Assembly: GCA_030688365.1 (NCBI GenBank)
Contig: JAUYIE010000018.1
Location: forward strand, 33,973 to 97,972
Origin: a bacterium
GTDB taxonomy: Bacteria > Patescibacteriota > Patescibacteriia > JACQRZ01
Length of the DNA stretch: 64,000 nucleotides
Direction: 5' to 3'
Shown here: positions 1-64,000 of the stretch, piece after piece
How the letters are laid out: each line of letters opens with the position of its first letter
How positions within the stretch are numbered: the stretch's first letter is position 1
Made by a program: the position numbers and the translations under genes
Notes under the pieces: model-generated
Seen by the model: the letters and a program-made list of their open reading frames with translations, nothing else
What the model was told of the DNA's origin: nothing
Databases searched by the model: none

Positions 1-1357
1 TGCCGATAGGAAGCTGCTGTCCATCTTCTTGTGCAAAACCGCAGGGGAGGGAAACAGCCGGGATGCCGGCTATATTTGCCGAAACAGTAAAAATATCCGC
101 CAAATACATGGAAAGTGGGTCATCAGTTTTTTCACCAAATTTAAATGCAGGGGTCGGAGATGTCGGTGCAATCATGCAATCCACATCCTGAAATGCTTGG
201 CTATAATCCTTGCGAATCATGCTACGTACGAGTTGTGCTTGATTGTAATATTGATCTGCATACCCCGATGAAAGTACATACGTACCAAGCATGATGCGAC
301 GACGCACTTCAGCGCCCAGCCCTGTTTCACGAGAAGAAAGATAGGTGTTCCACAGATCTTTGGCAGATGTATCGCGATAGCCATATCGTATCCCATCATA
401 ACGCGATATGTTTGCACATACTTCTGCCGGCATGATGATATAATACACAGCCAATGCATACGGAGCATGTGGTAATGAAACCTCAACGATCGTCGCGCCT
501 GCAGATTTCAAGGTCTGTGATGCTTCGCGTATTGCCTTTTCTACACGAGGATCAAGTCCGTCAATAAAAAACTCTTTAGGAATACCAATGCGTAATCCTT
601 TGACATCATGAGAAAGCTTTGTTGGCTCAATGACAGGACCTGCGTGCGCAGTGGTGGAATCATATGTATCACTACCGCGAATAGCGTCATAAACAATCGT
701 CGCATCTTGTACTGTACGAGCAAATGAGCCAATCTGATCCAAAGAAGATGCCATGGCAATAGCACCGTATCGCGAAACTTGTCCGTAGGTAGGTTTGAGC
801 CCGACAACACCACACAACCCTGCTGGCTGACGAATAGATCCGCCCGTGTCAGTCCCAAGCGCAAATACTGCTTCACCTGATGCGACGGCGACAGCTGATC
901 CACCCGATGAACCACCAGGAACACGTGCTGTATCCCAAGGATTTTTTGACGGTCCATATGCCGAGTTTTCAGTTGATGATCCCATCGCAAATTCATCAAG
1001 ATTTGTTTTTCCAATAATAATCGCACCGTGCTCTGCAAGTTTTTTCATGACTGTCGCGCTATAGGACGCTTTGTAATTTTCCAATATTTTGGATCCTGCC
1101 GTAGTGATGGTTCCTTGTATGAGAATATTATCTTTTATTGCACCTGGGATGCCTTCCATTGGGTGAAGTGGGTGACCTTTGGAAATTTTTTCATCAACAT
1201 TTTTTGCGTGCTCTAGCGCCGTGTCTTGATGTAATGACAAAAACGCGTGCAGTGTATCATCATGCACGTCAATCGTTGCGAAAGATTCTTCCACTATTTC
1301 AGTGCAAGAGAACTCTTTGTCCTTATACCCTTGCTGGATTTCTGAGATGGTTTTCAT
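1..1357 (-). CDS. gatA: Glu-tRNA(Gln)/Asp-tRNA(Asn) amidotransferase subunit A. It is partial: the C-terminal end runs off the window start.
   Basis: Minus-strand ATG at 1355-1357 gives MKTISEIQQ... The amidase signature GGSSGGSAVAVASG is encoded on the minus strand as the shadow of plus ORF 846..1064. The gene lies immediately downstream of gatC. It is absent from the ORF track only because it is truncated at the window edge. Confidence 0.85.
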   Translation of the reverse strand, partial: MKTISEIQQGYKDKEFSCTEIVEESFATIDVHDDTLHAFLSLHQDTALEHAKNVDEKISKGHPLHPMEGIPGAIKDNILIQGTITTAGSKILENYKASYSATVMKKLAEHGAIIIGKTNLDEFAMGSSTENSAYGPSKNPWDTARVPGGSSGGSAVAVASGEAVFALGTDTGGSIRQPAGLCGVVGLKPTYGQVSRYGAIAMASSLDQIGSFARTVQDATIVYDAIRGSDTYDSTTAHAGPVIEPTKLSHDVKGLRIGIPKEFFIDGLDPRVEKAIREASQTLKSAGATIVEVSLPHAPYALAVYYIIMPAEVCANISRYDGIRYGYRDTSAKDLWNTYLSSRETGLGAEVRRRIMLGTYVLSSGYADQYYNQAQLVRSMIRKDYSQAFQDVDCMIAPTSPTPAFKFGEKTDDPLSMYLADIFTVSANIAGIPAVSLPCGFAQEDGQQLPIG

Positions 1358-1362
1358 ACGTA

Positions 1363-1653
1363 TTAAAAAATCTTTTTAACTGACAGCACATCGCCTTTCT
1401 TTTCTGGAAACTGATCAATGATCTCGGCTCGCTCCGTCTCATCAGTTGGCAGTGCTTCATCCGCGCGTGTAACTCCCGAAAGTCCTGGTACGTGATACTC
1501 GTACTCCACGCCTGTCGTATCAACCTTTTTGAGCATATCCACATACGCCAAAATAGAGCTCAATTGCCCTCCAAAACGTTCCTCTTCCTCTGGTTTGAGA
1601 CCAATACGAGAAAGCTGTGCCAATTTGTTTGTTTCTTCACGAGAAAGTGCCAT
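1363..1653 (-). CDS. gatC: Glu-tRNA(Gln) amidotransferase subunit C
   Basis: 96-aa protein MALSREETNKLAQLSRIGL..., typical GatC length and N-terminal motif. TAA stop at 1363-1365. It sits directly upstream of gatA. Confidence 0.85.
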   Translation of the reverse strand: MALSREETNKLAQLSRIGLKPEEEERFGGQLSSILAYVDMLKKVDTTGVEYEYHVPGLSGVTRADEALPTDETERAEIIDQFPEKKGDVLSVKKIF

Positions 1654-1687
1654 ATATATGGGTATATTATTTCAGCATTACCTTACC

Positions 1688-2005
1688 TTATTGACCCAAA
1701 AAAGGAAAGAGTACGGTACGAGATAAAAGAAGAAGATTTACCACAATACTAATACCCGCATATACGAGCATCAACGCAAATGCTTTAGAAAAACGCACTT
1801 CCAAAAGAACGACCAATATCAAACAAAACGACAAAGATGCGACGAGTACGTCATACGCAACGCCAAAGTATGCAAATAATTCTAAAGGGATCACCATTAG
1901 TATCAGACGATACCATTTTAATTTTGTACGCAAGAAACGATCCATCACACTAAGACCGAATGTGTTAATTACGATAGGAATAATATACAACCATGGGATC
2001 GTCAT
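1688..2005 (-). CDS. small hypothetical membrane protein (3 predicted TM helices)
   Basis: 105-aa hydrophobic ORF in a compact operon position between gatC and ligA. Confidence 0.4.
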   Translation of the reverse strand: MTIPWLYIIPIVINTFGLSVMDRFLRTKLKWYRLILMVIPLELFAYFGVAYDVLVASLSFCLILVVLLEVRFSKAFALMLVYAGISIVVNLLLLSRTVLFPFLGQ

Positions 2006-2009
2006 ATAG

Positions 2010-4088
2010 TTATGGTAATATTAATTTCAAAAATTCTTCTTCAGTAAGAATACGCACGCCAAGTTTTTTTGCTGTATCAAACTTTGATCCAGGGTTATCC
2101 CCTGCCACGACATAGTCTGTATTCACACTTACTGTCGACGCCACATCTCCCCCTTGCTCGCGAACAGCTCTTTTTGCATCATCTCGCGTGAGCGTATCCA
2201 ATGAGCCCGTCAATACAAATGTCGTCCCTTTCAAATCCTGTTTTTTTGCGTGGTGCGCTTTTTTTATAATCACACCGTTTTTTAACAATGATGCAACCTG
2301 ATCCTTTTTTTTGTTATCATGGAAAAAATCATAGACACTTGCCGCAACAATATCACCCACATCAGGTACTGCTTCCAGTTGTTCTTGCGTTGCGTTTCCC
2401 AACCTCTCCACTGTTCCAAAATTTTGCGCCAAGTCATATGCTGTTTCTTCTCCAACATGAACGATACCCAGTGCATACAAGAAACGAAAAAAATCTATTT
2501 CACGCGAAGTGTGTATCGCGTCAATAAGATTTTGTGCTGATTTATCGGCAAAACGCTCTAAGGGCTCTATATCACCTTTAGTAAGGGTAAATAAGTCCGC
2601 TGGTGTACTGATAAGACCAGTGTTAATCAACTGCTCAATAATCTTTTCTCCCAGTCCATCAATATCAAACCCTTTCTTTGATACAAAATGTTTCATACCT
2701 GCCAACTCTTGTGCGAAACACTTTTTGTTGGAGCACGATATAGCGACTTTATCCTTTTGATGTACGATCGTCGACGAGCACACAGGACATTTTTTAGGAA
2801 TGGAAATTGGTTTTTCATCCCCCGTGCGTAATGTTTTGACGACGTTGACAACTTTGGGAATAATATCACCAGCTTTTTCAATAATAACAGTATCGCCAAT
2901 TTTTACCCCCAAACGATGAATCTCGTCAATATTGTGGAGTGTTGCGTGTGTCACTGTAGTACCCGCAACCAAGACAGGACGCAGATGCGCAACAGGTGTT
3001 AATGTGGCAGTTCGCCCTACTTGAAATATAACATCTTGCACAACTGTTGTCGCTTGTTGCGCCGGAAACTTATAGGCCACACTTCCACGCGGAGTTTTTC
3101 CTACCACCCCCAGCCGTCCATATAATGCATTGTCATTCACGGTCACCACAATCCCATCTGTCCAATAATCAAACTTTTCTCTTTTTTTTATGACGTGAGC
3201 ATGGAATGATTCTACATCAAGAAGTGTAACACATTGCGCATACATAGGGTTTATTTTTACTCCCAACAATCTCAAAAAATCATGCACTTGCGCATGCGTA
3301 TGCAATCCAAAGCGATCTTCATTCATGAGCGAATAGCCAAAAAAATCCAAATGACGACTGGCAACAATACGGGGATCCAACTGACGAATCGTTCCCGCTG
3401 CGACATTACGGGGATTTGCAAACGGTGGCAAATTCTTTTTTTCTTGTTCTTTATTGATGCGCGCAAATGTCTTTTTACCCATAAACACCTCACCTCGTAT
3501 TTCTATTGTACCTGTAAGTGAGGTCAATTTTTTAAGAAACGTTTGTTGATCAATATGACCATGATGAGTTTTTAAAAAAACATCTATTTCTTTTTTGTCC
3601 GGACGACGAAGCTGTAGAGGGATAGAATCAATTGTCTTCAGATTTTGTGTTACGTCTTCCCCTGTTTTCCCATCACCACGAGTGGATCCTCGCACCAACA
3701 TCCCATCGTCATATTCCAATGACACTGCCAACCCATCCATCTTTATTTCTACAAAAAAATCCAATGTATGGCGAGGTACCAGCTTTGCCACTCGTGTTTG
3801 CCAATCTTCCATTTCCTCAAAAGAAAAAACGTCTTCAATAGAAAGCATTGGAGTGACATGTGCGACTTTTGCAAATTTTGTAAGTGTCATACCACCAACG
3901 CGTTGTGTGGGAGAGCTGGAGATAATCAACGATGGAAATTGTTGTTCAATAGTGTATAGTTCGTGTTTAAGTGAATCCAATGCCGCATCAGAAATCTCTT
4001 GTTTATCAAGCACATGATAGAGATACCGATGATGTTCAATCGTTTCACGTAATTTTTTTATGCGTACTTCCGCCTCTTTTTTGGTCAT
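2010..4088 (-). CDS. ligA: NAD-dependent DNA ligase
   Basis: 692 aa. Adenylation motif KMDGLA, a Cys4 zinc finger (CPVCSS...CSNKKC), HhH region and C-terminal BRCT-like region (TFVLTGSL). Confidence 0.9.
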   Translation of the reverse strand: MTKKEAEVRIKKLRETIEHHRYLYHVLDKQEISDAALDSLKHELYTIEQQFPSLIISSSPTQRVGGMTLTKFAKVAHVTPMLSIEDVFSFEEMEDWQTRVAKLVPRHTLDFFVEIKMDGLAVSLEYDDGMLVRGSTRGDGKTGEDVTQNLKTIDSIPLQLRRPDKKEIDVFLKTHHGHIDQQTFLKKLTSLTGTIEIRGEVFMGKKTFARINKEQEKKNLPPFANPRNVAAGTIRQLDPRIVASRHLDFFGYSLMNEDRFGLHTHAQVHDFLRLLGVKINPMYAQCVTLLDVESFHAHVIKKREKFDYWTDGIVVTVNDNALYGRLGVVGKTPRGSVAYKFPAQQATTVVQDVIFQVGRTATLTPVAHLRPVLVAGTTVTHATLHNIDEIHRLGVKIGDTVIIEKAGDIIPKVVNVVKTLRTGDEKPISIPKKCPVCSSTIVHQKDKVAISCSNKKCFAQELAGMKHFVSKKGFDIDGLGEKIIEQLINTGLISTPADLFTLTKGDIEPLERFADKSAQNLIDAIHTSREIDFFRFLYALGIVHVGEETAYDLAQNFGTVERLGNATQEQLEAVPDVGDIVAASVYDFFHDNKKKDQVASLLKNGVIIKKAHHAKKQDLKGTTFVLTGSLDTLTRDDAKRAVREQGGDVASTVSVNTDYVVAGDNPGSKFDTAKKLGVRILTEEEFLKLILP

Positions 4089-4100
4089 ACCTATACGTAA

Positions 4101-4982
4101 TTATTTCTGAACAACTGCCTCGCTAAAGAGAACGTAGTTAAAAAGCGATGATATACCTGATTGCGCCGGGAGTGTGATATGCAATTGCTGACGAACTCCC
4201 TGATAGTCTGCCTGTGGGGCGATTGTATACATATTACTCATCGCAACAGCAGAACCAGTACCGCTATCACCGTCGTAAAATTCTATATTCACTCCATAAA
4301 GATCACAGTACAACGAAGTAATCTGCAACACCATTGGTTTGTCCTGACCCAACAAAGAATCAGCTAAATCTGGATTAACAGTGACATCGTTAAATATCAC
4401 TTGCGCAGGCGCGCCTTCAGAAGGCGTTTTTACATATTCTTTTATATTACTAATTTTTGCAAAACTATCGTCCCATTGGACACTGCTGTCTCCTGTCCAT
4501 GTGGCAGCTCTCGCCTGTATCCAGGGTGCAACTGTATCCTCGGGATCACACGTACCTTGATTTTCCCATGACACTTTCATTGATTGAATATCGGTAACTG
4601 ATGTGTATCCGTTATCAAAATAAAGAGGAACAACGATTGATTGGTATTTTCCCAAACGAGTAAGACGCAAAATATCAGAACTAGTTTTAAATGTTTCACT
4701 GGTATCTAACACCCACGTAGCATCTTTGCCATTTATTGCAATAGTATCAGTTGTAGGATTTGGAGTGGTCGCACCCAATTGTCTGATCTGATACATTGTG
4801 CGTTCGGCCGCTGTCTCTGCGGTATAATACGCGACAATCGAACTGTCCACATTTCTCGCCTGTCTTAAGGAATTGACCGCGTAAATAGCAAATTCAACCG
4901 AAGCAACTAAAATGCCAGCAGTGAGAATGATTGCCATTACTACGACTGATCCTGATTGATTTTTTTTGAGAGTATACAACAT
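4101..4982 (-). CDS. pilus-associated / atypical pilin-like protein with N-terminal TM helix
   Basis: 293 aa. N-terminus KKNQSGSVVVMAIILTAGILVA resembles a prepilin leader plus hydrophobic helix but lacks Glu+5. It is third in a row of pilin-like genes. Confidence 0.5.
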   Translation of the reverse strand: MLYTLKKNQSGSVVVMAIILTAGILVASVEFAIYAVNSLRQARNVDSSIVAYYTAETAAERTMYQIRQLGATTPNPTTDTIAINGKDATWVLDTSETFKTSSDILRLTRLGKYQSIVVPLYFDNGYTSVTDIQSMKVSWENQGTCDPEDTVAPWIQARAATWTGDSSVQWDDSFAKISNIKEYVKTPSEGAPAQVIFNDVTVNPDLADSLLGQDKPMVLQITSLYCDLYGVNIEFYDGDSGTGSAVAMSNMYTIAPQADYQGVRQQLHITLPAQSGISSLFNYVLFSEAVVQK

Positions 4983-4983
4983 A

Positions 4984-5628
4984 TTATCGACGATATTCGC
5001 GCGTAGTGATTAACGTTTGTAAAAACATAGGGATCTTCACATCAGTTTGACGCACTCGTCCGGTACCTTTGACAACAATGCGTACTCGAGGCTGTTGATG
5101 TGCATTATACATACCAGTATCAGTATCAATTTCAAATGGGTCAACGGTTGGCAAGATATAAAACTTTAAATATTCTACCGATACGCCATCCCCGGTCAGT
5201 GAATGCCATGTACTGTCATCATCTGAAATAAGTAAACAATTTTTTGTTTCCGGATTTGTTTCCGTGTCTACACAATCGCCTGCTGTACCGTCTCCTTTTT
5301 TAAACCACAAAGATGTTCCATCAAAAGAACGCACGGCAAGTATATTGGCAGCGCCACTATCAGGATCAATATCAGCTGGATGTGCTTGATAATAGGCATA
5401 GTCAATTCCACCGTCACGCACGTCATCGGTAATACGATTAATGCTAAAACGCAAATTGTCTTGAAGATTTTCCATAGATGCGGCAGTGCGTTGTGCACGT
5501 TGCGCAAGAGAAAATAAATCCAACAGAGCAACGACAACAACGACAAATATAAACGTCGCAACCATCATCTCAATCAAAGTAAAACCTGATCTGCTGTTTT
5601 GAATATTTTGTTTGTGTGTGTGAAACAT
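4984..5628 (-). CDS. type IV pilin / pseudopilin (prepilin-type N-terminal cleavage/methylation domain)
   Basis: Canonical class III signal ...NSRSG|FTLIEMMVATFIFVVVVVALL (G-FTLIE followed by a hydrophobic helix). 214 aa. Confidence 0.7.
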   Translation of the reverse strand: MFHTHKQNIQNSRSGFTLIEMMVATFIFVVVVVALLDLFSLAQRAQRTAASMENLQDNLRFSINRITDDVRDGGIDYAYYQAHPADIDPDSGAANILAVRSFDGTSLWFKKGDGTAGDCVDTETNPETKNCLLISDDDSTWHSLTGDGVSVEYLKFYILPTVDPFEIDTDTGMYNAHQQPRVRIVVKGTGRVRQTDVKIPMFLQTLITTREYRR

Positions 5629-5636
5629 ATTGTGTG

Positions 5637-6248
5637 CTATCGCCAGTTATAAAGACGATCAACCAATGTTGTATTTTTTTCTTGACCAAAATGAAGCCAT
5701 GAAACTGTGGCGGTAATATCCATCCCAATACGTGTTTCATCAGATATAGAGCATCCGCCCTCTTCAATGGATTCAGTTTCTTGAACAGTATTAAAACAAA
5801 TCGGTTTTGTTGTAACAGAACGAGAAAATCGTGTCTCGTCTCCGGAAATACCAAAAACATTGGTGTCAGGATCACGAGACAGGAGGAGAGGAGGACATAG
5901 TTCACCAGTCGGTGCAGAAAACGTCAGACCACCTATGCCGTCCAGTTCGCCACACCCCATGGTATTACCAATCCCTAATCCATCGTCCCATAAGACTTCT
6001 GCCGGTTCAGTTTGTCCTTCTTCTATCGGCATTTGCAATGAACTGATAAAATTGGTATCGCGTCTAGCTCGAATCTCTTCAATCGCTTCCCGTGCAAGTT
6101 GTGTTGCAACAAGACGATCTGATCCAAAGCGTTCAGTGTTAACATTACTTTGTGCCAACGCCAATACCCCCAACATACCGGTCAACATGACAATGATGGC
6201 AATAAGCACTTCTATGATAGTCTGGCCTTGTTGATTGGGGATACGCAT
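5637..6248 (-). CDS. type IV pilin-like protein
   Basis: N-terminus MRIPNQQG|QTIIEVLIAIIVMLTGMLGVLAL with Glu at +5 and a hydrophobic helix. The start was moved to the internal Met to avoid overlap with scpA; the track ORF extends to 6275. Confidence 0.55.
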   Translation of the reverse strand: MRIPNQQGQTIIEVLIAIIVMLTGMLGVLALAQSNVNTERFGSDRLVATQLAREAIEEIRARRDTNFISSLQMPIEEGQTEPAEVLWDDGLGIGNTMGCGELDGIGGLTFSAPTGELCPPLLLSRDPDTNVFGISGDETRFSRSVTTKPICFNTVQETESIEEGGCSISDETRIGMDITATVSWLHFGQEKNTTLVDRLYNWR

Positions 6249-6258
6249 GTGATAAAAC

Positions 6259-6960
6259 TTATGATATGGAAACAATACTTATATCATGTGAAATGGATGT
6301 TTGCGATATGACCGCCACTTGTTGTTTCACCAATTCTAAGATTGCAAGAAATTGGACGATCACTTCGGTCTTTGACTGTGCATTTCTTATTAAATCTTGA
6401 AACTGAAATGAGGCATGTTGATCCAAACGGGATTTCAAACGTGAAATCGTCTCTTGCAAGTTTATCTGTGGATCAATGACGATACGTCGTACCGGCGGTC
6501 GGACTTCCATACGGTCTATTACCTGACCACACACATCCGCAATAGTGTGTGCTGTAACACTTGGCGGAGGAAAAAATCCTGAAACGCGTGCATGTCTCAC
6601 CACTGGTTTAAAAAACGATACATTTCCGTGTGACAAGATTTCTTTCAACATCTTAGCTGCATCTGCAAACTCTTTGTAAATCTTCAATTGGCGTGCAAGT
6701 AAATCAATATCCTCCTCTTCTTCGGGTGTTAATAAAGGTAAGAGTGCTCTGGATTTTATCAAAATCAGCCGACTCGCGACGACTAAAAAATCCGCAAGCT
6801 CGTCTACATGTATCTCGCTCGCAAGATTTTTGATAGACACCAAATACTGCTCCGTCACTTGTGCTAAAGAAATCTCGGTAATATCAAGATCCTTTTCAGT
6901 GATGAGCTGTAACAACAAATCCAACGGACCCTCAAATTGTTCCACTTTGACTGAAAGCAT
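6259..6960 (-). CDS. scpA: segregation and condensation protein A (kleisin)
   Basis: N-terminal motif FEGPLDLLLQLI...ITEISLAQVTEQYL is characteristic of ScpA. 233 aa. Confidence 0.75.
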   Translation of the reverse strand: MLSVKVEQFEGPLDLLLQLITEKDLDITEISLAQVTEQYLVSIKNLASEIHVDELADFLVVASRLILIKSRALLPLLTPEEEEDIDLLARQLKIYKEFADAAKMLKEILSHGNVSFFKPVVRHARVSGFFPPPSVTAHTIADVCGQVIDRMEVRPPVRRIVIDPQINLQETISRLKSRLDQHASFQFQDLIRNAQSKTEVIVQFLAILELVKQQVAVISQTSISHDISIVSIS

Positions 6961-7055
6961 ATAAAAAACCCCTTAGGGATGTTTCCTCTCATCACATGTA
7001 TTGTACCATTTCAAAAGATTTTTGGAAAAGCCATATAACAACAGGCAACTCTATG

Positions 7056-7085
7056 TTGTCAAGACATCCTTATGGAGAGTATAAT
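7056..7085 (+). promoter_or_regulatory. sigma70-like promoter: TTGTCA, 18-nt spacer, TATAAT
   Basis: -35 at 7056-7061 and -10 at 7080-7085, about 45 nt upstream of ORF 7131 and its SD AAAGGAGG (7119-7126). Confidence 0.4.
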
Positions 7086-7130
7086 AAAGTATAGTTATCT
7101 ACATGGAAGTACTTTTACAAAGGAGGACTT

Positions 7131-7541
7131 ATGGACGCCCATTTTTTATACGATGTGTTAAACCTCATTCGTGGGTATATAACCACACTTTATAAACAGA
7201 AAACTTCATCCAGATTTATTGGTGAGTCCCAACGATGGAGTATATGGACAAATAACGACCTCGATATGTGCTATATACACAATTGGATTTTTTCTAGCAC
7301 TATACAGGAATCAATCATATTCAGACTTAAAGAAAAAAATATTACTCTCACTTTTTATAGAGCAGGTTCCCTTGAAATACAAATAGAGAAACACAATGAA
7401 GAAATCATATATTTATCGTTTGATGAACTTCAAGAAAATTCAAAAAAAATCTGTAGATCACTCATCTCGTTTGCGAGGTCTGCATCACAACGCTCCTTCA
7501 AAAAAGCACGCGTAGTAGATGCACAAACTGCGCCATATTGA
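7131..7541 (+). CDS. hypothetical protein (136 aa); the only plus-strand gene in the first 31 kb
   Basis: Strong SD AAAGGAGG 4 nt upstream of the ATG, plus a promoter-like -35/-10. No recognisable domain. Confidence 0.5.
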   Translation: MDAHFLYDVLNLIRGYITTLYKQKTSSRFIGESQRWSIWTNNDLDMCYIHNWIFSSTIQESIIFRLKEKNITLTFYRAGSLEIQIEKHNEEIIYLSFDELQENSKKICRSLISFARSASQRSFKKARVVDAQTAPY

Positions 7542-7587
7542 TTGCAATAAACTATTGCAAAAAATTTAAATGGCGTCTTTTTTTGTC

Positions 7588-9351
7588 CTAAACCTTTTTT
7601 ACAATATTGATCCCCAGCTCCTTGAGCTGTTTCTCATCCACGGTAGATGGTGACCCAAGCATGAGGTCTTGCGCGTTACCGTTTTTTGGAAAAGCATAAA
7701 TATCACGAATGTTTGGCAGATCAAAGAGTACCATCAATATACGATCAAGCCCGGGGGCGATACCGCCATGAGGAGGCGCGCCGTATTCAAACGCTTTGAT
7801 CATGTGCCCAAACTTTTTATCGACATCCTCCTTGGAATACCCAACCAACTCAAAGGCCTTGTACATTATTTCAGGTTTATGATTTCGTATGGCACCAGAA
7901 CTTATTTCATAGCCATTACAAACTAAATCATATTGATTTGCAGTGATCTCAAGTGGGTCCCTTGTCTCAAGAGCTTCCATCCCCCCATCAGGCATTGAAA
8001 ATGGATTATGTGAAAAGTCCACCTTACCTTCATCGGTGATCTCATACATAGGAAAATCAGTCACCCATAGCCACGATGCCTTTTTTGGATCTTTGAGTCC
8101 TAGACGCTCTCCACATTCGCCACGAACAGCACCTAGAGACTTACTGGCGGTCAAAAGAGTATCAGCGCCAAAAAATACAATATCACCTTTTTGCGCATTG
8201 ACGGTCTTTGTCACCGCCTCAATTTCTGCGGGTGTCATGAATTTCAAAATTGGCGAGCGAGGTTTATCCTCATAAATGATATATGCAAGTCCTTTCGCGC
8301 CTTTTTCACGCGCGACTTCAGTCAGACTATCAATCTCACTACGAGAAAATTTTGCCCCATCGTCTATCTTGAGTGCATTTACTATTCCATTTTTGAGTGC
8401 AAGCGCATCTTTGAAAACTTTAAACTCTGATTGCGCGACTATCTCGCTAATATCCACAATCTCAAATTCAAATCGTAAATCTGGCTTATCACTACCATAT
8501 TTTTTCATCGCATCCCAATATGAAATCCGAGGAAACGGCGCTTCTACGATTTCTTTGTCAGAAAATGTCTTTGTCAAATCAATCATCAACGGTTCTACCA
8601 TATTCCACACATCTTCTTGTGTCACAAACGACATCTCCAAATCAATTTGATAAAAATCCCCCGGATGACGATCAGCGCGAGCATCCTCATCACGAAAACA
8701 TGGCGCGATTTGGAAATACCGATCAAGACCGGCAACCATCAAAAGTTGTTTAAATTGTTGTGGCGCTTGTGGCAATGCGTAAAACTTCCCCGGATGCGCT
8801 CGTGAGGGCACCAAAAAATCACGCGCACCTTCCGGTGAAGAGTTGGCTAGTATCGGCGTCTGGACTTCTATAAAATCATTTTTATGAAAATATTCGCGGA
8901 CATGAGTGATGAGACGATCACGATCTGCCATGATTTTTTGTAAGCGTGCATCACGAAGATCAAGATAGCGATAGGTCAGACGTAGTTCTTCATTCACGCT
9001 GGTATTCCCTATTTCAAATGGTGGTGTCTGTGCTCGGCTCAATATCTCAAGATCGGTCGTCATGAGCTCCACTTCACCCGTCGTCATGTGTTTATTGACC
9101 ATGTCTTCCGGTCGTGCGACGACAGTGCCGGTCACTTGTATTACAAACTCCGCGCGAAGCTCTTCCGCCAGTTTCCATGCTTCAGGATTTTTTTCAGGAT
9201 TGAATGTAATCTGGGTAATACCATATCGATCACGAAGATCAATGAATATAAGACCGCCATGATCGCGACGGGCATGCACCCATCCGGCAAGCATTATTTC
9301 GCTCCCAACGTCTTTTTTTGTTATTTGGCCACATGTGTGAGTCCTATACAT
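7588..9351 (-). CDS. aspS: aspartyl-tRNA synthetase
   Basis: 587 aa. N-terminal OB fold MYRTHTCGQI...GWVHARRDHGGLIFIDLRD and class II synthetase motifs (FRDEDLRADRQ-like, GGIAPGLDR at the C-terminus). Confidence 0.9.
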   Translation of the reverse strand: MYRTHTCGQITKKDVGSEIMLAGWVHARRDHGGLIFIDLRDRYGITQITFNPEKNPEAWKLAEELRAEFVIQVTGTVVARPEDMVNKHMTTGEVELMTTDLEILSRAQTPPFEIGNTSVNEELRLTYRYLDLRDARLQKIMADRDRLITHVREYFHKNDFIEVQTPILANSSPEGARDFLVPSRAHPGKFYALPQAPQQFKQLLMVAGLDRYFQIAPCFRDEDARADRHPGDFYQIDLEMSFVTQEDVWNMVEPLMIDLTKTFSDKEIVEAPFPRISYWDAMKKYGSDKPDLRFEFEIVDISEIVAQSEFKVFKDALALKNGIVNALKIDDGAKFSRSEIDSLTEVAREKGAKGLAYIIYEDKPRSPILKFMTPAEIEAVTKTVNAQKGDIVFFGADTLLTASKSLGAVRGECGERLGLKDPKKASWLWVTDFPMYEITDEGKVDFSHNPFSMPDGGMEALETRDPLEITANQYDLVCNGYEISSGAIRNHKPEIMYKAFELVGYSKEDVDKKFGHMIKAFEYGAPPHGGIAPGLDRILMVLFDLPNIRDIYAFPKNGNAQDLMLGSPSTVDEKQLKELGINIVKKV

Positions 9352-9406
9352 ACCTAAAAGGGTTATCGTTTATATGTCCGTAGTATAGGGAATTTATTGA
9401 TTTTTA

Positions 9407-11569
9407 TCAACCCTTTAGTCGTTTTTCCAAAAATTCTTTGAATTTGTTCTCTGAAGTCTCTGATTTGGACTTTAATCTCTCTTCAACCTTCAGTACACCC
9501 ATAACGCTAAGATCACCATCGTGTTTCTTAAGCTTTTCTAAACGTCCACGCTCGTCAATCAAAAACTCTGCAACGCTAGACTGGAAACTGCATCCGTCGC
9601 TCCTATTTTGTTGCATGTATTTTCTAAGATTTTTTTGAATTGTGTCAAAATACGCATAACGTTCTGTCCATGTTTTTTTCTCATTTTCGTCTGTATTTTT
9701 TTCAACTTGCAAAACTTCGCGCTCTTGCTTTATGCCAGTTTTCTTCCATGGAATGATTGAGGTTTTGTTTGCGTTTACAGCGAGCCTAAACTCTACATCT
9801 TTGATCTTTTTTTCAAGCTCCTGAATTTTTTGATATGCCTCGGATCTGGTGTATTCTGTCTTACCTTCTTTGATGCTAGAACTTCCATCAATATAACCAC
9901 TCTTATCAAATAAAAAATTACCTTTCTTTTTACCTACATCACCAAAAGTATTTTCCAATGAACCAATCGCACTAAGCGCTTGCTCTACGTTTTTAACACG
10001 ATCCTCTATCACTGCCAAGTCACGATCGTTTACCATCCTATGAATCTTGTAACATTGATTATCCCAATCAGCATCCAACTGATGTTTCATTTGCTTAATC
10101 ACTAAATCTCTTTCCTTTTCTATGTTTGACAATTTCTCTTCAAGAATTTTTTTTGCATTTTCAAGACTACCTTGATCTGTGACTACTTCACGCAAACGCC
10201 CGGAAACCGACTTTTCTGGAATTTTATTACTACGGCTTACTTGTGCAAGATCCTTAAAATTAATGTTTGGATCTTCTGTAAAAAATTTCGGGTTTTCCTT
10301 GAATGCGGTACGCAAATTTATAACCCAATCTTTCATGCGATTAACCATCTTCGTAACACTTGCTATATCCTCATATCTTCCGGATTCTACGATTGTATCT
10401 CTTGCATTTGACCGGTATGCCCTTTCCCGATCAACCACTTCGTCCAAATATGTTTCTGGGGTAATCTTCCCAGAAGAAACACGACTATCATAGGAAGTGC
10501 TTGACTCAAATATATCTTTAAACATTGCAGACGAAATATCATCCGGGGCGTTGTAATCATGATAATCAGAAAAGTATTTTCTCACTTGCTTCTCAATATC
10601 TTTGGATCCGCTGATTGTATCTTTAAACACTTTCAACGTTAATTTGCACTCCCTCTTCGTTTCATTCCAAATATCAACCAAGTCCGCCTTCTCTTTATCA
10701 TAATTTGGAAGACCGGCCAGTTCTTCAAGGGTAGCAGTGATGCCTGCGTGTTCTTGTTTCTTTTCAAATTCTTTTGTTATTTGTTCCTTATAGAACTCAT
10801 ACAAGGTATCGAGGACAAACGAACCACCGTTCTCAATTTTTTTACTCTGTTCGACGTCTGATATATCAACGATTCTGTTCCGATTAACCCTACGCAAATT
10901 AAATGAATCAAGATTGTCCATGAGCATTTGACTATCATCATGATGTTTTGAAATTTCTTCTTTAATGCTATCTTGAATTTTTTTCTTTCCTTCAGGTGTT
11001 TTTGCTACTAACTTGTCGCGTACCTCTTTTTTCTCTACAGTCCTAGCTTCAAGTGCCGACATGATGTCTTTTATTTTACCTTTAATAAGGACACCCACGA
11101 CTTTTTTATCATGTTTGGATAAACCTTCTCCTTTGCCACTACCCTTTAACAATCTTTTTAATATTATATTTCGTTTTTCATTATACTCTTGAGCATTAGC
11201 GACGGCTTTGTCTCGTATTGTCTTATCATCGCTAAACAGCTCATCCTCTCCAAACAATTGCTTAACCTCCGTGATTCCCATTTCTTCTCTTAAAACAGCA
11301 CTTTTAGCCGGATCATCAAAATATTGTTCTAACTCTTTAAATCTCGCATCAAACTCCTTTACAGACTCACTTGTATTAGAATACAGCTCAGGCAAACTGC
11401 TTGTTACTGTTTCAAGTTCATTGATTTCTTGCTCAAGCGATGTGATCTCCGTATAAATTCCTTGTAGTTCTGCATTCTTTTCTTCTTCCTCCTTTTCTTC
11501 TATTTTAGATTTTTTCTCTTGTTCGCGAGCCTGAACCCTTTTATTTAGATGCTCTTCAAGTGATGCCAT
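9407..11569 (-). CDS. large K/E-rich coiled-coil protein of unknown function (720 aa)
   Basis: Long uninterrupted ORF with no signal peptide or Walker motifs. Repeated heptad-like charged segments. Confidence 0.6.
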   Translation of the reverse strand: MASLEEHLNKRVQAREQEKKSKIEEKEEEEKNAELQGIYTEITSLEQEINELETVTSSLPELYSNTSESVKEFDARFKELEQYFDDPAKSAVLREEMGITEVKQLFGEDELFSDDKTIRDKAVANAQEYNEKRNIILKRLLKGSGKGEGLSKHDKKVVGVLIKGKIKDIMSALEARTVEKKEVRDKLVAKTPEGKKKIQDSIKEEISKHHDDSQMLMDNLDSFNLRRVNRNRIVDISDVEQSKKIENGGSFVLDTLYEFYKEQITKEFEKKQEHAGITATLEELAGLPNYDKEKADLVDIWNETKRECKLTLKVFKDTISGSKDIEKQVRKYFSDYHDYNAPDDISSAMFKDIFESSTSYDSRVSSGKITPETYLDEVVDRERAYRSNARDTIVESGRYEDIASVTKMVNRMKDWVINLRTAFKENPKFFTEDPNINFKDLAQVSRSNKIPEKSVSGRLREVVTDQGSLENAKKILEEKLSNIEKERDLVIKQMKHQLDADWDNQCYKIHRMVNDRDLAVIEDRVKNVEQALSAIGSLENTFGDVGKKKGNFLFDKSGYIDGSSSIKEGKTEYTRSEAYQKIQELEKKIKDVEFRLAVNANKTSIIPWKKTGIKQEREVLQVEKNTDENEKKTWTERYAYFDTIQKNLRKYMQQNRSDGCSFQSSVAEFLIDERGRLEKLKKHDGDLSVMGVLKVEERLKSKSETSENKFKEFLEKRLKG

Positions 11570-11626
11570 AAAATAAAAAATAGTATTCTAATTAATGCGT
11601 AGTATACCACATGGACACTTAAACCT

Positions 11627-11658
11627 CAAAAAAAGAAAGTCCTATCAATTAGGACTTT
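11627..11658 (-). terminator. Rho-independent terminator downstream of upp
   Basis: 9-bp stem AAAGTCCTA/TAGGACTTT (11636-11644 / 11650-11658) with loop TCAAT, followed on the minus strand by CTTTTTTT. Confidence 0.5.
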
Positions 11659-11677
11659 AAAAATATTTTTAATATTA

Positions 11678-12388
11678 TTACGGTTTAACGAGCTCATCAC
11701 CAAGATCGCCACCACCTGGAACAATAAATCCTACCTGATTCGGACCGCCATCCAGAACGGCGCTAAACTGCTTTGGTTCCGTAACATGTTTATATGTACG
11801 CAAGACAGCACGTGGTGTCTCCATAAGTGTGACAGTTGCGAAATCACATGATTGCCATGCAACCCCATTGGCTTTTAAAAGTTCAAAAATAGCAGTCAAT
11901 GCTTCATCCATACTCCCTCCGGTAGATTTCATTGGGTCTATAATAAGATACATTCCCCCTTTGACAATTGGTATATCTTTACAAAGCATTGTTGGAATGA
12001 GACTTTCTTCATTCCTCTTTTCCCACATCGTGCTCACATGAACTTTTAAACCAGACACAAGATCAAGGGCAGTAACAATAGCATGAGCTGGTGTATTACC
12101 TGCACGAAGTATCTCCACAACAACAATTTCCTGAATGACCTCATAAACTGTTGTCATTGCCACTCCCGTATCTATTTCCTTCGGCTGTGTTTTTAACTTT
12201 GCCAAAGCCATCATAGCGATGTGAGGAAACAGAAAACGTACAGCATTACGCTTATCTCTCCCAGAACATTTCTTGTCTCTCAGTATTGAGAGACAGTGTC
12301 CAAATATTGAGTTTTGAGATAATAATGTCACATGTTCCTCAAGACCGATAACTTTTTTTTCTACCACTGTGTTTGACAATGAATCCAT
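11678..12388 (-). CDS. upp: uracil phosphoribosyltransferase-like protein
   Basis: PRPP-binding motif LIIDPMKSTGGSM, VVVEILRAG and the C-terminal motif GFIVPGGGDLGDELV match UPRT signatures. It has an N-terminal extension (236 aa). Confidence 0.7.
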   Translation of the reverse strand: MDSLSNTVVEKKVIGLEEHVTLLSQNSIFGHCLSILRDKKCSGRDKRNAVRFLFPHIAMMALAKLKTQPKEIDTGVAMTTVYEVIQEIVVVEILRAGNTPAHAIVTALDLVSGLKVHVSTMWEKRNEESLIPTMLCKDIPIVKGGMYLIIDPMKSTGGSMDEALTAIFELLKANGVAWQSCDFATVTLMETPRAVLRTYKHVTEPKQFSAVLDGGPNQVGFIVPGGGDLGDELVKP

Positions 12389-12464
12389 TTCTTCTCTCCT
12401 TTAATACAATCAATAATATTTTTTAAATGTACTAATTCGTACGCACATTGTGTCATAGACTATC

Positions 12465-13010
12465 CTACTTACTCCCGCTTGTCAAATGTTCAAAGTAGAC
12501 TTGGCTTTTTGGCATTGAGTTCAGGCGTGGAAATAGATGGTCATGTAGTGAAAATTGTTCTTGAGGCACCCCATATCCTAACAACACACAAAGGTTATAT
12601 AAATACGTCCGTGCGAGTTGTGTAGATGGGATATCACCACCGGCGACTTCTTGAATAAACCCGTACAGTAAATCAAAAAGCTCATCATCTCGATGAGCAT
12701 CGCGCACCATCTGATCGGTGCATTCCAGACAATAGAGCGCCGCGATCAGGCGATCAGACTTATCAAATGATGGTACAAAATGTGCTATCGCATCCACAGT
12801 CGCGATATGATCCCTGCCTCGTCCTCGGGCAATAGTAAATGTAGCGTAGGTAAAAAGCTCTAGATGCCCCGCAAGCTTGCTCGTAATCTTTTTTACACTT
12901 TTTGCCAAGGCAGAAATCTTGCCGTGTTCCTTAGTATAAATAGTATAAACACGATCGGCATCTCGCCCATCTCGTTTGGCAATAATAATGCCAATAGTTT
13001 TGAACGTCAT
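12465..13010 (-). CDS. recO: DNA repair protein RecO (short form)
   Basis: From the internal Met: MTFKTIGIIIAKRDGRDADRVYTIYTKEHGKISALAKS... matches the RecO N-terminal OB fold, and a CLEC motif follows. The longer track ORF (to 13130) would overlap ruvX and was rejected. Confidence 0.65.
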   Translation of the reverse strand: MTFKTIGIIIAKRDGRDADRVYTIYTKEHGKISALAKSVKKITSKLAGHLELFTYATFTIARGRGRDHIATVDAIAHFVPSFDKSDRLIAALYCLECTDQMVRDAHRDDELFDLLYGFIQEVAGGDIPSTQLARTYLYNLCVLLGYGVPQEQFSLHDHLFPRLNSMPKSQVYFEHLTSGSK

Positions 13011-13014
13011 AGCG

Positions 13015-13404
13015 CTAGCGCAACGAATCAAAATAGCTCTGTAGCACCAACATCGCAGCGACTGCATGATCTTTTTTCTCCGGCGTATCACGCAACATTT
13101 TCTGCGCTTCTTTTGAGGAAAAACTTTCATCGTACATATGCACAGGCATACCTACTTCTTTGGTGAGAGTCGCCACAAATTCTTCAACCTCCGTTCGTTG
13201 ACGCATATCAGCAGTCCCAATCGTCGGCACCCCCACAACAATCGCCTGTACCTTCTCCTCCTTGATGACCGTTTTTAGGTGATCAAATGTTTGATTCACC
13301 CCCTTATTTTCAAAAATCCTAAACGGCGACGCGATCTTAATCTCATCGTCGCCCAAAGCAAGACCGATATGTTTTGACCCATAATCAATAGAAAGGTATG
13401 TCAT
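13015..13404 (-). CDS. ruvX: Holliday-junction resolvase-like / pre-16S rRNA nuclease YqgF
   Basis: MTYLSIDYGSKHIGLALGDD... is the classic RuvX/YqgF N-terminus. 129 aa. Confidence 0.8.
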   Translation of the reverse strand: MTYLSIDYGSKHIGLALGDDEIKIASPFRIFENKGVNQTFDHLKTVIKEEKVQAIVVGVPTIGTADMRQRTEVEEFVATLTKEVGMPVHMYDESFSSKEAQKMLRDTPEKKDHAVAAMLVLQSYFDSLR

Positions 13405-13444
13405 AGTGCTATATAGGATATCAGAATTAAACTATAAATTCAAC

Positions 13445-13491
13445 AATCTCGAAAGTAAAGTAAAACTGATAAGCTTTTGCTTATCAGTTTA
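13445..13491 (-). terminator. Rho-independent terminator after membrane-protein gene 13495..14358
   Basis: 12-bp perfect stem AAACTGATAAGC/GCTTATCAGTTT (13463-13474 / 13479-13490) with TTTT loop. A U-rich tract follows on the minus strand. Confidence 0.5.
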
Positions 13492-13494
13492 ATC

Positions 13495-14358
13495 TTATTT
13501 TGGATGTAACAAATCAAAATCATCGAGCTGTTTGCGACATGCTGTTTCAAATAGCTGAATCATTTCTTGAGCGCGTCTTCCTGCTGCAGATCTTTCTTCT
13601 GGTGGAAGTTTTGCTACGTTCGCTAAAATACTACGAGTGAGTTTTATTTTTTCATCTTCCATGTGATCCACAATCCTTTGTCTGCCCAACTCAAAGGTTT
13701 TCTTGACCTTTTTTTTGTTAGACGCTTTAAATTCCTCAAGTTGAATGTCAAGTTGTTTTTGATATTTTTTTAACTCTGCATCATTCTTGATTGTTAATTC
13801 ATGTTTCAACTTTTCAGTGTCATAAACCACCAGACTGTTACAGCTCATTGACAATATTGTGAGTATTGTCAGTATGCTGACACTAGATATAACGAGACAT
13901 ATAACAACCCCACCAAATGACTCCTGTGTTAAGATGCGATCAGCAACCATAGCAGGGAAAAATGTGACGGCTTGTCCAAAAATACCACAAATCATAGCAG
14001 ATACAATTATATTGATAGTATCTGATGGTTTGCGAAAAAACTCACGAACAGAGACATCTTCACTGTCTTTATATATCTCTACAAATTCTTTCCTAACCAA
14101 GTAGAGAATCAAGGAGAAGCCACAGAAGACATCAATGCTTCCTATACCTGCAATTATCAATGTAACCAACAAAGGATTATTGAATATTCCTCCCATAAGA
14201 AGGCTATATACAAAACTAACAACAGCGAGCATAGCCATCTGAAGCCCAAACACAACCATCTTTTTTTTCATTTTTAATGTACTCCTACTTGTTAAAACAA
14301 TATAACCCACAATGAAACTACCAAAAACAGACGTTTTTGTCAAGATATTAACCACCAC
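13495..14358 (-). CDS. hypothetical membrane protein (about 4 TM helices) with C-terminal cytoplasmic coiled-coil
   Basis: 287-aa ORF. Hydrophobic N-terminal half and a charged, helical C-terminal third. Confidence 0.5.
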   Translation of the reverse strand: MVVNILTKTSVFGSFIVGYIVLTSRSTLKMKKKMVVFGLQMAMLAVVSFVYSLLMGGIFNNPLLVTLIIAGIGSIDVFCGFSLILYLVRKEFVEIYKDSEDVSVREFFRKPSDTINIIVSAMICGIFGQAVTFFPAMVADRILTQESFGGVVICLVISSVSILTILTILSMSCNSLVVYDTEKLKHELTIKNDAELKKYQKQLDIQLEEFKASNKKKVKKTFELGRQRIVDHMEDEKIKLTRSILANVAKLPPEERSAAGRRAQEMIQLFETACRKQLDDFDLLHPK

Positions 14359-14498
14359 TCGAGAAGCGTATAACCCCAGTTCTGTTGACCAAATGTGATC
14401 GTACTGTTAAGTGACTTCCACAACCGTGGTGACCTTCTGATACGACGATTGGGAGAATATCTGAAGGATTCCACAATAATGGAATATAGAATCGGTGT

Positions 14499-14642
14499 TT
14501 CTTGGTTTCTCTTTCAAAAATTTTATGAGCGAGTCAAGTAAAGGATAAAAAAGTTGAGACGAGCGAATAGAAGTGAGGAAGGAGACTTACCTTCTCGTAA
14601 AAAATACCGTGGCCGAACGCTTTTTGAAAGAGAAACCAAGAA
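14499..14642. repeat. 22-bp perfect inverted repeat flanking a 98-nt core; candidate structured RNA or regulatory element
   Basis: TTCTTGGTTTCTCTTTCAAAAA at 14499-14520 is the exact reverse complement of 14621-14642. It lies in the 300-nt intergenic gap between map and the downstream membrane-protein gene. Confidence 0.4.
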
Positions 14643-14657
14643 CCGTACATGGCAAAA

Positions 14658-15437
14658 TTATGCTAGGGTCAAAATTTCATGCCCCCCAGCAGTCACCGCA
14701 ATAGTATGTTCAAAATGCGCCGCCAAAGAATGATCCGCTGTCCGCACTGTCCACTCATCCGTATCCGTGAATACATGCCAATCTCCCATCGCCACCATCG
14801 GCTCAATACAAATCACCATGCCTTCTTTCAAAATAACATCAGGCATGCGCTCATCAAAATAATTAGGCACTGGTGGATCTTCATGTACAGAAAATCCTAC
14901 CCCATGCCCCGTCAAATCACGAATCAATGAATACCCGTGTCCTTCGCAATATCCCTGCACTTCTTTTGAAATCTCATGGATGGATATACCGGGACGTACC
15001 AAGGCGATAGCGCGATCCAAAGAAACACGCGTCACATCAATCAGACTTTGTGCATCGACAGATATCTTTCCCACACCCACCGTCACCGCCATATCAGTAT
15101 ACAATCCATCATTTGCCGGATAACGAGTGCCAATATCAAGACCGACGATATCGCCTTCGTGTAATACAATATCGCGTATACCAATACCGTGGACGACCTC
15201 ATCATTGATTGAAATACATAGAGTGGACGGATATCCCACCACTCCCCGTGCCGTGCCATATCCCAAAAAAGCTGGCGCCCCTCCATGGCTCTCTATGTAT
15301 TCACGCGCGATCCTATCCAACCCGTGTATCCCTATGCCTGGCTTCACAGCGGATTGCACAGCCAAAAGAGCGGCCGCAAGTATTGAGCCGCCTTTTTTCA
15401 TAAGAGCAATATCGTCTGTTGTCTTGTATGTAATCAT
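14658..15437 (-). CDS. map: methionine aminopeptidase type I
   Basis: 259 aa. Metal-binding motifs (DxxD...H...E...E) include HGIGIRD and HFEHTIAVT. The start overlaps the adk stop (ATGA). Confidence 0.9.
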   Translation of the reverse strand: MITYKTTDDIALMKKGGSILAAALLAVQSAVKPGIGIHGLDRIAREYIESHGGAPAFLGYGTARGVVGYPSTLCISINDEVVHGIGIRDIVLHEGDIVGLDIGTRYPANDGLYTDMAVTVGVGKISVDAQSLIDVTRVSLDRAIALVRPGISIHEISKEVQGYCEGHGYSLIRDLTGHGVGFSVHEDPPVPNYFDERMPDVILKEGMVICIEPMVAMGDWHVFTDTDEWTVRTADHSLAAHFEHTIAVTAGGHEILTLA

Positions 15438-16111
15438 AGAGAGACGCCAATCTCGCGAAGTTTCTCTGTAATGACAGCAAAATCCGCATCTGGTCCGTCA
15501 TCGACTCCGCTTTGATATGAAATAATAGGATATCCAAGCTTGCGATATATATCAAGCAACATCGTAATACGTTGATCGTACTCCTTATACCTCAAACGTA
15601 CAATGTCCTCCTTGTCATCTTCTCGTTGTGTCAAAGATTGTTTACAAACATCACATTCATTTTTTGTATACTGCTCATTTCCTGGTCTAAATGGCCGACC
15701 ACACTGTCCGCAAATCCTACGCGTACTGATACGTTGTACTGCCGTATCTTCATCAATATCAATATGAATCACCACAGGCGTTCCCAAATCAAATGCGCTT
15801 AATATTTCCGGAAGTTTATCTACTTCACCTATTGAAAGGGGAAAGGTGTCAAAAATTACCCCATGAGAAGTATCCAGCGTACCAAGATGATCATTTAAAA
15901 TTTCAACGGCAATCGCATCATCTTGAGGAATCCCCGCATTATAATTTTTCTCAATCAATTCGCATATATTTCCTGAACGTGGTACGTCGCAATAATGACG
16001 TATCAACGATCCCATGGCTATATGTGTCATACCAGTGGCAGTGGCAAGGCGTTTTGCCTGTTCACCTTTGCCGGATCCCGGCGAACCAATAAGAAGAAAA
16101 GCTCTGCTCAT
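15434..16111 (-). CDS. adk: adenylate kinase (zinc-binding lid)
   Basis: P-loop LLIGSPGSGKG and lid CGQCG...CDVC. ATG at 16109-16111 (the track start at 16120 is a TTG). TGA stop. Confidence 0.9.
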   Translation of the reverse strand: MSRAFLLIGSPGSGKGEQAKRLATATGMTHIAMGSLIRHYCDVPRSGNICELIEKNYNAGIPQDDAIAVEILNDHLGTLDTSHGVIFDTFPLSIGEVDKLPEILSAFDLGTPVVIHIDIDEDTAVQRISTRRICGQCGRPFRPGNEQYTKNECDVCKQSLTQREDDKEDIVRLRYKEYDQRITMLLDIYRKLGYPIISYQSGVDDGPDADFAVITEKLREIGVSL

Positions 16112-16135
16112 AGAACACAATTCTTAAAAACTTAA

Positions 16136-17407
16136 TTAAATAATATCGTCGTAATCGCGCATTGTCATTTGTGCTTTGATTTGCTTGAATATCTCAATCA
16201 CAACACCTACAACGATCAAGACACTCGCACCGCTAAAGGAAAGATTGGTAATACCTGTCCCCGCCTGTACGACTTGTGGTATAGTTGCAATTACTGCCAA
16301 AAATAGCGCTCCAGGAAGAACGATCTTGCTCATTGTCTTTGCAAGATACTCTGCAGTTGGGGATCCTGGACGAATACCAGGAATAAACCCTCCTTGCTTT
16401 TGAATATTTTCAGCCACTTCAGCAGGTTTGAAAATAATCGCAGTATAAAAATAGGTAAAGGCCATGACCAACACAAAAAAGACTATTCCATTATACAATT
16501 GATTGCTAAAAAAACGAATAACAAACTCTGATGCGTGTACCACCCAGGTACTACGCGCCTGTAAAAAGAATTGTGCGATGGTAGGCGGAAACAAAATAAT
16601 AGACACAGCAAAAATGATAGGAATCATGCCTGCTTGATTGATTTTTAAAGGTAAGTGAGTTTCTGATCCGCCAGTCAATCGCGAACCGCGCACTTGTTTT
16701 GCATATTGTACTGGTACGTTTCTTTGTGCATCTGCCACAAACACGATAAAAGCAACTAAGAGCAGTAACGCGGCAGTAAACGAGATCACCCCCACTACTT
16801 GCGAGGAATCAATCGTTTGGAGTGATGATAGCAATCCGGGAAGTCCTGAAACAATACCCGCAAAAATCAACAGTGAAATACCATTTCCCACCTTCTTCTC
16901 CGAGATAAGTTCACCGAGCCACATCATGAAAATAGTGCCGGCAGTCATAGTCAAAATCATGATAGCGATAGATAGTGCATCAGTATTCAAAAATATTTGT
17001 TGACTGGACTGACGCAAAAGCGCAATAACTCCGTATCCCTGAATCATAGCCAGTGGTACAGTGAGATATCGTGTATATTGAGTAATTTTCCCTTTACCAT
17101 ACTCACCTTCTTTAGATAGCCGTTCCAAAGCAGGGACAATCATTGTCAAAAGCTGGATAATAATGGATGCAGTGATATAAGGAGCGATCCCGATCGCTAA
17201 CAACGAAAAACGCTCGAGCCCTCCGCCTGAAAAAAGACTCACTAATCCCAGCAATGGATTCTCATCAAGAAATGCTTTCAATGCGACAGGGTCAACCCCT
17301 GGCAGTGGAATAGCTGCTACAAAACGAAAAATGATAAGCATACCGATAACAAAAAGCACTGCGTTGCGTAGCTCCGGAACGTTCCAAATTTGTCGAAGCG
17401 TATTCAT
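16136..17407 (-). CDS. secY: preprotein translocase subunit SecY
   Basis: 423 aa with 10 TM helices. Its N-terminus and its position after rplO are typical. Confidence 0.9.
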   Translation of the reverse strand: MNTLRQIWNVPELRNAVLFVIGMLIIFRFVAAIPLPGVDPVALKAFLDENPLLGLVSLFSGGGLERFSLLAIGIAPYITASIIIQLLTMIVPALERLSKEGEYGKGKITQYTRYLTVPLAMIQGYGVIALLRQSSQQIFLNTDALSIAIMILTMTAGTIFMMWLGELISEKKVGNGISLLIFAGIVSGLPGLLSSLQTIDSSQVVGVISFTAALLLLVAFIVFVADAQRNVPVQYAKQVRGSRLTGGSETHLPLKINQAGMIPIIFAVSIILFPPTIAQFFLQARSTWVVHASEFVIRFFSNQLYNGIVFFVLVMAFTYFYTAIIFKPAEVAENIQKQGGFIPGIRPGSPTAEYLAKTMSKIVLPGALFLAVIATIPQVVQAGTGITNLSFSGASVLIVVGVVIEIFKQIKAQMTMRDYDDII

Positions 17408-17435
17408 GATAATCGTTTAAAAAATGAAAACAAGT

Positions 17436-17891
17436 TTATGCGCTCATAGTGATCGTACCCCCCGCTTTTTCAATCTTTTCTCGAGCAGATGCGGAAAATA
17501 TACAATCGTTCACCGTCAATTTCTTTGTGAGCGTTCCAATTCCAAGCACTTTCACGCGAGAAGAAGTTCCTTTTGCCTTTTTTATAATCCCTTTTGCAGT
17601 CAAAGAAATATGATCCACCGTTTCACCGTCTTTGAAATGTTTCTCAAGATCTCGCACGTTGACCTCATAGGTAATGATACCTTTGATTGCATGGAATCCT
17701 TTATTTTTTGGGATACGCAAAAGCATCTGCTTCATACCTTTGAGACGAAGACCTTTACGTCCGCCGCTACGTGCACGTTGACCTTTTTGGCCACGTGTGG
17801 CAGTCGTACCATGTCCACTTCCATGACCTCTACCGACTCGCTTTGGTCGTTTGGTAGATCCTTTAAATGATTTTAGTGTATGAAGTTCCAT
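17436..17891 (-). CDS. rplO: 50S ribosomal protein L15
   Basis: Gly/Arg-rich N-terminus KRVGRGHGSGHGTTATRGQKG. Immediately follows rpsE with no L30 gene between them. Confidence 0.9.
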   Translation of the reverse strand: MELHTLKSFKGSTKRPKRVGRGHGSGHGTTATRGQKGQRARSGGRKGLRLKGMKQMLLRIPKNKGFHAIKGIITYEVNVRDLEKHFKDGETVDHISLTAKGIIKKAKGTSSRVKVLGIGTLTKKLTVNDCIFSASAREKIEKAGGTITMSA

Positions 17892-17894
17892 ATA

Positions 17895-18446
17895 TTATAC
17901 AGCAGGTGTTATGATGGACTCTCCCATTATATCAGGAGTCACTTTTTCTACACGTGGTTTGATAACCCGCACTGACGGTTTTGATAGCTCCTTAATACCT
18001 GCAAACAATGCATGAATATTATTTATTTTATTTTTTGAGCCATAAGACTTTGCGACGATATTGTTCACGCCGGAAATTTCCAATGCAAGACGTATAGCCC
18101 CACCTGCCATAACACCAGTACCTTCAGGAGCAGATTTTAACATGATACGTGCCGCCTTAAACTTTATTCTTGCTTCATGAGGAATAGTACCATGAACGAT
18201 AGGAATGGTCACCAATGCTTTCTTGGCATGATTTGCTGCTTTATTCACTGCAATCGTGACATCTGCTCCTTTTGCAATACCATATCCTACCTGTCCTTTT
18301 TTATCACCCACAACAACGCACGCACGAAATCGCATACGCTTCCCGCCTGCTGTCACACGCGTGACACGAGCAAGATCAATAATCCGTTGGTCAAAATCGG
18401 ATTGTTCACGTTGATTTCCTCGTTTTGTACGTTTGTTCTGTGCCAT
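17895..18446 (-). CDS. rpsE: 30S ribosomal protein S5
   Basis: 183 aa. RVTRVTAGGKRMRFRA...VVVGDKKGQVGYGIAKG is an S5 signature. Confidence 0.9.
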   Translation of the reverse strand: MAQNKRTKRGNQREQSDFDQRIIDLARVTRVTAGGKRMRFRACVVVGDKKGQVGYGIAKGADVTIAVNKAANHAKKALVTIPIVHGTIPHEARIKFKAARIMLKSAPEGTGVMAGGAIRLALEISGVNNIVAKSYGSKNKINNIHALFAGIKELSKPSVRVIKPRVEKVTPDIMGESIITPAV

Positions 18447-18460
18447 AGTATAAAAATGTT

Positions 18461-18817
18461 TTAAAACTCGAGTCCTCCTTCGCGCGCTCCATCAGCTAGT
18501 GCCGCAACACGTCCATGATACTGATAACCTCCTCTATCAAAGACAACTGATTTGATACTTTTCTCTGCTGCTTTTTTGGCAATAAGCATACCGACGTGGG
18601 TTGCACGTTCTGTCTTTGTTTTTTTGAGATCCGTTGCAGAAAGCTCTTTTTCACGCGCACTCGCCATAGTACTCCCTTTCTCATCATCAATCAACTGCGC
18701 ATATATCGCTTGCAAAGAACGAAAAACCGCCAAGCGTGGACGCTGTGCTGTGCCTGATATACGTGCGCGAATACGCCGTTTGCGATGAATTCGTTTATTG
18801 TTATGTGAAATAGTCAT
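18461..18817 (-). CDS. rplR: 50S ribosomal protein L18
   Basis: 118 aa. [20 protein letters not shown] plus the conserved C-terminus [28 protein letters not shown]. Confidence 0.85.
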
Positions 18818-18821
18818 ACGT

Positions 18822-19361
18822 TTATGCCTTTGCCGTCTTTCCCGCTTTACGGCGAATTACTTCCTCTGAATATTTAATACCCTTGCCTTTGTATACTTCC
18901 GGTGGTTTCAACCGACGCAATTGAGCTGCTGTTTCTCCTAACAACTGTTTATCAATACTAGAAAATGTTACTACATTTTTCTCAACAGTAGCAGTCACAC
19001 CTTGCGGTATCACAAAGGTGGTGGGATGAGAAAACCCTAAACTCAAATTCAGCCCACTCCCCCCCAGTGCCACTTTGAATCCAACACCGTTAATTTCAAG
19101 CTTTTTTTCATAGCCAGCCGTTACACCCTGTACCATATTACTAATCAATCTCTGTGACAAGCCCCATAGAGAACGATCCAGTTTATTTTCCGTATCAGCA
19201 ACATTAACCTGTACTGTTGATTCATCTATAGATACCGACACGTGAGGGTGTAATTTTTGTGTCAATTGTCCTTTCGGGCCTTTCACAGTTATCACAAAAC
19301 CATCGTGTGTGATCTGTACTCCGGATGGAATTGAAATAATTTGTTTTCCTATACGTGACAT
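18822..19361 (-). CDS. rplF: 50S ribosomal protein L6
   Basis: [18 protein letters not shown]... begins at the internal ATG (19359-19361), 4 nt after the rpsH stop. The track ORF begins upstream at 19406. Confidence 0.85.
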
Positions 19362-19365
19362 ATAT

Positions 19366-19758
19366 TTAATGTATTTCGCATAACACTTCACCGCCCACGC
19401 CTGCATGTTTTGCTTGTGAATTGGTCATAATCCCATGGGAAGTTGAAATGATTGCAAGGCCAATGTTATTACGAACCACGGGCATATCTCCGGCTTTTGC
19501 ATATACACGACAACCCGGCGTACTCACTCTCTGAATTGATCGTATGGCAGGCACACGCCCTGACAAGTACCGCAAAGTAATCACCAATGTACGCTGTACG
19601 CTTGCTTCCTCAACACTGACATCCTCAATATACCCTTCGTCTTTCATGACGCGAGCAATTTCTTTTTTGAGTTGAGAAAAAGGAATACGCACCGTGACTT
19701 TGTTCACGGCTGTTGCATTTCTTATTCTCGTTAACATGTCTGCGATTGGATCTGTCAT
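19366..19758 (-). CDS. rpsH: 30S ribosomal protein S8
   Basis: MTDPIADMLTRIRNA is the canonical S8 N-terminus. 130 aa. Confidence 0.9.
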   Translation of the reverse strand: MTDPIADMLTRIRNATAVNKVTVRIPFSQLKKEIARVMKDEGYIEDVSVEEASVQRTLVITLRYLSGRVPAIRSIQRVSTPGCRVYAKAGDMPVVRNNIGLAIISTSHGIMTNSQAKHAGVGGEVLCEIH

Positions 19759-19785
19759 AATACTTGAAAAAATTAATGGGGCGCG

Positions 19786-19980
19786 TTACCAACTACTGCG
19801 TGTTATACCCGGAATGCTACCTTGTGATGCAAGCTCTCGGAAGCAAATACGGCAGAGTTGAAAATCACGCATATACCCATGACCGCGCCCACAACGAAAA
19901 CAGCGACGTACTACCCGAGTAGAGTACTTAGGTTTGATCAGTGAGCGTTGTGATTTTACGAGCTGTGCTTCTGTTGCCAT
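19786..19980 (-). CDS. rpsZ: 30S ribosomal protein S14 type Z (zinc-binding)
   Basis: 64 aa with CxxC...CxxC (CFRCGRGHG...CRICFRE). Lies between rplE and rpsH. Confidence 0.85.
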   Translation of the reverse strand: MATEAQLVKSQRSLIKPKYSTRVVRRCFRCGRGHGYMRDFQLCRICFRELASQGSIPGITRSSW

Positions 19981-19988
19981 ATGGATAT

Positions 19989-20528
19989 TTATTCTTTAAA
20001 AGGAAATCCTAATGCTGTAAACAGCGCTAACCCTTCTTCTTTATTGTGTGCTGTTGTTGTAATAGTCACTTCCAGACCGTGCAATCGCTCTAATTCATCA
20101 GACCGTATTTCTGGAAATGCAGCATTTTCTTTAAACCCAATACTCATATTACCATGCGCATCCACATATTTTTTATCAATTCCACGGAAATCACGGACGC
20201 GGGGCAATGTCATACTAACCAGCTTGTCTAAGAAATCATACATACGCGCCTTGCGCAATGTAACTGACATCCCCACCACCATACCTTGTCGTATTTTGAA
20301 ACCCGCAATGGATTTTTTGGCTTTGTTACGGACTGGTTTTTGTCCGCTAATGGCGGATAAAGAACTTTCTGCTGTTTCAATAAACGCAGGATCTTTTGCT
20401 ACTCTTCCTAGTCCGATATTGAGCGTGATCTTCGAGATCTGCGGTACTTGATGAAGATTGCCAAAACTAAACTGCTTCATCAAGGCAGGCACCACTGTTT
20501 CTTTATATTGTTGAAAAAGTTTAGCCAT
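19989..20528 (-). CDS. rplE: 50S ribosomal protein L5
   Basis: 179 aa. N-terminus LFQQYKETVVPALMKQF... and its operon position. Confidence 0.9.
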   Translation of the reverse strand: MAKLFQQYKETVVPALMKQFSFGNLHQVPQISKITLNIGLGRVAKDPAFIETAESSLSAISGQKPVRNKAKKSIAGFKIRQGMVVGMSVTLRKARMYDFLDKLVSMTLPRVRDFRGIDKKYVDAHGNMSIGFKENAAFPEIRSDELERLHGLEVTITTTAHNKEEGLALFTALGFPFKE

Positions 20529-20531
20529 ATA

Positions 20532-20855
20532 TTAAATAAACGTTGATTTACACTTTTTACACAGGCGCTCTTTGCGTGTTTGCGCGCCCTCCCCATGGGA
20601 CACAGCATACCCTACACGGGTAGGTTTCCCACAAGAAGGACACACTAACATACCATTTGAAACTGCCATACGCGCAGGAAAATATACCTTCTGTCCGCGT
20701 TCGCCCTTTTTAGCAGGTCTTACGTGTTTTGCCAAGACATTAATCCCTTCCACGACTATTTTTTCTTGTTCAGGAAATACACGAAGTACCTTACCGGTCT
20801 TTCCGCGATCCTTACCTGCCAATACTTTAATTGTGTCGTTTTTCTTGATTTTCAT
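20532..20855 (-). CDS. rplX: 50S ribosomal protein L24 (with CxxC...CxxC zinc ribbon in the C-terminal part)
   Basis: KOW motif MKIKKNDTIKVLAGKDRGKTGKV from the internal ATG (20853-20855). CPSC...CKKC is present. The track ORF's upstream extension overlaps rplN. Confidence 0.8.
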   Translation of the reverse strand: MKIKKNDTIKVLAGKDRGKTGKVLRVFPEQEKIVVEGINVLAKHVRPAKKGERGQKVYFPARMAVSNGMLVCPSCGKPTRVGYAVSHGEGAQTRKERLCKKCKSTFI

Positions 20856-20859
20856 ATAG

Positions 20860-21231
20860 TTATAATACTTCCGGAGCAAGAGAAATAATTTTGGTAAAAC
20901 CTTTCCCGCGTAATTCACGGGCAATAGGCCCAAAAATACGCGTACCACGTGGCTCCTTTGATTTTTTATCAATGATTACCACTGCATTTTCATCAAAACG
21001 GATATAGGTACCATCTTTGCGTCCATGTTCTTTGCGAGTACGCACAATGACTGCATGACATACTTCTCCTTTTTTGACCCCGCTTCGAGGCAATGCTTCT
21101 TTTATGCTCACTGTAATAATGTCACCAATATGACCATACCGCTTCTTATAACCGCCCAGCACACGAATACACTGGATGCGACGTGCACCAGAGTTATCGG
21201 CTGAAACGAGCATTGTACGGTGTTGAATCAT
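20860..21231 (-). CDS. rplN: 50S ribosomal protein L14
   Basis: [27 protein letters not shown] is the canonical L14 sequence. 123 aa. Confidence 0.9.
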
Positions 21232-21234
21232 ATA

Positions 21235-21504
21235 TTACGGGGTAACAGTGACAGAATCAGAAGTACGGGAAAGCACACGCCATTTTTTGTGTCGAGAGAT
21301 AGGACGTGTCTCAACGAATCTAATCTTCTCTCCAACTTTGTGAAGATTTTTTTCATCATGCACATGAAATCGCTTTGACACAATATAGCGTTTGCGATAT
21401 TTAGGATGCACCGCCACGGTGTCAACACGAACAACGATAGTTTTATCCATCTTGTCGCTGACGACTACTCCCTGAAATATTCTTTTTTGTGCTTTATTTT
21501 CCAT
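21235..21504 (-). CDS. rpsQ: 30S ribosomal protein S17
   Basis: 89 aa. QGVVVSDKMDKTIVVRVDTVAVHPKYRKRY matches S17. Confidence 0.85.
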   Translation of the reverse strand: MENKAQKRIFQGVVVSDKMDKTIVVRVDTVAVHPKYRKRYIVSKRFHVHDEKNLHKVGEKIRFVETRPISRHKKWRVLSRTSDSVTVTP

Positions 21505-21505
21505 A

Positions 21506-21709
21506 CTATTTATTATTTGCTTCTTTACTTTTTTGAGTTAAAAGAGTCAGTGATTGTGCGATCAGCTTACGCTTTTTACGAATGTCTCGCACTTTCTTTT
21601 CCTGACGTATCACCACTGCAAAACGAAGTTCACGTACCTCATCACGGCTCGTAGCAAGGACGCGCTCTATATCGTGGACTGATTGTTCTTTTAATTCATT
21701 GAATTTCAT
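21506..21709 (-). CDS. rpmC: 50S ribosomal protein L29
   Basis: 67-aa helical protein between rplP and rpsQ, with the LREL..EL.ELRF motif. Confidence 0.8.
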   Translation of the reverse strand: MKFNELKEQSVHDIERVLATSRDEVRELRFAVVIRQEKKVRDIRKKRKLIAQSLTLLTQKSKEANNK

Positions 21710-21718
21710 ATACCACAG

Positions 21719-22135
21719 TTATACTTTTTTTACAAACGTCGTGCGTACACATAGCTTATGTGAAGCCAAACGAAGTGCTTCTCGCGCCACTGCCTCATCA
21801 ATACCCGCCATTTCCATAATCATGGTACCAGGTCGTACAACTGTTACGTAATGGTCGACTGCACCCTTACCACCTCCCATAGTATTTTCATTACCATGAA
21901 ACGTAACCGGGCGATCAGGAAATACTCTAATCCATATCTTACCACCGCGTTTGATAGAACGTGCGACTGCGCGACGGGCAGCTTCAATCTGTCGTGCTGT
22001 TACCCATGACTCATCCAGAGATTTAAGGCCGTATTCACCGAAATTGACCTCATTGCACGACTGTGCAACGCGTCCTTTGTTTCGGCCACGTCCTCTGTTC
22101 CATTTTCTATGTTTTACTTTCTTTGGAAACAACAT
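21719..22135 (-). CDS. rplP: 50S ribosomal protein L16
   Basis: MLFPKKVKHRKWNRGRGRNKG from the internal ATG (22133-22135), 1 nt after the rpsC stop. Confidence 0.85.
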   Translation of the reverse strand: MLFPKKVKHRKWNRGRGRNKGRVAQSCNEVNFGEYGLKSLDESWVTARQIEAARRAVARSIKRGGKIWIRVFPDRPVTFHGNENTMGGGKGAVDHYVTVVRPGTMIMEMAGIDEAVAREALRLASHKLCVRTTFVKKV

Positions 22136-22136
22136 A

Positions 22137-22784
22137 TTATTCTTCAAAAACTTCACCTTTATAAATCCACACCTTTACTCCGATAGTACCGAAAATCGTG
22201 TGGGCGACTCCTCGGCTATAATCAATGTCCGCACGAAGCGTATGCAGGGGAATTTTTCCCCACGATAATGTTTCAGATCGAGCAATCTCCGCACCATTGA
22301 GACGGCCAGAGACGTGAACTTTCACGCCTTGCGCTCCAGCTTTTTGAGCGCGATCAAGTGCTTGCTTTAATACACGACGATACGGCATACGCTTTTCAAT
22401 AGCCATTATCATTTCAAAAAGTACTAAAGCGGCATTTTGCCCTGGTTTGGTCACCTCAATGATATTGAGATTTATCAGTATCTTTTTTGATCCAAAAAAT
22501 TGTTGCTTTATCTTTTGTTTCAATTGTTCAACACCTGATCCTTGTCGACCTATAATCATACCGGGAGTAGCAGAATGAACAAAAATAGTAATTGCATTAT
22601 GTGTTCGTTCTATTTCATATTTGGCAACACCGGCATTTTTTAATTCTTTTTGCAAAAACTTTTTAATACCAAGATCCTCACGCAAGCTTTGCGCAAATTC
22701 TGCATGTCGTCGTGCAAACCATCGGGAATTCCACCCAAACAGTATACCGACACGAAAACCTTTTGGATTAACTTTATGTGACAT
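22137..22784 (-). CDS. rpsC: 30S ribosomal protein S3
   Basis: MSHKVNPKGFRVGI...WNSRWFA with KH domain. 215 aa. Confidence 0.9.
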   Translation of the reverse strand: MSHKVNPKGFRVGILFGWNSRWFARRHAEFAQSLREDLGIKKFLQKELKNAGVAKYEIERTHNAITIFVHSATPGMIIGRQGSGVEQLKQKIKQQFFGSKKILINLNIIEVTKPGQNAALVLFEMIMAIEKRMPYRRVLKQALDRAQKAGAQGVKVHVSGRLNGAEIARSETLSWGKIPLHTLRADIDYSRGVAHTIFGTIGVKVWIYKGEVFEE

Positions 22785-22785
22785 A

Positions 22786-23382
22786 TTACCCTGCTTTGCG
22801 ATTAAATATTTTCTTCATAACTCCACCTTCACCCTTCATAACTTTTTTATCCATGTGTTGCATGTGACGATGGCGACCTTCGCGACGAACATCTACCGGT
22901 TCTTGTGCATGCGATTCCTTGGCTCGTTCGGGTATTGGCACATCGACGACCTGTACTTCCGTTGCGCCCTCTGTCTTGATTGGCTCTTTGACCATTGTTG
23001 CTTCTACGGCTACCGGGGTAGTTTTCTTTGTGGTTCCTATATCTGTCTCCTTTATCGGCGCAAGAGCAACAAGAATATGACAGGAATGCTTAGCAATTGG
23101 CGCAGCACGACCAAATGCACGTGCGCGCCACCGTGATAAACTAGGTCCTTCGTTTACTCGTATACTCTTCACAAAAAGATTATCTTTACTGATTTTAAAA
23201 TTATGTTCTGCGTTTGCCACGGCGGATTCAATCAATTTACGTACAGGACGACTAGCAGCACGAGGTAACATGTGCAATTGTGCAATCGCCCGGATCGTAT
23301 TTTTTCCTCGCACAGAATCAACCACTAGGCGTACCTTGCGGGCTGACATACGTATATTGTTTGCTTCTGCGAGGACTTCCAT
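22786..23382 (-). CDS. rplV: 50S ribosomal protein L22 with about 85-aa C-terminal extension
   Basis: L22 core of about 113 aa (ARKVRLVVDSVRGKNTIRAIAQL...) followed by a charged tail (TDIGTTKKTTPVAVEATMVKEP...KIFNRKAG). Confidence 0.85.
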   Translation of the reverse strand: MEVLAEANNIRMSARKVRLVVDSVRGKNTIRAIAQLHMLPRAASRPVRKLIESAVANAEHNFKISKDNLFVKSIRVNEGPSLSRWRARAFGRAAPIAKHSCHILVALAPIKETDIGTTKKTTPVAVEATMVKEPIKTEGATEVQVVDVPIPERAKESHAQEPVDVRREGRHRHMQHMDKKVMKGEGGVMKKIFNRKAG

Positions 23383-23390
23383 ATAGTATA

Positions 23391-23678
23391 TTATTTCTTT
23401 TTACCTTCTTGTTCTTTTGCCATCTTACCGCTATGACGTACAAACTTACGCGTAGGTGAAAATTCTCCCAACTTGTGACCAACCATATTTTCTATAACAA
23501 TCACTGGAGTGTGCACTTTACCATTATGTACACCAAAGGTAAACCCAACCATTTCTGGTGTAATCACCGCGTCGCGTGCCCATGTTTTAATTACGGTTTT
23601 ATCGTTAGCCGAAAGCTTGCTGACCTTTGCCAACAATCGGTGCTCAATAAATGGTCCCTTTTTTAGACTTCGTGACAT
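23391..23678 (-). CDS. rpsS: 30S ribosomal protein S19
   Basis: [19 protein letters not shown] is the canonical S19 N-terminus. Confidence 0.9.
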
Positions 23679-23687
23679 AAATAATGG

Positions 23688-24521
23688 TTACTTGCGACGA
23701 GTAATAATGTATTTGCTGGACGCTTTCTTTTTCCTGCGCGTACGAACACCCAATGCAGGTTTCCCTTGCGGGGTCTTTGGATGCTTCAAACCAATTGGGT
23801 TGACACCTTCTCCACCACCGTGTGGGTGGTCAACTGGGTTCATAACCTTACCACGCACTGTTGGTCTGATACCACGCAAACGACTTCGTCCTGCCTTACC
23901 CCAACGAATCAAACGATGATCGGAATTTCCTACTTCGCCCACGGTAGCTAGACATTGCGCGTTAAACTTACGAATCTCACCGGACGGCATCTTGATCATC
24001 GCAAAATCTCCTTCTACAGACATAACTTTCGCTCCCACTCCTGCGGAACGAGCAACGATACCTCTTCCACCAGGATTCATCTCAATCGTGTTCACCATCA
24101 TACCAGAAGGAATGTATGCAAGTGGCAACCGGTTTCCTGCTTTGACTTCGGCTTTACCACGTGTTGCTATAATCATATCTCCGACCAGAATACCTGTCGG
24201 CGCAATCATATATGCTTTGAAACTGTCAGGATATTCCAAAAGTGCAAGACGAGCGGATCGATTGGGGTCGTATTCCAACGCAATAACACGCGCTTGTTGA
24301 TCTAAGCGTGTTTGTCGAGAAAAGTCAACCATTCGGTAATACTTACGTGTCCCTCCACCACGATGACGAACGGTGATTTTTCCTTGATTATTTCGACCTG
24401 ACCGTTTCTTTTTTATCACCACCAACGAGCGTTCAGGTCGCTTGTTTGTCAACATTGAAAAATCAGCAACACTGGAATGTCGACGAGCGGGTGAGGTAGG
24501 TTTGTGAATAATTACTGACAT
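23688..24521 (-). CDS. rplB: 50S ribosomal protein L2
   Basis: 277 aa. The conserved C-terminal region ...NPVDHPHGGGEG... is present. Confidence 0.9.
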   Translation of the reverse strand: MSVIIHKPTSPARRHSSVADFSMLTNKRPERSLVVIKKKRSGRNNQGKITVRHRGGGTRKYYRMVDFSRQTRLDQQARVIALEYDPNRSARLALLEYPDSFKAYMIAPTGILVGDMIIATRGKAEVKAGNRLPLAYIPSGMMVNTIEMNPGGRGIVARSAGVGAKVMSVEGDFAMIKMPSGEIRKFNAQCLATVGEVGNSDHRLIRWGKAGRSRLRGIRPTVRGKVMNPVDHPHGGGEGVNPIGLKHPKTPQGKPALGVRTRRKKKASSKYIITRRK

Positions 24522-24524
24522 ATA

Positions 24525-24836
24525 TTATGCGTAACTCAAGTCATTGATCGTTTCACCTTTTGGTAAAGAAATCGTTGCTTTTTTCCACGAAGCACGCGTC
24601 CCTTGTGTACGACCAGTACGTACGGTCTTTCCCTGATAATTTGATATCGTAACTTTCTGTGGCATCTTTCCAAAAATATTAAAAAACGCGAGTTTTACTG
24701 AAAGCTTATTTGCGTCAGGATGCACTTCAAACGTATATACACCTTTTGTTGCAAGTGTGATTGTTTTTTCTGATACATGAGGACGAAGCATCACTTCGTA
24801 ATCTCTCACTGCAAATTTTTTTGTCGGGTCTGACAT
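24525..24836 (-). CDS. rplW: 50S ribosomal protein L23
   Basis: 103-aa ORF between rplD and rplB. HVSEKTITLATKGVYTFEV matches L23. Confidence 0.85.
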   Translation of the reverse strand: MSDPTKKFAVRDYEVMLRPHVSEKTITLATKGVYTFEVHPDANKLSVKLAFFNIFGKMPQKVTISNYQGKTVRTGRTQGTRASWKKATISLPKGETINDLSYA

Positions 24837-24839
24837 ATA

Positions 24840-25514
24840 TTATTTATTTGCAGGAAAATAAAGTGAAACGATTTCATCAATACTCGTCGCTGACATCAAT
24901 AAGTATTCTGCATGAAGCACATCTTTGATATTTAAACTTTGTGAGCCCATCATGCGGATGTACTCTAAATTTCGTGAACTACGTTGCATTGCAGAAGAAT
25001 CGCGTGGTACGACTACACCGATATGAGGGGTGCGTACTTTATCAATTGACAATGGCAATGCTTTTAAAATTTCAAATGCACGTTTTGTTTTAACAGGTGT
25101 AACATCAAAATTTTCTACTATGACCAAATGACCTTGTCTCACCTTGTCGGACAAAACACCAAACAGTGCTTTTCTCTTCACTTTTTTATTTACTTTCATT
25201 GAAAAATTTCGGTCATTACGTGGACCAAATGTAATACCACCTTTTCTCCAGATAGGAGAACGAGTTGAACCATGTCGTGCGCGTCCCGTACCTTTTTGTT
25301 TCCATGGTTTTTTTCCACCACCACTTACTTCTGCTCGTGTCTTTGTGTGAGCAAGGACTTTTCGTGCGTTTGCATCTTGTGCCACAACAACAAAATGCAC
25401 GAGTTCCTCTGGAATCGTAACATCAAAAATACGAGGGTCAAGTGTGTGAGTACCCACTACACCACCTTCGTGATTGTAGACGTTGACAGACAGTTGTTGT
25501 GTTTCGTTTGCCAT
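24840..25514 (-). CDS. rplD: 50S ribosomal protein L4
   Basis: 224 aa. GGGKKPWKQKGTGRARHGSTRSPIWRKGG is the L4 signature. Confidence 0.85.
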   Translation of the reverse strand: MANETQQLSVNVYNHEGGVVGTHTLDPRIFDVTIPEELVHFVVVAQDANARKVLAHTKTRAEVSGGGKKPWKQKGTGRARHGSTRSPIWRKGGITFGPRNDRNFSMKVNKKVKRKALFGVLSDKVRQGHLVIVENFDVTPVKTKRAFEILKALPLSIDKVRTPHIGVVVPRDSSAMQRSSRNLEYIRMMGSQSLNIKDVLHAEYLLMSATSIDEIVSLYFPANK

Positions 25515-25517
25515 ATA

Positions 25518-26279
25518 TTATGTTTGTTTCGAAACTGTTTCATTTTCTTTTTTTTCTTCTGACGCTTCTGCTTCAGGTACTGGTGCTATGTCATTTTCTA
25601 CAGGTGTTTCTTCTATTGTGGTTTCAACTTTTTCTTCAGTAGAAACTACTTTCAAATCACCTTCACTTTTTAAAATCACGTAACTGTTGCGTGCACCAGG
25701 TACACCTCCTTTGAGATATAATATCTGTTCCTCATCATCAACGCGCAATACTTCTGCGCCTTTGATAGTAATCGTAGCATCTCCCATATGGCCACCCATG
25801 CGCATTCCTTTAAAGACACGTTGCACACCACCAGCACCGATAGAACCCGGCATACGGAGCTGATCTTTGTGACCATGAGTTGCAGGATGACCGTGAAAAC
25901 CATGTCGTTTCACCACACCCGCAAATCCTCGCCCTTTGGAAGTGCCTTTGACTGTTATATTATCGCCTGTCTCAAATGTATTAATATCAATTTGGTCTCC
26001 CTTGTTTACGTTTGCCGCTTGAGGTAAGGATACTTCCCTCACAAAACGAAAACCACGGCCTTCTTTCAGATTCCCCACACCTTTATAGTGTCCCGCTAAT
26101 GCACGAGACACACGCTTGGTATCAAACCCCATCTGAACAGCGTCATATCCATTCCGCTCTTTCGTTAAAATATTAGTAACATAACACGCCCCGACTTTGA
26201 TCGCGGTCGCGGGATGCATTTTCCCATCGTCTGTAAAAACGTGAGTCATGGCAATTTTCTTTCCAAGTATACATTTCAT
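25518..26279 (-). CDS. rplC: 50S ribosomal protein L3 with acidic C-terminal tail of about 45 aa
   Basis: MKCILGKKIAMTHVF...FKGMRMGGHMG. The tail is TEEKVETTIEETPVENDIAPVPEAEASEEKKENETVSKQT. Confidence 0.9.
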   Translation of the reverse strand: MKCILGKKIAMTHVFTDDGKMHPATAIKVGACYVTNILTKERNGYDAVQMGFDTKRVSRALAGHYKGVGNLKEGRGFRFVREVSLPQAANVNKGDQIDINTFETGDNITVKGTSKGRGFAGVVKRHGFHGHPATHGHKDQLRMPGSIGAGGVQRVFKGMRMGGHMGDATITIKGAEVLRVDDEEQILYLKGGVPGARNSYVILKSEGDLKVVSTEEKVETTIEETPVENDIAPVPEAEASEEKKENETVSKQT

Positions 26280-26456
26280 ATAATGAAAGAGATCGGAAAC
26301 GCATACGTACTCCGATCTCCTATAAAGACCTGAAAAAAGTATGAGTTTTAGAAACGTATTTTTTTAATATTACTCCGTTCTTGTGTTGATCGTGCTGGCA
26401 CTGCCCTTTACAGGGGTTACCCTCATATCACCACGAGAAGTTATAACGCTCGTATC

Positions 26457-26810
26457 TTACATCATTTTGATTTCAAGATCAACCCCTGCCGGTAAACTCA
26501 GATTTGTAAGCAAATCTGCTGTTTTTGGCGTAGGGTCAATAATGTCAATCAATCGCTTATGAGTCCTCATTTCATACTGATCGCGAGCGTCTTTGTGTAC
26601 AAAAGTAGACGATAAAACCGTATATTTACGCTTTTCAGTAGGTAACGGGATTGGTCCTTTGGCTGTTGCTCCACTACGTGCTACCGCGTCAATGATGGTT
26701 GCCGCAGATTGGTCTATAATTTTATGATCATAGGCACGCAATTTTATGCGAATACGAGGTTTTTCCTCTGTTTTCTCTACTTTTTCTGTTTTTTCAGTAG
26801 TTTCAGGCAT
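26457..26810 (-). CDS. rpsJ: 30S ribosomal protein S10 (with N-terminal K/E-rich extension)
   Basis: [20 protein letters not shown]...GPIPLPT matches S10. The start is taken at ATG 26808-26810, 10 nt after the tuf stop. The alternative start at 26852 overlaps tuf by 32 nt. Confidence 0.85.
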
Positions 26811-26820
26811 GTACTCGTGA

Positions 26821-28011
26821 TTACTTGTTGATCTTAACAACGACCCCTGCACCTACTGTCAAACCACCTTCACGAATAGCAAAGCGCTGTTTTTCTTCCA
26901 AGGCAACCGGTACGATAAGCTTTACACTCAAGTTCACTGTATCACCAGGCATCACCATTTCAGTACCTTCTGGAAGGATAACCTCACCAGTTACATCGGT
27001 AGTACGAATATAGAACTGTGGTTTATACCCTTTGAAAAATGGCTTGTGACGCCCACCTTCTTCTTTTGCCAAGATATAGACCTCTGCTTCAAATTCAGTG
27101 TGAGGGGTGACGCTACCTGGTTTTACAATAACCTGCCCGCGTTCAACATCATCTTTCTTGGTACCACGGAGAAGCAAACCGGCATTATCACCTGCACGGC
27201 CTTCATCAAGTTGCTTGTTAAACATCTCAATACCGGTAACAACTGTCTTTTGTGTATCACGAATACCGACAATTTCTACATCTTCGTTGATCTTGATAAT
27301 ACCGCGTTCAATACGACCGGTAACTACCGTACCACGACCTTCAATTGAGAAAACATCTTCAATCGGCAAAAGAAATGGCTTTTCAGTATCACGTACTGGC
27401 TCTGGAATCCATTCATCAAGGGCTTTGATAAGATCCAAAACTGGCTGTGAAGCCGTTGGATCATCTGGGTTCTCAAGAGCTTTGAGTGCAGAACCGCGAA
27501 TGATTGGTGTTTCAGCACCAGGGAATTCATATTTATTCAAAAGATCACGTACTTCCTCTTCAACAAGATCAATAAGTTCCTGGTCGGACACCATATCTAC
27601 TTTGTTCAAGAAAACAACAATGCGCGGAACACCTACTTGACGTGCCAAGAGGATATGTTCACGTGTTTGAGGCATTGGACCGTCTGTTGCTGATACTACC
27701 AAGATAGCACCATCCATCTGTGCTGCACCGGTAATCATATTTTTGATATAATCGGCGTGCCCTGGACAGTCAACATGTGCGTAGTGACGAGTTTCACTTT
27801 CGTATTCAACGTGTGCGGTGTTGATAGTAATACCGCGTGCCTTTTCTTCAGGAGCAGCATCAATTTGATCAAGACTCTTATTTTGCGCGATCATGCCATG
27901 CGCCGCAAGTACTTTTAAAATAGACGCAGTAAGAGTAGTCTTTCCGTGGTCAACGTGGCCGATCGTACCAACGTTCACGTGAGTCTTATTACGTTCAAAC
28001 TTGTCTGCCAT
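26821..28011 (-). CDS. tuf: elongation factor Tu
   Basis: 396 aa. [24 protein letters not shown]. Confidence 0.95.
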
Positions 28012-28071
28012 ACTTTTTTGAATAAAAATTAAATTCCACGGGACACTTTTTAAGGCGTCGCATGATTAAAA

Positions 28072-28335
28072 TTATATAGTTTCTATACTATCATACCCCA
28101 TTGTACTGTCAATATCACCCTGTTCTTGTGCAAGACGCCATAGTGCAATATCCCGATTAATACTATCTACAATCTCGCCCTCTGTCAAGTCTTCTGACGA
28201 CAATCGGTCACGTAATAACATCCTGTACTGAGATAATGGCATAACGACAAATGCTTCATCCTCCTCTACGACGACTATTTTATCCTTTGTGGTAGAGACG
28301 ATGTCAAAAATATCTGAAGAAATATGCCGGTTCAT
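28072..28335 (-). CDS. small acidic protein with Phd/YefM antitoxin-like N-terminal motif; no partner toxin adjacent
   Basis: 87 aa. DKIVVVEEDEAFVVMPLSQYRMLL parallels the YefM/Phd pattern [25 protein letters not shown]. It lies between fusA and tuf in the same orientation. Confidence 0.45.
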   Translation of the reverse strand: MNRHISSDIFDIVSTTKDKIVVVEEDEAFVVMPLSQYRMLLRDRLSSEDLTEGEIVDSINRDIALWRLAQEQGDIDSTMGYDSIETI

Positions 28336-28338
28336 ATG

Positions 28339-30408
28339 TTATTGCTTAGTAGCCAATGCTTCTACAATATTGCGTGGTACTTCCGCATAATGTTCAAACT
28401 CCATACTATAGCTTGCACGCCCTTGACTCATGGAACGGATTTGCGTGGCATAACCAAACATTTCTGCCAGTGGTACTAGTGCATCAATTACCTTAATACC
28501 ACCTCGCTCACTCATTTCTTTTATCTGTCCACGTTTTGCGTTTAAATCTCCAATCACATCTCCCATAAACTGTTCAGGTGTTACCACTTCCACGCTCATG
28601 ACTGGTTCAAGAAGTACGATGCCAGCCCTACGACATGCATCCTGCACCGCCATGGAACCCGCGATTTTAAATGCTGCTTCTGAAGAGTCAACATCGTGAT
28701 AGCTTCCATCATAGACCGTCACTTTTACATCAATGACCTGATACCCTGCCAACACACCGCGTGTCAGCGCTTCTTTTGCTCCTTTTTCTATAGGGTTGAT
28801 AAATTCTTTTGGAATCACACCGCCTTTTGTCTCATCAAAAAATTCAAAACCTTTTCCTTTTTCATTTGGTTCAACGCGAAGCCAACAGTGTCCATATTGC
28901 CCTCGACCACCTGATTGTTTGACATACTTCCCTTCAGCTTCCGCCATCTTTGTAATTGTTTCACGATACGCAACTTGTGGTTTACCGGTATTTGCTTCTA
29001 CTTTAAACTCTCGACGCATGCGATCAATAATAATATCAAGATGAAGTTCTCCCATTCCTGAAATGATGGTCTGAAGTGTTTCTTCATCGGTACGCACACG
29101 AAATGTCGGATCCTCTTCTGCCAATTTTGAAAGTGCAAGACCCATTTTTTCTTGATCAGCTTTTGTTTTTGGTTCCACAGCTACAGAAATCACTGGCTCT
29201 GGGAAACTAATCGCCTCAAATACTATCGGATGGTCGGAGTCACAGATCGTATGTCCGGTAAATGTAGTCTTGAATCCTACGGCTGCGGCTATATCTCCTG
29301 CATACACCTCATCTACCTCTTCGCGGTCATTTGCATACATACGCACAATACGTCCGATGCGTTCACGTTCACCAGTAGTGGAGTTCAAAATATATGATCC
29401 GGCTTTCATTGTTCCTGAATAGACACGGAAAAAACATAATTTTCCCACAAATGGATCAGTCGCGATCTTAAATGCAAGTCCAGAAAATGGTTCTTTGTCA
29501 TCTGCTTTTCGTGTGAGCTCTGTATCAGGATCGTCAGGAGAAAATCCTGTTACGGGAGGGATATCAAGTGGTGAAGGTAAATAATCATTGACCGCATCAA
29601 GTAAAAACTGTACTCCTTTATTTTTGAGTGCAGAACCAAGAAATACAGGGATAATATCTTGTGCTATTACTGCCTTTCTTAACACCAACTTTAATTGTTC
29701 CAATGGGATCTCTTCACCTGCCAAATAGCTATTCATAAGAGCTTCATCACCTTCGCTAATGGCTTCAATAATATCTTTGCGGTATTTCTCTACCTTTTCT
29801 TTCATGTCTTCTGGAATATCTGTTTCAGCTATTTTTGTTCCCAAATCATCTTCAAAAATATATGCTTTTTGTGTTAATAAATCCACAATTCCTTTAAAAT
29901 TATCTTCTATACCAATAGGCAACTGTAGTGGATATGCCCTCTTGGTCAACCGTTCGTGGATAGAATCAATGTCCTTATAAAAATCGGCACCAGTACGATC
30001 AAGTTTATTTACAAAACAAATACGTGGCACTTTGTATTTATCTGCCTGACGCCACACTGTTTCTGATTGAGGCTCCACGCCGGCGACACCATCAAATACA
30101 ACAACACCACCATCCAATACACGCAATGAACGTTGTACTTCTACGGTAAAATCAATATGACCCGGGGTGTCAATGATGTTGTAACGATGATCTTTCCAAA
30201 AACAAGTCGTTGCCGCGGCGGTGATAGTAATACCACGCTCTTGCTCTTGTTCCATCCAATCCATTGTGGCCTCACCTTCATGTACTTCACCAATTTTGTG
30301 CTTCTTTCCTGTATAAAACAAAATACGCTCGGTCACCGTCGTCTTACCCGCATCAATGTGAGCGATAATACCAAAGTTTCGTGTCTTTTCTAAAGAATAT
30401 TCGCGCAT
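28339..30408 (-). CDS. fusA: elongation factor G
   Basis: 689 aa. [22 protein letters not shown]. Full-length EF-G. Confidence 0.95.
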
Positions 30409-30447
30409 AAAAAACGTAAATGATAAAAAAGGAAAAACGCGCCTGAT

Positions 30448-30936
30448 TTAGGCGCGGCGTCGTGATGCAAAACGAGCAAAGTGTGCAAATGCACGATTTG
30501 CTTCTGCCATACGATGAACATCCATCTTCTTTTTCATAGCATTGCCTTCTTTTTCTAGAGCCAACATCAACTCTTCTGCTAGTTTTTCATACATTGGCTT
30601 ACCTTTACGAGCTCGTGCAGCGCCAAGGATCCAACGAAATGCAAGTGCATATTTGCGCTCCCCGCGCACAGGAAACGGTACCTGATAGTTCGCACCGCCA
30701 ACACGACGACCACGTACTTCAATAGCCGGCATGACATTTTTTAATGCCTCATCAAATACTTCCAGTGGTTCTTTTTGTGTCTTTGCTTTTATAATATCAA
30801 ACGCGTCGTATACCACCTTTTGAGCAACTGACTTTTTCCCGTCATACATGACGTAGTTTATAAATCGAGCCAATGTCGCATCGCGATATTTTGGATCAGG
30901 GATATATTCTCGTTTTGGAGCTTGTTTTCCACGCAT
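30448..30936 (-). CDS. rpsG: 30S ribosomal protein S7
   Basis: 162 aa. [17 protein letters not shown]...[17 protein letters not shown]. Confidence 0.9.
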
Positions 30937-30941
30937 ACAGG

Positions 30942-31361
30942 TTAGCTGGTTTTCTTAGGACGCTTCGCACCATACAGTGAGCGAGCTTGACGACGGGTCG
31001 CGACACCAGATGTATCAAACACACCACGAACGATATGGTATCGAACACCGGGAAGGTCTTTTACTCTACCTCCACGGATCAATACGACCGAGTGTTCCTG
31101 AAGGTTATGACCAATACCGGGGATATATGCAGTAACTTCCATACTATTTGAAAGGCGTACACGAGCAATCTTACGCAAAGCAGAGTTTGGCTTTTTTGGT
31201 GTCGTCGTAGTCACTTTGGTACACACTCCGCGTTTAAACGGGCTGGAAAGCTGACTTTTTGTACGACGAAGACTATTCAGTGTTACCTGCATAGCGGGAG
31301 ATTTTGATTTTGTTGTCAGTTTTGTACGCGGTTGGCGTAACAACTGATTAATCGTAGGCAT
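30942..31361 (-). CDS. rpsL: 30S ribosomal protein S12
   Basis: [14 protein letters not shown]...KKPNSALRK is the canonical S12 sequence. 139 aa. Confidence 0.9.
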
Positions 31362-31430
31362 TGTGGAAAAAAGTAGTAATAAAAAAGCCTTTTTAAAAGG
31401 TTTTTTGATCCTTTATCTATAAGTACTAGT

Positions 31431-31459
31431 ATTCTACGGGCGTTTTTGAAAACTGTCAA
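31431..31459 (-). promoter_or_regulatory. near-consensus sigma70 promoter for the rpsL-led ribosomal-protein super-operon
   Basis: Minus strand reads TTGACA (complement of 31454-31459), a 17-nt spacer, then TAGAAT (complement of 31431-31436). It lies about 70 nt upstream of the rpsL ATG. Confidence 0.55.
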
Positions 31460-31497
31460 TATGATAAGGGAAATAAAGGAAGTTGGCAAGAGGACCC

Positions 31498-32139
31498 TTA
31501 TATCGCCGGTACACCCAGCCAGTGCAAGATCAAAATAAGTACAAAATTTATGGCAATAGAAATAGGACCATAAAACAACAATAACAAAGCAAGGACGAAA
31601 AACGGTGCATACCGTTCAACGATGAATTGCTGTTTGGGAGACAAAAATGACGACCAAATACGTGAACCGTCCAAAGGGGGCACAGGAACGAGGTTAAACA
31701 ACGCTAAAACAAAGTTTATCACTATGCATTGGAACAAAAACAACAAGAGTAAATTTGTGGACGGTAAAAATGGATAGACGATTTTCAGTATGATTGCCGC
31801 GACTAGACCTAATATAATGTTTGATATAGGACCAGCAACTGCCGAAAGGAGTCCCCCCCATTTTGGATTACGCATGGCAAACGGATTGACTGGCACTGGT
31901 TTTGCCCATCCGAATACGAACGGCGAGGAGAGTAATATAAGTACTCCCGGTACAACGATACTCCCATACAAATCAAGATGCCGAATTGGATTGAGGGTCA
32001 ATCTGCCGGCGTTTTTTGCCGTATGATCACCCAAAAAATATGCCGAAAGCCCATGAGAAAACTCATGCACGGTTAAGGACATCAAAATGACTATTGCTGT
32101 CAGAATATATGGTAATAGAGGAGCTATTGCTTGTTCCAT
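31498..32139 (-). CDS. integral-membrane zinc metalloprotease, site-2 protease (M50)-like
   Basis: HEFSHG (HExxH) in TM helix 1. 213 aa with several hydrophobic helices. Small S2P-like architecture. Confidence 0.6.
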   Translation of the reverse strand: MEQAIAPLLPYILTAIVILMSLTVHEFSHGLSAYFLGDHTAKNAGRLTLNPIRHLDLYGSIVVPGVLILLSSPFVFGWAKPVPVNPFAMRNPKWGGLLSAVAGPISNIILGLVAAIILKIVYPFLPSTNLLLLFLFQCIVINFVLALFNLVPVPPLDGSRIWSSFLSPKQQFIVERYAPFFVLALLLLFYGPISIAINFVLILILHWLGVPAI

Positions 32140-32190
32140 AGAAGTATGGTAGAGTGAAACAACTGTTTTTAGCTATTAAATTCAAAAAAT

Positions 32191-32385
32191 ATGCCTCGTG
32201 ATTGTATGGTCTGTTCGCGCACACCCCTCAAAGCATCTAGTAGAAGTCATTCTAATATAAAAACACTGCGAAAGCAATATCTTAACATGCAATCAAAGTG
32301 GATTGCTGGCATGCGTGTTGCACTTTGTACAAAGTGTATCAAAACCGCAAAGACAAAAGAATTACTTCCATCAACAGCAAAGTAA
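32191..32385 (+). CDS. rpmB: 50S ribosomal protein L28 (zinc-ribbon type)
   Basis: MPRDCMVCSRTPLKASSRSHSNIKTLRK... matches the L28 consensus M.R.C.[VI][TC]...RSH. Two CxxC pairs. 64 aa. Confidence 0.7.
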   Translation: MPRDCMVCSRTPLKASSRSHSNIKTLRKQYLNMQSKWIAGMRVALCTKCIKTAKTKELLPSTAK

Positions 32386-32390
32386 CAAAA

Positions 32391-32432
32391 AAGACCCTCT
32401 ACGCCAGCAGGCATACCGAGAGGTCTTTTTTT
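32391..32432 (+). terminator. Rho-independent terminator after rpmB
   Basis: Stem AGACCCTCT (32392-32400) pairs with GAGAGGTCT (32418-26) with one C bulge, enclosing a small GCC/GGC inner stem; it is followed by TTTTTTT (32426-32432). Confidence 0.55.
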
Positions 32433-32522
32433 GATTAAAAATTTAAAAAAATATTTTAATATTGCTTTTTTATAAAAACTATTATACACATACAGAATAG
32501 TAATTTTAGGGAGGAACTACAC

Positions 32523-32795
32523 ATGAATGAAGAATTAAAGATAGGATTTCACCAAATCAAACTATCTGATTATATAAAAGGAATATGGCGTGAAATCCAA
32601 AGACTAGCTATTAATGAATTTCCAGCCATTGCAGAGGATATACTAGCGGATACTTATACTGATACCTATCTACACGATGGTGGATCATTAACTATCTACA
32701 TTGATGTAGATAAAGCAGATGAAGGAATAGATGAAGGGATAAATGAGTATATTCTCATGGTACCTGCCAGACATTGGGGGTGGAAAGACGATTAA
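32523..32795 (+). CDS. hypothetical acidic protein (90 aa)
   Basis: Strong SD GGGAGG 8 nt upstream. No recognisable domain. Confidence 0.45.
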   Translation: MNEELKIGFHQIKLSDYIKGIWREIQRLAINEFPAIAEDILADTYTDTYLHDGGSLTIYIDVDKADEGIDEGINEYILMVPARHWGWKDD

Positions 32796-32911
32796 AAAAG
32801 TAAATAATCTATCAAATTTTTGCACGTTTTTTAAAAAAACGTGTATTTATTTTTCTTGCCGTAAGACCATAAATATGGTAAAAATAAATTTAATATTATT
32901 ATTTCCACACT

Positions 32912-33451
32912 ATGAAATTTCTCCGAGACATTTTAGTGATTGACATAGAAGCGACTGACGCTGATACACATACCGCTGACCCAATACAGCTTGGCGCGAT
33001 ATTGTTGGACAAGGAAACGCTGGAAGAAAAGGGTGTATTTGTTTCTTATATCACAACACCAAAAGCATCAAGTGAAGAAGCATATCAGATCCACCACATT
33101 TCCGCCGATGATCTGAAAGGAGCCCCTTCACAATCCGAAGTCGCCGAGACACTTATCAAAAGATTTAGTACTGACGTCATCTTGAGTTCGTGGGTCCAAT
33201 CTTTGGACAACGCCATGCTCACAAAAATGTTTAAAACATCTGGCTATGAAAAATTACCCTATGACCATCACTATCTCGATCTGTGGCCGATAGCATATGC
33301 ACATCTCGTCAAACAAGGATACGAAGGATCAATGGGCTCAACTAGTATGTTTGATGCGTTTGACCTCTCTCCTCGCGAGAAACATGATGCCCTAGATGAC
33401 TGCCGACGCGCAGCAGAAATATTAAAAATAATCATGGATATACAATCGTAA
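32912..33451 (+). CDS. DEDDh-family 3'-5' exonuclease (DnaQ/oligoribonuclease-like)
   Basis: Exo I motif VIDIEATD, Exo II region with Asp, Exo III motif HDALDDCRRAAEIL (H-x4-D). 179 aa. Confidence 0.7.
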   Translation: MKFLRDILVIDIEATDADTHTADPIQLGAILLDKETLEEKGVFVSYITTPKASSEEAYQIHHISADDLKGAPSQSEVAETLIKRFSTDVILSSWVQSLDNAMLTKMFKTSGYEKLPYDHHYLDLWPIAYAHLVKQGYEGSMGSTSMFDAFDLSPREKHDALDDCRRAAEILKIIMDIQS

Positions 33452-33469
33452 AGGAGTAAATAAAAGCGC

Positions 33470-33506
33470 ACAACAAACCCCGACCAAGTAATCGGGGTTT
33501 TTGTTT
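33470..33506. terminator. bidirectional Rho-independent terminator between the convergent exonuclease gene and giant-protein gene
   Basis: Stem CCCCGA (33478-83) / TCGGGG (33492-97), loop CCAAGTAA. The stem is flanked by an A-run upstream and TTTTTGTTT downstream. Confidence 0.6.
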
Positions 33507-33556
33507 GCGAACTGTATACCGCACGACCTGCATCCGTGAGAGTAAGATGCAACGAG

Positions 33557-36500
33557 TTATCGGATCGCTCCTGAATATGCAATGGCGCGTACGACATCCC
33601 ATTCTGCAGCGCTTACCGGTACTTTTTTGTATATAGCACGGAAGCTCTTTATGGCAGCCGCTTCTGACTTCAGGTTACGCTTATCGCTACGTAGCCCGTA
33701 TGCCATGACAGCAATCGCCGCTTGATCATGAGGATTGGAAAGATCAGCATCTCTCAAGTATACTTTCTTAAATGAACCGATAACCGCCTTTTCACGCTTT
33801 GCATTGAGCGTACCAGGCCAGCGACCGTTTGCGATCTTGATGACATCTTCCCAATCACCGCTTGAAGTTGGAACATATCCAAATGCTGCTTCAAAACTAT
33901 TCACGACACCTGCACGTTCCCCTGCACCCAGTACGACAGTTGTGGGTGTGCCGTATGTTACAAAGTTTAACACTTGAGCTTTTGTAGCTGCTGGTGTCAG
34001 TGAAGACACAACGCGCGCGACAATCGTTGATTCATATTTTTTCTCCATACCAATATCTCTTTTTTGTCCAACATCACTGGCAAGAGTCGCAACGTCGTTC
34101 ATTTTAACTTTTTCCGCTTCTGCTTTTATCTTCGCCACTTGTTGAGCTCGCGCATCTGCGACACTCAAAGTTGGACTCGTGGTAACTGTCGTATCGGTCG
34201 TAACGGTATTCTCAGTTGTAGTCGTGTTATCGGTCGTGGTCGTATCTGTCGTGGTTGAAGTGGTGGCAGTTGAAGATGATGAAGACGAAGGACCTGAGAC
34301 AATTACTCCTCCACTTGAGGATGCGGCGGCGGCTATCGTGACAGATGATGCGCTACTTGCTGCTGATTCTTGATCAGAAGCATTCACAGCGCTTACTTTA
34401 TAGTAGTAGGTAGTGCTTGCACTCAAGCCAGTCGCAGTATAGGAAGTAGTGGTTGGTGATGCCAAGAGCGGAAATGAGGAATTATCCGTTGATTGATAAA
34501 TATTGTATGTGCTCGCTCCATCTACTGCTGTCCATGTCAAACGTGCTGTAGACCCTGTACCTGCATCAGTAACGGTCAGACCAGTCGGAGTGGAAGGTGC
34601 GCCATCTGCCGGCATCAACGGTGCGAAATCCGAAAAGTGAGCAACTGTAGCAGTTAATGTATTGTTATCTGTATCAACGGTCGTCGTCAATGTATCGTAC
34701 GCCTGCGTAGCATCATTCCATGTGCCAATCACCAAGTTGGCTTCAGAGGATCCTGCAGGAATATCAGCTTCGTCATACGGGATCACAATAGTAACACTGT
34801 CATTCAAGCTAGAAAGCTTTTGTCCTGATGAATCCACTGCGGTAATCGTAACTGCATTTTTTGACAGAATACTACCACGTGGCGGTGTTGGCATAGCAGT
34901 GTTGATCTTTGTTGTAACAGTCGCCGCATTAGATCCTGTACCCAGTGCGTTTGCGGGAATATTCAATTTGAAGTTATCACCAATATCACTGTTGGTAAAA
35001 AATCCTCCGGAAGTCGGTGTCACTGTTTCTGGTCGTTCCGGTTTTACCACAAAGTTTGGAATTGCAGTGAGAGACATATCTTGACTTGATACACTACTAC
35101 CTCCCACAATAACTGACATCGGACCACCTTCGTATCCTGGTGCATGCGCTCGAACACTCCATGTTCCCGTATCAACTGCCAATGAATATGCACCCGCAGA
35201 ATCAGTCTGTGCTACAGAATACCCTCCAAGACCATCATTAGCATCCACAAAAGCATTGGAAACACCAGATCCAGAGATGCTAATAGTACCGGTAATCGTT
35301 TTTGAGGCGGTGGTTAATGCAATAGTGCCCACTGCTGTTGCAGCCGTAACTGCAACAGCACTTTCAGCGGGAGACCGATACCCTGGTTTATCTACACGTA
35401 GATTATAAATACCGGCCGGCACGCTGACAGAAAACGTTCCATTTGATGCTGTTTGAGATCCGAGTGCAATGACATTTGTCGTACCTGTCGCTGCTCCTGT
35501 CAACGATACCCATGCACCAGAAAGATTTGATCCATCCCCAGTCACTGTACCCGTAACTGCAAATATCGCTCCTGCTGCTGCAGTATGAGTGATGGTACGT
35601 GTTGTATTTACACCTGTTGTTTCACCAATCTTTCCATAGGCAGGGTGTCCCACGCGAACAGTGTAGGTTCCTGGTGGTACATTCACTGTATAGACAGCAT
35701 TGGCTCCGGACGTTGTACTAACATTAGTGAAGTTACCGCGTCCATTTGAATCACGTACATCAACACCGGCATTAGTAACCGGATTAGTCCCGTCTGTTAC
35801 ATTGATTGTGAGAGTTATCGGCGCGCCAAGTGTACAATCCTGACCTGAAGTTGTTGTATCTGCGGCAACAGCGACACTCGTGAGTGGTGTCCCTTCTCCC
35901 ACGCCAGGGAAGAAACACTTCACCGTATATGTACCGGCAGGTACTTTCACTGTATATGTTCCATCAGTAGCGGTAATTGTCATATTTCCACTTGTTCCAT
36001 CAGCGGTTTCAGCTCGAACCATAACTCCTTGTTGTGCAGTCCCTCCTTTAGTCACTGTTCCTCTAATCGATCCCATAGATAATGTTTCTGCAGAAAAATC
36101 TTGCCCCGTCGCATTACTTGAGCTAATAACAATCGTCTTGGTACCAAGACGACCAAAACCAGGAGCAAACGCTTCTACCACCCATGTTCCCGCGCTCACA
36201 TAGAGAGTATATGCACCATTTGCATCAGTCGGACCACCTACAAAGTTTGAAGAATCTCCTCCTACGGCAGTGGTATCAGCACTGGATGTCACTTTTCTTC
36301 CAGAAACACCCGCATAGGGGATCGCATTACCTGCGTCGTCTTTGATCGTACCACTGATAGTGAGTGATGTTGTTCCAGCGCTCAATCTAAAAGTAAGACT
36401 TGAAGGGGTATTGGATGCGGCACCAACCGTAATCTGCTTATCTGGTACAGGAGGCATACCGGGTTTAAACACACCACATAAATAAACACCTTGGGTTACA

Positions 36501-39500
36501 TTCACGGTAAACGTACCTGTTGTCGTGGTTTGTGTGCCAGTTCCAAAACCATCTGCCATACCGGTCGTAGATGCTGCTACAGGACGACAAAATATATTTG
36601 CAGTGGATACACCCGTACCATTGGAATCTAAAACAAAACCAGTAATTGTTTTATTTGCCGTTGTTAAAGTAAATGCAAGACCTGTAACTGTTTCTTCCGT
36701 AACACTAGCAGATGCTACATTTACTTGAACATTTGCCGGAGGCATAAAAGTAAAGTCTGGTGGTGGTGATGGTGGTGCGCCTGGTGTCATAAATTGTTCT
36801 GGTACTGATGGTCCCACGCCGACATTATATGTTTCATTTGCTGATACAGGTAACGAATATGCATCCGCTCCACCAGAAAGTGTGATGGTCTTTTTTGTAA
36901 AACCATTTGGCGATGAAGCGAAGACATCGATAATTGTACCATTTGTTCCTGTCACCGTTCCTGAAATCGTAATAGCTGCAGCGCTACTCAATGCAAAGTT
37001 TTTTACTGTATTTGCGCTTATAATAATAGGTTGAGGTGCAGAGTTAAACGCCACGTCAATATTTGTATTTGGTTTAATACCCACCATATAATCCCCATCA
37101 GCGAGATTGCTAAAGGTAGCAACACCATCAACCACATCATTTGCAGTCGTCGCTTCTTTACCGCCGGTAGCTGGGCTAAACAAGAAAGCAGTTACGTCAT
37201 TGATTCCTTCCCCGGCATCATTATTTCCATCTGTATTTGCATCCTTAAATACATTTACCGTCAGAGTACGTGATCCTGTCGCACCCAAGAAAAATGGAGA
37301 CGAAGTTTTACTTTCTAAAATAGACCTATAATTATCGGCGGTATCTCTTGTCGAGACCCCAACAGTATAACCAGATGAAGACGGAACAGTTGAATTGACA
37401 ATACCTGTCAAATCAACGCATACAAACGCATTTGCAGAAGTTGCCGCACCTGCTGTATTGATAGTTACTGTTCCTGCATCTGCGTCACCTGCTACTGCCC
37501 CCAACGTAACAGTACCTGTCATTGGTCCGTTTATATCACTGTTACAAAAACTTGCAGTACCTGCCGTCGCTTTACCGACATTGGTGACGTCAAATCCCGC
37601 AGGAAATGTAAGTACGATCTGACCGAGTACGGGAATAGATGTCGTGGCCAGAAATTCAAGCTTATAGTTACTTGTCGCGCCTGCTGAACGTACCATTGGG
37701 GTTACGCGTGTCGGATTCATACCCTGCATACCCGGATCCATCGCCGGCCCGTTTCCAGGACCAAGTTGTCCGCCGGTAGTATCAGAATCTTGCACTGTAC
37801 CGTATGCCACATTATTGGGTGGTGTACCGGTAGTGTCTATACTATTATTTGCCAAATCTTGTACCGCTGGAGTGACCGTGACTTTGAACGTACTGCTATT
37901 TTGTAGAGCGAGACCAGTAATATTTGCCGTCTTTGTTTCACCATCATATGTGACTGTCTTTCCAGAAAGTGAAGCTGATGTACCCACCGGACTCTCTAAC
38001 GCATAGTTTGCGATGTTATCAGCCGCGTTAGGACCACCGCCTGATTTTACTTGTTCAGAGAAAGTAATTGCAACACCGAAGTTATCGGCACCCGAAAACG
38101 TCACTTTTGGAGCAGTACTATCCGTCGTATTATTGGTCGTAAAGGTGGAAGTATAATCATTTGCAGGTGTTGCCGCGCCCAACTGGAGTCCCGCTACACT
38201 TTTAACACCACTGGATCCCGCTAGAGCACGAATACGATACTCTGTGCTCCCGAGAAGTTGTGCTGCAGGCGTAAAGTTTGCTGAACGACTTCCTGGATTA
38301 TAGGTAACCGCACCGGTGATATAACTATCATCTGACGTTTTTTGAAGTTTAATTGTGGAGGTAGTAATCGTAGATGGATCTATGTCTTTTGAAAATCCAA
38401 TACTGATGGACGACGAACGACTTACTCCTGTCGCGCTATTCGTAGGAGAAGTACCTAAGACTGTTGGCGCAGTCGCATCTACTGCACCGGCTGTACGAAA
38501 CGATAGAAAGAAATCAGCAGATGGCGTATCGGTTGTACTGTAAGCGGAAGAAAGTACTTTGGCAACATAGCCAGTATTTACTGCCAGTGCGCTTGCTGGG
38601 GTTATGGTTACTGTTTTTGTTGCAGAATCATACGTATTGGTTGCCGAAACTGCCGCACCAGGTGCACCATAATTATCTAAAAATAATCCAACATTAGCAG
38701 GATTGGTTACCGAATTGGTTCCACTTGAACCGCCTGAAACTGACATATCAACTGAAAACGTAATTTTCACAACACCATTTGGTGGAAACTGTTGATTGCC
38801 GCCTTGTGGAATAGAAGACTGCACAAACGGCGGAGTGGTATTCGTCCCACTAACTGCCCCTGTTGAAAACGTTACAACTGCATTACTTGCCAAGGCATTT
38901 CCAGCCAAGTCTGTAACTGATGTTGTCGCAGTAAGCGTGTAACTACTGGAAATAGTTAACGGTGATGATGAATTATCTAAACGCAACGCAGTGTGGGAAA
39001 CACCTGTCGCAGGAGACGTCACCATATGAAATGCATATGATCCGTTATTTGCAGCATTTGCGGTGGTTGATGCAAAGAGCATGTCACCAAAAGTAAAGGC
39101 AGTCACCTCATCTGTTGCAAGTCCTTGTGCTGCTGGCGTCAACTTACTCATTTGACTACTGTCTTCAACTAAAGAAGAGGCCGCATCAGTTCCATCAAGA
39201 ACAGCGGTACTTTCTCCAAAACCCTCCACAGATGACAAACCTCCTGCCGTTGTCACCAAATGCCATCCATAACTTCCGCCAGCTAGTTGAACAAATACCA
39301 AATCACCTTGTGACACTGCCAGCGTACCCCCACCAGTTACCCCGTTATCGGTCGCTGTTGCATCCATTGCCATACTGCTGACACGAGATCCAGAAACAAG
39401 AGACGGAACTGCCTCATCACCATCAAAACGAAGTGCTTCATCATCAACCGTAGTCCCGGCGGTCACCATATGCCATGCATATCTATCAGAACTATTAGCA

Positions 39501-40618
39501 ACCACAAGCTGGCCGACAATCAATGCGGTAGAGCTTCCCGCTAATCCAGTTTCGGTAGCGGATGCGATTTTTGTTAATTGTTGACCTCCAAATAGTGGAA
39601 ACCCGTTTACTGCAAATGTTCCACCGGTCAATGTCGCATTTGTAACAACCCCAAGTTCAGGCGGAAACGTATCTCGCTGAAACAATACTATATCTCCAGC
39701 ACTTGGAGTTGTATATGTACCATTTGGCACAAATGATCCTGCCCCAAAAGCAGGGAAAAACCCGCTTCCACCAGTAGAAAGTTGTGCAAAACGTGAACTT
39801 GCTGTATAGGTCGGCGCGCTAGAAACAGTCACATCAAATCCATCAGGAAATGGTTTTATACTAACACCAACAGGTGTAACCCCTTGAGTTAGGGTAATGT
39901 TATCAGGCGTAAACGTAGATCCATCCATCTGTTCATTAAACTGCATGTGTAAAAATGTATTGATTGGCACATTTGTGGATGCTGTCATTGGGGCTGTACT
40001 TGAAACAGTCGGTGCGACAGTATCAATTGTAATGGCAGAAGTAACCACAGGGGTTATTGTTGGAGAACCAGAATCCGTGACTATACCATCCGCAGGCACT
40101 GTGAATGTAAACGCATGATCATTAACTGCCCCCGCTGATGTTCGGTATACCAAATAATATGTACCCGCGGCTCCAGGGGTTGTAAGAGTTAATGTTGTGG
40201 ATCCATTACTCCATGCAGATACTGTATCCATAGGCACTACGACATCCGTACCATCAAATGATCCAGCCGTATCCCCTGCATCGTCGTACAAAGCAACACC
40301 GGAAGCGACTTCCGATGCTGCATCAAGAGTAGCCAAATCAGCTGTCGTAAAACCAGATGCACCACTGTCGGTAGCAGTAACAGTAATTGAGTTTAAAACT
40401 TCACCAGCATCAACAGCAATCACGAGCTTAATGGCTGCAGCCGGCACGCTCGACGCTAATGCTCTGTTATTCGCGTAATTGATAAGACTCGTCACTGTTG
40501 GTGTGACGGTTGCCAACGCCACTTGCGCTGTAAACGGCGCAACTCCCACCGAACCAAATATTGTCATTGCTACAACAAATGTGTGTAGTATCCGACGGAA
40601 CCGAACATTTCCTCTCAT
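33557..40618 (-). CDS. giant secreted S-layer-like surface protein (2353 aa). It contains SbsA-type Ig-like (Big_5-like) domains, many carboxypeptidase-regulatory-like beta-sandwich repeats, an FN3 domain, a Thr/Asp-rich linker and a conserved about 200-aa C-terminal domain.
   Basis: Signal peptide MRGNVRFRRILHTFVVAMTIFGSVGVAPFTAQVALA. Big_5-like segments (IDTVAPTVSSTAPMTASTNVPINTFLHMQFNEQMD; DATAPTVLGTSPTNSATGVSRSSSISIGFSKDID). Repeated ...GTYTVKVPAGTYTVKCFFPGVG / VPPGTYTVRVGHPAYG / VPAGIYNLRVDKPGYR modules. FN3 (PSTPTGLTVTDAGTGSTARLTWTAV...TTYYYKVSAVNASDQES). Linker TTSTTTDTTTTDNTTTTENTVTTDTTVTT. Confidence 0.85.
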   Translation of the reverse strand: MRGNVRFRRILHTFVVAMTIFGSVGVAPFTAQVALATVTPTVTSLINYANNRALASSVPAAAIKLVIAVDAGEVLNSITVTATDSGASGFTTADLATLDAASEVASGVALYDDAGDTAGSFDGTDVVVPMDTVSAWSNGSTTLTLTTPGAAGTYYLVYRTSAGAVNDHAFTFTVPADGIVTDSGSPTITPVVTSAITIDTVAPTVSSTAPMTASTNVPINTFLHMQFNEQMDGSTFTPDNITLTQGVTPVGVSIKPFPDGFDVTVSSAPTYTASSRFAQLSTGGSGFFPAFGAGSFVPNGTYTTPSAGDIVLFQRDTFPPELGVVTNATLTGGTFAVNGFPLFGGQQLTKIASATETGLAGSSTALIVGQLVVANSSDRYAWHMVTAGTTVDDEALRFDGDEAVPSLVSGSRVSSMAMDATATDNGVTGGGTLAVSQGDLVFVQLAGGSYGWHLVTTAGGLSSVEGFGESTAVLDGTDAASSLVEDSSQMSKLTPAAQGLATDEVTAFTFGDMLFASTTANAANNGSYAFHMVTSPATGVSHTALRLDNSSSPLTISSSYTLTATTSVTDLAGNALASNAVVTFSTGAVSGTNTTPPFVQSSIPQGGNQQFPPNGVVKITFSVDMSVSGGSSGTNSVTNPANVGLFLDNYGAPGAAVSATNTYDSATKTVTITPASALAVNTGYVAKVLSSAYSTTDTPSADFFLSFRTAGAVDATAPTVLGTSPTNSATGVSRSSSISIGFSKDIDPSTITTSTIKLQKTSDDSYITGAVTYNPGSRSANFTPAAQLLGSTEYRIRALAGSSGVKSVAGLQLGAATPANDYTSTFTTNNTTDSTAPKVTFSGADNFGVAITFSEQVKSGGGPNAADNIANYALESPVGTSASLSGKTVTYDGETKTANITGLALQNSSTFKVTVTPAVQDLANNSIDTTGTPPNNVAYGTVQDSDTTGGQLGPGNGPAMDPGMQGMNPTRVTPMVRSAGATSNYKLEFLATTSIPVLGQIVLTFPAGFDVTNVGKATAGTASFCNSDINGPMTGTVTLGAVAGDADAGTVTINTAGAATSANAFVCVDLTGIVNSTVPSSSGYTVGVSTRDTADNYRSILESKTSSPFFLGATGSRTLTVNVFKDANTDGNNDAGEGINDVTAFLFSPATGGKEATTANDVVDGVATFSNLADGDYMVGIKPNTNIDVAFNSAPQPIIISANTVKNFALSSAAAITISGTVTGTNGTIIDVFASSPNGFTKKTITLSGGADAYSLPVSANETYNVGVGPSVPEQFMTPGAPPSPPPDFTFMPPANVQVNVASASVTEETVTGLAFTLTTANKTITGFVLDSNGTGVSTANIFCRPVAASTTGMADGFGTGTQTTTTGTFTVNVTQGVYLCGVFKPGMPPVPDKQITVGAASNTPSSLTFRLSAGTTSLTISGTIKDDAGNAIPYAGVSGRKVTSSADTTAVGGDSSNFVGGPTDANGAYTLYVSAGTWVVEAFAPGFGRLGTKTIVISSSNATGQDFSAETLSMGSIRGTVTKGGTAQQGVMVRAETADGTSGNMTITATDGTYTVKVPAGTYTVKCFFPGVGEGTPLTSVAVAADTTTSGQDCTLGAPITLTINVTDGTNPVTNAGVDVRDSNGRGNFTNVSTTSGANAVYTVNVPPGTYTVRVGHPAYGKIGETTGVNTTRTITHTAAAGAIFAVTGTVTGDGSNLSGAWVSLTGAATGTTNVIALGSQTASNGTFSVSVPAGIYNLRVDKPGYRSPAESAVAVTAATAVGTIALTTASKTITGTISISGSGVSNAFVDANDGLGGYSVAQTDSAGAYSLAVDTGTWSVRAHAPGYEGGPMSVIVGGSSVSSQDMSLTAIPNFVVKPERPETVTPTSGGFFTNSDIGDNFKLNIPANALGTGSNAATVTTKINTAMPTPPRGSILSKNAVTITAVDSSGQKLSSLNDSVTIVIPYDEADIPAGSSEANLVIGTWNDATQAYDTLTTTVDTDNNTLTATVAHFSDFAPLMPADGAPSTPTGLTVTDAGTGSTARLTWTAVDGASTYNIYQSTDNSSFPLLASPTTTSYTATGLSASTTYYYKVSAVNASDQESAASSASSVTIAAAASSSGGVIVSGPSSSSSSTATTSTTTDTTTTDNTTTTENTVTTDTTVTTSPTLSVADARAQQVAKIKAEAEKVKMNDVATLASDVGQKRDIGMEKKYESTIVARVVSSLTPAATKAQVLNFVTYGTPTTVVLGAGERAGVVNSFEAAFGYVPTSSGDWEDVIKIANGRWPGTLNAKREKAVIGSFKKVYLRDADLSNPHDQAAIAVMAYGLRSDKRNLKSEAAAIKSFRAIYKKVPVSAAEWDVVRAIAYSGAIR

Positions 40619-40802
40619 ATGAATAATGTGGTTAAGCCGACTGTAATATATGCAATCGACATGGTAATTTATAAAAAGAAAACAAAAACTCCTTTACTTT
40701 AATATATAGTTCAATAAAAGTCAGTACCATCCAAAATTAAAAACGACTGTAGCATGAGGCATCTTCAAGAAGAGTATTAATAATAGTATAACACACAGAC
40801 TG

Positions 40803-40833
40803 AAAAAATATACAACATGATTGTATATTTTTT
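40803..40833 (-). terminator. AT-rich palindrome downstream of ndk (weak terminator or protein-binding site)
   Basis: 13-bp arms AAAAAATATACAA / TTGTATATTTTTT with 5-nt loop, flanked by A/T runs. The stem is almost all A:T, so thermodynamic stability is low. Confidence 0.3.
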
Positions 40834-40869
40834 AAAAAAATCCTATTTTCTGCTCGTCAATCCTAATGC

Positions 40870-41433
40870 CTAGTACGAAAAAATGCTATTCATATCGCTA
40901 AACCAATGTTCAATCTCGTGTGCCGCCTCTTCAGGAGTCTCCGAACAATGCACCATGTTCATGACCGCACGTTTTTCCTTATTTGCCAGTGCAGGAGAGT
41001 CAATAGAAAAATCACCGCGGATCGTTCCCATGTCAGCCAAATACGGCATCGTAGGTCCCGCGATCTTACGTACCACATCTACCGCGTGTATCCCCTCCAC
41101 AACAATCTTTACCAACGGAGCGGCTTTCATATAGTCAATTAACCATTTGCGGATTTCCGGCCCGATCTCTGATGGATTGGTGGTACCAAAATCAGACATG
41201 GCGTCATATCCATACTTTTCATACGTTGCAAGAGTTTTGGAACCCAATCGCGTAATCCATTCTTCATTTTTTGGATAATGATCGTCAATCTGTTCATGGG
41301 TGGGTTGAAACATCTCAAGACCGACGATTTTTAGACCAACCCGTTCAAAACGACGTATGATCTCCCCTATCAATCCTTTTTGTACACCATCTGGTTTTAT
41401 GAGTACAAATGTTCGTTCTATATGAAATTCCAT
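40870..41433 (-). CDS. ndk: nucleoside diphosphate kinase (long form with internal insertion of about 40 aa)
   Basis: ERTFVLIKPDGVQKGLIGEIIRRFERVGLKIVGLEM matches the NDK N-terminus. 187 aa against the usual about 140. Confidence 0.85.
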   Translation of the reverse strand: MEFHIERTFVLIKPDGVQKGLIGEIIRRFERVGLKIVGLEMFQPTHEQIDDHYPKNEEWITRLGSKTLATYEKYGYDAMSDFGTTNPSEIGPEIRKWLIDYMKAAPLVKIVVEGIHAVDVVRKIAGPTMPYLADMGTIRGDFSIDSPALANKEKRAVMNMVHCSETPEEAAHEIEHWFSDMNSIFSY

Positions 41434-41452
41434 ATATAGTTATCATTACAAG

Positions 41453-42382
41453 TTAATAAATAGTATACAATGCCTGTGCGGTACTCCATGGAAAATGAAA
41501 TCTGCGAGATGACGAAGTATTGACGTTTATCGTGTCACCGTCAGTGGTAAAAACAATATCACCGTCTTGATCAGTACGAAATGACTGAATGTCGTGACGG
41601 TCAAGTCGATTCAAAAGACGAGTGCTTGGGTGGCCAAACATATTATGAAATCCGGCGGAAATTGCCGCCACATTTGGGTGTACTACGTCAAGAAACGTAT
41701 CGCTGGTAGAATACTCGCTTCCATGATGTCCAACTTTTAACACATCGGCAGAAACATCTTCCTTTGCGTCAAGGAGGGCTTTTTCTTCCGTATCAGTCGC
41801 ATCCCCTGTCAAAAGAAAGGATTTCTGTTTGTAGACAAGTTTAGCAACAATTGAAGATTCATTCAAGTCCGACATGGACATATCGTGCAAATTGACCATT
41901 GGCGCAAAAATAGACATATGTATATCAGACCCCATATCCACCTGTGTACCGCGCCAGACTTCTTGTACATCCACTCCTTTTTCTACCGCTTGTGCTAACA
42001 AATCTTGATAATCAGGACTTTTTTGTACAATGCCGGTAATATACATATGATGAACCTTGTAACGATTCAAGACTTCATGCAACCCCCCGTAATGATCCAG
42101 ATGGGGATGAGTCAATATAACCAACTCAATATCATGATCATAAAACGGCATATACTCACTCAATTTTGCCAAAATACTTCTATCGGGTCCCGCATCAATC
42201 AATATTTGTTGACCAGCCGGCCCATCAACTAAAATAGCATCGCCCTGACCGACATCAAGGACCGCGACCGTTAGTTGCGTGCTGTCTTTTGCCTGTCCGA
42301 CGAAGTATACGCCCAACAGCACAGCACACATCACCAGCACAATACTAGCGATGTGTATGATACGTGTATGCACGACAAGCAT
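41453..42382 (-). CDS. ComEC/Rec2-related metallo-beta-lactamase-fold protein (stand-alone MBL domain with N-terminal TM helix)
   Basis: VAVLDVGQGDAILVDGPAGQQILIDAGP...LTHPHLDHYGG is the ComEC C-terminal MBL signature. 309 aa. Confidence 0.7.
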   Translation of the reverse strand: MLVVHTRIIHIASIVLVMCAVLLGVYFVGQAKDSTQLTVAVLDVGQGDAILVDGPAGQQILIDAGPDRSILAKLSEYMPFYDHDIELVILTHPHLDHYGGLHEVLNRYKVHHMYITGIVQKSPDYQDLLAQAVEKGVDVQEVWRGTQVDMGSDIHMSIFAPMVNLHDMSMSDLNESSIVAKLVYKQKSFLLTGDATDTEEKALLDAKEDVSADVLKVGHHGSEYSTSDTFLDVVHPNVAAISAGFHNMFGHPSTRLLNRLDRHDIQSFRTDQDGDIVFTTDGDTINVNTSSSRRFHFPWSTAQALYTIY

Positions 42383-42402
42383 GGTATCTTGTTTGTTCTG
42401 TC

Positions 42403-43716
42403 TTACAATCCGGCGATTCTAAACGTAAACTTTCCATTCTTTGTTGCTATTTGTGTTAACGTACCCACAACATCAAATCGTATCGTGTTATCAGGTGCAC
42501 CCAATAATACCACAGTGATTATGCCACCATCCGCAGTTTTTCCTTGCGCCGCCATACTGTATCCCGCCTCTTGTGTATATCCTGTTTTTCCTGCTAATAC
42601 TTCTCCTACTTTTTCTAACAATGCATTGCTATTTTTTGTAGACGCGACTTCTTTAAACTTCAATGTCTTAAATACATATCGTTTTGTTTCTGCTGCCGCC
42701 AAAACAGATGCATGACTATATGCTGTTTGTGTGAGAATCGCGAGATCTTTGGCAGTAGACTTATTACCTTCATCTAGTCCGGTCGGTTCTACAAATACTG
42801 AATCTTTCATTCCCAATTCCTGTGCTTTTTCATTCATTTTTTGTGCAAATACTTCAGACGAAAACCCCGTAGATCGCGCAAGCATCTTTGCCGCATTATT
42901 TTTAGAACCCACCAGTGCGCCGTAAAATGCATCTTTGACGGTTATCTGCTCTCCAATTTTAAAATAAAACTTCGCCGGAATCGTGTCATCTGATTTTTGA
43001 AACGTTATGACGGTATCCCAGCCAGGATTGTGATCCAAAAACACCAGCACCGTCATCAGTTTGGTAATACTGGCAATCGGCAATTGATTACTGCTATTTT
43101 TTGACAACAACACATTGTTATCTTGGTCAGTTATATACACGGCTTTTGCGGGAATAGCCCACAAATCAACACCATTATTAGACACCCACGGTCGTTTTTC
43201 TATCACCGCAATCTGTGAATATGGCAAAGTGGTCTGTGCAATCACATGATGATCTTTGTGTGTAGATGGAAAAGGTCGCCATGTCTGCTTATTACGATCA
43301 TAAAATGCAAGATACGCATTAGGATCAGTCCCGCCATACAGTACAGATAGCGTCATATTCTTTTCAATGTCTCCCTGCCCTTGCGTCCCAAAATCATACA
43401 TATATACTGCACTTCCAAATGTAAAACCTGGTGCAGGCGGCAAAAAGGTCAATGCCTCATACGCAGTCATCACACGACTAAACTTGAGAGATGATACCGT
43501 TGACATTGTTTTACTTTCTACTTGGAGCGAAAGATATTCACCATCATAATGATATGTAGTGTCTTGTACTCGCATGGTGGCGTCTATATTCACATAATCA
43601 TCAGGAACAGTAGTTGGCATCACGCCAGTATCGCCAGAAACATTACCTGCAGGCAAGATGCCAAACGTAACAGACAGGCACAACAGACTGATAGTGAGTG
43701 AGAACATTTTTTTCAT
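42403..43716 (-). CDS. D-alanyl-D-alanine carboxypeptidase (peptidase S11, PBP5-like) with about 200-aa N-terminal extra domain
   Basis: SxxK (PIASITK), SxN (GSKNNAA), KTG (GKTGYT). Signal peptide MKKMFSLTISLLCLSVTFG starting at the internal Met. The track ORF starts upstream at 43776. Confidence 0.75.
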   Translation of the reverse strand: MKKMFSLTISLLCLSVTFGILPAGNVSGDTGVMPTTVPDDYVNIDATMRVQDTTYHYDGEYLSLQVESKTMSTVSSLKFSRVMTAYEALTFLPPAPGFTFGSAVYMYDFGTQGQGDIEKNMTLSVLYGGTDPNAYLAFYDRNKQTWRPFPSTHKDHHVIAQTTLPYSQIAVIEKRPWVSNNGVDLWAIPAKAVYITDQDNNVLLSKNSSNQLPIASITKLMTVLVFLDHNPGWDTVITFQKSDDTIPAKFYFKIGEQITVKDAFYGALVGSKNNAAKMLARSTGFSSEVFAQKMNEKAQELGMKDSVFVEPTGLDEGNKSTAKDLAILTQTAYSHASVLAAAETKRYVFKTLKFKEVASTKNSNALLEKVGEVLAGKTGYTQEAGYSMAAQGKTADGGIITVVLLGAPDNTIRFDVVGTLTQIATKNGKFTFRIAGL

Positions 43717-43776
43717 ATAGTTTTTAGTGTATGGAGTATATCTACAAATGACAAGACGGTTCAAAGAATGGCGCAC

Positions 43777-45336
43777 CTAGGGTAGTGCAATCGCCTTGAT
43801 TTGAGATTCTGTTGAAACAGACGGTTGTGTATGAATACGGTGATATGACCATACAATGAAAAATAATAGACCATAACTGAACACAAAAAATACCCACGAC
43901 CATGATTGGAGTGTGATGGAAACAGAGGCGTAGGGAATACGAGAAAGATAGTCGGTTATCTTAAGAATATACTCAAGTACCAGCCATGTACCCCATGCGA
44001 CAGGTGTAACTATTATCTGCCAAAAAGGTGCAAATGGACCTAAAAGTGTCCCTGCCATATTCATCACCACCAATATAAATCCGATTACCATAGAAAAAGG
44101 TATAAACGGCAAGACCAGTATGTTTGCCAATAGTGATATCAACGACAACGATGAAAACTGTACAACAATCAGCGGTATAGTCGCCAATGTGGCGGCAAGT
44201 GTTTGGGTGCTGATTTCTTTCGCCCATTTCCATATGGGCAGTTTATCTATGAAATGAGAAAGTATCGGCGTACCATACAAAAGTCCCATGGTAGCCAAAA
44301 ATGACAGTTGAAATCCGGCATCATGAAATAATACAGAGGGAGACAACGCGACCATTACTACACCAGCGATTAACAAGGTATGAGCGACATTTTGCGTTCT
44401 GCCTTTATGTTGCGCGATAAGTACGAGTCCCCCCATCAATGCCGCGCGTATCGTAGAACTGGATGCGCCAGTAAACAACGTAAAAAGCGTTACACCTGCC
44501 AAAATCGCCCATGTCGCTCGCTTTCTGCCTATACGAACGGCACGAAAGAGTGATGCGATTGCCACCATAACCACTGTGATGTTGTATCCGGATATTGCCA
44601 CAATGTGTGTTAATCCGACAATTGAAAAACTGCTTGCGACATTTTTTGGAAATGCACTGCGCGCCCCAAATAATATTCCCGAGAGAAGCGTACTATGAGG
44701 TTCGGGAAGTAACGTATTGATCCCAGATACCATCCATTTTTTAAAACTATACAGCCCTGTCAATACAAAAGAAGAATGCTCACCGGAAATTGCCATGATA
44801 GAAGTCGGTTTACGACACCACGAAAAAATCCCTTGTCGTGCCAAATAGTCTTTGTATGAAAAACCTTCTGCCACAAACGGCTCTTCCAATTCACACCCAA
44901 AGGTCACATGATCACCATATCCAAACCATGGATATGATGGCGCGTCTATCAAAATCAACCCATTGTATGTGGCATTTCCAACGTTGTAGTCGGTAATGTT
45001 GACTGTTAGTTTTTGTTTTGTCTCCCGCACATCCGGTTCTTTGACAATCACGCCTTCCCACTGATGAACACTCTGTGCGTTAAACACGCTCACATTATAA
45101 TCGCCGGCTATGGGGATAGCACTGATACTTCGTAAAAGGCCAATACTAAAAAATAAGATACAACATCCAAGTATACGTATGCGCTGGTGATGACGCCACG
45201 AGATCATAACTATACCGATCCAGACTACCACAATCGCCCATACCCACGATACGCGTATCCATTCATACAGCGCAATACCCACAAGAAAAGAAAGCGCGCA
45301 CCAACGAGTGATGCGCGATAATGGCCAAATAATCAT
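43777..45336 (-). CDS. comEC: DNA internalization competence protein ComEC/Rec2, membrane channel portion (DUF4131 + competence domain)
   Basis: Polytopic membrane protein with the GLTHIVAISGYNITVV motif, compared with ComEC LSHLLAVSGLHV. 519 aa. The MBL domain is encoded separately at 41453..42382. Confidence 0.75.
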   Translation of the reverse strand: MIIWPLSRITRWCALSFLVGIALYEWIRVSWVWAIVVVWIGIVMISWRHHQRIRILGCCILFFSIGLLRSISAIPIAGDYNVSVFNAQSVHQWEGVIVKEPDVRETKQKLTVNITDYNVGNATYNGLILIDAPSYPWFGYGDHVTFGCELEEPFVAEGFSYKDYLARQGIFSWCRKPTSIMAISGEHSSFVLTGLYSFKKWMVSGINTLLPEPHSTLLSGILFGARSAFPKNVASSFSIVGLTHIVAISGYNITVVMVAIASLFRAVRIGRKRATWAILAGVTLFTLFTGASSSTIRAALMGGLVLIAQHKGRTQNVAHTLLIAGVVMVALSPSVLFHDAGFQLSFLATMGLLYGTPILSHFIDKLPIWKWAKEISTQTLAATLATIPLIVVQFSSLSLISLLANILVLPFIPFSMVIGFILVVMNMAGTLLGPFAPFWQIIVTPVAWGTWLVLEYILKITDYLSRIPYASVSITLQSWSWVFFVFSYGLLFFIVWSYHRIHTQPSVSTESQIKAIALP

Positions 45337-45348
45337 GAAACATGGTCG

Positions 45349-46404
45349 TCAATACGAACCATGCAACCAATGGCGGCATCGCTGATGAGGAGATAATGTT
45401 GTATATAATACAGTATTGTCATGAGCGTTTTGTATACGTACGGGATCGGTATTCCACTCAAAAATACGACGTACACCTTCTTCAAGCGCCACCTGAGGTT
45501 CCCACCCGAGCACGTCTTTGGTCACACAATAATCAATAGAACTATGTGCAACATCTCCCTTTTTTACTGCGCGATACATTGGTTCTTGGTGGTTACCAGA
45601 GACACGCACAATCACATTGAATAATTCATTGATAGAAGTGCGAATACCCGTACTTACATTATACACACCATTCACGTTCGTGTTGAGCGCACGCATACAT
45701 GAATCAACACAATCAGCCACATACACAAAATCTCGTGTATAGCTTCCATCACCGTTGATAATAGATTCTTGCTTATTTAAAAAGTTTTGCACAAAGATAG
45801 AAATCACTCCGCACTCGCGACTGGTTTCTTGTCGCGGACCATACACGTTTGCAAACCGCAACGCCACATAATCAATACCATACGCATCATTTGAATATTC
45901 CAAATGGCGCTCAAACACCACCTTACTATGACCGTATGGCGACACTGGCGCCTGCGTATAATTGTGAGGAAACTTCTCAACACCCGGCGGGAGCTCTCCA
46001 TAGATAGCTCCCCCCGATGACGCAAAAATTATTTTTTTCACTCCACCGTATATACAATTTTTTAAAAGATTTACCCCACCAATGATATTAATATCAATAT
46101 CGTGAATAGGATCCAGTACTGATAATCGCAAGTCAATTTGTCCCGCAAAATGAAACACATAGTCCGGTTTTTCAAGATCAAACACGCGATGTAATTCATG
46201 ATCACGAATATCCATTTGATAAAATCGTGAACCATGTTCTTCTTTTAAGACGACAGGATTGATATATGAAGGACGCCCCGCATAGAGGTTATCGAGCACA
46301 ATCACCGGATATCCTTGTTCTATAAGGTGATCTACAAGATGTGAGCCAATAAACCCCGCACCACCGGTCACTAAAATCTTTGGTTTTGCTGTTGTCTCTT
46401 CCAT
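45349..46404 (-). CDS. NAD-dependent epimerase/dehydratase (UDP-glucose 4-epimerase-like)
   Basis: Rossmann motif ILVTGGAGFIGSHL and catalytic YGHSK (YxxxK). Start is at the internal Met MEETTAK. Confidence 0.75.
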   Translation of the reverse strand: MEETTAKPKILVTGGAGFIGSHLVDHLIEQGYPVIVLDNLYAGRPSYINPVVLKEEHGSRFYQMDIRDHELHRVFDLEKPDYVFHFAGQIDLRLSVLDPIHDIDINIIGGVNLLKNCIYGGVKKIIFASSGGAIYGELPPGVEKFPHNYTQAPVSPYGHSKVVFERHLEYSNDAYGIDYVALRFANVYGPRQETSRECGVISIFVQNFLNKQESIINGDGSYTRDFVYVADCVDSCMRALNTNVNGVYNVSTGIRTSINELFNVIVRVSGNHQEPMYRAVKKGDVAHSSIDYCVTKDVLGWEPQVALEEGVRRIFEWNTDPVRIQNAHDNTVLYTTLSPHQRCRHWLHGSY

Positions 46405-46461
46405 GCGATTACGAGAGTAACAAATTATACGTCTACCCATGTTTATACGACCGATTATCTT

Positions 46462-47532
46462 CTACTGCTTCCTACGCCATTTTATATACTCCTCAATAAA
46501 AGGCAAGAGCGATCCGTCCAGAACATCCTGTATTTGATCAGTTTCATAGTTGGTACGATGATCTTTCACCATTTTATAGGGATTCAACACATAGGAGCGT
46601 ATTTGATTTCCCCATGCCGCCTCATGATATTCGCCACGGAGCTGTTGCCGTTCTTCTTCTTTTTGAGTGAGGGATAGTTGATGTAGTTTTGCCTTCAAAT
46701 ATCGCATAGCCGTCTCTTTGTTCTGTAATTGAGACCGCTCATTTTGACACGTTACTACAATACCGGTCGGGATGTGAGTAATACGCACTGCCGAATCTGT
46801 CGTGTTGACTCCCTGTCCCCCCTTACCACCAGCGCGGTACGTATCAATACGCATATCATCCGTCGCGATATGTATTTCATGTTGCGTCCCTACATCAGGA
46901 ATCACTTCAACAAGTGCAAAAGAAGTCTGTCGTAATTTTTCTCCATCAAAAGGAGAAATGCGTACGAGACGATGCACCCCGGCTTCTGCTTGTAAATAGC
47001 CATACGCATACGGCCCCACCACCTCCAACGTAGCACTCTTGATGCCCGCTTCACCGCCCTGTTGCTTATCAAGGATGCGCACCGTCCATTTTTGTTGTTC
47101 GCAAAAACGCAGATACATACGCAACAGCATATCCGCCCAATCCATCGCGTCTACTCCGCCGGTTCCTGCATGAATCGCGATCATCGCATTATTATGATCA
47201 TACTCACCGGAAAAAAGCGCTTGAAACTCATGCTCTTCAAACTCCGTACGAAGTGTTTCAAACTGTTGTTGTATTTGATCACTGTTTTCTTGCCCGTAGG
47301 TACGCGCCATTTCCAAAAGTGCCTGACAGTCATCTTCCATACGATCCCATAGTGTTACCACCTCCTTGTCATATGCGAGTTCCTGTCCTAACGTACGTGC
47401 GTGATGTGAATCATTCCAAAAATTTTCTTTGGTCATCTCCTGCTCAATCGTGGCAATACGTTTCTTGCGTACCTCAATGTCAAAGTAACCCCCTACACTC
47501 TTGAATACGCCGTGTAAGCGCATTAAGATCAT
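46462..47532 (-). CDS. prfB: peptide chain release factor 2 (no programmed frameshift)
   Basis: SPF tripeptide (VRISPFDG) and GGQ motif (GGKGGQGVNTTDSAVRITH). Single continuous 356-aa ORF, only 27 nt after the htrA stop. Confidence 0.9.
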   Translation of the reverse strand: MILMRLHGVFKSVGGYFDIEVRKKRIATIEQEMTKENFWNDSHHARTLGQELAYDKEVVTLWDRMEDDCQALLEMARTYGQENSDQIQQQFETLRTEFEEHEFQALFSGEYDHNNAMIAIHAGTGGVDAMDWADMLLRMYLRFCEQQKWTVRILDKQQGGEAGIKSATLEVVGPYAYGYLQAEAGVHRLVRISPFDGEKLRQTSFALVEVIPDVGTQHEIHIATDDMRIDTYRAGGKGGQGVNTTDSAVRITHIPTGIVVTCQNERSQLQNKETAMRYLKAKLHQLSLTQKEEERQQLRGEYHEAAWGNQIRSYVLNPYKMVKDHRTNYETDQIQDVLDGSLLPFIEEYIKWRRKQ

Positions 47533-47559
47533 GAATCGGTGACGGCATAGATGTTGAAA

Positions 47560-48864
47560 TTATTTTACCAATGAATCATCAAACTCTCCCAAAGTAACCT
47601 TGATATCTTTCTCTTTTCCTCTTGAAAAAACCTTAAGCGTGACTTCAGTGTTTGGCTCATAGAGTGACAATACATGAGCAAGCGCATTTTCATCATTTAT
47701 TTTCTTTCCATCCACCTCTAAAATAATATCATCTTCAGCCAACCCCGCCTTTTCTGCCGGACTGCCAGATACCACACCACGTTCTTTCTTAGTCGGATCC
47801 CCCACGATTACTGCACCATAGCTGTTAGGAAGATTATTTTTCTTCACATATTCCTCATCAACCATCTGGTATCGCACACCTAGCCAAGGACGGACTATTT
47901 TGCCATGCGCACGGACACTCTCCAGGTCTCTCTTCATGATACTAGAAGGAATCGCAAATCCTACTGACTGACCGGAACGTGATACTGCCGTATTCATCCC
48001 GACAACCTTACCTGCGAGATTGAGTAACGGCCCGCCGGAGTTTCCATGGTTGATCGCCGCATCAGTTTGTATCGCTTCATAGATCGTACCCACTTCCCCG
48101 TTGTTGCCACTTGCTTGTACGACGCGATTTATACCTGAAACAACACCTCGCGTCACCGTATTACGAAACTCACCCAATGTGTTGCCGATTGCAATCACTG
48201 TTTGCCCTATCTCCACAGCATCTTCATCAGCAAACTCCAGTGGCACTACATCAGTCGCCTCTATTTTTATCACCGCAACATCGTTCAAAGAGTCGGTAGC
48301 CAGTATCTTCGCGGGATATTCAGTACCATCGTTGGTTACCACTACGTAATCGGCACTCGTATCTGACACCACATGATGATTGGTCAAAATCATCCCATCA
48401 GCTGAAATAATAAATCCTGAACCTTCTCCAATTGTTTGTTTCTCAATTGGTGTATCTTCTTGCGGTGCGGGATTGCGTGGTTCTGTAGGTAACGGTATTT
48501 GAAAAAAATTACCAAATGGACTGGAAAAAAATGGATTGTTTGCCGATGGTGCTGTAACTTCTTTTTTTACCAAAATACTTACCACTGACGGTGACGCCTG
48601 TTTGACCACATCAATGGTCGCCGAATCTTCTTGTACCATACGTGTCTCTTGCGTAACATTTTGTACTAGTCCATTGGGTGTCTCAATGCCAAAATAGGAA
48701 GCAATGCTCCCTCCTTGAGTAAAGCCGACAATACCACCGACTAATCCACCAAAAAAACCAAACCCCAAAGAAATGACCGCAAGAAAAATCATGGTAATAA
48801 TGATTGACTTCCTTGGATATTTGTACACGGTCAACTGTTGTGACTCATCCATATATTTATTCAT
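47560..48864 (-). CDS. HtrA/DegP-family serine protease with PDZ domain and N-terminal TM anchor
   Basis: Catalytic-triad contexts TNHHVV, D...VAVIKI, GNSGGPLLN. C-terminal PDZ-like region. 434 aa. Confidence 0.85.
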   Translation of the reverse strand: MNKYMDESQQLTVYKYPRKSIIITMIFLAVISLGFGFFGGLVGGIVGFTQGGSIASYFGIETPNGLVQNVTQETRMVQEDSATIDVVKQASPSVVSILVKKEVTAPSANNPFFSSPFGNFFQIPLPTEPRNPAPQEDTPIEKQTIGEGSGFIISADGMILTNHHVVSDTSADYVVVTNDGTEYPAKILATDSLNDVAVIKIEATDVVPLEFADEDAVEIGQTVIAIGNTLGEFRNTVTRGVVSGINRVVQASGNNGEVGTIYEAIQTDAAINHGNSGGPLLNLAGKVVGMNTAVSRSGQSVGFAIPSSIMKRDLESVRAHGKIVRPWLGVRYQMVDEEYVKKNNLPNSYGAVIVGDPTKKERGVVSGSPAEKAGLAEDDIILEVDGKKINDENALAHVLSLYEPNTEVTLKVFSRGKEKDIKVTLGEFDDSLVK

Positions 48865-48871
48865 TAATTAC

Positions 48872-49903
48872 TTATCGGCGGGCAATATGTTTAACCCCGC
48901 GTAGTGTTTTCATAAAATCAATTGTTTTTTTCAATCCCTCATCAAGCAATACCACAGGAAACCACCCGGTTTCTTCCTTCACCTTATAGATATTGCCAAT
49001 ATCATTATGTAATTCCCATGCTTTTTGTACAGGGTCGTTCACTGCTTCGTCTGCAAGCCATTCTATTTTTGAAGTTGATTTGGTCAATGCAATAATTTTT
49101 TCTGCCAACTCCTTATAGGTATACACGGCAGTGTGGTTAATGTTGTAAATACCGGAATTTTCAGATGCCATGACTTTTTCAAGACCATTCACTACATCAG
49201 AGATAAAACAAAATGCTCCTTTTTCTAACGCACGCGGGATTTGTAATGGTTTGTTTGCCAACGCACTGGCGATCAAGTGCGGGACGATCCGTCCATCATC
49301 AAGATACATACCCGGTCCATAAACAGTACCTACTCGCGCAATTGCGTATGACAATGAATAATTTTTGGCATACGCCACTACCATTGCTTCAGCAGTACGT
49401 TTTGCGTATGCATAATAATTCAGCGGGTCAAGGTGATTTAACACTCCGACATAATCTTCTGATGGTGTGTATCCTTCTTGCGGAAGCATGCCATACACAC
49501 GTAGATCAGATAAAAATAACACTTTGGCACGGTATTGTGTAGCAACATCCAAGACATTTTTTGTTCCAGCAATACCGGTATTGAGGGTTTCAATCGGATG
49601 GTGGACATACCACTGTGGCGAATCTGTCAACGCACAATGATATATTTCATGGATTCCCTCATAAATGGCCTTTGCTCGTTTTGTACCTGCCATAGTCTTG
49701 AGATCAAACGGTGTCGTGATATCATGGCGTACCATAGTAAAGCCGGGACGCGCCAGTAGATGATCAATGTTTTCTTCATGTCCTGTTACATAATCATCAA
49801 TACAAATCACATGACGGTTGTGATCCAATAGATATTCACACAGATGAGCGCCGATAAATCCAGCACCACCAACAACTAACGCATTTTGAAAATCTTGAGG
49901 CAT
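48872..49903 (-). CDS. NAD-dependent epimerase/dehydratase (UDP-glucuronate decarboxylase/dTDP-glucose dehydratase-like)
   Basis: LVVGGAGFIGAHLCEYLL Rossmann motif and YAYAK (YxxxK). 343 aa. Confidence 0.75.
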   Translation of the reverse strand: MPQDFQNALVVGGAGFIGAHLCEYLLDHNRHVICIDDYVTGHEENIDHLLARPGFTMVRHDITTPFDLKTMAGTKRAKAIYEGIHEIYHCALTDSPQWYVHHPIETLNTGIAGTKNVLDVATQYRAKVLFLSDLRVYGMLPQEGYTPSEDYVGVLNHLDPLNYYAYAKRTAEAMVVAYAKNYSLSYAIARVGTVYGPGMYLDDGRIVPHLIASALANKPLQIPRALEKGAFCFISDVVNGLEKVMASENSGIYNINHTAVYTYKELAEKIIALTKSTSKIEWLADEAVNDPVQKAWELHNDIGNIYKVKEETGWFPVVLLDEGLKKTIDFMKTLRGVKHIARR

Positions 49904-49915
49904 ACATCAAAAAAA

Positions 49916-51967
49916 TTAACGTATTGTTCCTACTTCTATCCCCTTCCTATATTTTTCTTCAAAGGCAAAAAATTGTGCGATCACACCTTTCTGTAAACTA
50001 AATGCACGCACATGAGGTCCCCCATTACCGCGAGGACCGGCAACAACATCAGCAATCCTGTCACCATCTATATCACCACATGATACATTGATACCACCTT
50101 TAAATCCTTTATTGTAAGGATACCAGCTGCGCAAGAGTTCTCCATGTCCGGTAGAAATATGGATTTCATCTCCAACAATCGGACTGGTAATAATTTCCGC
50201 CTTTCCGTCATTATTGACATCACACGATGCGAGTTCAGCACCTGTATGTGCCGACGGACTATATGTAGCCCACATTTCTTTTTGTTCACCTTTGTCATTG
50301 AATACTCGTACTTGTGCATCATTGGCTCGTGATGCCGTGATGATCTCTGCCTTGCCATCACCATCTATATCACCAACCGCAACAGACCACCCTGTACGCA
50401 TTGTCTTGTCATACGCAAAAAATTGCCCAATGACCGTCCCGTCTTGCTTGAAGATGCGTATTTGAGGACCACCGCTTGATTCCGGTATGACCACAATCTC
50501 ATCTGTACCATCACTGTTTATATCCCCCATCGCAATATTTATACCTCCGCGAAATTTTTTGTCATACGCAAAAAATTGGGTAAGAAGTTTTGCGCTTTTA
50601 TCAAAAATACGCACGTGAGGTCCCCCTCCTTTTCCTGCCGCTACTACTATCCAATCACTGGTTTTTGACGTGGCAGTATGAAATGGCACCCTAAACGGCC
50701 CAAAAGGGAAAAAAGATGTTGTCATTGATCCTTGACGACTCATGATTGTCAATGGTGAAGTACCATCGCGTTTTGATACCAAGAGTGCACCACTTGCTGT
50801 TGTTCCCGCACCTTGGAGAACAAACGTCGCGCCTGTTTGTTCCAGTGCAAGACGTACTGATTTACCCACGTTGACCCTGCCGCATCCTAGTTTCCCGACA
50901 TAATTCACATTGAGCGCGTCAATTTCATCACATCCCCCTTTAAGAGCGGTCATCACATCAGCAGTGCTCGCATGTGAATTGACTGATAATATCAATGCCG
51001 CAAGTCCTGAAATCACTGCTGTAGATAACGAAGTGCCCGACCAACCGCCACCGTATGGCGCATCAAATCCGGAAACATAGCTATCTACCAATTGAGTGGA
51101 ATAAAAATCATTACCGGGTACTGACACGTCTACACAGGAACCATAATTTGAAAATTGTGTTTTTTGCCCCAATGAATCCAACGACGCCACACCAATCACC
51201 GCATTGTCAGTACCATCGTAACACGCAGGATACATCTTTGTTTTAGTCGTATCTAGACCTCCTCGCAAATGGTCATCATTTCCGGACGCAGCAACGATGA
51301 CAATACCCGCCTTATGGGCACGACTGATAGCATCTTCCAAAAATCCGCTATCGTTGGGTCCCACAAAACTTAAATTGATGATATTTGCTTTTTGTTTTAT
51401 TGCATAATCTATCGCACGTACTACTGCTATCACATCCCCTTCACCATTGCTATTGATCACACGTAAGGGCATAATACGGCTTCGCCATGAAATACCGGTA
51501 ATACCAATACCATTATTTCCCCTACCTGCGGCAACACCTGCGAGGATAGTTCCGTGCTCCATGCCGGCACTGATAAATGATGTGCCAAACTTTGGACGAG
51601 GATCAGGGGAACTGCTCACAAAATCCCATCCGTTTATGTCATCAACAAAACCATTATGATCGTTGTCAATGTTGTCACCGGGAATTTCATTTGTATTCAC
51701 CCAGATGCTGTCTTTCAAGTCAGGGTGATTGATATCTACCCCACTGTCAATGATAGCTATGATTGGCAATTGTGAACCGGTAGTAACTTCCCATGCTTGA
51801 TTCACGTTTATACTACGCAAATATCCCTGACGAGAATAAAACTCATCGTTGGGAGTGACGGTGGGAGACACGATCGCCGCATTGGCGATACGCAAAAATC
51901 CACCCGATTGACCGGCAATAAGGCAGATGAAGAATACAATGGCGCTTCGCATGAAAGTTCGCATCAT
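49916..51967 (-). CDS. secreted subtilisin-like serine protease (peptidase S8) fused to C-terminal FG-GAP beta-propeller repeats
   Basis: Signal peptide. Asp (IIDSGVD), His (HGTILAGVAAG) and Ser (GTSLSTAVISG) catalytic motifs. At least 5 C-terminal repeats of the form F..YD..F.GG....GDI.GDG..EIV. Confidence 0.8.
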   Translation of the reverse strand: MMRTFMRSAIVFFICLIAGQSGGFLRIANAAIVSPTVTPNDEFYSRQGYLRSINVNQAWEVTTGSQLPIIAIIDSGVDINHPDLKDSIWVNTNEIPGDNIDNDHNGFVDDINGWDFVSSSPDPRPKFGTSFISAGMEHGTILAGVAAGRGNNGIGITGISWRSRIMPLRVINSNGEGDVIAVVRAIDYAIKQKANIINLSFVGPNDSGFLEDAISRAHKAGIVIVAASGNDDHLRGGLDTTKTKMYPACYDGTDNAVIGVASLDSLGQKTQFSNYGSCVDVSVPGNDFYSTQLVDSYVSGFDAPYGGGWSGTSLSTAVISGLAALILSVNSHASTADVMTALKGGCDEIDALNVNYVGKLGCGRVNVGKSVRLALEQTGATFVLQGAGTTASGALLVSKRDGTSPLTIMSRQGSMTTSFFPFGPFRVPFHTATSKTSDWIVVAAGKGGGPHVRIFDKSAKLLTQFFAYDKKFRGGINIAMGDINSDGTDEIVVIPESSGGPQIRIFKQDGTVIGQFFAYDKTMRTGWSVAVGDIDGDGKAEIITASRANDAQVRVFNDKGEQKEMWATYSPSAHTGAELASCDVNNDGKAEIITSPIVGDEIHISTGHGELLRSWYPYNKGFKGGINVSCGDIDGDRIADVVAGPRGNGGPHVRAFSLQKGVIAQFFAFEEKYRKGIEVGTIR

Positions 51968-52070
51968 GTAGATAGTATATCACTTGTTATGAAGATCTCA
52001 AGGTGTGTATTTCTTTGATTTCTCCATTGCACTATACAATACCGCCTATGAAGAAAATATGAAGCAGACA

Positions 52071-52775
52071 CTATGGCGTAGGAGTAGGCAATAAGGAGTT
52101 GATATGCTCTTGAATGCGCGCATCATCAGGCGATTGCTTTGCAATTTCCTGCCAGTATAAAAGTGATTCGGATAGATAATTGTTTTGCTCCAAAAAAAGC
52201 GCATACGCACGCATGAGATTTGGATCTTGATTTGTCCCCATCAGACCTTCAATGAATACACCACGTGCGACCGCCACCTCATCAAGGTGATACCAATATA
52301 ATTCAGCAAGTTTTTGATAGTTTGATGATTCAGTTGGTGCTTTACTGATTGCCTGGCGGTATGCGTCTTTGGCATCTTCGTAATTTCCCGCCGCTTCATG
52401 TACCGAGCCTATGTTTGAAAACGCGACAAAGGAAGTCGGATCAGCGTTCGCGGCACGTTTGTACGCATCAAGTGATAAATCATTTCTACCCAAACTGGCA
52501 AAATGAATACCCAAATCAATGTACTGCATCGTCATTGTCGGCTCATCTTTTGTATCACCGCTTGCGATCTCACTCTCAATATCACGGATAGACTGCTCAA
52601 TCGTACTCCTTTGCTCATCAGTTAGCGTCGTTTGAGTAACATAATGTGATGCCATATATTGCACATGATCTATTTGTTTTTTAACCGTAGGTACCACAAA
52701 CCATAGTGCTATCAGCACCACCACAATCGCGAGTATTATGATAATAAATTTCCAGGAAGAAAGTGTTCGTTCCAT
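52071..52775 (-). CDS. membrane-anchored TPR-repeat protein
   Basis: N-terminal TM (FIIIILAIVVVLIALWFVV). At least 3 TPR-like helical hairpins (AYKRAANADP...GNYEDAKDAYRQAI). Confidence 0.6.
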   Translation of the reverse strand: MERTLSSWKFIIIILAIVVVLIALWFVVPTVKKQIDHVQYMASHYVTQTTLTDEQRSTIEQSIRDIESEIASGDTKDEPTMTMQYIDLGIHFASLGRNDLSLDAYKRAANADPTSFVAFSNIGSVHEAAGNYEDAKDAYRQAISKAPTESSNYQKLAELYWYHLDEVAVARGVFIEGLMGTNQDPNLMRAYALFLEQNNYLSESLLYWQEIAKQSPDDARIQEHINSLLPTPTP

Positions 52776-52907
52776 AGTCTGATATTCTCAAAGTCCCTCT
52801 ATCTTAATGAAAAAAACATTCCTTGTCAAAAACCCTGACAAAAAAGACTCTCTCCGCCCGCCAAATAGCGGGGAAAAGAGTCTTTTTGAGCTCGCACCGA
52901 TATCGTC

Positions 52908-54035
52908 CTATCTTTTGGCTCCTGAATACGCGATCGCACGCACTACATCCCATTCACGGGCAGTCGTGGCGATTTTGCCATACACTGCTCTAAATGTTTT
53001 AAGTGCGGCCGCTTCGCTGTCAAGATTACGATGCACTGATCGCAGACCATATCCCATGACCGTCACTGCTGCGCTGTCATTAGGATTTTTCATGTCTGCT
53101 GCGCGTTTGTAAACCAACTTAAAGTTGATTTTTGCGCGATCTTCGGCTGCTTTGCTTGTTTGAGAAGGAAAGCGACCGTTTGCGATCTTGAGTGCGTCTG
53201 ACCATCCACTTTCCGTTGTAGGAAAGGAGCCAAATGCTGCCAAGTAGCTATTGAGTACACCGGCGCGCTCTCCTGCCCCCAACTTAAGGGTAGTAGGCGT
53301 ACCGTATGTAATGAACGCTACCATTTCTTGCTTATTACTTGTATCCACTGTTTGACCTTTTGAAATAGTAGCAAACAATGTTGTCTCCGTCTTTTGCTCT
53401 GCTGATAGACTTGATTTGGCGTTGACTGAAGCGGCGAGTTCTGCCGGAGTAGATGAGATCGTCGCTGATTCAGCTTTTATCGCTTCAATCTGTGCTGTAC
53501 GTGCGTCTTCTACGGAAGTAGTAGGTGCAGGCGTAGCAACAGTCGTCGTATCAGTTGTTGTTGTGTCTGTCGTTGTGTCGGTTGTAGTGTCTGTTGTTGT
53601 GTCAGTCGTAGGAGCAGACGTTGAAGTACCACCACCACCACCGCCAACTACACCGCCACTTGCTGCGGGTGTACTCGCTACAGTACATTCCGTTGCGGTT
53701 GGCGTAAATACAACACTCGTAAGTGGTCCAGTCAACGTTACAGAATTTTGTGATGATGTACATGTCTGCGTGTATGCGCCACCGTTTGTCAAAAGATATC
53801 TATCTGCAGACACAACAGTGAATGTACTTCCACTAGGAACTGTAACGGTAAAGGTTGTCGCGCCGACATCAAGTTGTGTAGCAACAGACCCCGTAGAGAT
53901 CGTTAACGTAATATCATTCACTGACATGTAAGTGTCTGTACTGTATGTGAGATCCGCTGCTGATGCCAACTGTCCTACTCCTGCGCTTGCAAGCACGAAG
54001 ACACCAACCACCAGAGAAACTATTTTTTTCTTCAT
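52908..54035 (-). CDS. secreted protein (375 aa): signal peptide, about 100-aa beta-rich N-domain, (TDTTT)n linker, and a C-terminal domain paralogous to that of the 2353-aa giant protein
   Basis: Signal peptide MKKKIVSLVVGVFVLASAGVGQLASA. Linker TDTTTDTTTDTTTDTTTTDTTT. The C-terminus aligns to the giant-protein C-terminus at about 50% identity (TYGTPTT.LGAGERAGV.NS..AAFG...NGR.P...NPND.AA..VMGYGLRS..RNL.SEAAA.K.FRA.Y.K....EWDVVRAIAYSGA.R). Confidence 0.65.
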   Translation of the reverse strand: MKKKIVSLVVGVFVLASAGVGQLASAADLTYSTDTYMSVNDITLTISTGSVATQLDVGATTFTVTVPSGSTFTVVSADRYLLTNGGAYTQTCTSSQNSVTLTGPLTSVVFTPTATECTVASTPAASGGVVGGGGGGTSTSAPTTDTTTDTTTDTTTDTTTTDTTTVATPAPTTSVEDARTAQIEAIKAESATISSTPAELAASVNAKSSLSAEQKTETTLFATISKGQTVDTSNKQEMVAFITYGTPTTLKLGAGERAGVLNSYLAAFGSFPTTESGWSDALKIANGRFPSQTSKAAEDRAKINFKLVYKRAADMKNPNDSAAVTVMGYGLRSVHRNLDSEAAALKTFRAVYGKIATTAREWDVVRAIAYSGAKR

Positions 54036-54068
54036 AAGAAGATTGGTGATATGAATTAGTCTTCGCGA

Positions 54069-56675
54069 TTATTCAATACAGATGTAATTAATGACTTTTG
54101 CTGATGCGGTCCACGCCGATGCTGGAGTAATAGTAAGTGCTGTAGCTGATGTCGTGGCAACAGGTTTAATGGTACCAGCATCCTCAAAATCAGTAGCTGT
54201 TGTCGCATCACCTGCTGAAATTATACAGACAGGTGCAGCACTATATGTCTTATCAAATGCGAGAATGATAGCATTTGTGTCAGCCGTTGTCGCTGTACGG
54301 ATCTGCCCACGCATGTCAGTACATGTTCCTGCACCATTTCCAGCAGTACAAGTTGGAACTTGTCCAGCATATGTAGCAACAGGTGCTGTTGTCTGCGTTG
54401 ATCTCAAGTGAGAACCAGCTTGGTCACCTGCATTGATAATAACCGCGCCGGTTGCGTCACCGATAGTGGTACGCGTTCCTTGACCGATCGTCAATGTAAT
54501 ATTTCCTCCTGCCTTTGAAGCATCTTGACCCGCACCGGCAGCACCTGATGCGATTGTTACATTTCCACCCGCACCATCAGTCGTCGCACCGTCTCCACCG
54601 GCACCTGCCGTCAGAGTAATCGCACCACCGGCTCCACCGGTAAGACCTGTTCCCGACCCACCGGCACCGGCGGTAAGAGCGTATGCTCCACCAGCACCGT
54701 TTGTACCAGCACCAGTTGAGTTCACACCACCGGCACCAAGAGTAATAGTCATTGCTCCACCAGCACCAGAATCAGCAGAGGCACCTGTGGCGATTCCACC
54801 ATCACCTGTATTGATCGCGAGTGCGCCAGCAGCACCACCAGCTTCTGCTGCGGCAGGAGTACTACCCGCACCTGTTGTTACTGTTATCGCGCCACCAGCT
54901 CGTGCTGCCGTACCAGCGGTACCACCAGCACCTGATGTGATAGCAATCGCGCCACCTGCAGCATCAGTGCCAGCATCGCCACCTATTATAGAAACTGTAC
55001 CTGGTACGTTGTCAAGATCTGCTGTTCCAGACTGGACAGTCACTGCACCTGATACTCCACCAGCCGCAACACCAGAGCCCAAGGTAACCGCACCTGTCGC
55101 ACCAGCTGTTGATGCTCCGGAAGCAATCGTAACTGCACCAGATGCACCTGTTGCTGTTTGAGTTCCACCAGTGATAGCTACTGCACCACCGGCACCTGTC
55201 GCACCAGCGGCACCACCAGTGATAGCAATGGCACCACCGTTACCGGTACCGTTTCCATCACCACCGACAAGACTTGCAACCCCACCAACAGCGTCAGTCG
55301 TACCTGCACCACCTGTCACTGACACGGCACCACCAGCACCAGAGGTTGCGCCACCAGCACCACCAGTTAATGATCCAGCACCACCGGCACCTGTCGCACC
55401 AGCGGCACCTGCTACCAAGGTAACAGCACCACCGTTACTTGCCAGACGTCCCGCACCAGCGGTAAGTGTTACTGCACCACCAGCCGCGCCTGTCGTACTT
55501 GAACCCGCACCAGCTGCACCAGCGGTAATACTTACTGCACCACCGGCACCTGCTGTACCAGCACCACTTGTCGCTCCACCGGCACCTGCTGTTAAGTTCA
55601 ATGCACCACCGGCACCTGCTGTACCAGTTGTATCAGCTCCACCGGCACCAGAAGTTATGGCATAGGCACCACCGGCACCACCGGTACCAACCACTGCACC
55701 ACCACCTGCACCCAGTGTCCATGCTACCCCACCACCGGCACCACCGGTACCAGCATCTGAAGCGGCTCCACCAGCACCAAAAGTTACTGCCAAAGCACCA
55801 CCGGCACCACCGATACCAGTTACGGTGACTCCACCTGCACCTGTTGTTATAGAATGAGCTCCACCTGCACCACCGGTATTATCCAACGTTGCACCACCAC
55901 CTGCACCCGATACTGAAGTGATTGCACCACCGGCTGAAGGAGATGCGATAGCGGTTGTACCCGCTGCACCTGCCGTCATGGTGATTGCACCACCGGCTGC
56001 TCCGCCACCCGTACCACCTGCACCTGCTGTTACTGCTACCGCACCACCGGCAACGGTGCCTGCACCGTTATTTCCTGCCTGTACTGTAACGGTTCCCGGC
56101 ACACCTGTTGTTGTTGTTGCACCTGATGACAATGTAACTGCACCAGAAGCCGCTGCTGTTGCCGTTCCTGATCCGAGAGTCAAAGCACCCGAAATACCAG
56201 CCGAGTTACCTGATGTCAAAGAAACAGCACCGGTCGTTCCTGAAGTCGTTGTTGTTCCTGATGCGAGAGTCAAAGCACCCGAAGCAGCAGCTATGGCTGT
56301 TCCAGAAGCGAGACCGACTGCACCCGAAGCGGCGGCAGAAGCACCCGAAGCGAGTGTTAACGCACCAGTCGTTCCTGAAGTCGTTGTTGTTCCCGACTTA
56401 AGGTTTACTGCACCTGAATCCTGTGCGGTACCTGCACCGGAGGTGAGTGTCAACGCACCACCAGTCGCTGCTGTACCTGCACCTGCAGTTGCGGTAATCG
56501 CGCCCGCTGAAGCTGCAGTCACTGTGTATGCGCCATCAGACGCCACTGTGTTTGCGCTAAATGTAAGCGCCGCCATTGCAGGTTGGGTGATGCCAAACAT
56601 CAACGCCAACGCCGCGACGCCAACCACCGGCACAATACGTGCTCGTGTGTGGCGCAAGAAAGAGTGTTCTCTCAT
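54069..56675 (-). CDS. secreted Gly/Ala/Thr-rich low-complexity repeat protein (868 aa) with non-repetitive Cys-containing C-terminal domain
   Basis: Signal peptide ...ALMFGITQPAMA. Hundreds of G-A-G-G-A / T-A-G-A-G-G units. The last about 110 aa are non-repetitive with 4 Cys. The DNA is strongly GC-rich relative to its surroundings. Confidence 0.65.
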   Translation of the reverse strand: MREHSFLRHTRARIVPVVGVAALALMFGITQPAMAALTFSANTVASDGAYTVTAASAGAITATAGAGTAATGGALTLTSGAGTAQDSGAVNLKSGTTTTSGTTGALTLASGASAAASGAVGLASGTAIAAASGALTLASGTTTTSGTTGAVSLTSGNSAGISGALTLGSGTATAAASGAVTLSSGATTTTGVPGTVTVQAGNNGAGTVAGGAVAVTAGAGGTGGGAAGGAITMTAGAAGTTAIASPSAGGAITSVSGAGGGATLDNTGGAGGAHSITTGAGGVTVTGIGGAGGALAVTFGAGGAASDAGTGGAGGGVAWTLGAGGGAVVGTGGAGGAYAITSGAGGADTTGTAGAGGALNLTAGAGGATSGAGTAGAGGAVSITAGAAGAGSSTTGAAGGAVTLTAGAGRLASNGGAVTLVAGAAGATGAGGAGSLTGGAGGATSGAGGAVSVTGGAGTTDAVGGVASLVGGDGNGTGNGGAIAITGGAAGATGAGGAVAITGGTQTATGASGAVTIASGASTAGATGAVTLGSGVAAGGVSGAVTVQSGTADLDNVPGTVSIIGGDAGTDAAGGAIAITSGAGGTAGTAARAGGAITVTTGAGSTPAAAEAGGAAGALAINTGDGGIATGASADSGAGGAMTITLGAGGVNSTGAGTNGAGGAYALTAGAGGSGTGLTGGAGGAITLTAGAGGDGATTDGAGGNVTIASGAAGAGQDASKAGGNITLTIGQGTRTTIGDATGAVIINAGDQAGSHLRSTQTTAPVATYAGQVPTCTAGNGAGTCTDMRGQIRTATTADTNAIILAFDKTYSAAPVCIISAGDATTATDFEDAGTIKPVATTSATALTITPASAWTASAKVINYICIE

Positions 56676-56825
56676 AGCTTGTAAGCTTATTAATATTAAA
56701 AATCAAAACACAAAATAATTTTTGCCTTCGTAAGTAAGCAGCTGTCAAACAGTATAGCACTTTTTCTCATGAACTCACCTGTTGATAACATTATTTATCA
56801 TTTTTCTGCAAAAAAAATATAAATG

Positions 56826-57470
56826 CTATGGTAAAGCACTTATATCCACTTCATCACCAAGTTGTATGCCGTTCCTTTGGATAAACCCAGCCGGTACTTC
56901 CAAAATATAGTTTATTGGCACGTTTGGCTCAAAAGTATCAGGCACACTTTGAGAAGAAATCTCTGCTTTCATATCCACCACAAGACGACTATCATTTATC
57001 CAGATAAGATCCACATCAAAGATCATACCTTCCGCACTATAACTATATCGGCTGGGATTGCTTAACACATACAACATACCATGCCCCCGCGGTGGTGCAT
57101 CTCGGCCAACCAGCCCTTTTTCCTGTTTTGCACGCGTATCAGCTACTTCAACAGTCATGGGGATATCAGCAATAGTAATCGGTATTTCTTTAAAATCATC
57201 AGGACTGTCTGTACTTGATACATCAAGAGAATCACCAGCACCGTCTGGTGTCAAGCTATATGGCGTTGTAATAATACCTTCCCCGCTAGAGAGAGGTATC
57301 TCACCTGAAACTGCCGATTCAGAAATATCTGCCGTTATTAGATCATCGGTGTTTTTCATAGTAGTCGGTACAGAGGATGTGGCTGTCCTACCAAAAATCA
57401 ACCACCCTGCAACCGCAACCAAAAGCACTATAACAATAGCTATTCCTATGTAAAACGTCTTTGCTGTCAT
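56826..57470 (-). CDS. membrane-anchored DUF192 (COG1430) family protein
   Basis: N-terminal TM FYIGIAIVIVLLVAVAGWLIF. C-terminal region ...GMLYVL...GMIFDVDLIWIN...YILEVPAGFIQRNGIQLGDEV matches the DUF192 pattern. ATG at 57468-57470 (the track start is a GTG). Confidence 0.55.
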   Translation of the reverse strand: MTAKTFYIGIAIVIVLLVAVAGWLIFGRTATSSVPTTMKNTDDLITADISESAVSGEIPLSSGEGIITTPYSLTPDGAGDSLDVSSTDSPDDFKEIPITIADIPMTVEVADTRAKQEKGLVGRDAPPRGHGMLYVLSNPSRYSYSAEGMIFDVDLIWINDSRLVVDMKAEISSQSVPDTFEPNVPINYILEVPAGFIQRNGIQLGDEVDISALP

Positions 57471-57479
57471 ATTACCCAC

Positions 57480-57854
57480 TTATTTTCCCGCTTTTTTCAG
57501 AGCATCTGCTGCAGGACTGGTATCATCAAGCGTTCCATAAAACATCACATTTGATTCATTGATATAGAGATCTTGTGGTGCCCAGACCGCTTCTGATAAC
57601 GGTACGAGTTGGAAAGTATCTTTTTCACCTTCTGCGCCAGCGGTCACGGACAAGAAATAGCCATTTGTCATCTTCAACCGAGGAAATGTCGTAAGTTTAC
57701 CCACATAAATCTGTCCTGTCTGCAGATATACCAATGAATATCCATCCCCTTCTTTGTTCCACATCTTCTTATACCCAAAATAACCAAGGATAAGCAATAC
57801 GATGATGATCACTACAGTCACTGTAGTCTTTGACCCAAGAGATTTCATTTTCAT
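57480..57854 (-). CDS. small membrane-anchored hypothetical protein
   Basis: From the internal ATG: MKMKSLGSKTTVTVVIIIVLLILGYFGYKK... The longer track start at 57959 would overlap the strong terminator of the upstream gene. Confidence 0.4.
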   Translation of the reverse strand: MKMKSLGSKTTVTVVIIIVLLILGYFGYKKMWNKEGDGYSLVYLQTGQIYVGKLTTFPRLKMTNGYFLSVTAGAEGEKDTFQLVPLSEAVWAPQDLYINESNVMFYGTLDDTSPAADALKKAGK

Positions 57855-57955
57855 AGAAACAATGCCGTTAAGTATGAATAAAAATAAGTATATACAGTAT
57901 ACCAACCACAAGATCAGTGTCAACAAAAAATAACTGCGCGTGTTACTACATATCC

Positions 57956-57993
57956 ACAAAAAAAGACCCTCGCCATAATGACGAGGGTCTTTT
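57956..57993 (-). terminator. strong Rho-independent (bidirectional-type) terminator after the 1361-aa surface protein gene
   Basis: 10-bp GC-rich stem AAGACCCTCG (57963-72) / CGAGGGTCTT (57982-91), loop CCATAATGA. An A7 run lies upstream on plus, giving U7 after the stem on the minus transcript. Confidence 0.7.
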
Positions 57994-58049
57994 GCGCGTA
58001 GTCATGATGTCTTTATCACATCATAAGCGCGAATACGTTATTTCGAGGA

Positions 58050-61000
58050 TTAGTAGCTAAGCGTACCACCAAGGACAGGCATGTTTCTGGTATTTGTAAT
58101 AACACCATAGTTTACCTGGTCGTCCCAGTTGATATCAGCAACACCGGCGATATCAGCACGAAGTGTTTCGTCTGATGTCGCACCTGTGGTGTCACCTTTG
58201 ACGACAAACTTCATGGTCGTACCAGCAGCGATGCTTTGGCCAATAGTACCAGTGTATGCGATTGCCGCACTGTTCTGGTTGTTGGTTATAGCATTAGCTG
58301 CGGTAGCGCTCAAGTAGTTGAAGCCAATCGTCGCGTTGTTACTCAACTGACAAGCAGTGGTCGTAAGTTGAGTTGCGTTGGCGATTGCAGTAACCACACA
58401 GCCGGAATCACGGGTGACAGCAGTACCAGTAGAGTCATATCCCATGACATCTACCGTATCGCCGATAGCAAATCCACTAGTGCTTGCGACAGTGACAGTT
58501 GTGACAGTGTCAGCCAAGTCCGCGGTAAGCAAGCTTTGCGCACCGAAATACAGTTTACCAACACCTGGTTGAGCTGGTGCGTAGGTGACACCGACATCTA
58601 TACCAGCATAGCCGGAAATCGTACCGACAACAGTGATAGTAATGACAGTCGCTGATACCGCGGTCACAATACCGCGCAACGTGGTTGTTACAGACGTATC
58701 ATTGACTAACACGGTCGCACCGACGGGAATACCATCCCAGTCACCGGAAGTACCGGTAACAGCGAGAGATTGACCGTCTACCGCCGCGGAAACACTCACG
58801 AGATCCTGTACAGACGTTTCTGTAGCAAGAGGATTGATAGTGTCAGTACTCTTATAGAGATTAGCATTTCCTGTACCTGTCGTGTCAACAGAACCGGAAA
58901 TAGTAAGAGCAGCGTTGTTTAAGATCGCAGCATATCCACTGTTTGCAACCGCATCAAACTCTAAGATACTTGCACCAGCTCCAGCAACAGCTGTACCTGA
59001 AGGTGACGAAGATGCCTTATCAACAACAACAAGAGTTCTGTAGATCACCTGTGCAGTACCGGTTGCAGAAGTCACAGTTTCATCAATACCTTGACCTGAC
59101 TGTGCGCCACGAGTCGTGACGTTTGCGTTAGACGCGATATTGAGAGTATGTGAGCCACCGGAAACAGCTGAACCAAAGGATCCGACAGAACCCTTAAGGG
59201 TCAAAACTTTTGTCGTATTCTTTGGAATCACCCAGTTTGATGCCAATGTAAACGTTGCCGTTCCATCGGATTGCGCACTCAATGACGCAACAGTGCCAAG
59301 CAATGTTGAACCATCATACAACTTCAAGTTGGAGAGAGAACCTCCATAAGATGTTGTATCAGTGATTACGATTGATGAAACATTAGCATCTTCTGGTGAA
59401 CCAGCGGTAAAGTCAAAGATAGCTAATGTTTGATCGGTGTTACCCATGACGAGTTGACCTGCAACAGGAGTGGAAGCATTGGCAGTAATAGTCAATGTTC
59501 CAGTAGAAGCGATCACCAATGTCTGCAATGAGACAGCGGTCAATGCGGTTGTCGCGTCAGTACTTGTATTTGATCCAGTCGCTGTAGCGCTGACAAACTC
59601 AAGTCCGACTTCAGCAGTCGCATATCCATCAGCACCAGTCAAAATGTCTGCGTATGCATCAATCACATATTGTCCGCCTGCAGGGATATTCACTGTAGGT
59701 GAGAGACTAAATGTGAAGTCAGCATCAGCAGCACTTGACAAAGTACCTTGGACAGGAGCGAGTGCCACACCCTCATGCATCAGTACAAGATTCTGAAAGT
59801 TGCCCCCAAAATTTGAAGTCGCATCAGCGTCTTCATCTCCGAGTACAACCTGTGTGAGATTGACTGATTCACCTGAACCGGCAGTAAGAACAAGAGAACC
59901 GACCTTAATATTCGTCGCACCAACCACACCAGTAGGAGTAATTAATGACGAGTCAGCTACTGAAGTATTCTTTGCTCTACTCAATGCACCTGTCTGTGCG
60001 GTCAATGTGAGACCCGTTGCAGCTGAAGTAGCGACATTGGTCAAAGATGTCTGACCCGTCGCGTCTGTTGAACCCGCAACAAGACTGACAGTGATAGTAT
60101 CGTTCGCTGCGAGAGCTGTTCCTGTATTGGTGGTTGTATCAGCACGATACTCAAATACACCGGTAGTACCAGCAGGGATAACAACAGTGTTACCCAACGA
60201 ATATACTTCAGTTGTTACATCTGCGACAACAGTATCAGTAGTACCTACCTGTGAACCGTTGTAGTACAACTTACCATTATCTAGTTCGTCTGTAGCATCA
60301 AGATCAATCACTGAATTCACACTCACCCTGACATACGTAACCTTGATGTCCTCACCATTTGCTTTGTAATCAAAGCGGGCGAGTGCTTGGTCCGTCATAC
60401 CAGCAGCAATGTTGCCTGAAGGTGCGTCGGCTGAACGTGAAACAGTTAATGTACCGTTATTGATGTTGGTACCATCACCTGATGGATCTGGATCAGCAAC
60501 AGTAAAGGCCGCTCCTGCCAATGCTGGGGTTGTATCTACACCGTAGTTGGTGTCAGTTGATACAAAGTCAGCAGTTGAACGAATGGTGAACTTGAATGCA
60601 CGACCAGTACCTTTTGAAACAATACCCATCAAAACAAATACTTTGTTTTGTCCGGATGCGATTTCATAAGGAGTAGCAGACAAATCAAACGTAACTTTAT
60701 TGTCTGAACCAATCTGTGCCGTTGATCCTACCTGTGCTCCACCGACAGTCAACATCAAGTCTTGGATAGCATCAGTGGAGATCGTTCCCACCATTGTGAG
60801 GACAATCTTCTTGATTTGCATCTTCTGACTGTTTGCGACAGTAGTGAATCTCCACAATTCTTGTGAGTTTGCGCTTGGATCAATCGTTGCGGGGAAGGTA
60901 GTTGGAGCGGGGGTAATGTTGATATACCCAAGATCAGTGATAGCAGCGATGCTAAAACTGTTACCAGACATAGGATAACTTCCTGCGACGGTACCACCTG

Positions 61001-62135
61001 GCATCATGGTGATGTCAGAAGCAGCATTTACAGAAAAGTTAATTGTCTTGGTTCCTGAAAGAGCGGCAGCAATGTTTACACCCACCCAGATGGTCTTTGA
61101 ACCACCTGCAGGGATAGAGAACAAACCAGCTGCATTGTTGAAGGTAAAGACCTTACTGGAAGATCCTGACACTTCTGCAAGTTTGGTTGAACCCTCATAG
61201 AGGTAAAGATTGTTCACATCTGCGTCAACAGACACGCCACCTCGGGTTAATTTCAAGGTATTGATTGTCTGTGCCGCTGAAGTGCCGTTTGCAAAATTGA
61301 GCTTCAAAATAGGAGCAGCGTTTTGCATTACCAATGCGTCATCAGACAAAAGTGTGCCTGATGCCGGTGTGTCAGATGCTACGGATACAGTCAATGCGCC
61401 GGTAACGGGGACAGGAGTCGTTCCATTGCTCATAAATGTTGCAATGGAGCTTTCCATACCAGTGATACTGGTACCTACTGCCAACGTGTTGAAAACTGTG
61501 TCAGAGACAGTCTGAATGAATTCAGAGCGGAAGTTATTTGCGGTGAACGCATTGAAGTCCGCGATTTTTCGCTTTGTTGTACCATCAGCATAATAAATAT
61601 CTGATGATGATGCTGTCTTGATGAGACTTCCTGCAGACGGGGTTGAAGTAATAATACTGTCACCCGACGTGTAGTTGGTGAAGAATGCATCGTTGACGTC
61701 ATCAATCTGTTGATTCCAATTTGATCCATAAAGATCCATGGCGATTTGCTCGTTGGATACCCAACGAAGCTTGCCGCCTGGTTCTACTGCGTATACTTTT
61801 GGATCAGTGGTAATTTTCACGAGACGGGTACCTGCTCGATATACGACGTTACCGCCGATCGAGAGTGCTTGCAATTCCGCATCAGTGATTGTTTTCACTT
61901 GTGAGAAATCAGCAAACCAGGTCTTAAATGTTTTTTCATTAGGAAAAACATAACGCTTACCATCAGAACCATAGTAGTATACGGCTGCGCCTGAGGCCTT
62001 GATGAGGTCACCTGCTGCCAATGTTGTAGCCGCACTTACGGGTACAATGGAAGCAAACCCCATAGACCACAACACAGTGGTTGCCATTACAGCTGTGGTA
62101 AGAGCTTGTTTACCTGCTTTTAATACTTTTGACAT
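58050..62135 (-). CDS. giant secreted surface protein (1361 aa): signal peptide, about 150-aa N-terminal globular domain, long Thr/Ser/Ala/Gly/Val-rich beta-rich region
   Basis: Start at ATG 62133-62135, preceded by GAAAGGAAAG 8 nt upstream; the track's 62171 start has no spacing to its SD. Signal peptide MSKVLKAGKQALTTAVMATTVLWSMGFASIVPVSA. Remainder is low-complexity but non-identical repeats, ending ...GGTLSY. Confidence 0.8.
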   Translation of the reverse strand: MSKVLKAGKQALTTAVMATTVLWSMGFASIVPVSAATTLAAGDLIKASGAAVYYYGSDGKRYVFPNEKTFKTWFADFSQVKTITDAELQALSIGGNVVYRAGTRLVKITTDPKVYAVEPGGKLRWVSNEQIAMDLYGSNWNQQIDDVNDAFFTNYTSGDSIITSTPSAGSLIKTASSSDIYYADGTTKRKIADFNAFTANNFRSEFIQTVSDTVFNTLAVGTSITGMESSIATFMSNGTTPVPVTGALTVSVASDTPASGTLLSDDALVMQNAAPILKLNFANGTSAAQTINTLKLTRGGVSVDADVNNLYLYEGSTKLAEVSGSSSKVFTFNNAAGLFSIPAGGSKTIWVGVNIAAALSGTKTINFSVNAASDITMMPGGTVAGSYPMSGNSFSIAAITDLGYINITPAPTTFPATIDPSANSQELWRFTTVANSQKMQIKKIVLTMVGTISTDAIQDLMLTVGGAQVGSTAQIGSDNKVTFDLSATPYEIASGQNKVFVLMGIVSKGTGRAFKFTIRSTADFVSTDTNYGVDTTPALAGAAFTVADPDPSGDGTNINNGTLTVSRSADAPSGNIAAGMTDQALARFDYKANGEDIKVTYVRVSVNSVIDLDATDELDNGKLYYNGSQVGTTDTVVADVTTEVYSLGNTVVIPAGTTGVFEYRADTTTNTGTALAANDTITVSLVAGSTDATGQTSLTNVATSAATGLTLTAQTGALSRAKNTSVADSSLITPTGVVGATNIKVGSLVLTAGSGESVNLTQVVLGDEDADATSNFGGNFQNLVLMHEGVALAPVQGTLSSAADADFTFSLSPTVNIPAGGQYVIDAYADILTGADGYATAEVGLEFVSATATGSNTSTDATTALTAVSLQTLVIASTGTLTITANASTPVAGQLVMGNTDQTLAIFDFTAGSPEDANVSSIVITDTTSYGGSLSNLKLYDGSTLLGTVASLSAQSDGTATFTLASNWVIPKNTTKVLTLKGSVGSFGSAVSGGSHTLNIASNANVTTRGAQSGQGIDETVTSATGTAQVIYRTLVVVDKASSSPSGTAVAGAGASILEFDAVANSGYAAILNNAALTISGSVDTTGTGNANLYKSTDTINPLATETSVQDLVSVSAAVDGQSLAVTGTSGDWDGIPVGATVLVNDTSVTTTLRGIVTAVSATVITITVVGTISGYAGIDVGVTYAPAQPGVGKLYFGAQSLLTADLADTVTTVTVASTSGFAIGDTVDVMGYDSTGTAVTRDSGCVVTAIANATQLTTTACQLSNNATIGFNYLSATAANAITNNQNSAAIAYTGTIGQSIAAGTTMKFVVKGDTTGATSDETLRADIAGVADINWDDQVNYGVITNTRNMPVLGGTLSY

Positions 62136-62300
62136 AAAGTCTTTCCTTTCGTAGTTATTATTAGTGACCATCTCCAGCGAACCTTTGCGATTCCTTTGAG
62201 GAAAAGCGGTCTCGACCTTTACTGAAGCGGACTAGATACGGCTTTTAAAAAAGTTGCCCTTTTTAAGTTTCGTGCCTAGATTTTAAACAAAGGGGAGTTT

Positions 62301-63482
62301 TTATTTTGGCTCTTCTGTTGAATTATTATTATTTTGGTTATTTTCATCAAGAATTTCTGTTTTTTGTTCTGTTTGGTTGTCTGACGTATTTTCCTCATCT
62401 ACGTGCGTATCATCTGATGTTTCTGGTGGATCCGTATCTGTTGAATCGTCTATCCTCACCAGCGCATCCGCGCTATCTTCTGCATCTATCACGAGTTGGT
62501 AGGATTCATCCAATTTCATTAACGCCATTTTTAAATCATTTTTTTCAAGGGATTTTTTTGCTGTTTCTAGTTTGTCTGTTGCTTCTTTGGAGTCCTGGGT
62601 CGCTTTGGCGACTTGTTTTACATCAGCTGTTTTTGTATCTATAGCGATTTTTACCGTTTCATTGAGAATAGCGACTTTTTCTTCCGCTTTTTTAATACGC
62701 TGTTCTATGTTGCTTTTGACATCCGCGGAAGGGGAATCAATCTTAGCAGTCTTTTCTATGGCAACCGCAAGCGCTTTACTGGTAGTACTATTTGCCTGCG
62801 CAATCGCTTCTTTGACTTTAGGAGCGGTGTTTTTCTTTACTTCCACTGACAGAGTGCTCTTTGTCTTGGTCAACGCTTCTTCCGCGCGTACCGCCTTTTG
62901 ACTGATGGTATTTGCCACCGTAGCAACGCGTATCGGCTCTTGCGTACTCTTGATATCTTCAAGATGCTGACCGGCGCTACTAAGAGTAAACGTTACATCA
63001 CTTACCAAAGCATCTACTTTAGATGCTTTTTCTTCATCACTAATCGGTTGTTTTGATATGGCATCCAGTTCTACAAGTCGCTGTTCTACCAACTTCATTT
63101 GGAGTTCCGCCTTTTGATCAGCGGGAGCTAATGCTACTTGGATGTTTTCACTCGTCTTTTTTACACTATATAATGCGTCACCGGGCAAACTGTCCCTACT
63201 TCCCATCGCCGCCACTGATCCACCAAATAACAATGCGAGAAGTGCAAATGCGATAGCTGAAGGATGAGCAAGTACTGAACCGAAGGTATATCGGTACGCT
63301 CCGCTTGCAATAGTTTTCATATATACCTGTACACCAGCAACAACGCCAGGCCGTGACGTCCCCATGCCTTGAGACGCCATCTGTGACAACAAAAGTTCTT
63401 TACAAGAAGATTGCCATTGCGTACGTGGCGTAATCCGTTGTAGTGTTTGGAGTTGTTTTACGATTTTTCCGTTCATAGTCAT
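62301..63482 (-). CDS. putative anti-sigma factor: short cytoplasmic N-terminus, one TM helix, extracytoplasmic K/E/A-rich coiled-coil domain and acidic tail
   Basis: Immediately downstream (63 nt) of an ECF sigma gene and co-oriented. TM segment AIAFALLALLFGGSVAA at about residue 70-90. Start at ATG 63480-63482 (the track start 63500 is a GTG). Assignment is by context and topology only. Confidence 0.5.
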   Translation of the reverse strand: MTMNGKIVKQLQTLQRITPRTQWQSSCKELLLSQMASQGMGTSRPGVVAGVQVYMKTIASGAYRYTFGSVLAHPSAIAFALLALLFGGSVAAMGSRDSLPGDALYSVKKTSENIQVALAPADQKAELQMKLVEQRLVELDAISKQPISDEEKASKVDALVSDVTFTLSSAGQHLEDIKSTQEPIRVATVANTISQKAVRAEEALTKTKSTLSVEVKKNTAPKVKEAIAQANSTTSKALAVAIEKTAKIDSPSADVKSNIEQRIKKAEEKVAILNETVKIAIDTKTADVKQVAKATQDSKEATDKLETAKKSLEKNDLKMALMKLDESYQLVIDAEDSADALVRIDDSTDTDPPETSDDTHVDEENTSDNQTEQKTEILDENNQNNNNSTEEPK

Positions 63483-63545
63483 TATAAAAAATACCCGCAC
63501 GTATCTATAGTCAACACCATATCGTTTGCTTGTGGGTATTTGTTT

Positions 63546-64000
63546 TTATTTTTGTTTGAGTTTTCCTTTGAGCGCTTTGATACCCCTATGGAGCATCACA
63601 CGTACGGCGCCAGGCGATCTATCTACTATTTTTGCTATTTCTTTGAGAGTGAGATCGTTGAGGTAAAAAAGCGTAATGATTTCGCGATACGTATCTTTGA
63701 GTTCGCGAAGCGCTTTCTCTACCACGACCATGTCTGTTTTTAATGTCATTTTTTCTTCAAGCGTGAGATCTACCCTATCGGCGACGACGATGTCATTATC
63801 TTCCAACGATTCGGCGACCACCGTACCTCTTTTTCGGTAAAAATCTACCACTACATTTCGTGCTATCTTATAGATTACTGCCTGCAGATTTCCGATCACT
63901 CGCGCGTCCTTGATGTACTGCCATGTTTTTAAAAATGTTTCAGCAGTAAGATCTTCCGCATCGTGCGCGGAGGGTACTTTGAGGTAAATGAAGCGATAGA
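63546..64000 (-). CDS. ECF-type sigma-70 family RNA polymerase sigma factor (partial; N-terminus beyond window end)
   Basis: Upstream of the track ORF, region 2 continues in frame (...FIYLKVPSAHDAEDLTAETFLKTWQYIKDARVIGNLQAVIYKIARNVVVDFYRKR). Region 4 HTH LTLKEIAKIVDRSPGAVRVMLHRGIKALK. The track ORF start at 63899 is an internal GTG. Confidence 0.75.
   Translation of the reverse strand, partial: YRFIYLKVPSAHDAEDLTAETFLKTWQYIKDARVIGNLQAVIYKIARNVVVDFYRKRGTVVAESLEDNDIVVADRVDLTLEEKMTLKTDMVVVEKALRELKDTYREIITLFYLNDLTLKEIAKIVDRSPGAVRVMLHRGIKALKGKLKQK

Follow-up and report, generated by a model that had tools for sequence, protein, structure and literature searches.

The S-layer proteins SbsC of Geobacillus (PDB 4uic, 4uj6) and Sap (6qx4, 9g93) and EA1 (8opr) of Bacillus anthracis are each composed of a Sec signal, a chain of beta-sandwich or Ig-like domains and a separate wall module. 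The anchors of proteins of this type are N-terminal and consist of SLH domains or, in SbsC, of an SCWP-binding coiled coil. Very large proteins with Ig-like or transthyretin-like repeats are also known among the RTX/T1SS adhesins (LapA, SiiE, MpIBP) and the LPXTG adhesins (Ebh, SdrD), in which the repeats are near-identical and variable in number and RTX/T1SS or LPXTG signals are present. Wall attachment through SLH and CWB2 involves three-repeat modules that bind wall polymers, occur on many surface proteins and have been swapped in evolution, and anchor swapping has been documented among S-layer and cell-anchored proteins (bioRxiv 10.1101/2025.04.02.646754). Groundwater cells of the Candidate Phyla Radiation (CPR) were seen by cryo-EM to carry a periodic S-layer and to lack an outer membrane (bioRxiv 10.1101/2020.05.14.094862). 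The CPR/Patescibacteria envelope is among the least understood parts of their biology, and in the literature searched neither a layer protein nor an anchoring system was found to have been identified by experiment in these bacteria.

Here we analysed a gene for a giant protein in a 64,000-nucleotide stretch of DNA (the window). The protein shares with SbsC, Sap and EA1 the Sec signal, the beta-sandwich/Ig-like chain and a separate candidate wall module, but this module is C-terminal and has an unrelated all-alpha fold; furthermore, the protein is two to three times larger and is built with Big_5 and CarboxypepD_reg domains, and a lattice is only conjectured for it. It resembles the giant adhesins in size and in the type of its repeats, whereas these repeats are diverged, fixed at eight and unaccompanied by RTX/T1SS or LPXTG signals. 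The C-terminal module is like SLH and CWB2 of Firmicutes in having three repeats, in occurring on several secreted proteins per genome and in being exchangeable with other anchors, yet it has no sequence or fold similarity to them and no TRAE motif, and among the best 80 of 340 loci it was confined to Patescibacteria-type genomes. The tail module is the new point of this work. The family of the giant protein is itself conserved, and NCBI lists an identical protein (P0121) by the generic name "Ig-like domain-containing protein".

Results

The giant gene was found to be a single 7-kb ORF at 33557..40618 on the reverse strand, as are all of its parts described below, with an ATG start and 2353 codons plus stop, and it takes up 11% of the window, as an initial annotation had stated. 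It encodes a real, conserved, secreted surface protein of an ultra-small Patescibacteria/CPR bacterium, in agreement with the Candidate Phyla Radiation setting proposed there. The mature protein was predicted to have a mass of ~233 kDa and a pI of 4.5, and there are only 6 Cys in the 2353 aa. Sequence inspection and hydropathy analysis identified a Sec-type signal peptide at aa 1-36 (40511..40618), in which four K/R within the first 10 residues are followed by a hydrophobic core and a VALA/T cleavage site; an AXA-type site is kept in the N-terminal signals of the orthologs. A motif scan of the giant protein revealed no LPXTG, lipobox or RTX motifs. The LPXTG sortase-anchored class was rejected, since the motif is absent and hydropathy analysis confined hydrophobic segments to the N-terminal ~70 residues, and so was the RTX/T1SS adhesin class, since there are no GGxGxD nonapeptides and a Sec-type signal is present at the N terminus.

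Between the gene and the convergent ORF 32912..33451 lies a terminator-like GC-rich hairpin (AAACCCCGA...TCGGGGTTT; 33475..33500, no strand assigned), and a promoter scan gave a match frequency not above that of shuffled sequence. When the neighbourhoods in the window (NDK/ComEC), on the P0122 contig (HtrA and a histidine kinase) and on the P0126 contig (sortase and type IV pilus genes adjoining the giant-gene ortholog) were compared, no conserved neighbourhood was found. The HtrA-like proteases of two genomes, compared as a calibration of conservation, showed 28% identity; they are probably paralogs and hence of no use for this purpose.

The body was then resolved into domains. Whole-protein Pfam searches detected Big_5 (PF13205; 86.7 bits in five stretches, gathering threshold 23.6), CarboxypepD_reg (PF13620; 71 bits in six stretches, threshold 32.3), PEGA (PF08308; 24.2 bits, threshold 20.8) and fn3 (PF00041; 31.3 bits, threshold 25). 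Following the signal peptide, segment scan, structure model and ortholog comparison delimited an N-terminal beta-sandwich domain (aa 37-198, 40025..40510) unmatched in Pfam. Conservation within the body is at its lowest in this domain (34% to orthologs), which presumably forms the distal tip. Next come four Big_5 domains, for which the segment scan gave 30.8, 24.1, 54.7, 62.1 and 23.0 bits. In the first (38855..40024), the N-half, aa 199-253, is separated from the C-half, aa ~494-588 (~494-586 in the segment scan), and profile positions 1-55 and 11-105 were matched in separate pieces. Between the halves lies an all-beta insert of 240 aa (aa 254-493, 39140..39859) made up of three to four ~55-aa units with the pattern GD[IL]V...Y[AG][WF]H[ML]VT...LR.D. 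Domains 2-4 (aa 594-709, 714-828 and ~833-930; 37829..38839) account for the last three scores, the fourth domain, placed by the scan at aa ~842-929, being marginal when scored alone. At least three SbsA-type Ig-like segments had been proposed from a motif; Pfam supported this with its four domains, but the strict motif D.T[AP]P.V occurs in only two (2 exact and 4 relaxed matches vs shuffle means of 0.02 and 0.19), and the first unit is interrupted by the insertion.

An unannotated beta region (aa 931-1176, 37091..37828), delimited by segment scan, structure model and ortholog comparison, contains a conserved Cys pair (C1025, C1067) and is 64% conserved. It is followed by CarboxypepD_reg/PEGA-like (transthyretin-like) repeats at aa 1177-1908 (34895..37090). 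The repeats share 30-40% identity with one another and 63-74% with their positional counterparts in orthologs. Self-BLAST of the whole protein detected no repeats; such diverged copies had to be sought with fragment BLAST and an iterated HMM, and the HMM returned exactly eight of them, bearing out the estimate of at least eight beta-sandwich repeats in the middle of the protein. Their motif P[AP]G.Y.[LV][KR] had 3 matches, compared to 0 in 500 shuffles. The array is followed by an unannotated conserved segment (aa 1909-2005, 34604..34894) whose end, HFSDFAP, is the end of the conserved body. Beyond it, the expected FN3 domain (aa 2006-2092, 34343..34603; 35.1 bits by segment scan) and Thr-rich linker were both present, the latter as a spacer at aa 2093-2147 (34178..34342) with 40% Thr and 20% Ser.

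Structure prediction gave beta-sandwich/Ig-like folds for the body (pLDDT 85; aa 1909-2005 lay outside both models). Thus, domain search and structure prediction both supported the Ig-like and prealbumin-like folds that had been suggested. Foldseek matched the body to Ig arrays that included the S-layer proteins SbsC (E = 1.4e-8), Sap and EA1 (4e-7 to 2e-6), but these fold matches are generic, with LdtMt2, alpha-2-macroglobulins and receptor ectodomains scoring alike. An alpha-2-macroglobulin-like class was rejected, as the C[GLS]EQ thioester motif is absent and the fold matches, with a TM of about 0.08, reflect generic beta-sandwich arrays. A precomputed SdrD_B match was present for several orthologs of the giant protein.

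We found ~40 orthologs in Patescibacteria MAGs, with 50-65% identity and the same domain order. A comparison of repeat number among relatives had been called for, and the number turned out to be fixed, with 8 repeats detected in 37/40 orthologs. Conservation is lowest at the tip, with 34%, and reaches 63-74% in the repeat array, the presumed wall-proximal part. The architecture that the initial annotation regarded as nonstandard proved to be so in its unannotated C-terminal module, while the chain belongs to a conserved family and is not unusual in the lineage. The length and repetitiveness of the ORF raised the question of an assembly artefact, either a chimera or collapsed repeats. Nothing was found in favour of it: the gene has no direct DNA repeats of at least 25 bp and one trivial tandem repeat only, the protein repeats are just 30-40% identical, and ~40 independent assemblies carry collinear orthologs of the same length, one of them with the same tail. 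Because of the missing DNA repeats and the collinear orthologs, chimerism and collapse can be dismissed with near certainty.

As far as HFSDFAP (~aa 2000) the bodies of the 51 family members are collinear, and beyond it their tails differ. The tail consists of one to three PG_binding_1 domains in the majority (28-30 of 51), of the C-terminal module of the giant protein in 7, of two SH3_3 domains in 2, and of other, unannotated repeat modules in about 7; P0175, a more distant relative (28% identity over 58%), has three SLH domains. Orthologs with classical anchors, such as P0124 and P0129 (2x PG_binding_1) and P0123 and P0146 (2x SH3_3), are 56-62% identical to the giant protein and have its domain order up to HFSDFAP, with eight repeats in most, and only the tail cassette past the fn3/linker differs. 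The C-terminal module thus belongs to a set of tail cassettes that replace one another among orthologs.

The module (aa 2148-2353, 33560..34177) was predicted by AF2 to be all-alpha (pLDDT 96), with 11 helices; three degenerate helical-hairpin repeats of ~40 aa each are made up by the last six. Its pI is 9.67 vs 4.5 for the body; family-wide, the median pI is 9.06 for modules and 4.2 for passengers, and in 37% of members the module pI is below 8, which speaks against a wall anchor. The family comprises at least 1408 clusters at 50% identity, and Arg, Trp and Tyr are invariant in it at several positions, among them R119, R163, R167, R197, W109 and W193 in domain numbering. In two sets of proteins, 118/120 and 124/126 ended with the module, which follows passengers of extracellular domain types that include fn3, Bact_surface_Ig-like, CHB_HEX_C_1, Ice_binding, GDSL lipase and polysaccharide deacetylase domains. 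The best 80 of 340 genomic loci came only from Patescibacteria-type genomes, with 2-4 copies per genome, and there are 2 copies in the window. One member (P0185) has the module joined to a cytoplasmic DEAD-box helicase, which would also speak against a wall anchor but is probably a gene-call fusion.

The module had no match in Pfam or NCBIfam, and across 50 family members Pfam gave nothing even at E<=1. In addition, hhalign against PG_binding_1 gave 3% probability, a PDB profile search gave 0 matches, the best Foldseek match in PDB had an E of 3.3 and a TM below 0.25, and a motif scan detected no TRAE, GW or LysM motifs. The known wall-binding modules PG_binding_1, SH3b, SLH, CWB2, LysM and GW were rejected as relatives on the lack of sequence and fold similarity, and kinship with DUF4214, raised by an insignificant BFVD hit, was dropped in view of the absent Pfam signal. 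No phage relative was present in IMG/VR contigs or BFVD, a result uninformative on phage origin.

A second copy of the module is encoded in the window by a paralog, a 375-aa ORF at 52908..54035 (reverse strand; module at nt 52911..53516), which consists of a signal peptide, a small beta domain, a Gly/Thr linker and the C-terminal module. The C-terminal ~205 aa of the giant protein are 53% identical to its C-terminus (E = 1.7e-62), confirming the shared C-terminal domain noted initially. In 20/80 loci, the gene for a small module-bearing protein lies immediately downstream of one for a T/S/A/G-rich secreted protein that lacks an anchor, and the same pairing is present in the window. The Gly/Ala-rich ORF of the window had no BLAST match in the family of these recurrent neighbours; its proposed link to them is through common gene order and an N-terminal motif only.

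Discussion

Because the module has no detectable kin among wall-binding domains, its function was read from position and context. PG_binding_1, SH3_3 and SLH occupy the equivalent tail position; on this ground, and from the near-constant C-terminal place of the module, its basic charge next to acidic passengers of extracellular types, its several copies per genome and the recurrent pairing of small module-bearing proteins with anchorless secreted ones, we infer that the module is an anchor. The giant protein is probably an envelope protein that is secreted by Sec and fixed to the wall by an anchor module not described before. A monoderm Patescibacteria (CPR) cell would export the ~233 kDa protein by Sec and then cleave the signal peptide. 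The acidic body is a chain of some 20 beta-sandwich modules that is fixed and does not expand, beginning with the N-terminal domain and four Big_5 domains, one with the nested triple beta-insert, and continuing through the disulfide-containing beta region, the 8 CarboxypepD_reg/PEGA repeats, the uncharacterised conserved segment and fn3. The Thr/Ser-rich spacer, probably glycosylated, would join this body to the basic helical module. The latter would fix the protein to the cell wall by non-covalent contacts, its most likely ligand being peptidoglycan or an anionic wall polymer recognised by the invariant Arg, Trp and Tyr residues, and the variable N-terminal tip would face outward. The module is probably a general device: several secreted proteins of a genome carry it, and in evolution it has been exchanged with PG_binding_1, SH3b and SLH anchors.

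Other explanations of the module and of the giant protein were weighed against this wall-anchor reading. The module could be a docking domain for a protein partner embedded in the membrane or wall. An all-helical fold with three hairpin repeats, unlike known glycan binders, would suit such a role, as would the pairing of small module-bearing proteins with another secreted protein in 20/80 loci. However, the domains at the equivalent position in orthologs are all wall-glycan binders, an anionic glycopolymer ligand would be in keeping with a basic module that has invariant Arg, Trp and Tyr residues, and no conserved partner gene adjoins the giant gene, leaving docking improbable. That the module is instead a secretion or sorting signal cleaved on export, comparable to the T9SS C-terminal domain, PEP-CTERM or LPXTG, appears highly improbable: it is strictly C-terminal on many unrelated passengers, but its 205 aa of folded helices far exceed the size of known sorting signals, it has neither a trailing TM segment nor a sorting motif, an N-terminal Sec signal already exists, and it swaps position with bona fide wall-binding domains.

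The giant protein as a whole might serve as a host-attachment adhesin, a long stalk whose variable tip binds the host without forming a lattice. CPR cells are often episymbionts, the protein is made of Ig-like modules with the N-terminal domain the most variable (34%), and one ortholog's gene adjoins sortase and type IV pilus genes. Stalk adhesins have near-identical repeats in variable number, whereas those of the giant protein are fixed at 8, mutually diverged and positionally conserved; moreover, body identity stays at 50-65% between several candidate lineages, which presumably have different hosts, LPXTG and RTX machinery signatures are lacking, and the gene neighbourhood is not conserved. 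We consider an adhesin unlikely.

For a wall-anchored protein of this kind, an S-layer role is plausible. It has the S-layer trait of a secreted, acidic, low-Cys protein (Sec-type signal, pI 4.5, 6 Cys), and cassette equivalence points to a separate anchoring region. The PEGA match, the fold matches to SbsC, Sap and EA1, the periodic layer of CPR cells and the documented swapping of anchors add to this plausibility. The codon-usage score of the gene was +0.007, inside the ribosomal-gene range (-0.005 to 0.073) and above 26/28 bulk genes, while two further surface-protein genes of the window scored higher; this is an intermediate value and a weak signal for expression. A literature search found no metaproteomic evidence. 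Two features count against the S-layer reading: S-layer proteins do not usually keep as much as 50-65% identity between lineages along 2000 aa, and some 20 modules, if fully extended, would far exceed the thickness of a typical S-layer. That the giant protein forms a lattice is a speculative possibility, and the combined proposal, in which the module is a Patescibacteria-specific fold binding the wall or a secondary wall polymer and the periodic layer has as its conserved lattice protein the giant protein, with this module or, in sister lineages, with PG_binding_1, SH3b or SLH, is somewhat doubtful. Nonetheless, the protein is the lineage's best candidate for a component of the CPR periodic surface layer.

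If the anchor reading is wrong, the protein would be a correctly predicted, ordinary multi-Ig surface protein. The locus singles out one specific and highly conserved protein as a candidate for a major component of the CPR envelope. By its positional equivalence with PG_binding_1, SH3b and SLH, the module family would mark the wall-displayed proteome; a Pfam-style model of the module would re-annotate well over a thousand 'hypothetical' proteins, and the module, for instance fused to GFP, could serve as a handle to label or enrich uncultured CPR cells. If the combined proposal is true, the module would be the CPR counterpart of SLH and CWB2, defining the set of wall-displayed proteins.

A conserved surface protein with a fixed repeat array

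The giant gene (33557..40618, minus strand) was found to be a single open ORF of 2353 aa with an ATG start, occupying 11% of the window. When 5.8 billion proteins were searched, an identical entry turned up in NCBI, 'MAG: Ig-like domain-containing protein [bacterium]'. About 40 orthologs were also recovered; they are 1944-2686 aa long, align over 73-93% of the length at 50-65% identity and, where named, come from MAGs of Doudnabacteria, Uhrbacteria, Parcubacteria or the 'Patescibacteria group'. The product is not new, being already deposited under a generic name and having a body of known domains, and is a further example of the modular wall-anchored Ig-array surface proteins.

When the whole protein was scanned with Pfam, Big_5 (86.7 bits, 5 stretches), CarboxypepD_reg (71 bits, 6 stretches), fn3 (31.3 bits) and PEGA (24.2 bits) scored above the curated cut-offs; NCBIfam gave no match. 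Overlapping pieces resolved four Big_5 domains, the first of which is split (profile positions 1-55 at aa 199-253, positions 11-105 at aa ~494-586) around a nested all-beta insert of 240 aa (aa 254-493; 39140..39859, minus strand). The insert has no Pfam match, contains three to four ~55-aa units with the pattern GD[IL]V...Y[AG][WF]H[ML]VT...LR.D, and is kept at 51% in every ortholog. Iterating an HMM on the protein's own sequence brought out exactly eight CarboxypepD_reg-like repeats (aa 1177-1908) whose mutual identity is only 30-40%. The linker (aa 2093-2147) contains 40% Thr and 20% Ser, and Pfam matches were absent from aa 37-198, 931-1176 (which contains a Cys pair), 1909-2005 and 2148-2353. 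AlphaFold2, with a 48-homolog alignment, modelled aa 30-1190 as a chain of all-beta sandwich domains (mean pLDDT 85), which in Foldseek resembled generic Ig-like arrays, including the S-layer proteins SbsC, Sap and EA1, and also matched LdtMt2 Ig-like domains, alpha-2-macroglobulins and receptor ectodomains. The initial annotation had described a 7-kb ORF with SbsA-type Ig-like segments, at least eight P(A/P)G.Y-type repeats, an FN3 domain, a Thr-rich linker and a shared C-terminal domain. Every element was confirmed by the Pfam, HMM, AlphaFold2 and composition results, by signatures of both the Ig-like segments and the repeats that were far commoner than in shuffles, and by two copies of the C-terminal module in the window.

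The repeat number hardly varies among relatives: of the 40 closest orthologs, the repeat HMM assigned eight copies to 37 and seven to the remaining three, and each repeat was 63-74% identical to its positional counterpart. The architecture is fixed, not that of an expanding or contracting stalk. Conservation rises from 34% at the N-terminal tip through about 50% in the Big_5 region to the level of the repeat array; after an HFSDFAP motif near aa 2000, which ends the conserved body, it is 42% in fn3 and at background in the linker and tail.

The C-terminal module belongs to an unannotated family

The C-terminal module (aa 2148-2353) was modelled with 11 helices (AlphaFold2, 50 homologs; pLDDT 96.1, pTM 0.90), the last six forming three degenerate ~40-aa hairpin repeats. 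By global hhalign, R2-R3 (P = 9e-5) and R1-R3 (P = 6e-4) were similar, and no R1-R2 similarity was detected. The module had no detectable relative in the libraries searched: no PDB sequence was matched in a profile search, Foldseek reached at best E 3.3 against PDB (TM below 0.25) and E 0.8 against BFVD, 50 members searched against Pfam at E<=1 gave nothing consistent, and comparison with a PG_binding_1 alignment by hhalign yielded a probability of 3%. When 1.84 billion cluster representatives were searched exhaustively with the module profile, 1408 proteins passed E<=1e-3 and 926 passed E<=1e-30. The module represents an unannotated family that comprises at least 1408 clusters; its fold is predicted with confidence and lacks a PDB counterpart.

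Proteins with the module are between about 200 and 3600 aa long. In 124 of 126 proteins of the exhaustive set (118/120 in the first search), the module forms the extreme C-terminus. It is basic and its passengers, the regions to which it is attached, are acidic (median pI 9.06 versus 4.2, with 98% of passengers below 6; 9.67 versus 4.5 for the module and body of the giant protein). The passengers are of kinds typically found outside the cell: fn3, Bact_surface_Ig-like, CHB_HEX_C_1, Ice_binding, GDSL lipase and polysaccharide deacetylase. Invariant residues (domain numbering) include R119, R163, R167, R197, W109, W193, Y140, Y160 and Y201, a mix that would be typical of anionic-glycan-binding sites. 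One 681-aa record, P0185, apparently fuses a DEAD-box helicase (DEAD + Helicase_C) to the module; this is probably a merged gene call, and if real would contradict an exclusively extracellular role.

Species-representative genomes contain 340 loci encoding the module. Several genomes supply 2-4 loci each among the best 80 of these, and the best matches, at 67-68% identity, are from Kerfeldbacteria. Named records are mostly Patescibacteria (Kerfeld-, Uhr-, Falkow-, Jackson- and Veblenbacteria, Parcubacteria), these taxa being record labels, with many TPA assemblies under other or generic labels, several of them implausible. Loci L009, L014, L020, L038, L039 and others are labelled outside Patescibacteria, as 'uncultured Gammaproteobacteria' (including an 876-kb contig), 'Latescibacterota' or 'Methanobacteriaceae archaeon'; these cases likely reflect placeholder naming or the mis-binning of short contigs, not true occurrences beyond Patescibacteria.

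The tail as a swappable cassette

The tail beyond HFSDFAP is a swappable cassette, as seen in 51 family members; regular expressions served to assign some of the tail classes, with Pfam verification on representatives only. One to three PG_binding_1 domains occur in 28-30 of the 51 (verified examples, 95, 67 and 128 bits), the C-terminal module in seven, including the best ortholog, P0122, two SH3_3 domains in two, an unannotated xGTLV...GY repeat in at least five, an unannotated 'KVYAV' module in two, and coiled-coil-like tails in a few. The more distantly related P0175 has three SLH motifs at its end. Evolutionary exchange of anchoring domains has been documented for S-layer and cell-anchored proteins that are otherwise homologous (bioRxiv 10.1101/2025.04.02.646754). 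A third unannotated cassette was observed in the C-terminal ~250 aa of orthologs P0126, P0132, P0144, P0145 and P0156, with four or five ~55-aa repeats ('[HP].G[TA]L[VI]...G.V[YW].I..G.[KR]..F.S...F...GY.F') and no Pfam match.

The window also encodes a secreted 1373-aa protein without Pfam match (58050..62171, minus strand), whose codon score, 0.030, is ribosomal-like. Its N-terminal ~130 aa (AVYYYGSDGKRYVFP...DPKVYAV...LRWVS) were 54% identical (E = 9e-53) to the 'KVYAV' tails of giant-protein orthologs P0143 and P0166. Being N-terminal in the one and C-terminal in the others, 'KVYAV' is a second unannotated, putative anchor cassette that occurs at either end of different proteins.

Genomic setting and a possible two-gene surface unit

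The giant gene lies in a core chromosomal setting, among genes for ribosomal protein S7, EF-G, EF-Tu, L2, SecY, methionine aminopeptidase, RF1, NDK, ComEC and D-Ala-D-Ala carboxypeptidase, and all large ORFs of the window except one are on the minus strand. It looks monocistronic, with a GC-rich hairpin at its 3' side (33475-33500) common to a convergent RNase T-like gene. A 15-codon upstream ORF, MSIAYITVGLTTLFI* (40614..40661, minus strand), overlaps the giant gene's ATG with its stop (ATGA); AAGGAG lies ~70 nt 5' of the start, no Shine-Dalgarno sequence was found immediately 5' of it, and the overlap may reflect translational coupling or chance. Between the two module-bearing genes lie a subtilase with FG-GAP repeats, an HtrA-like protease and two NAD-dependent sugar epimerase/dehydratases (49916..51967, 47560..48864, 45349..46440 and 48872..49903, all minus strand), with possible functions in envelope processing and glycan synthesis.

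The second copy of the module ends a 375-aa paralog (52908..54035, minus strand). An 868-aa secreted Gly/Ala/Thr-rich repeat protein is encoded 33 nt 5' of it (54069..56675, minus strand), with 55% GC against a background of about 42% and a ribosomal-like codon score that ranks second in the window. At 20 of 80 loci elsewhere, in other genomes, a 370-490-aa module-bearing protein is directly preceded by a secreted T/S/A/G-rich protein whose mature N-terminus reads 'ATTIGxNxxTxGxLTV'. The 868-aa protein starts 'ALTFSANTVASDGAYTV'; BLAST against the neighbour family gave no match, so gene order and this N-terminal motif are what links them. The pair may form a conserved surface structure of fibre and wall adaptor, a rival candidate to the giant protein for an S-layer or sheath.

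Proposed wall anchoring and alternative readings

The giant protein carries a signal at its N-terminus, kept in the orthologs together with the AXA-type site, and has hydrophobic segments only within the N-terminal ~70 residues. We consider it likely that the protein is wall-anchored. After Sec export, the basic module would bind peptidoglycan or an anionic wall polymer non-covalently, the Thr/Ser spacer would cross the wall zone, and the acidic beta-array would lie outside with the variable N-terminal domain distal, an orientation that fits the gradient from the 34% tip to the wall-proximal array.

Groundwater CPR cells have a periodic surface layer and no outer membrane (bioRxiv 10.1101/2020.05.14.094862), and an in-silico survey proposed large, signal-peptide-bearing, Ig-rich, anchored proteins as Patescibacteria S-layer proteins (bioRxiv 10.1101/2024.05.28.596244). 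An S-layer role is attractive for these reasons, and we regard a lattice formed by the giant protein as a tentative possibility. Codon usage of its gene is only intermediate. Conservation as high as this is atypical for S-layer proteins, although lattice constraints could account for it. That the protein is a host adhesin is somewhat more doubtful still; its fixed, mutually diverged repeats and cross-lineage conservation fit such a role poorly. A protein-docking function of the module is allowed by the pairing of a small module-bearing protein with an anchorless secreted one, but the pairing suits a wall-bound adaptor equally well, and we think docking improbable. No LPXTG, lipobox, RTX or thioester motif was found in the giant protein, and it is very unlikely that the module is itself a sorting signal. 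A collapsed assembly was rejected: direct DNA repeats of >=25 bp were absent from the gene, whose only tandem repeat is trivial, and the 40 closest orthologs carry eight or seven repeats, leaving an artefact with almost no likelihood. The module occupies a position equivalent to that of PG_binding_1, SH3b and SLH, which gives this unannotated family a testable functional assignment.

Follow-up and report, generated by a model that had tools for sequence, protein, structure and literature searches.

The window, by which we mean the whole 64-kb stretch of DNA that was analyzed, comes from an uncultured, ultra-small bacterium of the Patescibacteria and carries on its minus strand an array of genes that runs from a sigma factor gene to ndk; all features below lie on that strand. 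Pfam and NCBIfam identities confirmed that all genes listed for this region in a preliminary description are present, in the order and on the strand given there. Of these, ndk (nucleoside diphosphate kinase, 40,870-41,433) lies just outside the boundary it had set at position 41,453, is the last gene of the conserved array and is followed by an AT-rich, terminator-like hairpin and T-run (40,803-40,833). The reported envelope content also stands, since 12 of the 17 products, on inspection of their sequences, have a signal peptide or a transmembrane segment. The array of mostly cell-envelope genes is real and conserved in evolution. Its unidirectionality, in contrast, is not a trait of the block: the whole window has 63 non-overlapping ORFs with a median gap of 19.5 nt, and 59 of them are on the minus strand.

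The upstream end is formed by the 3' part of the sigma factor gene (63,546-64,000), which encodes a Sigma70_r4_2 domain (E 6.5e-15) and whose frame remains open to the window end and runs past it. Its orthologues in loci L085 and L090 consist of regions r2 and r4 only (184-186 aa). Next comes the gene for a single-pass membrane protein with a DUF5667 domain (62,301-63,500; PF18915), which also follows the sigma gene in L085, L090, L107, L112, L118, L120, L124 and other loci. This protein showed no anti-sigma domain in its N-terminal part, and it is a putative anti-sigma factor by position only. SigW-RsiW and RpoE-RseA are pairs of an ECF sigma factor and a membrane anti-sigma factor that control envelope genes. 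The present genes resemble them in that a co-directional gene for a single-pass membrane protein comes after that for a small sigma factor with regions r2 and r4, next to a secreted envelope protein. They differ in that the partner is a DUF5667 protein with no recognizable anti-sigma domain, no ECF-type promoter was recognized upstream of the giant gene, and the regulators are separated from the target gene by a structured RNA.

The giant protein itself (58,050-62,135) is secreted and has 1361 aa when counted from a conserved start codon at 62,135, which is most likely the true start; the ORF as called is slightly longer (58,050-62,171, 1373 aa) and has no Pfam match. It belongs to a large Patescibacteria family of proteins of about 1200 aa, with more than 1596 homologues, all without names. 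In the closest homologues (about 60% identity), a PG_binding_1 domain replaces the N-terminal domain.

The leader of the giant gene has conserved elements between 62,172 and 62,285. These are, in order, TAAAATCT (62,285-62,278), a variable hairpin (62,279-62,232), AGTCCGC (62,233-62,227) and a bulged hairpin, in which the P1 stem CTTCAGT/GCTGGAG (62,227-62,221 and 62,178-62,172) encloses the bulge AAAGGTCGA (62,220-62,212) and an inner hairpin (62,211-62,179). Across the family, the motif is a bulged hairpin in which the bulge, AAAGGUCGA, is conserved. Covariation is strong: pairing is kept in 93.9% of the cells against 57% in shuffles, double changes occur at 13 of 14 pairs, and RNAalifold yields the same fold. 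All 20 matches of the covariance model (R2) are intergenic and on the strand of the giant gene, and 1.16 Mb of control DNA gave one weak match. Of 24 sigma-linked loci, 17 have the motif, as against none of the 12 loci that lack the sigma gene. The copy in the window is a divergent variant of the family motif; it was missed by model R2 (only 4.9 bits) and is not unusually stable (fold z-score -0.92). No Rfam family matches this folded RNA element ahead of the giant gene, which had not been described before.

There is a small but appreciable chance that the leader is not a regulatory RNA at all, and instead serves the anti-sigma gene as a variant intrinsic terminator or is a protein-binding site or promoter that acts at the DNA level. 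The consensus 5' arm is A-rich and the 3' arm U-rich, model R2 also catches true terminators without the bulge, and the motif is strictly tied to the presence of the sigma gene. On inspection, however, the stem is not followed by a U-tract in about half of the copies. Depending on the copy, 16 to more than 40 nt separate the conserved 9-mer from the 3' arm, a spread that rules out a promoter with fixed -35 and -10 elements. Furthermore, the stems covary freely around a fixed bulge. Long structured 5' leaders stabilize the mRNAs of highly expressed surface proteins in the case of Lactobacillus slpA and of the STAB-SD element of Bacillus thuringiensis cryIIIA. The present leader likewise bears hairpins and fronts a very large gene for a secreted protein, and its purine-rich AAAGG resembles a Shine-Dalgarno-like stabilizer. 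Unlike those leaders, it has a specific architecture, a bulged hairpin whose 9-nt bulge is invariant and whose stems are free to vary, and its function is putative.

Downstream of the giant gene lies a strong intrinsic terminator (57,958-57,993; AAAAGACCCTCG-loop-CGAGGGTCTTTTTTT), which is the best terminator-like match of model R2 in the window. A near-consensus promoter-like site follows at 57,896-57,923 (TTGACA, 16 nt, TG-n-TATACT; 11 of 12 positions, with an extended -10). This site is inside a mechanically called ORF (57,480-57,959) and upstream of its likely start, the ATG at 57,854, from which the ORF encodes a small membrane protein of 124 aa (57,480-57,854) without Pfam match. Homologues of this protein follow giant or TPR genes in L093, L095, L108-110, L115 and L136. 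A DUF192 protein with an N-terminal transmembrane segment (56,826-57,479; PF02643, E 1.5e-20) comes next, and then a secreted repeat protein (54,069-56,675) that is rich in Gly (25%), Ala (24%) and Thr (16%) and also has no Pfam match. The repeat gene has degenerate tandem repeats of 63 and 129 nt, and its positional counterparts L082_876 and L092_746 share with it only the signal peptide and an ALTFxAxxVxSxGA motif. The secreted 375-aa protein (52,908-54,035; no Pfam match), for which the anchor domain named in the preliminary description is putative, consists of an N-terminal domain, a Thr/Asp linker and, at its C-terminus, a conserved all-alpha domain of 202 aa that shares 53% identity with the C-terminal end of a 2353-aa protein. 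An AF2 model of this domain (pLDDT 96, 10 helices) had no match in the PDB; more than 195 Patescibacteria homologues exist, all without names. A second strong terminator (52,840-52,887; a 19-bp stem followed by TTTTTT) closes this part. Promoter-like sites precede both the gene for a membrane-anchored TPR protein (52,071-52,775; site at 52,829-52,801) and the following protease gene (site at 52,001-51,974).

That protease (49,916-51,967) is a secreted or anchored fusion of an S8 subtilase and an FG-GAP beta-propeller (PF00082, PF13517, PF01839), with more than 2487 homologues, mostly in Patescibacteria. Its catalytic residues D74, H138 and S313 are invariant across 21 sequences. The top NCBIfam model of the S8 domain is mycosin (MycP) of type VII secretion, a weak hit (140 bits; cut-off 279). 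In the PDB, the N-terminal domain of the giant protein (model pLDDT 88) resembles only the EccB repeat domains of the same system, and that weakly (TM-score about 0.2). Genes for EccC, EccD and EccE are absent from the block, and the likeness to type VII secretion is a resemblance only.

The neighboring gene (48,872-49,903) was previously listed as the first of two epimerases. The second (45,349-46,440) is indeed a GalE-like NAD-dependent epimerase of the SDR type. The first is a UXS-like extended SDR with GxxGxxG and YxxxK motifs and human UXS1, a UDP-glucuronate decarboxylase (UDP-xylose synthase), as its best solved homologue. Similarity to UXS1 is full-length and far above that to any other SDR (183 bits, E 7.6e-53, against at most 78 bits). 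Between the two lie the genes for an HtrA/DegP-type serine protease that has a PDZ domain and a transmembrane segment at its N-terminus (47,560-48,864) and for peptide chain release factor 2 (prfB, 46,462-47,532), a single uninterrupted ORF (TIGR00020, 472 bits against a cut-off of 370). The remaining genes encode the ComEC channel part with DUF4131 and Competence domains (43,777-45,336), an S11 D-Ala-D-Ala carboxypeptidase/endopeptidase that is extended by about 200 aa at its N-terminus (42,403-43,776) and a membrane-anchored MBL-fold protein (41,453-42,382) that corresponds to the C-terminal third of ComEC/Rec2 (TIGR00361 positions 418-663). The DUF4131, Competence and MBL parts of the ComEC/Rec2 DNA-uptake channel are all there, but split over two genes with the S11 gene between them.

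Short spacers, said to hold throughout, were found from the S8/FG-GAP gene to ndk (0-27 nt), the only part with operon-like packing, whereas six gaps elsewhere measure 90-150 nt and contain terminators or promoter-like sites. Judged from the sequence, the block is made up of several apparently independent units lying side by side, split by these terminators and by promoter-like sites that would restart transcription. Total numbers of promoters and terminators in the scans showed no excess over shuffled expectation. The genes from S8/FG-GAP through ndk, a mixture of envelope and housekeeping functions, are probably read as one long transcript.

Gene order is conserved in relatives, contrary to the outcome that the preliminary description had named as refuting it. 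At least six independent relatives keep the order from sigma to ndk, at protease identities of only 45-73%: L082 (73%), L083/84 (49%), L085/86 (47%), L090 (51%), L091 (47%) and L092, a Candidatus Uhrbacteria MAG (45%). In every comparison synteny ends after ndk, where the flanks differ among relatives. The TPR gene precedes S8/FG-GAP in L082, L083, L085, L090, L091 and L092, and L082, L085 and L091 retain the split order ComEC, S11, MBL. Other content varies between relatives, namely DUF192, the GalE-like gene, MBL and ComEC; DUF192 is missing from its place in L082, L085 and L092, and the GalE-like gene is present in L082 and absent from the corresponding position in L083, L085 and L091. Two sub-modules reach further. 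In 24 of 36 distinct loci the giant gene has the sigma gene upstream of it, with the DUF5667 protein completing the module, and the S8/FG-GAP gene is directly followed by the UXS-like gene in 22 of 24 Patescibacteria loci, a fixed pairing of which we found no description in the literature searched. The two modules adjoin each other only in the clade of the window.

The block is probably a lineage-conserved, collinear array of juxtaposed units in a Uhrbacteria-type Patescibacterium, and not one operon or machine. Unit 1 would be a widespread Patescibacteria cassette of an ECF-type sigma factor, the DUF5667 putative anti-sigma factor, the leader with the AAAGGUCGA-bulged hairpin and a secreted giant protein of about 1200-1400 aa, predicted to be wall-associated, with its own terminator. 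The small transmembrane protein, the fast-evolving repeat protein, the 375-aa protein and the TPR protein would follow as accessories. Unit 2 would open with the Patescibacteria-wide pair of S8/FG-GAP fusion and UXS-like nucleotide-sugar enzyme and continue gapless in this clade with HtrA, prfB, the optional GalE-like gene, ComEC, S11, ComEC-MBL and ndk. The sigma/anti-sigma pair may sense the state of the envelope and drive expression of the giant gene. After transcription, the leader hairpin may act as a processing, stability or protein-binding site, which would uncouple an abundant surface-protein mRNA from its regulators, and the protease and sugar enzyme may act on envelope substrates. 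Such an array recalls the uber-operons of Lathe, Snel and Bork from 2000, reportedly conserved neighborhoods of separate operons, in that several transcription units of partly unrelated function keep their relative order across related genomes. It differs in that its order is confined to one Patescibacteria clade, while two sub-units are conserved far deeper and independently.

The preliminary description had instead seen one consolidated locus for surface biogenesis and maintenance, with possible glycosylation of Thr-rich linkers by the epimerases. On this view the whole 22 kb would be functionally integrated and possibly a single ECF-sigma regulon. We consider this unlikely, although the full order in relatives with breakpoints at the ndk end, the mostly envelope-located products and the tight packing on one strand agree with it. 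The two strong terminators and several promoter-like sites inside the block speak against it, as does the parting of the modules at greater distance: only 5 of 30 loci have S8/FG-GAP downstream of the giant gene, leaving 25 giant cassettes without it, and S8/FG-GAP-UXS pairs occur elsewhere in different contexts, such as next to MreB-GT4. The UXS-like gene tracks the protease and not the giant or Thr-rich proteins, so glycosylation of Thr-rich linkers finds no support. No functional tie to the surface genes emerged for ComEC or for prfB and ndk, the latter two being universal housekeeping genes. Still, conservation of the full block over such divergence could mean more functional coupling than the array of juxtaposed units credits.

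Pure phylogenetic inertia, in which small genomes rearrange slowly and adjacencies have no functional meaning, is improbable. The dense, co-directional packing of the whole window, the interspersed housekeeping genes and the variable gene content fit such inertia, but the flanks differ in the same relatives that retain the block, and both the S8/FG-GAP-UXS and the sigma-giant adjacencies persist at 30-40% protein identity in unrelated neighborhoods. A horizontally acquired genomic island is disfavored and very improbable, since no tRNA or Rfam matches and, among the Pfam-scanned products of the block, no integrase or transposase were found, the order is conserved vertically in relatives, and the local rise in GC to 55% at 54-56 kb, which might suggest one, is explained by the Gly/Ala codons of the repeat gene.

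The block from the sigma gene to ndk is best described as a clade-specific array of separate units. It juxtaposes a giant-protein cassette, which consists of a sigma gene, a DUF5667 gene, a leader and the gene of a giant secreted protein, with a protease/sugar-enzyme pair, to which HtrA, prfB, ComEC, S11, MBL and ndk are attached. Two of the units are ancient and occur widely among Patescibacteria; the housekeeping genes are passengers of the last unit. Since the cassette and the pair are conserved separately, the 22-kb block is a clade-specific juxtaposition. The preliminary description, which proposed one consolidated surface-biogenesis locus, over-read it, as internal terminators and promoter-like sites are present and the modules separate at distance. 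In these small genomes transcribed in one direction, conserved gene order should not be taken for a single functional locus.

Pfam and NCBIfam searches matched the originally proposed gene names almost one for one. The order is sigma-70 region 4, DUF5667, a 1373-aa ORF without family (the giant gene), a small TM protein, DUF192, a Gly/Ala/Thr repeat protein, a 375-aa protein, TPR, S8 + FG-GAP (a subtilase fused to a propeller), SDR, HtrA, prfB, a second SDR, ComEC (DUF4131 and Competence domains), S11 carboxypeptidase, MBL and ndk, with the MBL protein being the counterpart of the C-terminal third of ComEC. This order was as described earlier, but ndk (40870-41433) lies outside the start that had been given to the block; at the other end, the sigma gene extends past the window end. 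The most likely start of the giant protein is 62135, and that of the small TM protein is the ATG at 57854; the TTG called mechanically for the latter, which would add 57855-57959, lies ahead of a terminator-promoter pair. Minus-strand genes run unbroken from 33.5 kb to the window end, and a shared strand is not a property of the block, because the minus strand carries 59 of the 63 non-overlapping ORFs of the 64-kb window, whose median spacing is 19.5 nt. Long Pro/Ala/Val-rich plus-strand ORFs opposite the repeat-protein gene (54787-56718) were rejected as genes, being mirror artifacts of its GC-rich repeats. The window contains no tRNAs and no Rfam families at gathering score. A genomic island was discarded as an explanation: the Pfam-scanned products of the block include no mobility gene, no tRNA flanks it, and relatives carry it too. 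The prfB gene (46462-47532, minus strand) is one uninterrupted ORF covering nearly the entire RF2 model, with no sign in the window copy of the programmed +1 frameshift that is common in many bacteria.

A single operon would have one promoter and no internal terminators, whereas the spacers of the block contain both terminators and promoter-like sites. A strong intrinsic terminator (57993-57958, minus strand), a hairpin followed by a T-run, lies directly 3' of the giant gene, and after it comes a near-consensus promoter-like site (57923-57896, minus strand) that matches 11 of 12 positions and has an extended -10. A second terminator with a 19-bp stem and T-run (52887-52840, minus strand) lies 3' of the 375-aa gene, with promoter-like sites 5' of the TPR gene (52829-52801, minus strand) and 5' of the S8/FG-GAP gene (52001-51974, minus strand). 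Inspection of the spacers also revealed an extended -10 upstream of the repeat-protein gene and a terminator-like hairpin 3' of ndk. From these sites, about five or six transcription units are predicted. The totals of consensus promoter and terminator sites are not above shuffled expectation, so weight is placed only on individually strong sites. From S8/FG-GAP to ndk, nine genes on one strand are separated by gaps of only 0-27 nt; their order is the same in three relatives (L082, L085 and L091) and shortened in two others (L083 and L092), which on the basis of gene layout suggests an operon-like unit.

The contigs of relatives were chosen by their protease homologues, and gene order was counted where a contig covers the block. 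The order, whole or in the part covered, is kept in L082 (protease identity 73%), L090 (51%, a short contig), L083/84 (49%), L085/86 (47%), L091 (47%) and L092 (45%, Candidatus Uhrbacteria). The common order is (sigma, DUF5667, giant, ...), TPR, S8/FG-GAP, SDR, HtrA, prfB, ComEC, S11, MBL, ndk. Among the compared blocks, DUF192 is unique to the window, which shares the GalE-like second SDR with L082 alone; the L083 block has no MBL gene, and in L092 no ComEC gene separates prfB from S11. The gene following ndk encodes a 2353-aa protein in the window, lies on the opposite strand in L082 and is an alanine racemase gene in L083, while transglutaminase, DegT and FemAB genes follow in L085 and L091. 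Because this flank differs between lineages, the end of the array is a synteny breakpoint. Synteny, which had been suggested as a check, is thus borne out in these six lineages, and a lack of conserved order in any relative, which had been named as counter-evidence, does not apply. In the window, ComEC is split (41453-45336, minus strand), and the S11 D-Ala-D-Ala carboxypeptidase gene stands between the gene for the channel and the one for the MBL part, a layout also present in L082, L085 and L091.

The giant gene (58050-62135, minus strand) encodes a member of a family that counts more than 1596 proteins, each about 1200 aa long and none of them named. A signal peptide is visible in the sequence, and no Pfam domain was found in the window protein. 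In its nearest homologues PG_binding_1 replaces the N-terminal domain, which in the window protein gives a model with pLDDT 88 that resembles EccB repeat domains only locally and weakly. The domain swap and the modeled resemblance hint at wall binding. A metagenome scan anchored on the giant family gave 80 loci. Of the 36 distinct loci covered for 2.5 kb or more upstream, 24 have the sigma gene just upstream on the same strand. Where the downstream side is covered for 7 kb or more (30 loci), a TPR gene follows in 10 and S8/FG-GAP in only 5, all from the clade of the window; the series giant, TPR, small TM, ..., 375-aa-type protein recurs in several loci. The sigma protein shows region 4 in the window, and its 184-186-aa orthologues contain regions 2 and 4 only. 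No anti-sigma domain was detected in the N-terminal 126 aa of the DUF5667 protein, even at E-values up to 5, and a literature search on DUF5667 gave nothing relevant. Predicted S-layer proteins in Patescibacteria are reported in one preprint. The S8 domain of the protease (gene at 49916-51967) has a type VII secretion mycosin as its best NCBIfam model, below cut-off, and EccB, also of type VII secretion, is the sole PDB resemblance of the giant N-terminal domain. Both matches are weak and the block holds no other type VII genes, so the resemblance may be coincidence.

The spacer between the DUF5667 and giant genes is conserved in the window, L082, L090 and L092, where the stems differ in sequence yet still pair; a pattern derived from these four copies occurs once in the window versus 0 expected. 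The core shared by the giant-anchored loci is a bulged hairpin in which a P1 stem of 5-9 bp, unconstrained in sequence, carries a 5' bulge, NNAAAGGUCGR, and a P2 hairpin is stacked on the 3' arm of P1. It lies at 62285-62172 (minus strand) in the window and precedes the giant gene in L119 (377-419), L121 (9476-9518), L134 (9868-9910), L135 (9880-9922), L107 (9702-9747), L118 (2418-2460), L124 (9881-9925), L130 (2085-2132), L085 (4877-4918) and others. MAFFT alignments were left-justified and useless on structure. Covariance model R1, seeded with four unaltered copies (alignment A7), matched non-seed copies with E-values of 6.5e-5, 1.3e-4 and 2e-3. In a 17-sequence alignment, which was fitted to the model, 93.9% of cells pair, versus 57% in shuffles and 42-52% with slid partners, and compensatory double changes occur in 13 of 14 pairs. 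Covariation scores 0.978 versus 0.279, none of 500 shuffles attained the score of 0.978, and RNAalifold gave the same fold.

Scanned over the giant and protease loci (1.21 Mb), the second covariance model, R2, gave 17 matches scoring more than 21 bits; in 1.16 Mb of unrelated loci it gave only one weak match (E 0.75). All 20 mapped R2 matches (16 above 21 bits) are on the giant strand in the spacer 5' of the giant ORF; one match above 21 bits, on the minus strand of L135, is a bulge-less terminator 3' of the giant gene. With its compensatory pairs and fixed strand and position, the family-wide motif fits a structured cis-acting RNA. It occurs in 17 of 24 sigma-linked loci versus none of 12 sigma-less loci. 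A loose descriptor was uninformative, matching 1551 of 4339 GGTCG sites, and a strict one matched 11 of the 33 sites that precede giant genes versus 14 of 924 elsewhere. Searching Rfam 15 with the window leader and four typical leaders gave only noise at a relaxed E-value, and we found no paper describing the motif in the literature on RNA motifs in Patescibacteria. The bulge 9-mer as a -35 box of an ECF-type promoter was rejected because its spacing is variable, and no motif with conserved -35/-10 spacing was found upstream of giant genes in the leaders inspected. The 3' arm is U-rich and terminator-like in about half of the copies, though not in L134, L135, L124, L085, L092 or the window. 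Bulge-less terminators of the A-tract/hairpin/U-tract type lie right after the giant gene in L134 (13707-13738) and L135 (13703-13741) and resemble the leader motif minus its 9-nt bulge. This suggests that the motif may have evolved from, or may double as, a terminator-like hairpin.

The window copy is detected by neither R1 nor R2 (R2 score 4.9 bits), and in a thermodynamic test it was not significant and not unusually stable. Its inner hairpin is longer. It is supported by the exact 9-nt bulge, P1 pairing, position and relatives, namely L085 (34 bits), L092 (17 bits) and L082, which has compensatory changes. One sub-clade carries a second leader element, GCGGGAT(T/A)(T)CCG..TGATTT, which follows the bulged hairpin and precedes the start codon of the giant gene by 50-350 nt. 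It reads GGGATTCC in L100, L107, L112, L118, L119, L121, L122 and L151 and GGGATATCC in L114 and L117, about 10 occurrences in leaders, against about 0.7 predicted by the background rate; the window lacks the element.

The S8/FG-GAP protease has more than 2400 homologues, almost all from Patescibacteria (Uhrbacteria, Falkowbacteria, Parcubacteria). In 21 sequences the Asp-His-Ser triad (D74, H138, S313) is invariant and N230 nearly so. At protease identities of at most 45%, in a set formed by L087-L089 and the true orthologues out of a genome scan, the sole conserved neighbor is the UXS-like gene immediately downstream. That scan, with the protease alignment, returned 80 loci of which only about 15 were usable, most being unrelated subtilases because the search patterns were generic S8 motifs. 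Of 24 Patescibacteria loci, 22 have the UXS-like gene downstream, in one case after an intervening HD gene, and a frequent context is MreB, GT4, S8/FG-GAP, SDR. S8 + FG-GAP proteins of Poribacteria and Verrucomicrobiota are without this neighbor, and a literature search on S8/FG-GAP in Patescibacteria found nothing relevant. The first SDR, of 343 aa, had been called an epimerase; the SDR assignment holds, but it is closest over its full length to characterized UXS (UXS1, UDP-glucuronate decarboxylase, 183 bits versus at most 78 for other solved SDRs), while scoring below every NCBIfam equivalog cut-off. We call it UXS-like, with a putative decarboxylase activity. As it tracks the protease and not the giant or Thr-rich proteins, the suggested link between epimerases and glycosylation of Thr-rich linkers finds no support. 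The pair also occurs in its Patescibacteria-type form on contigs titled 'uncultured Gammaproteobacteria bacterium' (L002, L006, L008, L009, L010, L011, L012, L017), some of which also carry giant-protein genes; these MAG records are probably mislabeled.

Patescibacteria form a large share of bacterial diversity, and their attached, host-dependent lifestyle is mediated by the cell surface, which to our knowledge is almost unknown at the gene level. The block as first described is an ordinary conserved neighborhood, to which the leader RNA and the two modules add moderate value. It resolves into three testable objects: a regulator-linked giant surface-protein family of more than 1500 members, a protease/sugar-enzyme pair that is nearly universal where the protease occurs, and a new structured RNA before the giant gene. 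The cassette might produce the major wall-associated surface protein of Parcubacteria/Uhrbacteria-type Patescibacteria, and a dedicated factor might recognize the AAAGGUCGA-bulged hairpin. The hairpin would then couple envelope sensing by sigma and anti-sigma to post-transcriptional control of surface-protein output, and the Patescibacteria-wide S8/FG-GAP and UXS-like pair could be a second, undescribed envelope-maturation module. That all three hold together, i.e., a major S-layer-type giant protein, a new class of cis-regulatory RNA and a second maturation module, we consider rather unlikely.

The secreted 375-aa protein (52908-54035, minus strand) shares its C-terminal 202 aa, with 53% identity, with the C-terminus of the secreted 2353-aa protein (33557-40618, minus strand) encoded directly downstream of ndk, so the surface theme reaches past the boundary proposed for the block. 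This C-terminal domain (52908-53513) is specific to Patescibacteria, where it unites more than 195 unnamed proteins in a family, and neither Pfam nor NCBIfam matched it. Its AlphaFold model (pLDDT 96) is all-alpha with ten helices, and Foldseek against the PDB gave no match with E below 3. With a confident model and no PDB match, 'anchor domain' was a guess, and no similarity to known anchoring folds or families (SLH, LysM, CWB, sortase signal) was seen; the roughly 200-aa domain is, from its predicted structure, a candidate new fold placed C-terminally in many secreted proteins. What the repeat protein (54069-56675, minus strand) has in common with its positional counterparts is limited to the signal peptide and one short N-terminal motif. 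Its gene contains degenerate 63- and 129-nt repeats, and its codon content accounts for the local GC peak.

Follow-up and report, generated by a model that had tools for sequence, protein, structure and literature searches.

The gene at 54069..56675 (minus strand) of the 64-kb stretch of DNA analysed here (hereafter, the window) encodes an 868-aa, presumably secreted Gly/Ala/Thr-rich protein, which we interpret, with confidence somewhat better than even, as a Sec-secreted, probably trimeric, phage-fibre-like surface fibre of Patescibacteria (CPR) consisting of a stalk and a distal binding knob. The data behind this interpretation are the open reading frame, its composition and module architecture, the domain family and predicted fold of the knob, the covariation of its cysteines, the existence of orthologues and of phage relatives, and synteny with genes for wall-associated proteins. 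Orthologues were found at four other loci, of which L002 is labelled Saccharibacteria and L003 Uhrbacteria, and the other two, L001 and L007, are on metagenome contigs that carry no organism label; the proteins are 671-967 aa long and align collinearly, with 45-48% identity for the L002 and L003 copies. The host of the present gene is a Patescibacterium, as follows from the elongation factor EF-G encoded in the window, which shares 91% identity with a 'Patescibacteria group' protein and 80-81% with proteins of Uhrbacteria. As a separate observation, the synteny around the EF-G gene differs in a close relative, GCA_023246095.1 (EF-G 92% identical).

According to the ORF listing, the reading frame is unbroken over 868 codons, without internal stops, and ends with the stop codon at 54069..54071 (minus strand). 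Glycine accounts for 25.0%, alanine for 24.0%, threonine for 16.2% and serine for 7.0% of the residues; the Gly/Ala-rich frame (49% Gly+Ala) described in an earlier sequence-only reading of this DNA was found where it had been placed. The same reading saw a sharp GC-rich island in stark contrast to AT-rich surroundings; GC content in 500-nt windows (0.53-0.60 in the gene, 0.40-0.47 in its flanks) confirms the island, although its flanks are no more than moderately AT-rich. GC at codon positions 1, 2 and 3 of the gene is 0.64, 0.75 and 0.28, respectively, that is, the rise comes from the first two positions and is accounted for by Gly, Ala and Thr codons. Since the GC3 value is close to those of seven other genes (0.31-0.41), the DNA is native rather than foreign, and the GC-rich island is a genuine gene, not an artefact.

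Three long open reading frames on the opposite (plus) strand, namely 54787..55161 (124 aa, Ala/Pro/Val-rich), 55171..55665 (164 aa, Pro/Ala/Val-rich) and 55918..56718 (266 aa, Ala/Pro/Val-rich), were judged to be non-coding shadows of the gene. All three lie in a single plus-strand frame, the best antisense one, which carries seven stops across the gene versus none in the sense frame; similar shadow frames also lie opposite the orthologues L001, L002, L003 and L007, being interrupted there at differing places. Thus their dismissal as spurious in the sequence-only reading holds, down to the exact coordinates. Codon usage, proposed there as a check, gave a native GC3 value but no verdict on the strand: the wobble base of the antisense frame is also the wobble base of the sense frame, the antisense GC3 is likewise low (0.24-0.35), and codon-position GC was consequently rejected as a strand test. 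Support for the minus-strand assignment comes instead from three features: the frame is unbroken, it begins with a signal peptide and it ends with a conserved C-terminal domain. For annotation practice it follows that Gly/Ala-rich genes may give rise to long antisense frames which share the sense wobble position, so that GC3 is no guide to the coding strand.

Residues 1-35 (56571..56675, minus strand) were read by eye from the sequence as a Sec-type signal peptide, as had been anticipated before, with a basic n-region (R2, R8, R11, R13), the hydrophobic core IVPVVGVAALALMFGI and a predicted cleavage site after A33-M34-A35, directly followed by A36. The equivalent peptides of the orthologues end with AxA immediately ahead of a conserved ALT(F/L) motif. 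In the present protein the conserved mature N-terminus occupies residues 36-50 (56526..56570, minus strand; ALTFSANTVASDG) and conforms to the family motif A-[AV]-L-T-[FL]-x-A-x-[TS]-V..G, which is found right behind the signal peptide in L001, L002, L003, L007, P0122, P0132, P0136 and P0151 as well. Neither an LPXTG motif nor a transmembrane helix or peptidoglycan-binding domain is present in the fibre protein, and we infer its association with the cell solely from the neighbouring genes; the earlier view of the product as a surface protein is supported. By its sequence features, the protein is a member of an unnamed Patescibacteria fibre family, which combines a signal peptide, the ALT[FL] N-terminus, a T/G/A-rich stalk and a knob with the signature GHLxSxQTTAP...WNYxCIE. 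Our literature search found no experimental or other description of this family; the 'glycine-rich' protein of PMC13622651 was considered and set aside, being a host Actinobacteria effector different from the fibre protein.

The unit table, comparison of the DNA copies and Tandem Repeats Finder (TRF) delimit a repeat stalk of about 38 degenerate units at residues 58-755 (54411..56504, minus strand). Each unit consists of G-A-h-x-h-T-x-G followed by 7-15 G/A/T/S residues. The period is 14-16 aa in two stretches (residues 73-228 and 481-575) and 19-23 aa in two others (293-400 and 575-743). Hydrophobic residues recur with strict periodicity, and one clear short beta-strand motif (G-A-h-x-h-T) occurs per unit. 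At the DNA level the units are 60-86% identical, TRF recovers only short degenerate arrays (64-80% matches), those with periods of 63 and 129 nt being confined to 55537..55841, and the longest exact repeat in the gene measures 32 nt; 33 exact repeated 20-mers were counted versus 0.3 in codon-shuffled controls. Unit positions are retained across genera, for example GAGGALAVTFGAGGA..GGGVAWTLGAGG, which recurs in the Uhrbacteria orthologue. Considering these data, neither the hypervariability in repeat number nor the proneness to assembly collapse expected from the sequence alone is borne out by this copy; as a counterweight, the lengths of the orthologues (671-967 aa) differ by whole-unit indels.

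The stalk repeat is shared by 173 proteins (E<=1e-3); some relatives with this repeat contain a phage cement domain (PF09956), a C1q domain or a Peptidase_S74 domain, or match head-decoration or virion PHROGs. Peptidase_S74 is an intramolecular chaperone of trimeric fibres. A pattern scan of viral contigs gave no relative, which is a weak negative as the scan requires exact peptide patterns.

Regular recurrence of a strand motif at intervals of 14-16 and 19-23 residues, together with positional conservation between genera, which speaks for a folded structure, would also suit a monomeric beta-solenoid (beta-helix) surface protein, in which every 14-23-aa unit makes one coil and the C-terminal domain serves as a cap, comparable to ice-nucleation and antifreeze solenoids or pectate-lyase-like adhesins. 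This architecture, suggested already in the sequence-only reading, seems unlikely to us: a full-length AF2 monomer computed from a 61-row alignment gave no confident solenoid (pLDDT 51, few strands, a model unusable for fold search), each unit offers only one clear strand motif, and the repeat is fused elsewhere to modules of trimeric phage fibres (Peptidase_S74, C1q, cement proteins), while collagen repeats occur in members of the knob family. The same model, with pLDDT below 60 over nearly the whole stalk, could mean that the stalk is partly disordered. An elastomeric coat or spacer, rich in Gly/Ala and for the most part disordered, of the PE-PGRS or glycine-rich-protein kind, with structure confined to the C-terminal domain, would in addition agree with the 49% Gly+Ala content and with the absence of solved structures related by sequence, but we hold it to be distinctly improbable in view of the strict hydrophobic periodicity and the unit-by-unit conservation at 45-48% identity among orthologues from differently labelled Patescibacteria MAGs (Uhrbacteria, Saccharibacteria); against its PE-PGRS form stands also the lack of a PE domain.

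The non-repetitive, Cys-containing C-terminus of about 110 aa pointed out from the sequence proved to be a 113-aa domain (residues 756-868; 54072..54410, minus strand), which we refer to as the knob. It carries the motif SHLRSTQTTAP...TD.RG...F.K.Y..AP.C...NY.C.E and all four cysteines of the protein, located within the last 93 residues and forming the putative pairs C817/C866 and C776/C785. A profile built from six sequences retrieved 920 cluster representatives at E<=1e-3 (68 at E<=1e-10), in which the domain is always C-terminal, and the fibre protein has every one of the invariant residues (T-D..G, F...Y..AP, NY.C). C817 and C866 vary together in 148 of 150 sequences (both cysteines in 106, neither in 42, a single one in 2), a pattern expected for a disulfide of an exported protein. 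Two family members bear collagen-type GXY runs upstream of the domain, which indicates that the knob is compatible with trimers. No paralogue of the knob or of the N-terminus was detected within the 64-kb window.

The AF2 model of the knob is a confident one (pLDDT 88.9, pTM 0.82) and predicts a beta-sandwich, with phage fibre tips and H-type lectins as its nearest neighbours in fold. Among BFVD structures, it matched uncultured Caudovirales proteins (E 5e-6, TM 0.70; E 1.7e-4, TM 0.64), a Marseillevirus 'tail fiber' (TM 0.61) and many H-type-lectin, gp53-like and tail-fibre tips. Foldseek matches in the PDB, to Helix pomatia agglutinin, discoidin II, tailspike C-termini and R-pyocin fibres, were weak (E about 0.1, TM 0.37-0.47), with a probability of 0.90-0.94 for the best of them. 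By sequence, the H-type lectin family PF09458 was matched by one of 56 knob family members (2.5e-4) and by the related P0028 (0.0058), hhalign giving 68% probability, values which lie below curated thresholds; the fibre protein itself showed no PF09458 match at E<=1, hence none at the gathering threshold. It likewise had no match in Pfam or NCBIfam at E<=1 and none in PHROGs, and neither the protein nor the knob profile gave more than chance-level matches when searched against PDB sequences. The knob domain and the Gly/Ala-rich stalk repeat are thus two unannotated modules, for which neither a solved structure nor a model in Pfam, NCBIfam or PHROGs exists.

The gene is surrounded by housekeeping and envelope genes of a chromosomal character (DUF192, TPR, subtilase, epimerases, HtrA, release factor, ComEC). 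Downstream lies a conserved gene for a 375-aa secreted protein with a (T-T-D)n linker (52908..54035, minus strand), the N-terminal domain of which is 47% identical (E 8e-23) to the product of the gene downstream of the L002 orthologue; equivalents occur in L003 and L007, and the L002 copy bears a PG_binding_1 domain. Immediately upstream, a DUF192 protein (56826..57479, minus strand; PF02643, E 1.5e-20), absent from L001, is followed by a conserved small membrane protein of 159 aa (57480..57959, minus strand), likenesses of which (..YLTTGE.Y.GKL...L.PL.E..WAP.., noted by eye and unscored) adjoin the fibre gene in L001, L003 and L007, and by a conserved giant envelope protein of 1373 aa (58050..62171, minus strand). 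The latter is 27% identical over 808 aa (E 1e-38) to a 1468-aa protein upstream of the L002 orthologue, and its counterparts in L002 and L001 bear PG_binding_1. A cluster of giant peptidoglycan-binding protein, small membrane protein, fibre and secreted protein is found at all four orthologue loci. Neither this conserved cluster nor the links to phage structural proteins had been brought up in the sequence-only reading.

Both modules of the fibre also meet in P0004, encoded directly downstream of phage portal (3e-107) and major head (4e-54) genes. That P0004 is a gene of a phage structural module, that stalk relatives bear cement and decoration domains and that the knob fold matches phage fibre tips would be in keeping with a phage or prophage tail- or head-fibre gene residing in the chromosome, its product being a virion component and not a cellular protein. 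We nonetheless regard such an origin as highly unlikely, as no phage genes occur within about 10 kb on either side and the neighbours are cellular, the protein starts with a Sec signal peptide, four further Patescibacteria loci share the four-gene envelope cluster and the GC3 is native. A target of a diversity-generating retroelement was rejected too, since neither a template repeat nor a nearby reverse transcriptase was seen in the window: blastn of the gene against the rest of it gave only chance matches of <=25 nt, and a crude [YF]xDD scan of ORFs >250 aa matched only the subtilase and an epimerase. Finally, an assembly artefact, i.e., a collapsed repeat that would leave the frame real but its length and unit number wrong, could be suspected from a run of Ns within the repeats of the L001 scaffold and from the excess of exact 20-mers, but is very improbable given the intact frame over 868 codons, the absence of Ns from the gene and the window, the short longest exact repeat and diverged DNA units, and the collinearity with orthologues of 876 and 967 aa that come from independent assemblies.

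Turning back to the surface fibre, its secretion, trimeric state, stalk fold, orientation and adhesive function are proposed as follows. The mature N-terminus (ALTF...) would dock the fibre on the cell surface, the stalk of about 38 units would form an extended, probably homotrimeric, beta-structured shaft like those of phage fibres, and the 113-aa knob, presumably stabilised by a disulfide, would be the distal ligand-binding, probably glycan-binding, end. The homotrimeric shaft is suggested by analogy, through the Peptidase_S74, C1q and collagen fusions among relatives of the protein. As both modules are also found in phage virion proteins, the fibre would act as the receptor-binding fibre of a phage does, but on the surface of a cell, its likely role being attachment to another cell or surface. 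Such a role would fit the epibiotic lifestyle of cultivated Patescibacteria, which live attached to host bacteria and for which few adhesion factors other than type IV pili are known (PMC10633639, PMC12206443). The fibre is a concrete and conserved candidate for such a factor, sharing modules with phage structural proteins and clustered with peptidoglycan-binding envelope proteins. More tentatively, we raise the possibility that Patescibacteria display a phage-type receptor-binding fibre, exported via Sec and encoded in a conserved cluster of wall-protein genes, to recognise and attach to the host cell; such a fibre would join an H-lectin-like knob to a Gly/Ala-rich stalk whose fold has no solved relative. 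If true, this would imply that episymbiotic bacteria and phages have exchanged adhesion modules.

Several known systems invite comparison. An RTX or beta-roll protein was rejected, as the fibre protein contains no GG.G.D motif and has no Pfam match to the GGxGxD nonapeptides (PF00353). Mycobacterial PE_PGRS proteins are similar in their Gly/Ala-rich GGAGG-type low-complexity repeats, GC-rich genes and surface exposure, but the fibre protein has neither a PE domain (PF00934; Pfam/NCBIfam, E<=1) nor a type VII secretion signal, its N-terminus being of the predicted Sec type; it belongs to a Patescibacterium, has a folded knob, and its six GGAGG and 15 GAGGA occurrences lie within 14-23-aa units that carry a regular hydrophobic strand motif. 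The kinship with PE-PGRS entertained from the sequence is therefore a resemblance of composition only. BclA of the Bacillus exosporium and other collagen-like fibres, in which a globular, trimerising head forms the C-terminus, are likewise secreted or surface filaments whose Gly-rich stalk is repetitive and whose head is a beta-sandwich; the fibre protein differs from them in lacking (G-X-Y)n periodicity and a Pfam Collagen match, and its head is not C1q/TNF-like by sequence, a link to collagen being provided by the GXY runs of the two knob family members. H-type lectins (Helix pomatia agglutinin, the discoidin II C-domain, SLL-2; PF09458) are small beta-sandwiches, as the knob is predicted to be, from which it is set apart by scores below the Pfam gathering threshold, TM values of only 0.37-0.47 and the Cys817-Cys866 pair with the GHLxSxQTTAP neck, specific to the knob family. 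Phage cement and decoration proteins (PF09956 Phage_cement_2 fusions, e.g., P0017; P0006, P0009) have the same G-A-G-G-A-h-x-h-T type of stalk repeat and similarly conserved stalk ends (..GG.I.L.PG....G.PG.V.I..), differing in their N-terminal (capsid-binding) and C-terminal domains and in the lack of a signal peptide. From phage tail-fibre and receptor-binding proteins with an H-type-lectin-like or gp53-like knob, and from R-type pyocin fibres, the present gene is distinguished by its Sec signal peptide, its envelope cluster devoid of phage genes, its conservation across Patescibacteria and the absence of a PHROG match, and it lies outside any phage structural module, in which P0004 does reside; with these proteins it shares a long repeat shaft that is followed, at the very C-terminus, by a small beta-sandwich tip, the modelled knob resembling their tips in fold (BFVD TM 0.61-0.70).

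The 868-aa Gly/Ala-rich open reading frame at 54069..56675 (-), here called the fibre gene, was confirmed, as were its composition (Gly 25.0%, Ala 24.0%, Thr 16.2% and Ser 7.0%) and the GC-rich island in which the sequence-only reading had placed it: the GC content of 500-nt windows was 0.53-0.60 within the gene versus 0.40-0.47 in both flanks. Codon-position GC of the gene was 0.64/0.75/0.28, and GC3 of seven other genes in the window was 0.31-0.41. The island therefore results from native wobble usage combined with GGN, GCN and ACN codons, and is not imported DNA. Three antisense ORFs were found at exactly the coordinates reported earlier (54787..55161, 55171..55665 and 55918..56718). All of them share one plus-strand frame, in which codon positions 1 and 2 lie opposite sense positions 2 and 1, and position 3 opposite position 3, and their translation consists of Pro/Ala/Val; their GC3 is low (0.24-0.35) because the wobble position of this frame pairs with that of the sense frame. 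Codon-position GC, previously proposed as a strand test, was determined and cannot discriminate between the strands, since the antisense inherits the low GC3. The minus-strand call is based on an ORF without breaks, a signal peptide recognised by eye at the N-terminus (a basic n-region, a hydrophobic core and A-M-A followed by A) and the conserved C-terminal domain; seven stops occur across the gene in the frame of the antisense ORFs versus none in the sense frame, and the former were rightly regarded as spurious shadows.

The signal peptide (residues 1-35) is directly followed by a conserved short mature N-terminus (ALTFSANTVASDG). The stalk (residues 58-755) comprises about 38 degenerate units of the type G-A-h-x-h-T-x-G plus 7-15 G/A/T/S residues: Ser/Thr-rich units of 14-16 aa occupy residues 73-228 and 481-575, and GAGG-type units of 19-23 aa occupy residues 293-400 and 575-743. 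The C-terminal domain, or knob, spans residues 756-868. The fibre protein matched no model in Pfam, NCBIfam or PHROG, and the full-length search returned weak, repeat-driven matches only (105 bits at most). Its last ~115 residues are also common to four related proteins found by the searches (P0002, P0003, P0004 and P0008). An exhaustive search with a knob profile built from six sequences retrieved 920 cluster representatives at E<=1e-3 (68 at E<=1e-10); the sequence-only reading was right in noting a distinct C-terminal domain. Among the matches listed, the knob forms the extreme C-terminus of proteins 67 to 1582 aa long; the named members of this wider family belong mostly to Patescibacteria (Colwellbacteria, ‘Patescibacteria group’), with one MAG labelled Deltaproteobacteria. 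The invariant or nearly invariant residues are T-D..G, F...Y..AP and (W)NY.C(I)E. All four Cys of the fibre protein (776, 785, 817 and 866) lie close to the C-terminus. At the positions of C817 and C866, 106 of 150 family members possess both Cys, 42 possess two aliphatic residues and 2 are mixed; this almost perfect covariation is typical of a disulfide and agrees with export of the protein.

The AF2 model of the knob, obtained with a 49-row alignment (pLDDT 88.9, pTM 0.82), is a beta-sandwich with one helix. Foldseek search of BFVD matched it to two uncultured Caudovirales proteins (E 5.4e-6, TM 0.70; E 1.7e-4, TM 0.64) and to a Marseillevirus ‘tail fiber’ (TM 0.61), followed by a long series of H-type-lectin, gp53-like, minor-tail and tail-fibre tips. 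Sequence search of PDB with the knob revealed no relative, and the best Foldseek matches there were weak (E of about 0.1 and probability of about 0.9): the phi297 tailspike, Helix pomatia and Helix aspersa agglutinins, R-type pyocin fibres, discoidin II, the Sf6 tailspike C-terminus and SLL-2. A PF09458 match (2.5e-4) was present in one of 56 knob-family members, and hhalign aligned the knob profile with the C-terminus of a Levyibacteria protein, P0028 (68%, E 4.7e-5), which itself matches H_lectin at 0.0058; this chain points, weakly, to H-type lectins too.

The stalk repeat is common to proteins whose other domains typify phage virion fibres. It occurs with PF09956 (Phage_cement_2) in P0017, with head-decoration and virion-structural PHROGs in P0006 and P0009, with C1q in P0012, and with Peptidase_S74, an intramolecular chaperone of trimeric beta-helical fibres, in P0018 and P0072. 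The stalk ending ..GG.I.L.PG....G..G.V.I.. is kept between the fibre protein and the phage-type stalk groups, which argues for homology over mere compositional likeness. P0004 combines stalk and knob, and its gene lies directly downstream of portal (phrog_156, 3e-107) and major head (phrog_283, 4e-54) genes. On this P22-like phage contig (L006 5987..9755), the major head gene and that of P0004 are separated by a GIY-YIG homing-endonuclease-like gene; the N-terminus of P0004 is hydrophobic and signal-peptide-like, which is unusual in a virion protein.

The evidence best supports an envelope fibre that is exported by Sec and has the construction of a phage receptor-binding fibre, in line with the surface repeat protein proposed earlier. 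Its N-terminus would dock the fibre, an orientation that we infer, as we do the fold and trimeric state of the shaft; the Gly/Ala-rich shaft would be extended and probably trimeric, and the distal knob would be lectin-like and disulfide-stabilised. The knowledge gained from cultivated Patescibacteria (PMC10633639, PMC12206443) makes it likely that the fibre serves to attach the bacterium to a host cell or a surface. A single-chain beta-solenoid and a largely disordered coat were also considered, as less likely readings. The AF2 monomer model of the whole protein was poor (pLDDT 51) and no solved structure related to it by sequence was found. Two knob-family members carry collagen GXY triplets (17-28) upstream of the knob, which can thus sit on a trimeric shaft.

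Orthologues of the same architecture were found at four other loci: in a MAG labelled Saccharibacteria (L002; 671 aa), an Uhrbacteria MAG (L003; 876 aa), a 250-kb metagenome contig (L007; an ORF of 967 aa, or some 940 aa counted from the likely start, with the knob 61% identical) and an ENA metagenome scaffold (ANAN16-1; L001 2841..4513). The conserved gene order is giant envelope protein, small membrane protein, fibre and 345-397-aa secreted protein. In the window, the first is a 1373-aa protein without Pfam match (58050..62171, -), which may be a giant protein of wall-anchored or S-layer-like type that accompanies the fibre gene; it is 27% identical over 808 aa (E 1e-38) to a 1468-aa protein encoded upstream of the fibre in L002, which bears PG_binding_1 at its N-terminus. 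This domain is present in the L002 and L001 counterparts of the fibre-gene neighbours. The small membrane protein (57480..57959, -) matched no family, and its motif ..VYL.TG.IY.GKL....L.PL.E.VWAP.. adjoins the fibre gene in L001, L003 and L007. The 375-aa secreted protein (52908..54035, -) contains six consecutive Gly (GGGGGG) and a (T-T-D)n linker. Its N-terminal domain is 47% identical (E 8e-23) to the L002 counterpart and recurs downstream of the fibre in L002, L003 and L007; only 33 nt separate the gene of the 375-aa protein from the fibre gene, which suggests co-transcription. The linker is encoded by a 12/24-nt tandem array (53556..53611), and the gene has its own antisense shadow ORF (53416..53931, +). 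Upstream of the fibre gene, a 150-nt AT-rich spacer (56676..56825, -) includes TGcTATACT, an extended -10-like sequence ~75 nt ahead of the ATG; the spacer has no obvious Shine-Dalgarno sequence, and the consensus promoter scan listed no promoter there.

Judging from sequence, the window is Patescibacteria chromosome: its EF-G (28339..30408, -) shares 91% identity with a protein labelled ‘Patescibacteria group bacterium’ and 80-81% with several Uhrbacteria proteins, and is 100% identical to an NCBI MAG protein annotated as elongation factor G. The genes around the fibre gene encode DUF192, a TPR protein, a subtilase with FG-GAP repeats, sugar epimerases, HtrA, a release factor, ComEC, DD-carboxypeptidase, DUF5667 and ribosomal proteins, and no phage genes were found among them. 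Hence a genuine prophage fibre gene is disfavoured, for all the phage-type relatives of stalk and knob: genomic context, signal peptide and conserved cellular synteny speak against it. The window contained neither a fibre paralogue nor a DGR template or evident reverse transcriptase, and the 64 kb yielded no tRNA or Rfam family. A 2353-aa protein with Big_5, CarboxypepD_reg, PEGA and fn3 domains (33557..40618, -) is probably another very large surface protein. The minus strand carries nearly all long ORFs of the window (1..64000), the ribosomal-protein/EF-G/EF-Tu block among them; together with a steady drop in cumulative GC skew across 48-58 kb, this suggests strong co-orientation with replication.

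As to the predicted hypervariability and assembly collapse, the window copy gave no evidence of either: it contains no Ns, its stalk units are only 60-86% identical at the DNA level, Tandem Repeats Finder detected short degenerate arrays only (64-80% matches; the longest at 55537..55841, with periods of 63 and 129 nt), and no exact direct repeat exceeds 32 nt. Repeated exact 20-mers numbered 33 versus 0.3 in codon-shuffled versions encoding the same protein, an excess which fits old duplications together with restricted codon choice. Three orthologues are collinear at 45-48% identity, with single stalk units recognisably orthologous and indels comprising whole units. The frame is intact, the DNA repeats are degenerate and these collinear orthologues were assembled independently, all of which speaks against an assembly artefact, even though in L001 a run of Ns within the repeats splits the orthologue into two called genes, direct evidence that the gene family can break short-read assemblies.

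Among known families, the PE-PGRS-like composition noted earlier does not reflect kinship, as the protein has no PE domain and its N-terminus is a Sec signal. Membership in RTX and collagen-like proteins was rejected as well, the GGxGxD motif and GXY periodicity, respectively, being absent from the fibre protein. The knob fold resembles H_lectin, but the membership threshold was not reached. Literature searches found no description of this unnamed family, and the protein, probably a fibrous adhesin, behaves as a cellular counterpart of phage fibre proteins.

Follow-up and report, generated by a model that had tools for sequence, protein, structure and literature searches.

The window analysed here is a 64,000-nucleotide stretch of Patescibacteria DNA, in which every gene is encoded on the minus strand and envelope genes are generally plentiful around the locus. 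At one end of the window, the 3′ 455 nt of an ECF sigma factor gene (150 codons and the stop; 63546..64000) are followed by the gene of an anti-sigma-like single-pass membrane protein (62301..63482), a spacer of 165 nt (62300..62136), the gene of a giant secreted protein of 1361 aa (58050..62135), and an intrinsic terminator that closes the unit (57955..57993). The gap between the sigma and membrane-protein genes is 63 nt if the latter starts at ATG 63482, and 69 nt with the NCBI-annotated start at 63476. A sequence-only reading of this DNA had described the sigma gene, the 63-nt gap, the membrane protein, the 165-nt spacer, the 1361-aa gene, and the terminator, all of which were confirmed.

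The sigma factor is recognised in the open frame 63546..>64000 by the Pfam domains Sigma70_r2 (E = 1e-8) and Sigma70_r4_2 (E = 1e-14). Its N-terminus is cut by the window end, with the first 33 codons and the promoter lying beyond position 64000. A second contig from this organism (L085) carries the whole gene, which encodes 183 aa. The complete protein scores 87 bits against the ECF superfamily model TIGR02937 of NCBIfam (cut-off 42.9), and Pfam detects in this short protein regions 2 and 4 only (Sigma70_r2, r4_2, r4), as is characteristic of ECF (group 4) factors, which have these two regions alone and a length of about 180–200 aa. Pfam and TIGR02937 thus agree with the earlier identification of an ECF sigma factor. 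Among the specific NCBIfam models, that of the BldN family (TIGR02952) scores highest; because its score of 112 bits is far under the curated cut-off of 206, the protein is not a member of that family. Models of SigW give 86–92 bits, under their equivalog cut-offs (209–243).

Read from ATG 63482, the second protein has 393 aa; a start at GTG 63500 would give 399 aa, and the annotated form (P0121) has 391 aa. It contains one strongly hydrophobic segment at residues about 75–100 and a DUF5667 domain (PF18915; E = 3e-9, 37.5 bits against a Pfam gathering score of 27) that is present in 20 of 20 homologues tested. The predicted layout comprises a short cytoplasmic N-terminus, the transmembrane segment, the extracytoplasmic DUF5667, a helical region, and an acidic tail. 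The transmembrane segment begins near residue 71 in all 74 homologues, which share the N-terminal motif L..L..I.P...W...R..LL.Q; no conserved His or Cys occurs in this motif. The zinc-binding HxxxCxxC signature (ZAS / zf-HC2) was found neither in the window protein nor in the 20 homologues, for which Pfam gives DUF5667 alone. In the loci compared, the gene always lies directly downstream of the sigma gene. The expected topology and this strict co-occurrence speak for the earlier assignment as an anti-sigma factor, and the gene context suggests that this putative anti-sigma factor may bind the sigma factor.

The giant protein, identical to an NCBI MAG protein, is composed of a Sec-type signal peptide, an N-terminal α/β domain (residues about 36–235), and about eight Ig-like β-sandwich domains. 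All of its 1598 homologues come from Patescibacteria or metagenomes. The AF2 model of the homologue P0016 has a pLDDT of 85, and Foldseek matches include the MG domains of alpha-2-macroglobulin, the Ig-like domains of PrgB, integrins, and pilins. The model of the N-terminal domain (pLDDT 92) matches the repeat domains of the type VII secretion protein EccB1 (PDB 5ebc, 3x3n, 4kk7; E = 2e-4, probability 0.99), at low TM-scores (0.22–0.25) and 10–12% identity. PG_binding_1 replaces this domain at the same position in the closest homologues and is confined to the paralogous or closest group (P0002–P0013). The EccB1 repeat domains are said to resemble the wall-binding PlyCB. Judging from the model, the N-terminal domain is probably wall-binding. 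No Pfam or NCBIfam model matched the window protein, and no domain or signal of the known S-layer and wall-anchor families SLH, CWB2, LPXTG, and PG_binding_1 was recognised in it. It is probably a secreted, wall-anchored surface protein built of Ig-like domains, and a candidate component of a surface layer or adhesin.

Gene order and terminators

Of 73 assessable loci, each representing a species, 68 retain the order of sigma, anti-sigma-like, and giant genes, and four others have a divergent anti-sigma-like ORF. The co-conservation spans Falkow-, Uhr-, Magasanik-, Kuenen- and Kerfeldbacteria as well as other Patescibacteria. Giant proteins of species sharing the order are only 30–50% identical, and the flanking genes differ. 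Recurrence in so many species-level loci argues that the arrangement is not due to chance; loss of synteny in relatives had been named beforehand as grounds for giving up the proposed link, and the three genes stayed together. In some loci, other genes (HicAB pairs, a methyltransferase) have been inserted between the anti-sigma and giant genes, and all of them run in the same direction. Homologues of the giant protein that begin with PG_binding_1 (L001, L086, L087) serve as a negative control, and no gene with a sigma domain precedes them.

The terminator at 57993..57955 is a G+C-rich hairpin followed by seven U, as expected of an intrinsic terminator; its folding energy is −25.2 kcal/mol (z −6.6), in keeping with the strong terminator described earlier. 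Past it, the sigma-70-type promoter of the next gene (57896..57923; TTGACA-16-TATACT with TG) is near consensus, with 11 of 12 positions matching, and starts a new unit. Of 50 loci, 35 have a strong terminator after the giant gene. In the stretch from the anti-sigma gene to the conserved spacer motif (see below), 8 of 57 loci have one, mostly weak. As terminators are rare before the giant gene and common after it, a single transcription unit is favoured.

ECF-type promoters

Promoters of ECF (group 4) sigma factors have an AAC-containing −35 and a CGT-containing −10 element and usually stand before the factor's own operon. A promoter of this form, CTGTAAC-N17-CGACTTAT, precedes the sigma ATG of L085 by 45 nt, which places it beyond the window. 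Its counterpart in relatives is TGTAAC-N16/17-CGTCT, and we infer that the sigma factor recognises promoters of this TGTAAC type. Of 70 relatives, 47 have the motif with a score of at least 15 bits. The promoter takes three positions. In 26 loci it precedes the called sigma start by 32–55 nt or falls just within that ORF; the majority of these have it 32–33 nt before the ATG, a distance that implies a leaderless mRNA. It stands at or past the sigma stop codon, just before the anti-sigma gene, in 10 loci, and within the sigma linker in 11 loci and five weaker cases. The sigma-internal sites always encode Val as GTA, after a codon that always ends in T, which indicates constraint at the DNA level. 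Wherever found, the promoter is upstream of both the anti-sigma and the giant gene. Two loci (L005 and L021) carry an ECF-like site of 13–15 bits at the 3′ end of an inserted gene. One clade of about 14–18 loci has no TGTAAC/CGTC promoter and instead carries a sigma-70-like promoter before the sigma gene.

According to the sequence-only reading, the 165-nt spacer should contain an ECF-type promoter. It contains none: −3.1 bits is the best score there of a matrix derived from 25 promoters of sigma operons, and the spacers of 57 loci show no enrichment, with a median of −1.5 bits versus −1.0 in controls. No other ECF-type site was found anywhere in the 64-kb window.

The conserved element of the spacer

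The spacer contains a core motif at 62173..62226, delineated by its 9-mer, a covariance model, covariation, and RNAalifold. The earlier reading had overlooked it. The motif is built of a stem P1 (UUCAG/CUGGA), a 5′ bulge with the 9-mer AAAGGUCGA (62220..62212), and a hairpin P2. Of 77 spacers, 66 contain the 9-mer, where about one would be expected, and the covariance model matches at the spacer position in 57 loci, with almost all matches on the strand of the giant gene. The window copy reaches 9.7 bits with filters off, a low score caused by its expanded P2. Rfam 15 gave no match at the motif in E-value scans of window positions 56000–64000 and 10 loci.

Covariation of the stems is 0.97, compared with 0.24 in shuffles and at most 0.2 in slid controls. 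Paired cells make up 91% of the alignment (52% in shuffles), and double-change cells number 289 (90 in shuffles). Compensatory changes are present at all 11 pairs, with 5–6 pair types each, and G-U pairs, which form on the sense strand only, are frequent. RNAalifold yields the same P1/bulge/P2 structure, and when 70 sequences were parsed with RNAfold unguided, 58 showed the enclosing P1 helix, 51 of them with P2 delimited. The compensatory changes and the near-confinement to one strand mark the element as a structured cis-acting RNA. Where genes are inserted upstream, the motif remains beside the giant gene. One extra copy (L022, minus strand) stands before the gene of another secreted protein, in a neighbourhood that has no sigma gene, so the element can occur independently of the sigma operon. 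The motif is absent at L001, the sole PG_binding_1-type locus searched among L001, L086, and L087.

Upstream of the core lies a leader hairpin, P0 (62232..62279, RNAfold). The P0 region 62227..62300 folds at −13.6 kcal/mol, and L016 has a different hairpin in the same place. The −10-like box TAAAATCT (62278..62285) is restricted to the subgroup of the window; it is found in the window, L016, L040, L045, and L079, 41–90 nt before the motif, and may be a housekeeping-type promoter element or belong to the leader. A TAnAAT-type box upstream of the motif is absent from most other loci. The subgroup has a second conserved −10-like box, CTAATnnTnAC, downstream of the motif, and a Falkowbacteria-like group carries GAGATAAATTAA in its spacers. 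These subgroup boxes and GAGATAAATTAA suggest that the giant gene may have a promoter of its own. In L011, the motif begins 7 nt past the anti-sigma stop, too close for a separate promoter to fit between the two. A Shine-Dalgarno-like GAAAGGAAAG (62141..62150) was read before the giant gene ATG, and CGAAAGG is conserved in this region of the subgroup alignment.

Related systems and models of regulation

In Streptomyces, sigma-BldN and its anti-sigma factor RsbN reportedly control the chaplin and rodlin proteins of the surface sheath. The locus described here likewise combines an ECF sigma factor, a proposed secreted surface-layer output, and a single-pass anti-sigma-type partner without a zinc-binding motif. 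However, the partner is a DUF5667 protein, not RsbN, and the sigma factor has no pro-sequence at its N-terminus; BldN targets are served by promoters of their own, but none of ECF type precedes the surface gene here. The sigma-BldN group corresponds to ECF121 (PMC7826278).

The locus also resembles the Bacillus subtilis envelope-stress systems of SigX, SigW, and SigM (with RsiX and RsiW) in having an ECF-type promoter before the sigma gene and a membrane anti-sigma-type gene alongside, an arrangement for autoregulation and co-transcription. The consensus is reportedly TGTAAC-N17-CGAC for SigX and TGAAAC-N16-CGTA for SigW, and the promoter found here (TGTAAC-N16/17-CGTCT or CGAC) is almost of the SigX/SigW type. 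Unlike in those systems, the partner lacks an HxxxCxxC domain, a giant gene with an RNA leader is conserved downstream, and many relatives have the promoter moved after or into the sigma gene.

The mRNAs of S-layer and other major surface proteins (Lactobacillus, Thermus slpA) have long structured 5′ leaders. Similarly, a long untranslated leader with stable stem-loops precedes the giant gene, whose surface-protein product is secreted and very large, and a strong terminator follows. In contrast to slpA-type leaders, the AAAGGUCGA bulge is invariant across classes of a phylum and its stems covary, which suggests recognition by a specific ligand or protein and not generic 5′ protection.

Regulation of the giant gene by the sigma pair, as originally proposed, finds partial support in the conserved linkage of the three genes; the spacer promoter that was to mediate it is missing. 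Since the spacer holds an RNA element and no ECF promoter, sigma control, as far as sequence can tell, is plausible only through read-through of one operon. Our preferred explanation, to which we assign an evenly balanced confidence, is a lineage-wide envelope module of Patescibacteria, probably one transcription unit, in which the giant gene would be reached by read-through. The membrane protein would keep the sigma factor inactive via its short cytoplasmic N-terminus, while its extracytoplasmic helical domain would sense the state of the wall or surface layer. The freed sigma factor would transcribe the operon, with transcription continuing into the giant gene. The RNA element would decide the fate of the giant mRNA by processing, stabilisation, or regulator binding, and this step could allow the structural protein to be made in far larger amounts than its regulators.

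The giant gene may instead have a housekeeping-type promoter in the spacer, with the RNA motif as its 5′ leader, and the sigma pair would then sense the giant protein or the wall via the DUF5667 ectodomain and target its own operon or genes elsewhere. We regard this as a tentative possibility. It would account for the −10-like boxes conserved in subgroups, the spacer without an ECF promoter, the persistence of the motif beside the giant gene after insertions, the copy before another secreted-protein gene lacking a sigma gene, and the PG_binding_1-type homologues that manage without a sigma gene nearby. However, TAnAAT upstream of the motif is missing in most loci, the motif of L011 follows the anti-sigma stop after only 7 nt, terminators are mostly missing before the giant gene and present after it, and the 64-kb window has no other ECF-type site.

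That the conserved AAAGGTCGA region works as DNA, as a promoter or operator site, is very improbable. In favour of this reading, the 9-mer hardly varies, precedes a gene, and contains GTC like many ECF −10 elements, but its flanks vary in sequence yet stay complementary through compensatory changes at 11 of 11 pairs, G-U pairing fits the sense strand only, the matches fall almost all on the strand of the giant gene, and no conserved −35 is found at a fixed distance upstream of the 9-mer. We give next to no credence to the adjacency being a by-product, without functional meaning, of compact single-strand packing in small genomes. The one-strand window and its envelope-gene-rich neighbourhood would allow it; the same order in about 72 of 73 species, with giant proteins 30–50% identical and different flanking genes, argues against it.

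Extending the read-through module, we speculate, with considerable doubt, that it is a phylum-wide circuit of surface-layer homeostasis. The DUF5667 sensor would read the state of a layer of the giant wall-anchored Ig-like protein and free the ECF sigma factor that drives one operon, and the so far uncatalogued RNA with the AAAGGUCGA bulge would mark surface-protein mRNAs for a dedicated post-transcriptional step, such as processing, stabilisation, or binding of a specific factor.

To our knowledge, CPR/Patescibacteria are uncultivated, have tiny genomes with very few regulators, and almost nothing of their regulation or envelope biology has been characterised. The cassette, shared by several candidate phyla, supplies a candidate major surface protein. 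Its sigma/anti-sigma pair is the likeliest envelope reporter, and the readable promoter motif allows the regulon to be defined in silico. The small RNA motif has excellent covariation and is new to Rfam. The three placements of the same promoter, before the sigma gene, after it, and in its linker, constitute a natural experiment on the evolution of ECF feedback.

Layout and conservation of the cassette

All ORFs of the cassette region lie on the minus strand. The sigma reading frame, containing Sigma70_r2 and Sigma70_r4_2 domains, ends at 63546 and is open to the window end. The partner gene extends from 63482 (ATG; a GTG is at 63500 and the NCBI start at 63476) to 62301, and its product contains DUF5667 and a single hydrophobic segment. 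The giant gene (62135..58050) begins 165 nt after the partner gene, with GAAAGGAAAG ahead of its start, and its 1361-aa product is identical to an NCBI MAG hypothetical protein encoded on a 107.6-kb contig. It is followed by a terminator, a -25.2 kcal/mol hairpin ahead of seven U, and by the near-consensus sigma-70 promoter of the next gene, both on the same strand. The coordinates, sizes, and distances of the sequence-only reading agree with this layout, the one correction being that the sigma gene is truncated at the edge of the window. Strand bias is extreme over the whole window (1-64000), where nearly all long ORFs are on the minus strand.

A total of 1598 homologues of the giant protein were detected, and all those with a source name come from Patescibacteria. 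An 11-sequence alignment, searched against a set with one genome for each GTDB species, gave 585 confirmed relatives, the best 80 of which were fetched with their flanks. Six-frame ORFs were searched by phmmer for the two upstream genes, with three sequences each of sigma and partner as queries, and 73 loci had 2.1 kb or more of upstream sequence. Among these loci from the best 80 of 585, the sigma and partner genes precede the giant gene in 68 of the 73, with strand and order both kept. Four more loci contain a divergent ORF with the N-terminal motif of the partner and a transmembrane segment, and the remaining one is cut off by a contig end. Gene calls and Pfam marks on three independent contigs concur with the synteny. 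The arrangement of the sigma/putative anti-sigma pair with the giant gene, as proposed from the window sequence, is real.

A subgroup of the giant homologues, including the closest relatives by identity, carries an N-terminal PG_binding_1 domain. The loci of this type lack a sigma-domain gene upstream, and the RNA motif of the spacer is absent in L001, the one PG_binding_1-type locus searched for it. The window also encodes a 234-aa TPR protein (52071-52775, minus strand). A TPR protein of the same size comes directly after the giant gene in three relatives' loci (L001, L002, and L086); in the window, a 122-aa membrane protein and DUF192, 868-aa, and 375-aa proteins separate the two genes.

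Cassette proteins and their envelope-gene surroundings

In all 74 partner homologues, a strongly hydrophobic stretch of 19 residues (median Kyte-Doolittle 2.1) starts near residue 71, and the N-terminus carries the motif L..L..I.P...W...R..LL.Q. An LPGD.LY.VK motif just outside the membrane is also common to them, and DUF5667 is present in all 20 homologues tested. The protein is without the zinc-binding anti-sigma signature, and a PDB sequence search for a solved homologue returned nothing significant. Its topology and strict co-occurrence suggest that the partner is an anti-sigma factor.

The N-terminus of the giant protein (MSKVLKAGKQALTTAVMATTVLWSMGFASIVPVSA) reads as a Sec signal peptide. 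The model of the N-terminal 215 residues of the window protein has a pLDDT of 92 and matches EccB1 repeat domains (E 2e-4). The N-terminal domain may anchor the giant protein to the wall, and the best argument for this role is that PG_binding_1 substitutes for the domain in the closest homologues. The AlphaFold model of the 1185-aa homologue P0016 (pLDDT 85) combines an N-terminal alpha/beta region with about eight beta-sandwich domains. Its Foldseek matches are strings of Ig-like domains from alpha-2-macroglobulin (MG domains), PrgB, integrin legs, and pilins. Searches for known S-layer or sorting domains in the giant protein were negative, and a PDB sequence search with it gave nothing significant. 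The extreme C-terminus (..LPL.G.TLTY; window 58050-58070) is nearly invariant across the family, including the final Tyr, and might be a sorting or assembly signal.

Elsewhere in the window, a secreted 868-aa protein without a Pfam match (54069-56675, minus strand) is built almost entirely of Gly/Ala/Thr repeats, which dominate the local composition (G+C of 56-59% vs about 44% around the gene). A second giant gene (33557-40618, minus strand) encodes 2353 aa with Big_5, CarboxypepD_reg, fn3, and PEGA domains. The 20 kb around it are envelope-rich and contain genes for a subtilase with FG-GAP repeats, an HtrA-like protease, ComEC, a D-Ala-D-Ala carboxypeptidase, and sugar epimerases.

The sigma factor and ECF-type promoters

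The complete sigma gene was found on L085, a Logan contig of the same organism that was reached via the annotated 391-aa form of the partner protein. It encodes 183 aa, and CTGTAAC-N17-CGACTTAT is positioned 45 nt ahead of its ATG. The full protein scores 87 bits against the ECF superfamily model and so passes its cut-off of 42.9. The best specific model is that of the BldN family, at 112 bits well under its cut-off of 206. A regular expression, GTAAC-N15-17-(C/A)GT, matched in 25 of 70 loci, and T precedes GTAAC in all 25. These sites end about 10 nt before the sigma ATG, which implies a leaderless mRNA.

A position matrix was built from the 25 sigma-operon promoters, and the best site per locus was called at a score of at least 15 bits. 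The best site is upstream of sigma in 26 loci, at the sigma stop or between the sigma and partner genes in 10, and about 295 nt inside the sigma ORF in 11, with 5 weaker CGAC variants in addition. Twenty-three loci are without a site of at least 15 bits, or 18 when the 5 variants are set aside. Wherever the ECF-type motif is present, it precedes the partner and giant genes in every case, but it precedes sigma in only some loci. One clade that lacks the motif has a TTGATT-N17-TAttcT promoter ahead of sigma.

The internal sites (L062, L063, L064, L071, L075-L077, L080-L082, and L084) have the form TGTAAC-N17-CGTCT and are located within the sigma-linker coding sequence, where they encode VTF...TS. 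The Val codon is GTA every time, and the codon before it ends in T whatever residue it encodes, which indicates a constraint on the DNA. Transcripts from this predicted linker promoter would lack sigma region 2. Within the window, a regular-expression search for other regulon members (TGTAAC-N16/17-CG[TA]C) returned just two weak sites, both inside coding sequence.

In sister species of the window organism, the region after the sigma gene (L040 1845-2047, L045 1696-2096, L052 945-1229, and L079 4307-4700) has a full-strength ECF-type promoter. The next 200-400 nt are A-rich, with repeated AAAACAAAA and no long ORF. The stretch closes with a terminator-like hairpin, CTCAAAAA..TTTTTGAG and a T run, ahead of the putative anti-sigma gene, and may represent a sigma-dependent small RNA. 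In contrast, the gap at this junction in the window is just 63 nt.

The RNA element and transcription of the giant gene

The 9-mer AAAGGTCGA (AAGGTCG) is present in 66 of 77 spacers, vs about one expected, and occurs once in the window, at 62220..62212. Stem P1 and hairpin P2 are built from its flanks, with P2 stacked directly on the P1 3' strand, and the 9-mer is placed in a one-sided bulge of 10-13 nt. An unguided RNAfold parse that preceded the covariance model found that 58 of 70 sequences have an enclosing P1 helix, and a P2 hairpin could be marked out in 51 of those. The covariance model, seeded with three unmodified sequences and iterated once, has 61 matches in 1.14 Mb, of which 57 are sense-strand matches shortly before the giant gene. 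Additional model matches in L055 (12626 and 13181) were rejected as false positives in high-GC coding sequence. In an alignment that had been fitted to the covariance model, 91% of cells form a standard pair (52% in shuffles), 289 are changed on both sides (90 in shuffles), and all 11 pairs have compensatory changes and G-U pairs. The covariation score is 0.97, vs 0.24 in shuffles, none of 500 of which reach 0.97, and slid partners score at most 0.2. The RNAalifold structure agrees with the model; a MAFFT alignment of the RNA segments was out of structural register. In the window copy (62226..62173), P2 is expanded and the score is just 9.7 bits. L016, the closest relative of this copy, has the same design, with one P1 pair changed from U-A to U-G. 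A comparison with Rfam 15 gave no match for the window or for ten loci, and no consistent complement to the bulge was found at a downstream site or in the ribosome-binding region.

The RNA motif remains adjacent to the giant gene despite gene insertions. A well-formed AAAGGUCGA copy of the motif in L022 (1379-1415, minus strand) is located 105 nt upstream of the gene of another secreted, Thr/Gly/Ala-rich protein (185..1273). The gene upstream stops 23 nt before this copy and encodes a C-terminal domain matching the 375-aa protein of the window (52908..54035). Together, these positions indicate that the element goes with the surface-protein gene rather than with the partner gene. In the Falkowbacteria-like clade, the leader RNA is much larger. 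The spacers of this clade, about 470 nt long, contain a second conserved block, GAAGCGGGATTCCGAyTGATTTA, after a hairpin and some 200 nt past the core motif (L002, L006, L022-L026, L029, L030, L038, L041, L046, L073, and L083).

The ECF-type promoter sought in the spacer was rejected. The window spacer was read by eye and then scanned with the matrix; its best score is -3.1 bits, and the spacers of 57 loci are unenriched (median -1.5 vs -1.0 bits in controls). The sole exception is L005/L021, where a methyltransferase gene is inserted and a 13-15-bit site lies at its 3' end. A literature search retrieved no paper describing the cassette, DUF5667, or the RNA motif, and none on Patescibacteria S-layer/sigma, Parcubacteria ECF, or CPR structured RNA.

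The most economical model, to which we give an even chance, is one operon. The ECF-type promoter would drive a transcript running into the giant gene, and the structured RNA leader would govern the giant mRNA. The window has no terminator between the putative anti-sigma and giant genes; an AAAAAG/CUUUUU stem was dismissed as too weak. Upstream of the RNA motif, terminator-like hairpins follow the partner gene in 8 of 57 loci and are mostly weak; those after the giant gene occur in 35 of 50, typically at -20 to -30 kcal/mol. HicB/HicA-like pairs, read by eye from translations, have been inserted ahead of the RNA motif, downstream of the putative anti-sigma gene, in four species (L008 4929-5382, L012 3633-4090, L030 2183-2649, and L083 4990-5450), and methyltransferase genes in the spacers of L005/L021 and L028. 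The inserted genes are co-directional with the cassette in every case. This orientation and the terminator distribution fit read-through but are not proof of it. The main rival, which we regard as rather unlikely, is that the giant gene has its own promoter and the sigma/anti-sigma pair acts as a sensor only; subgroup-specific -10-like boxes on either side of the RNA motif make such a promoter possible. Since the genomic context is conserved, a functional link among the cassette genes is very likely.
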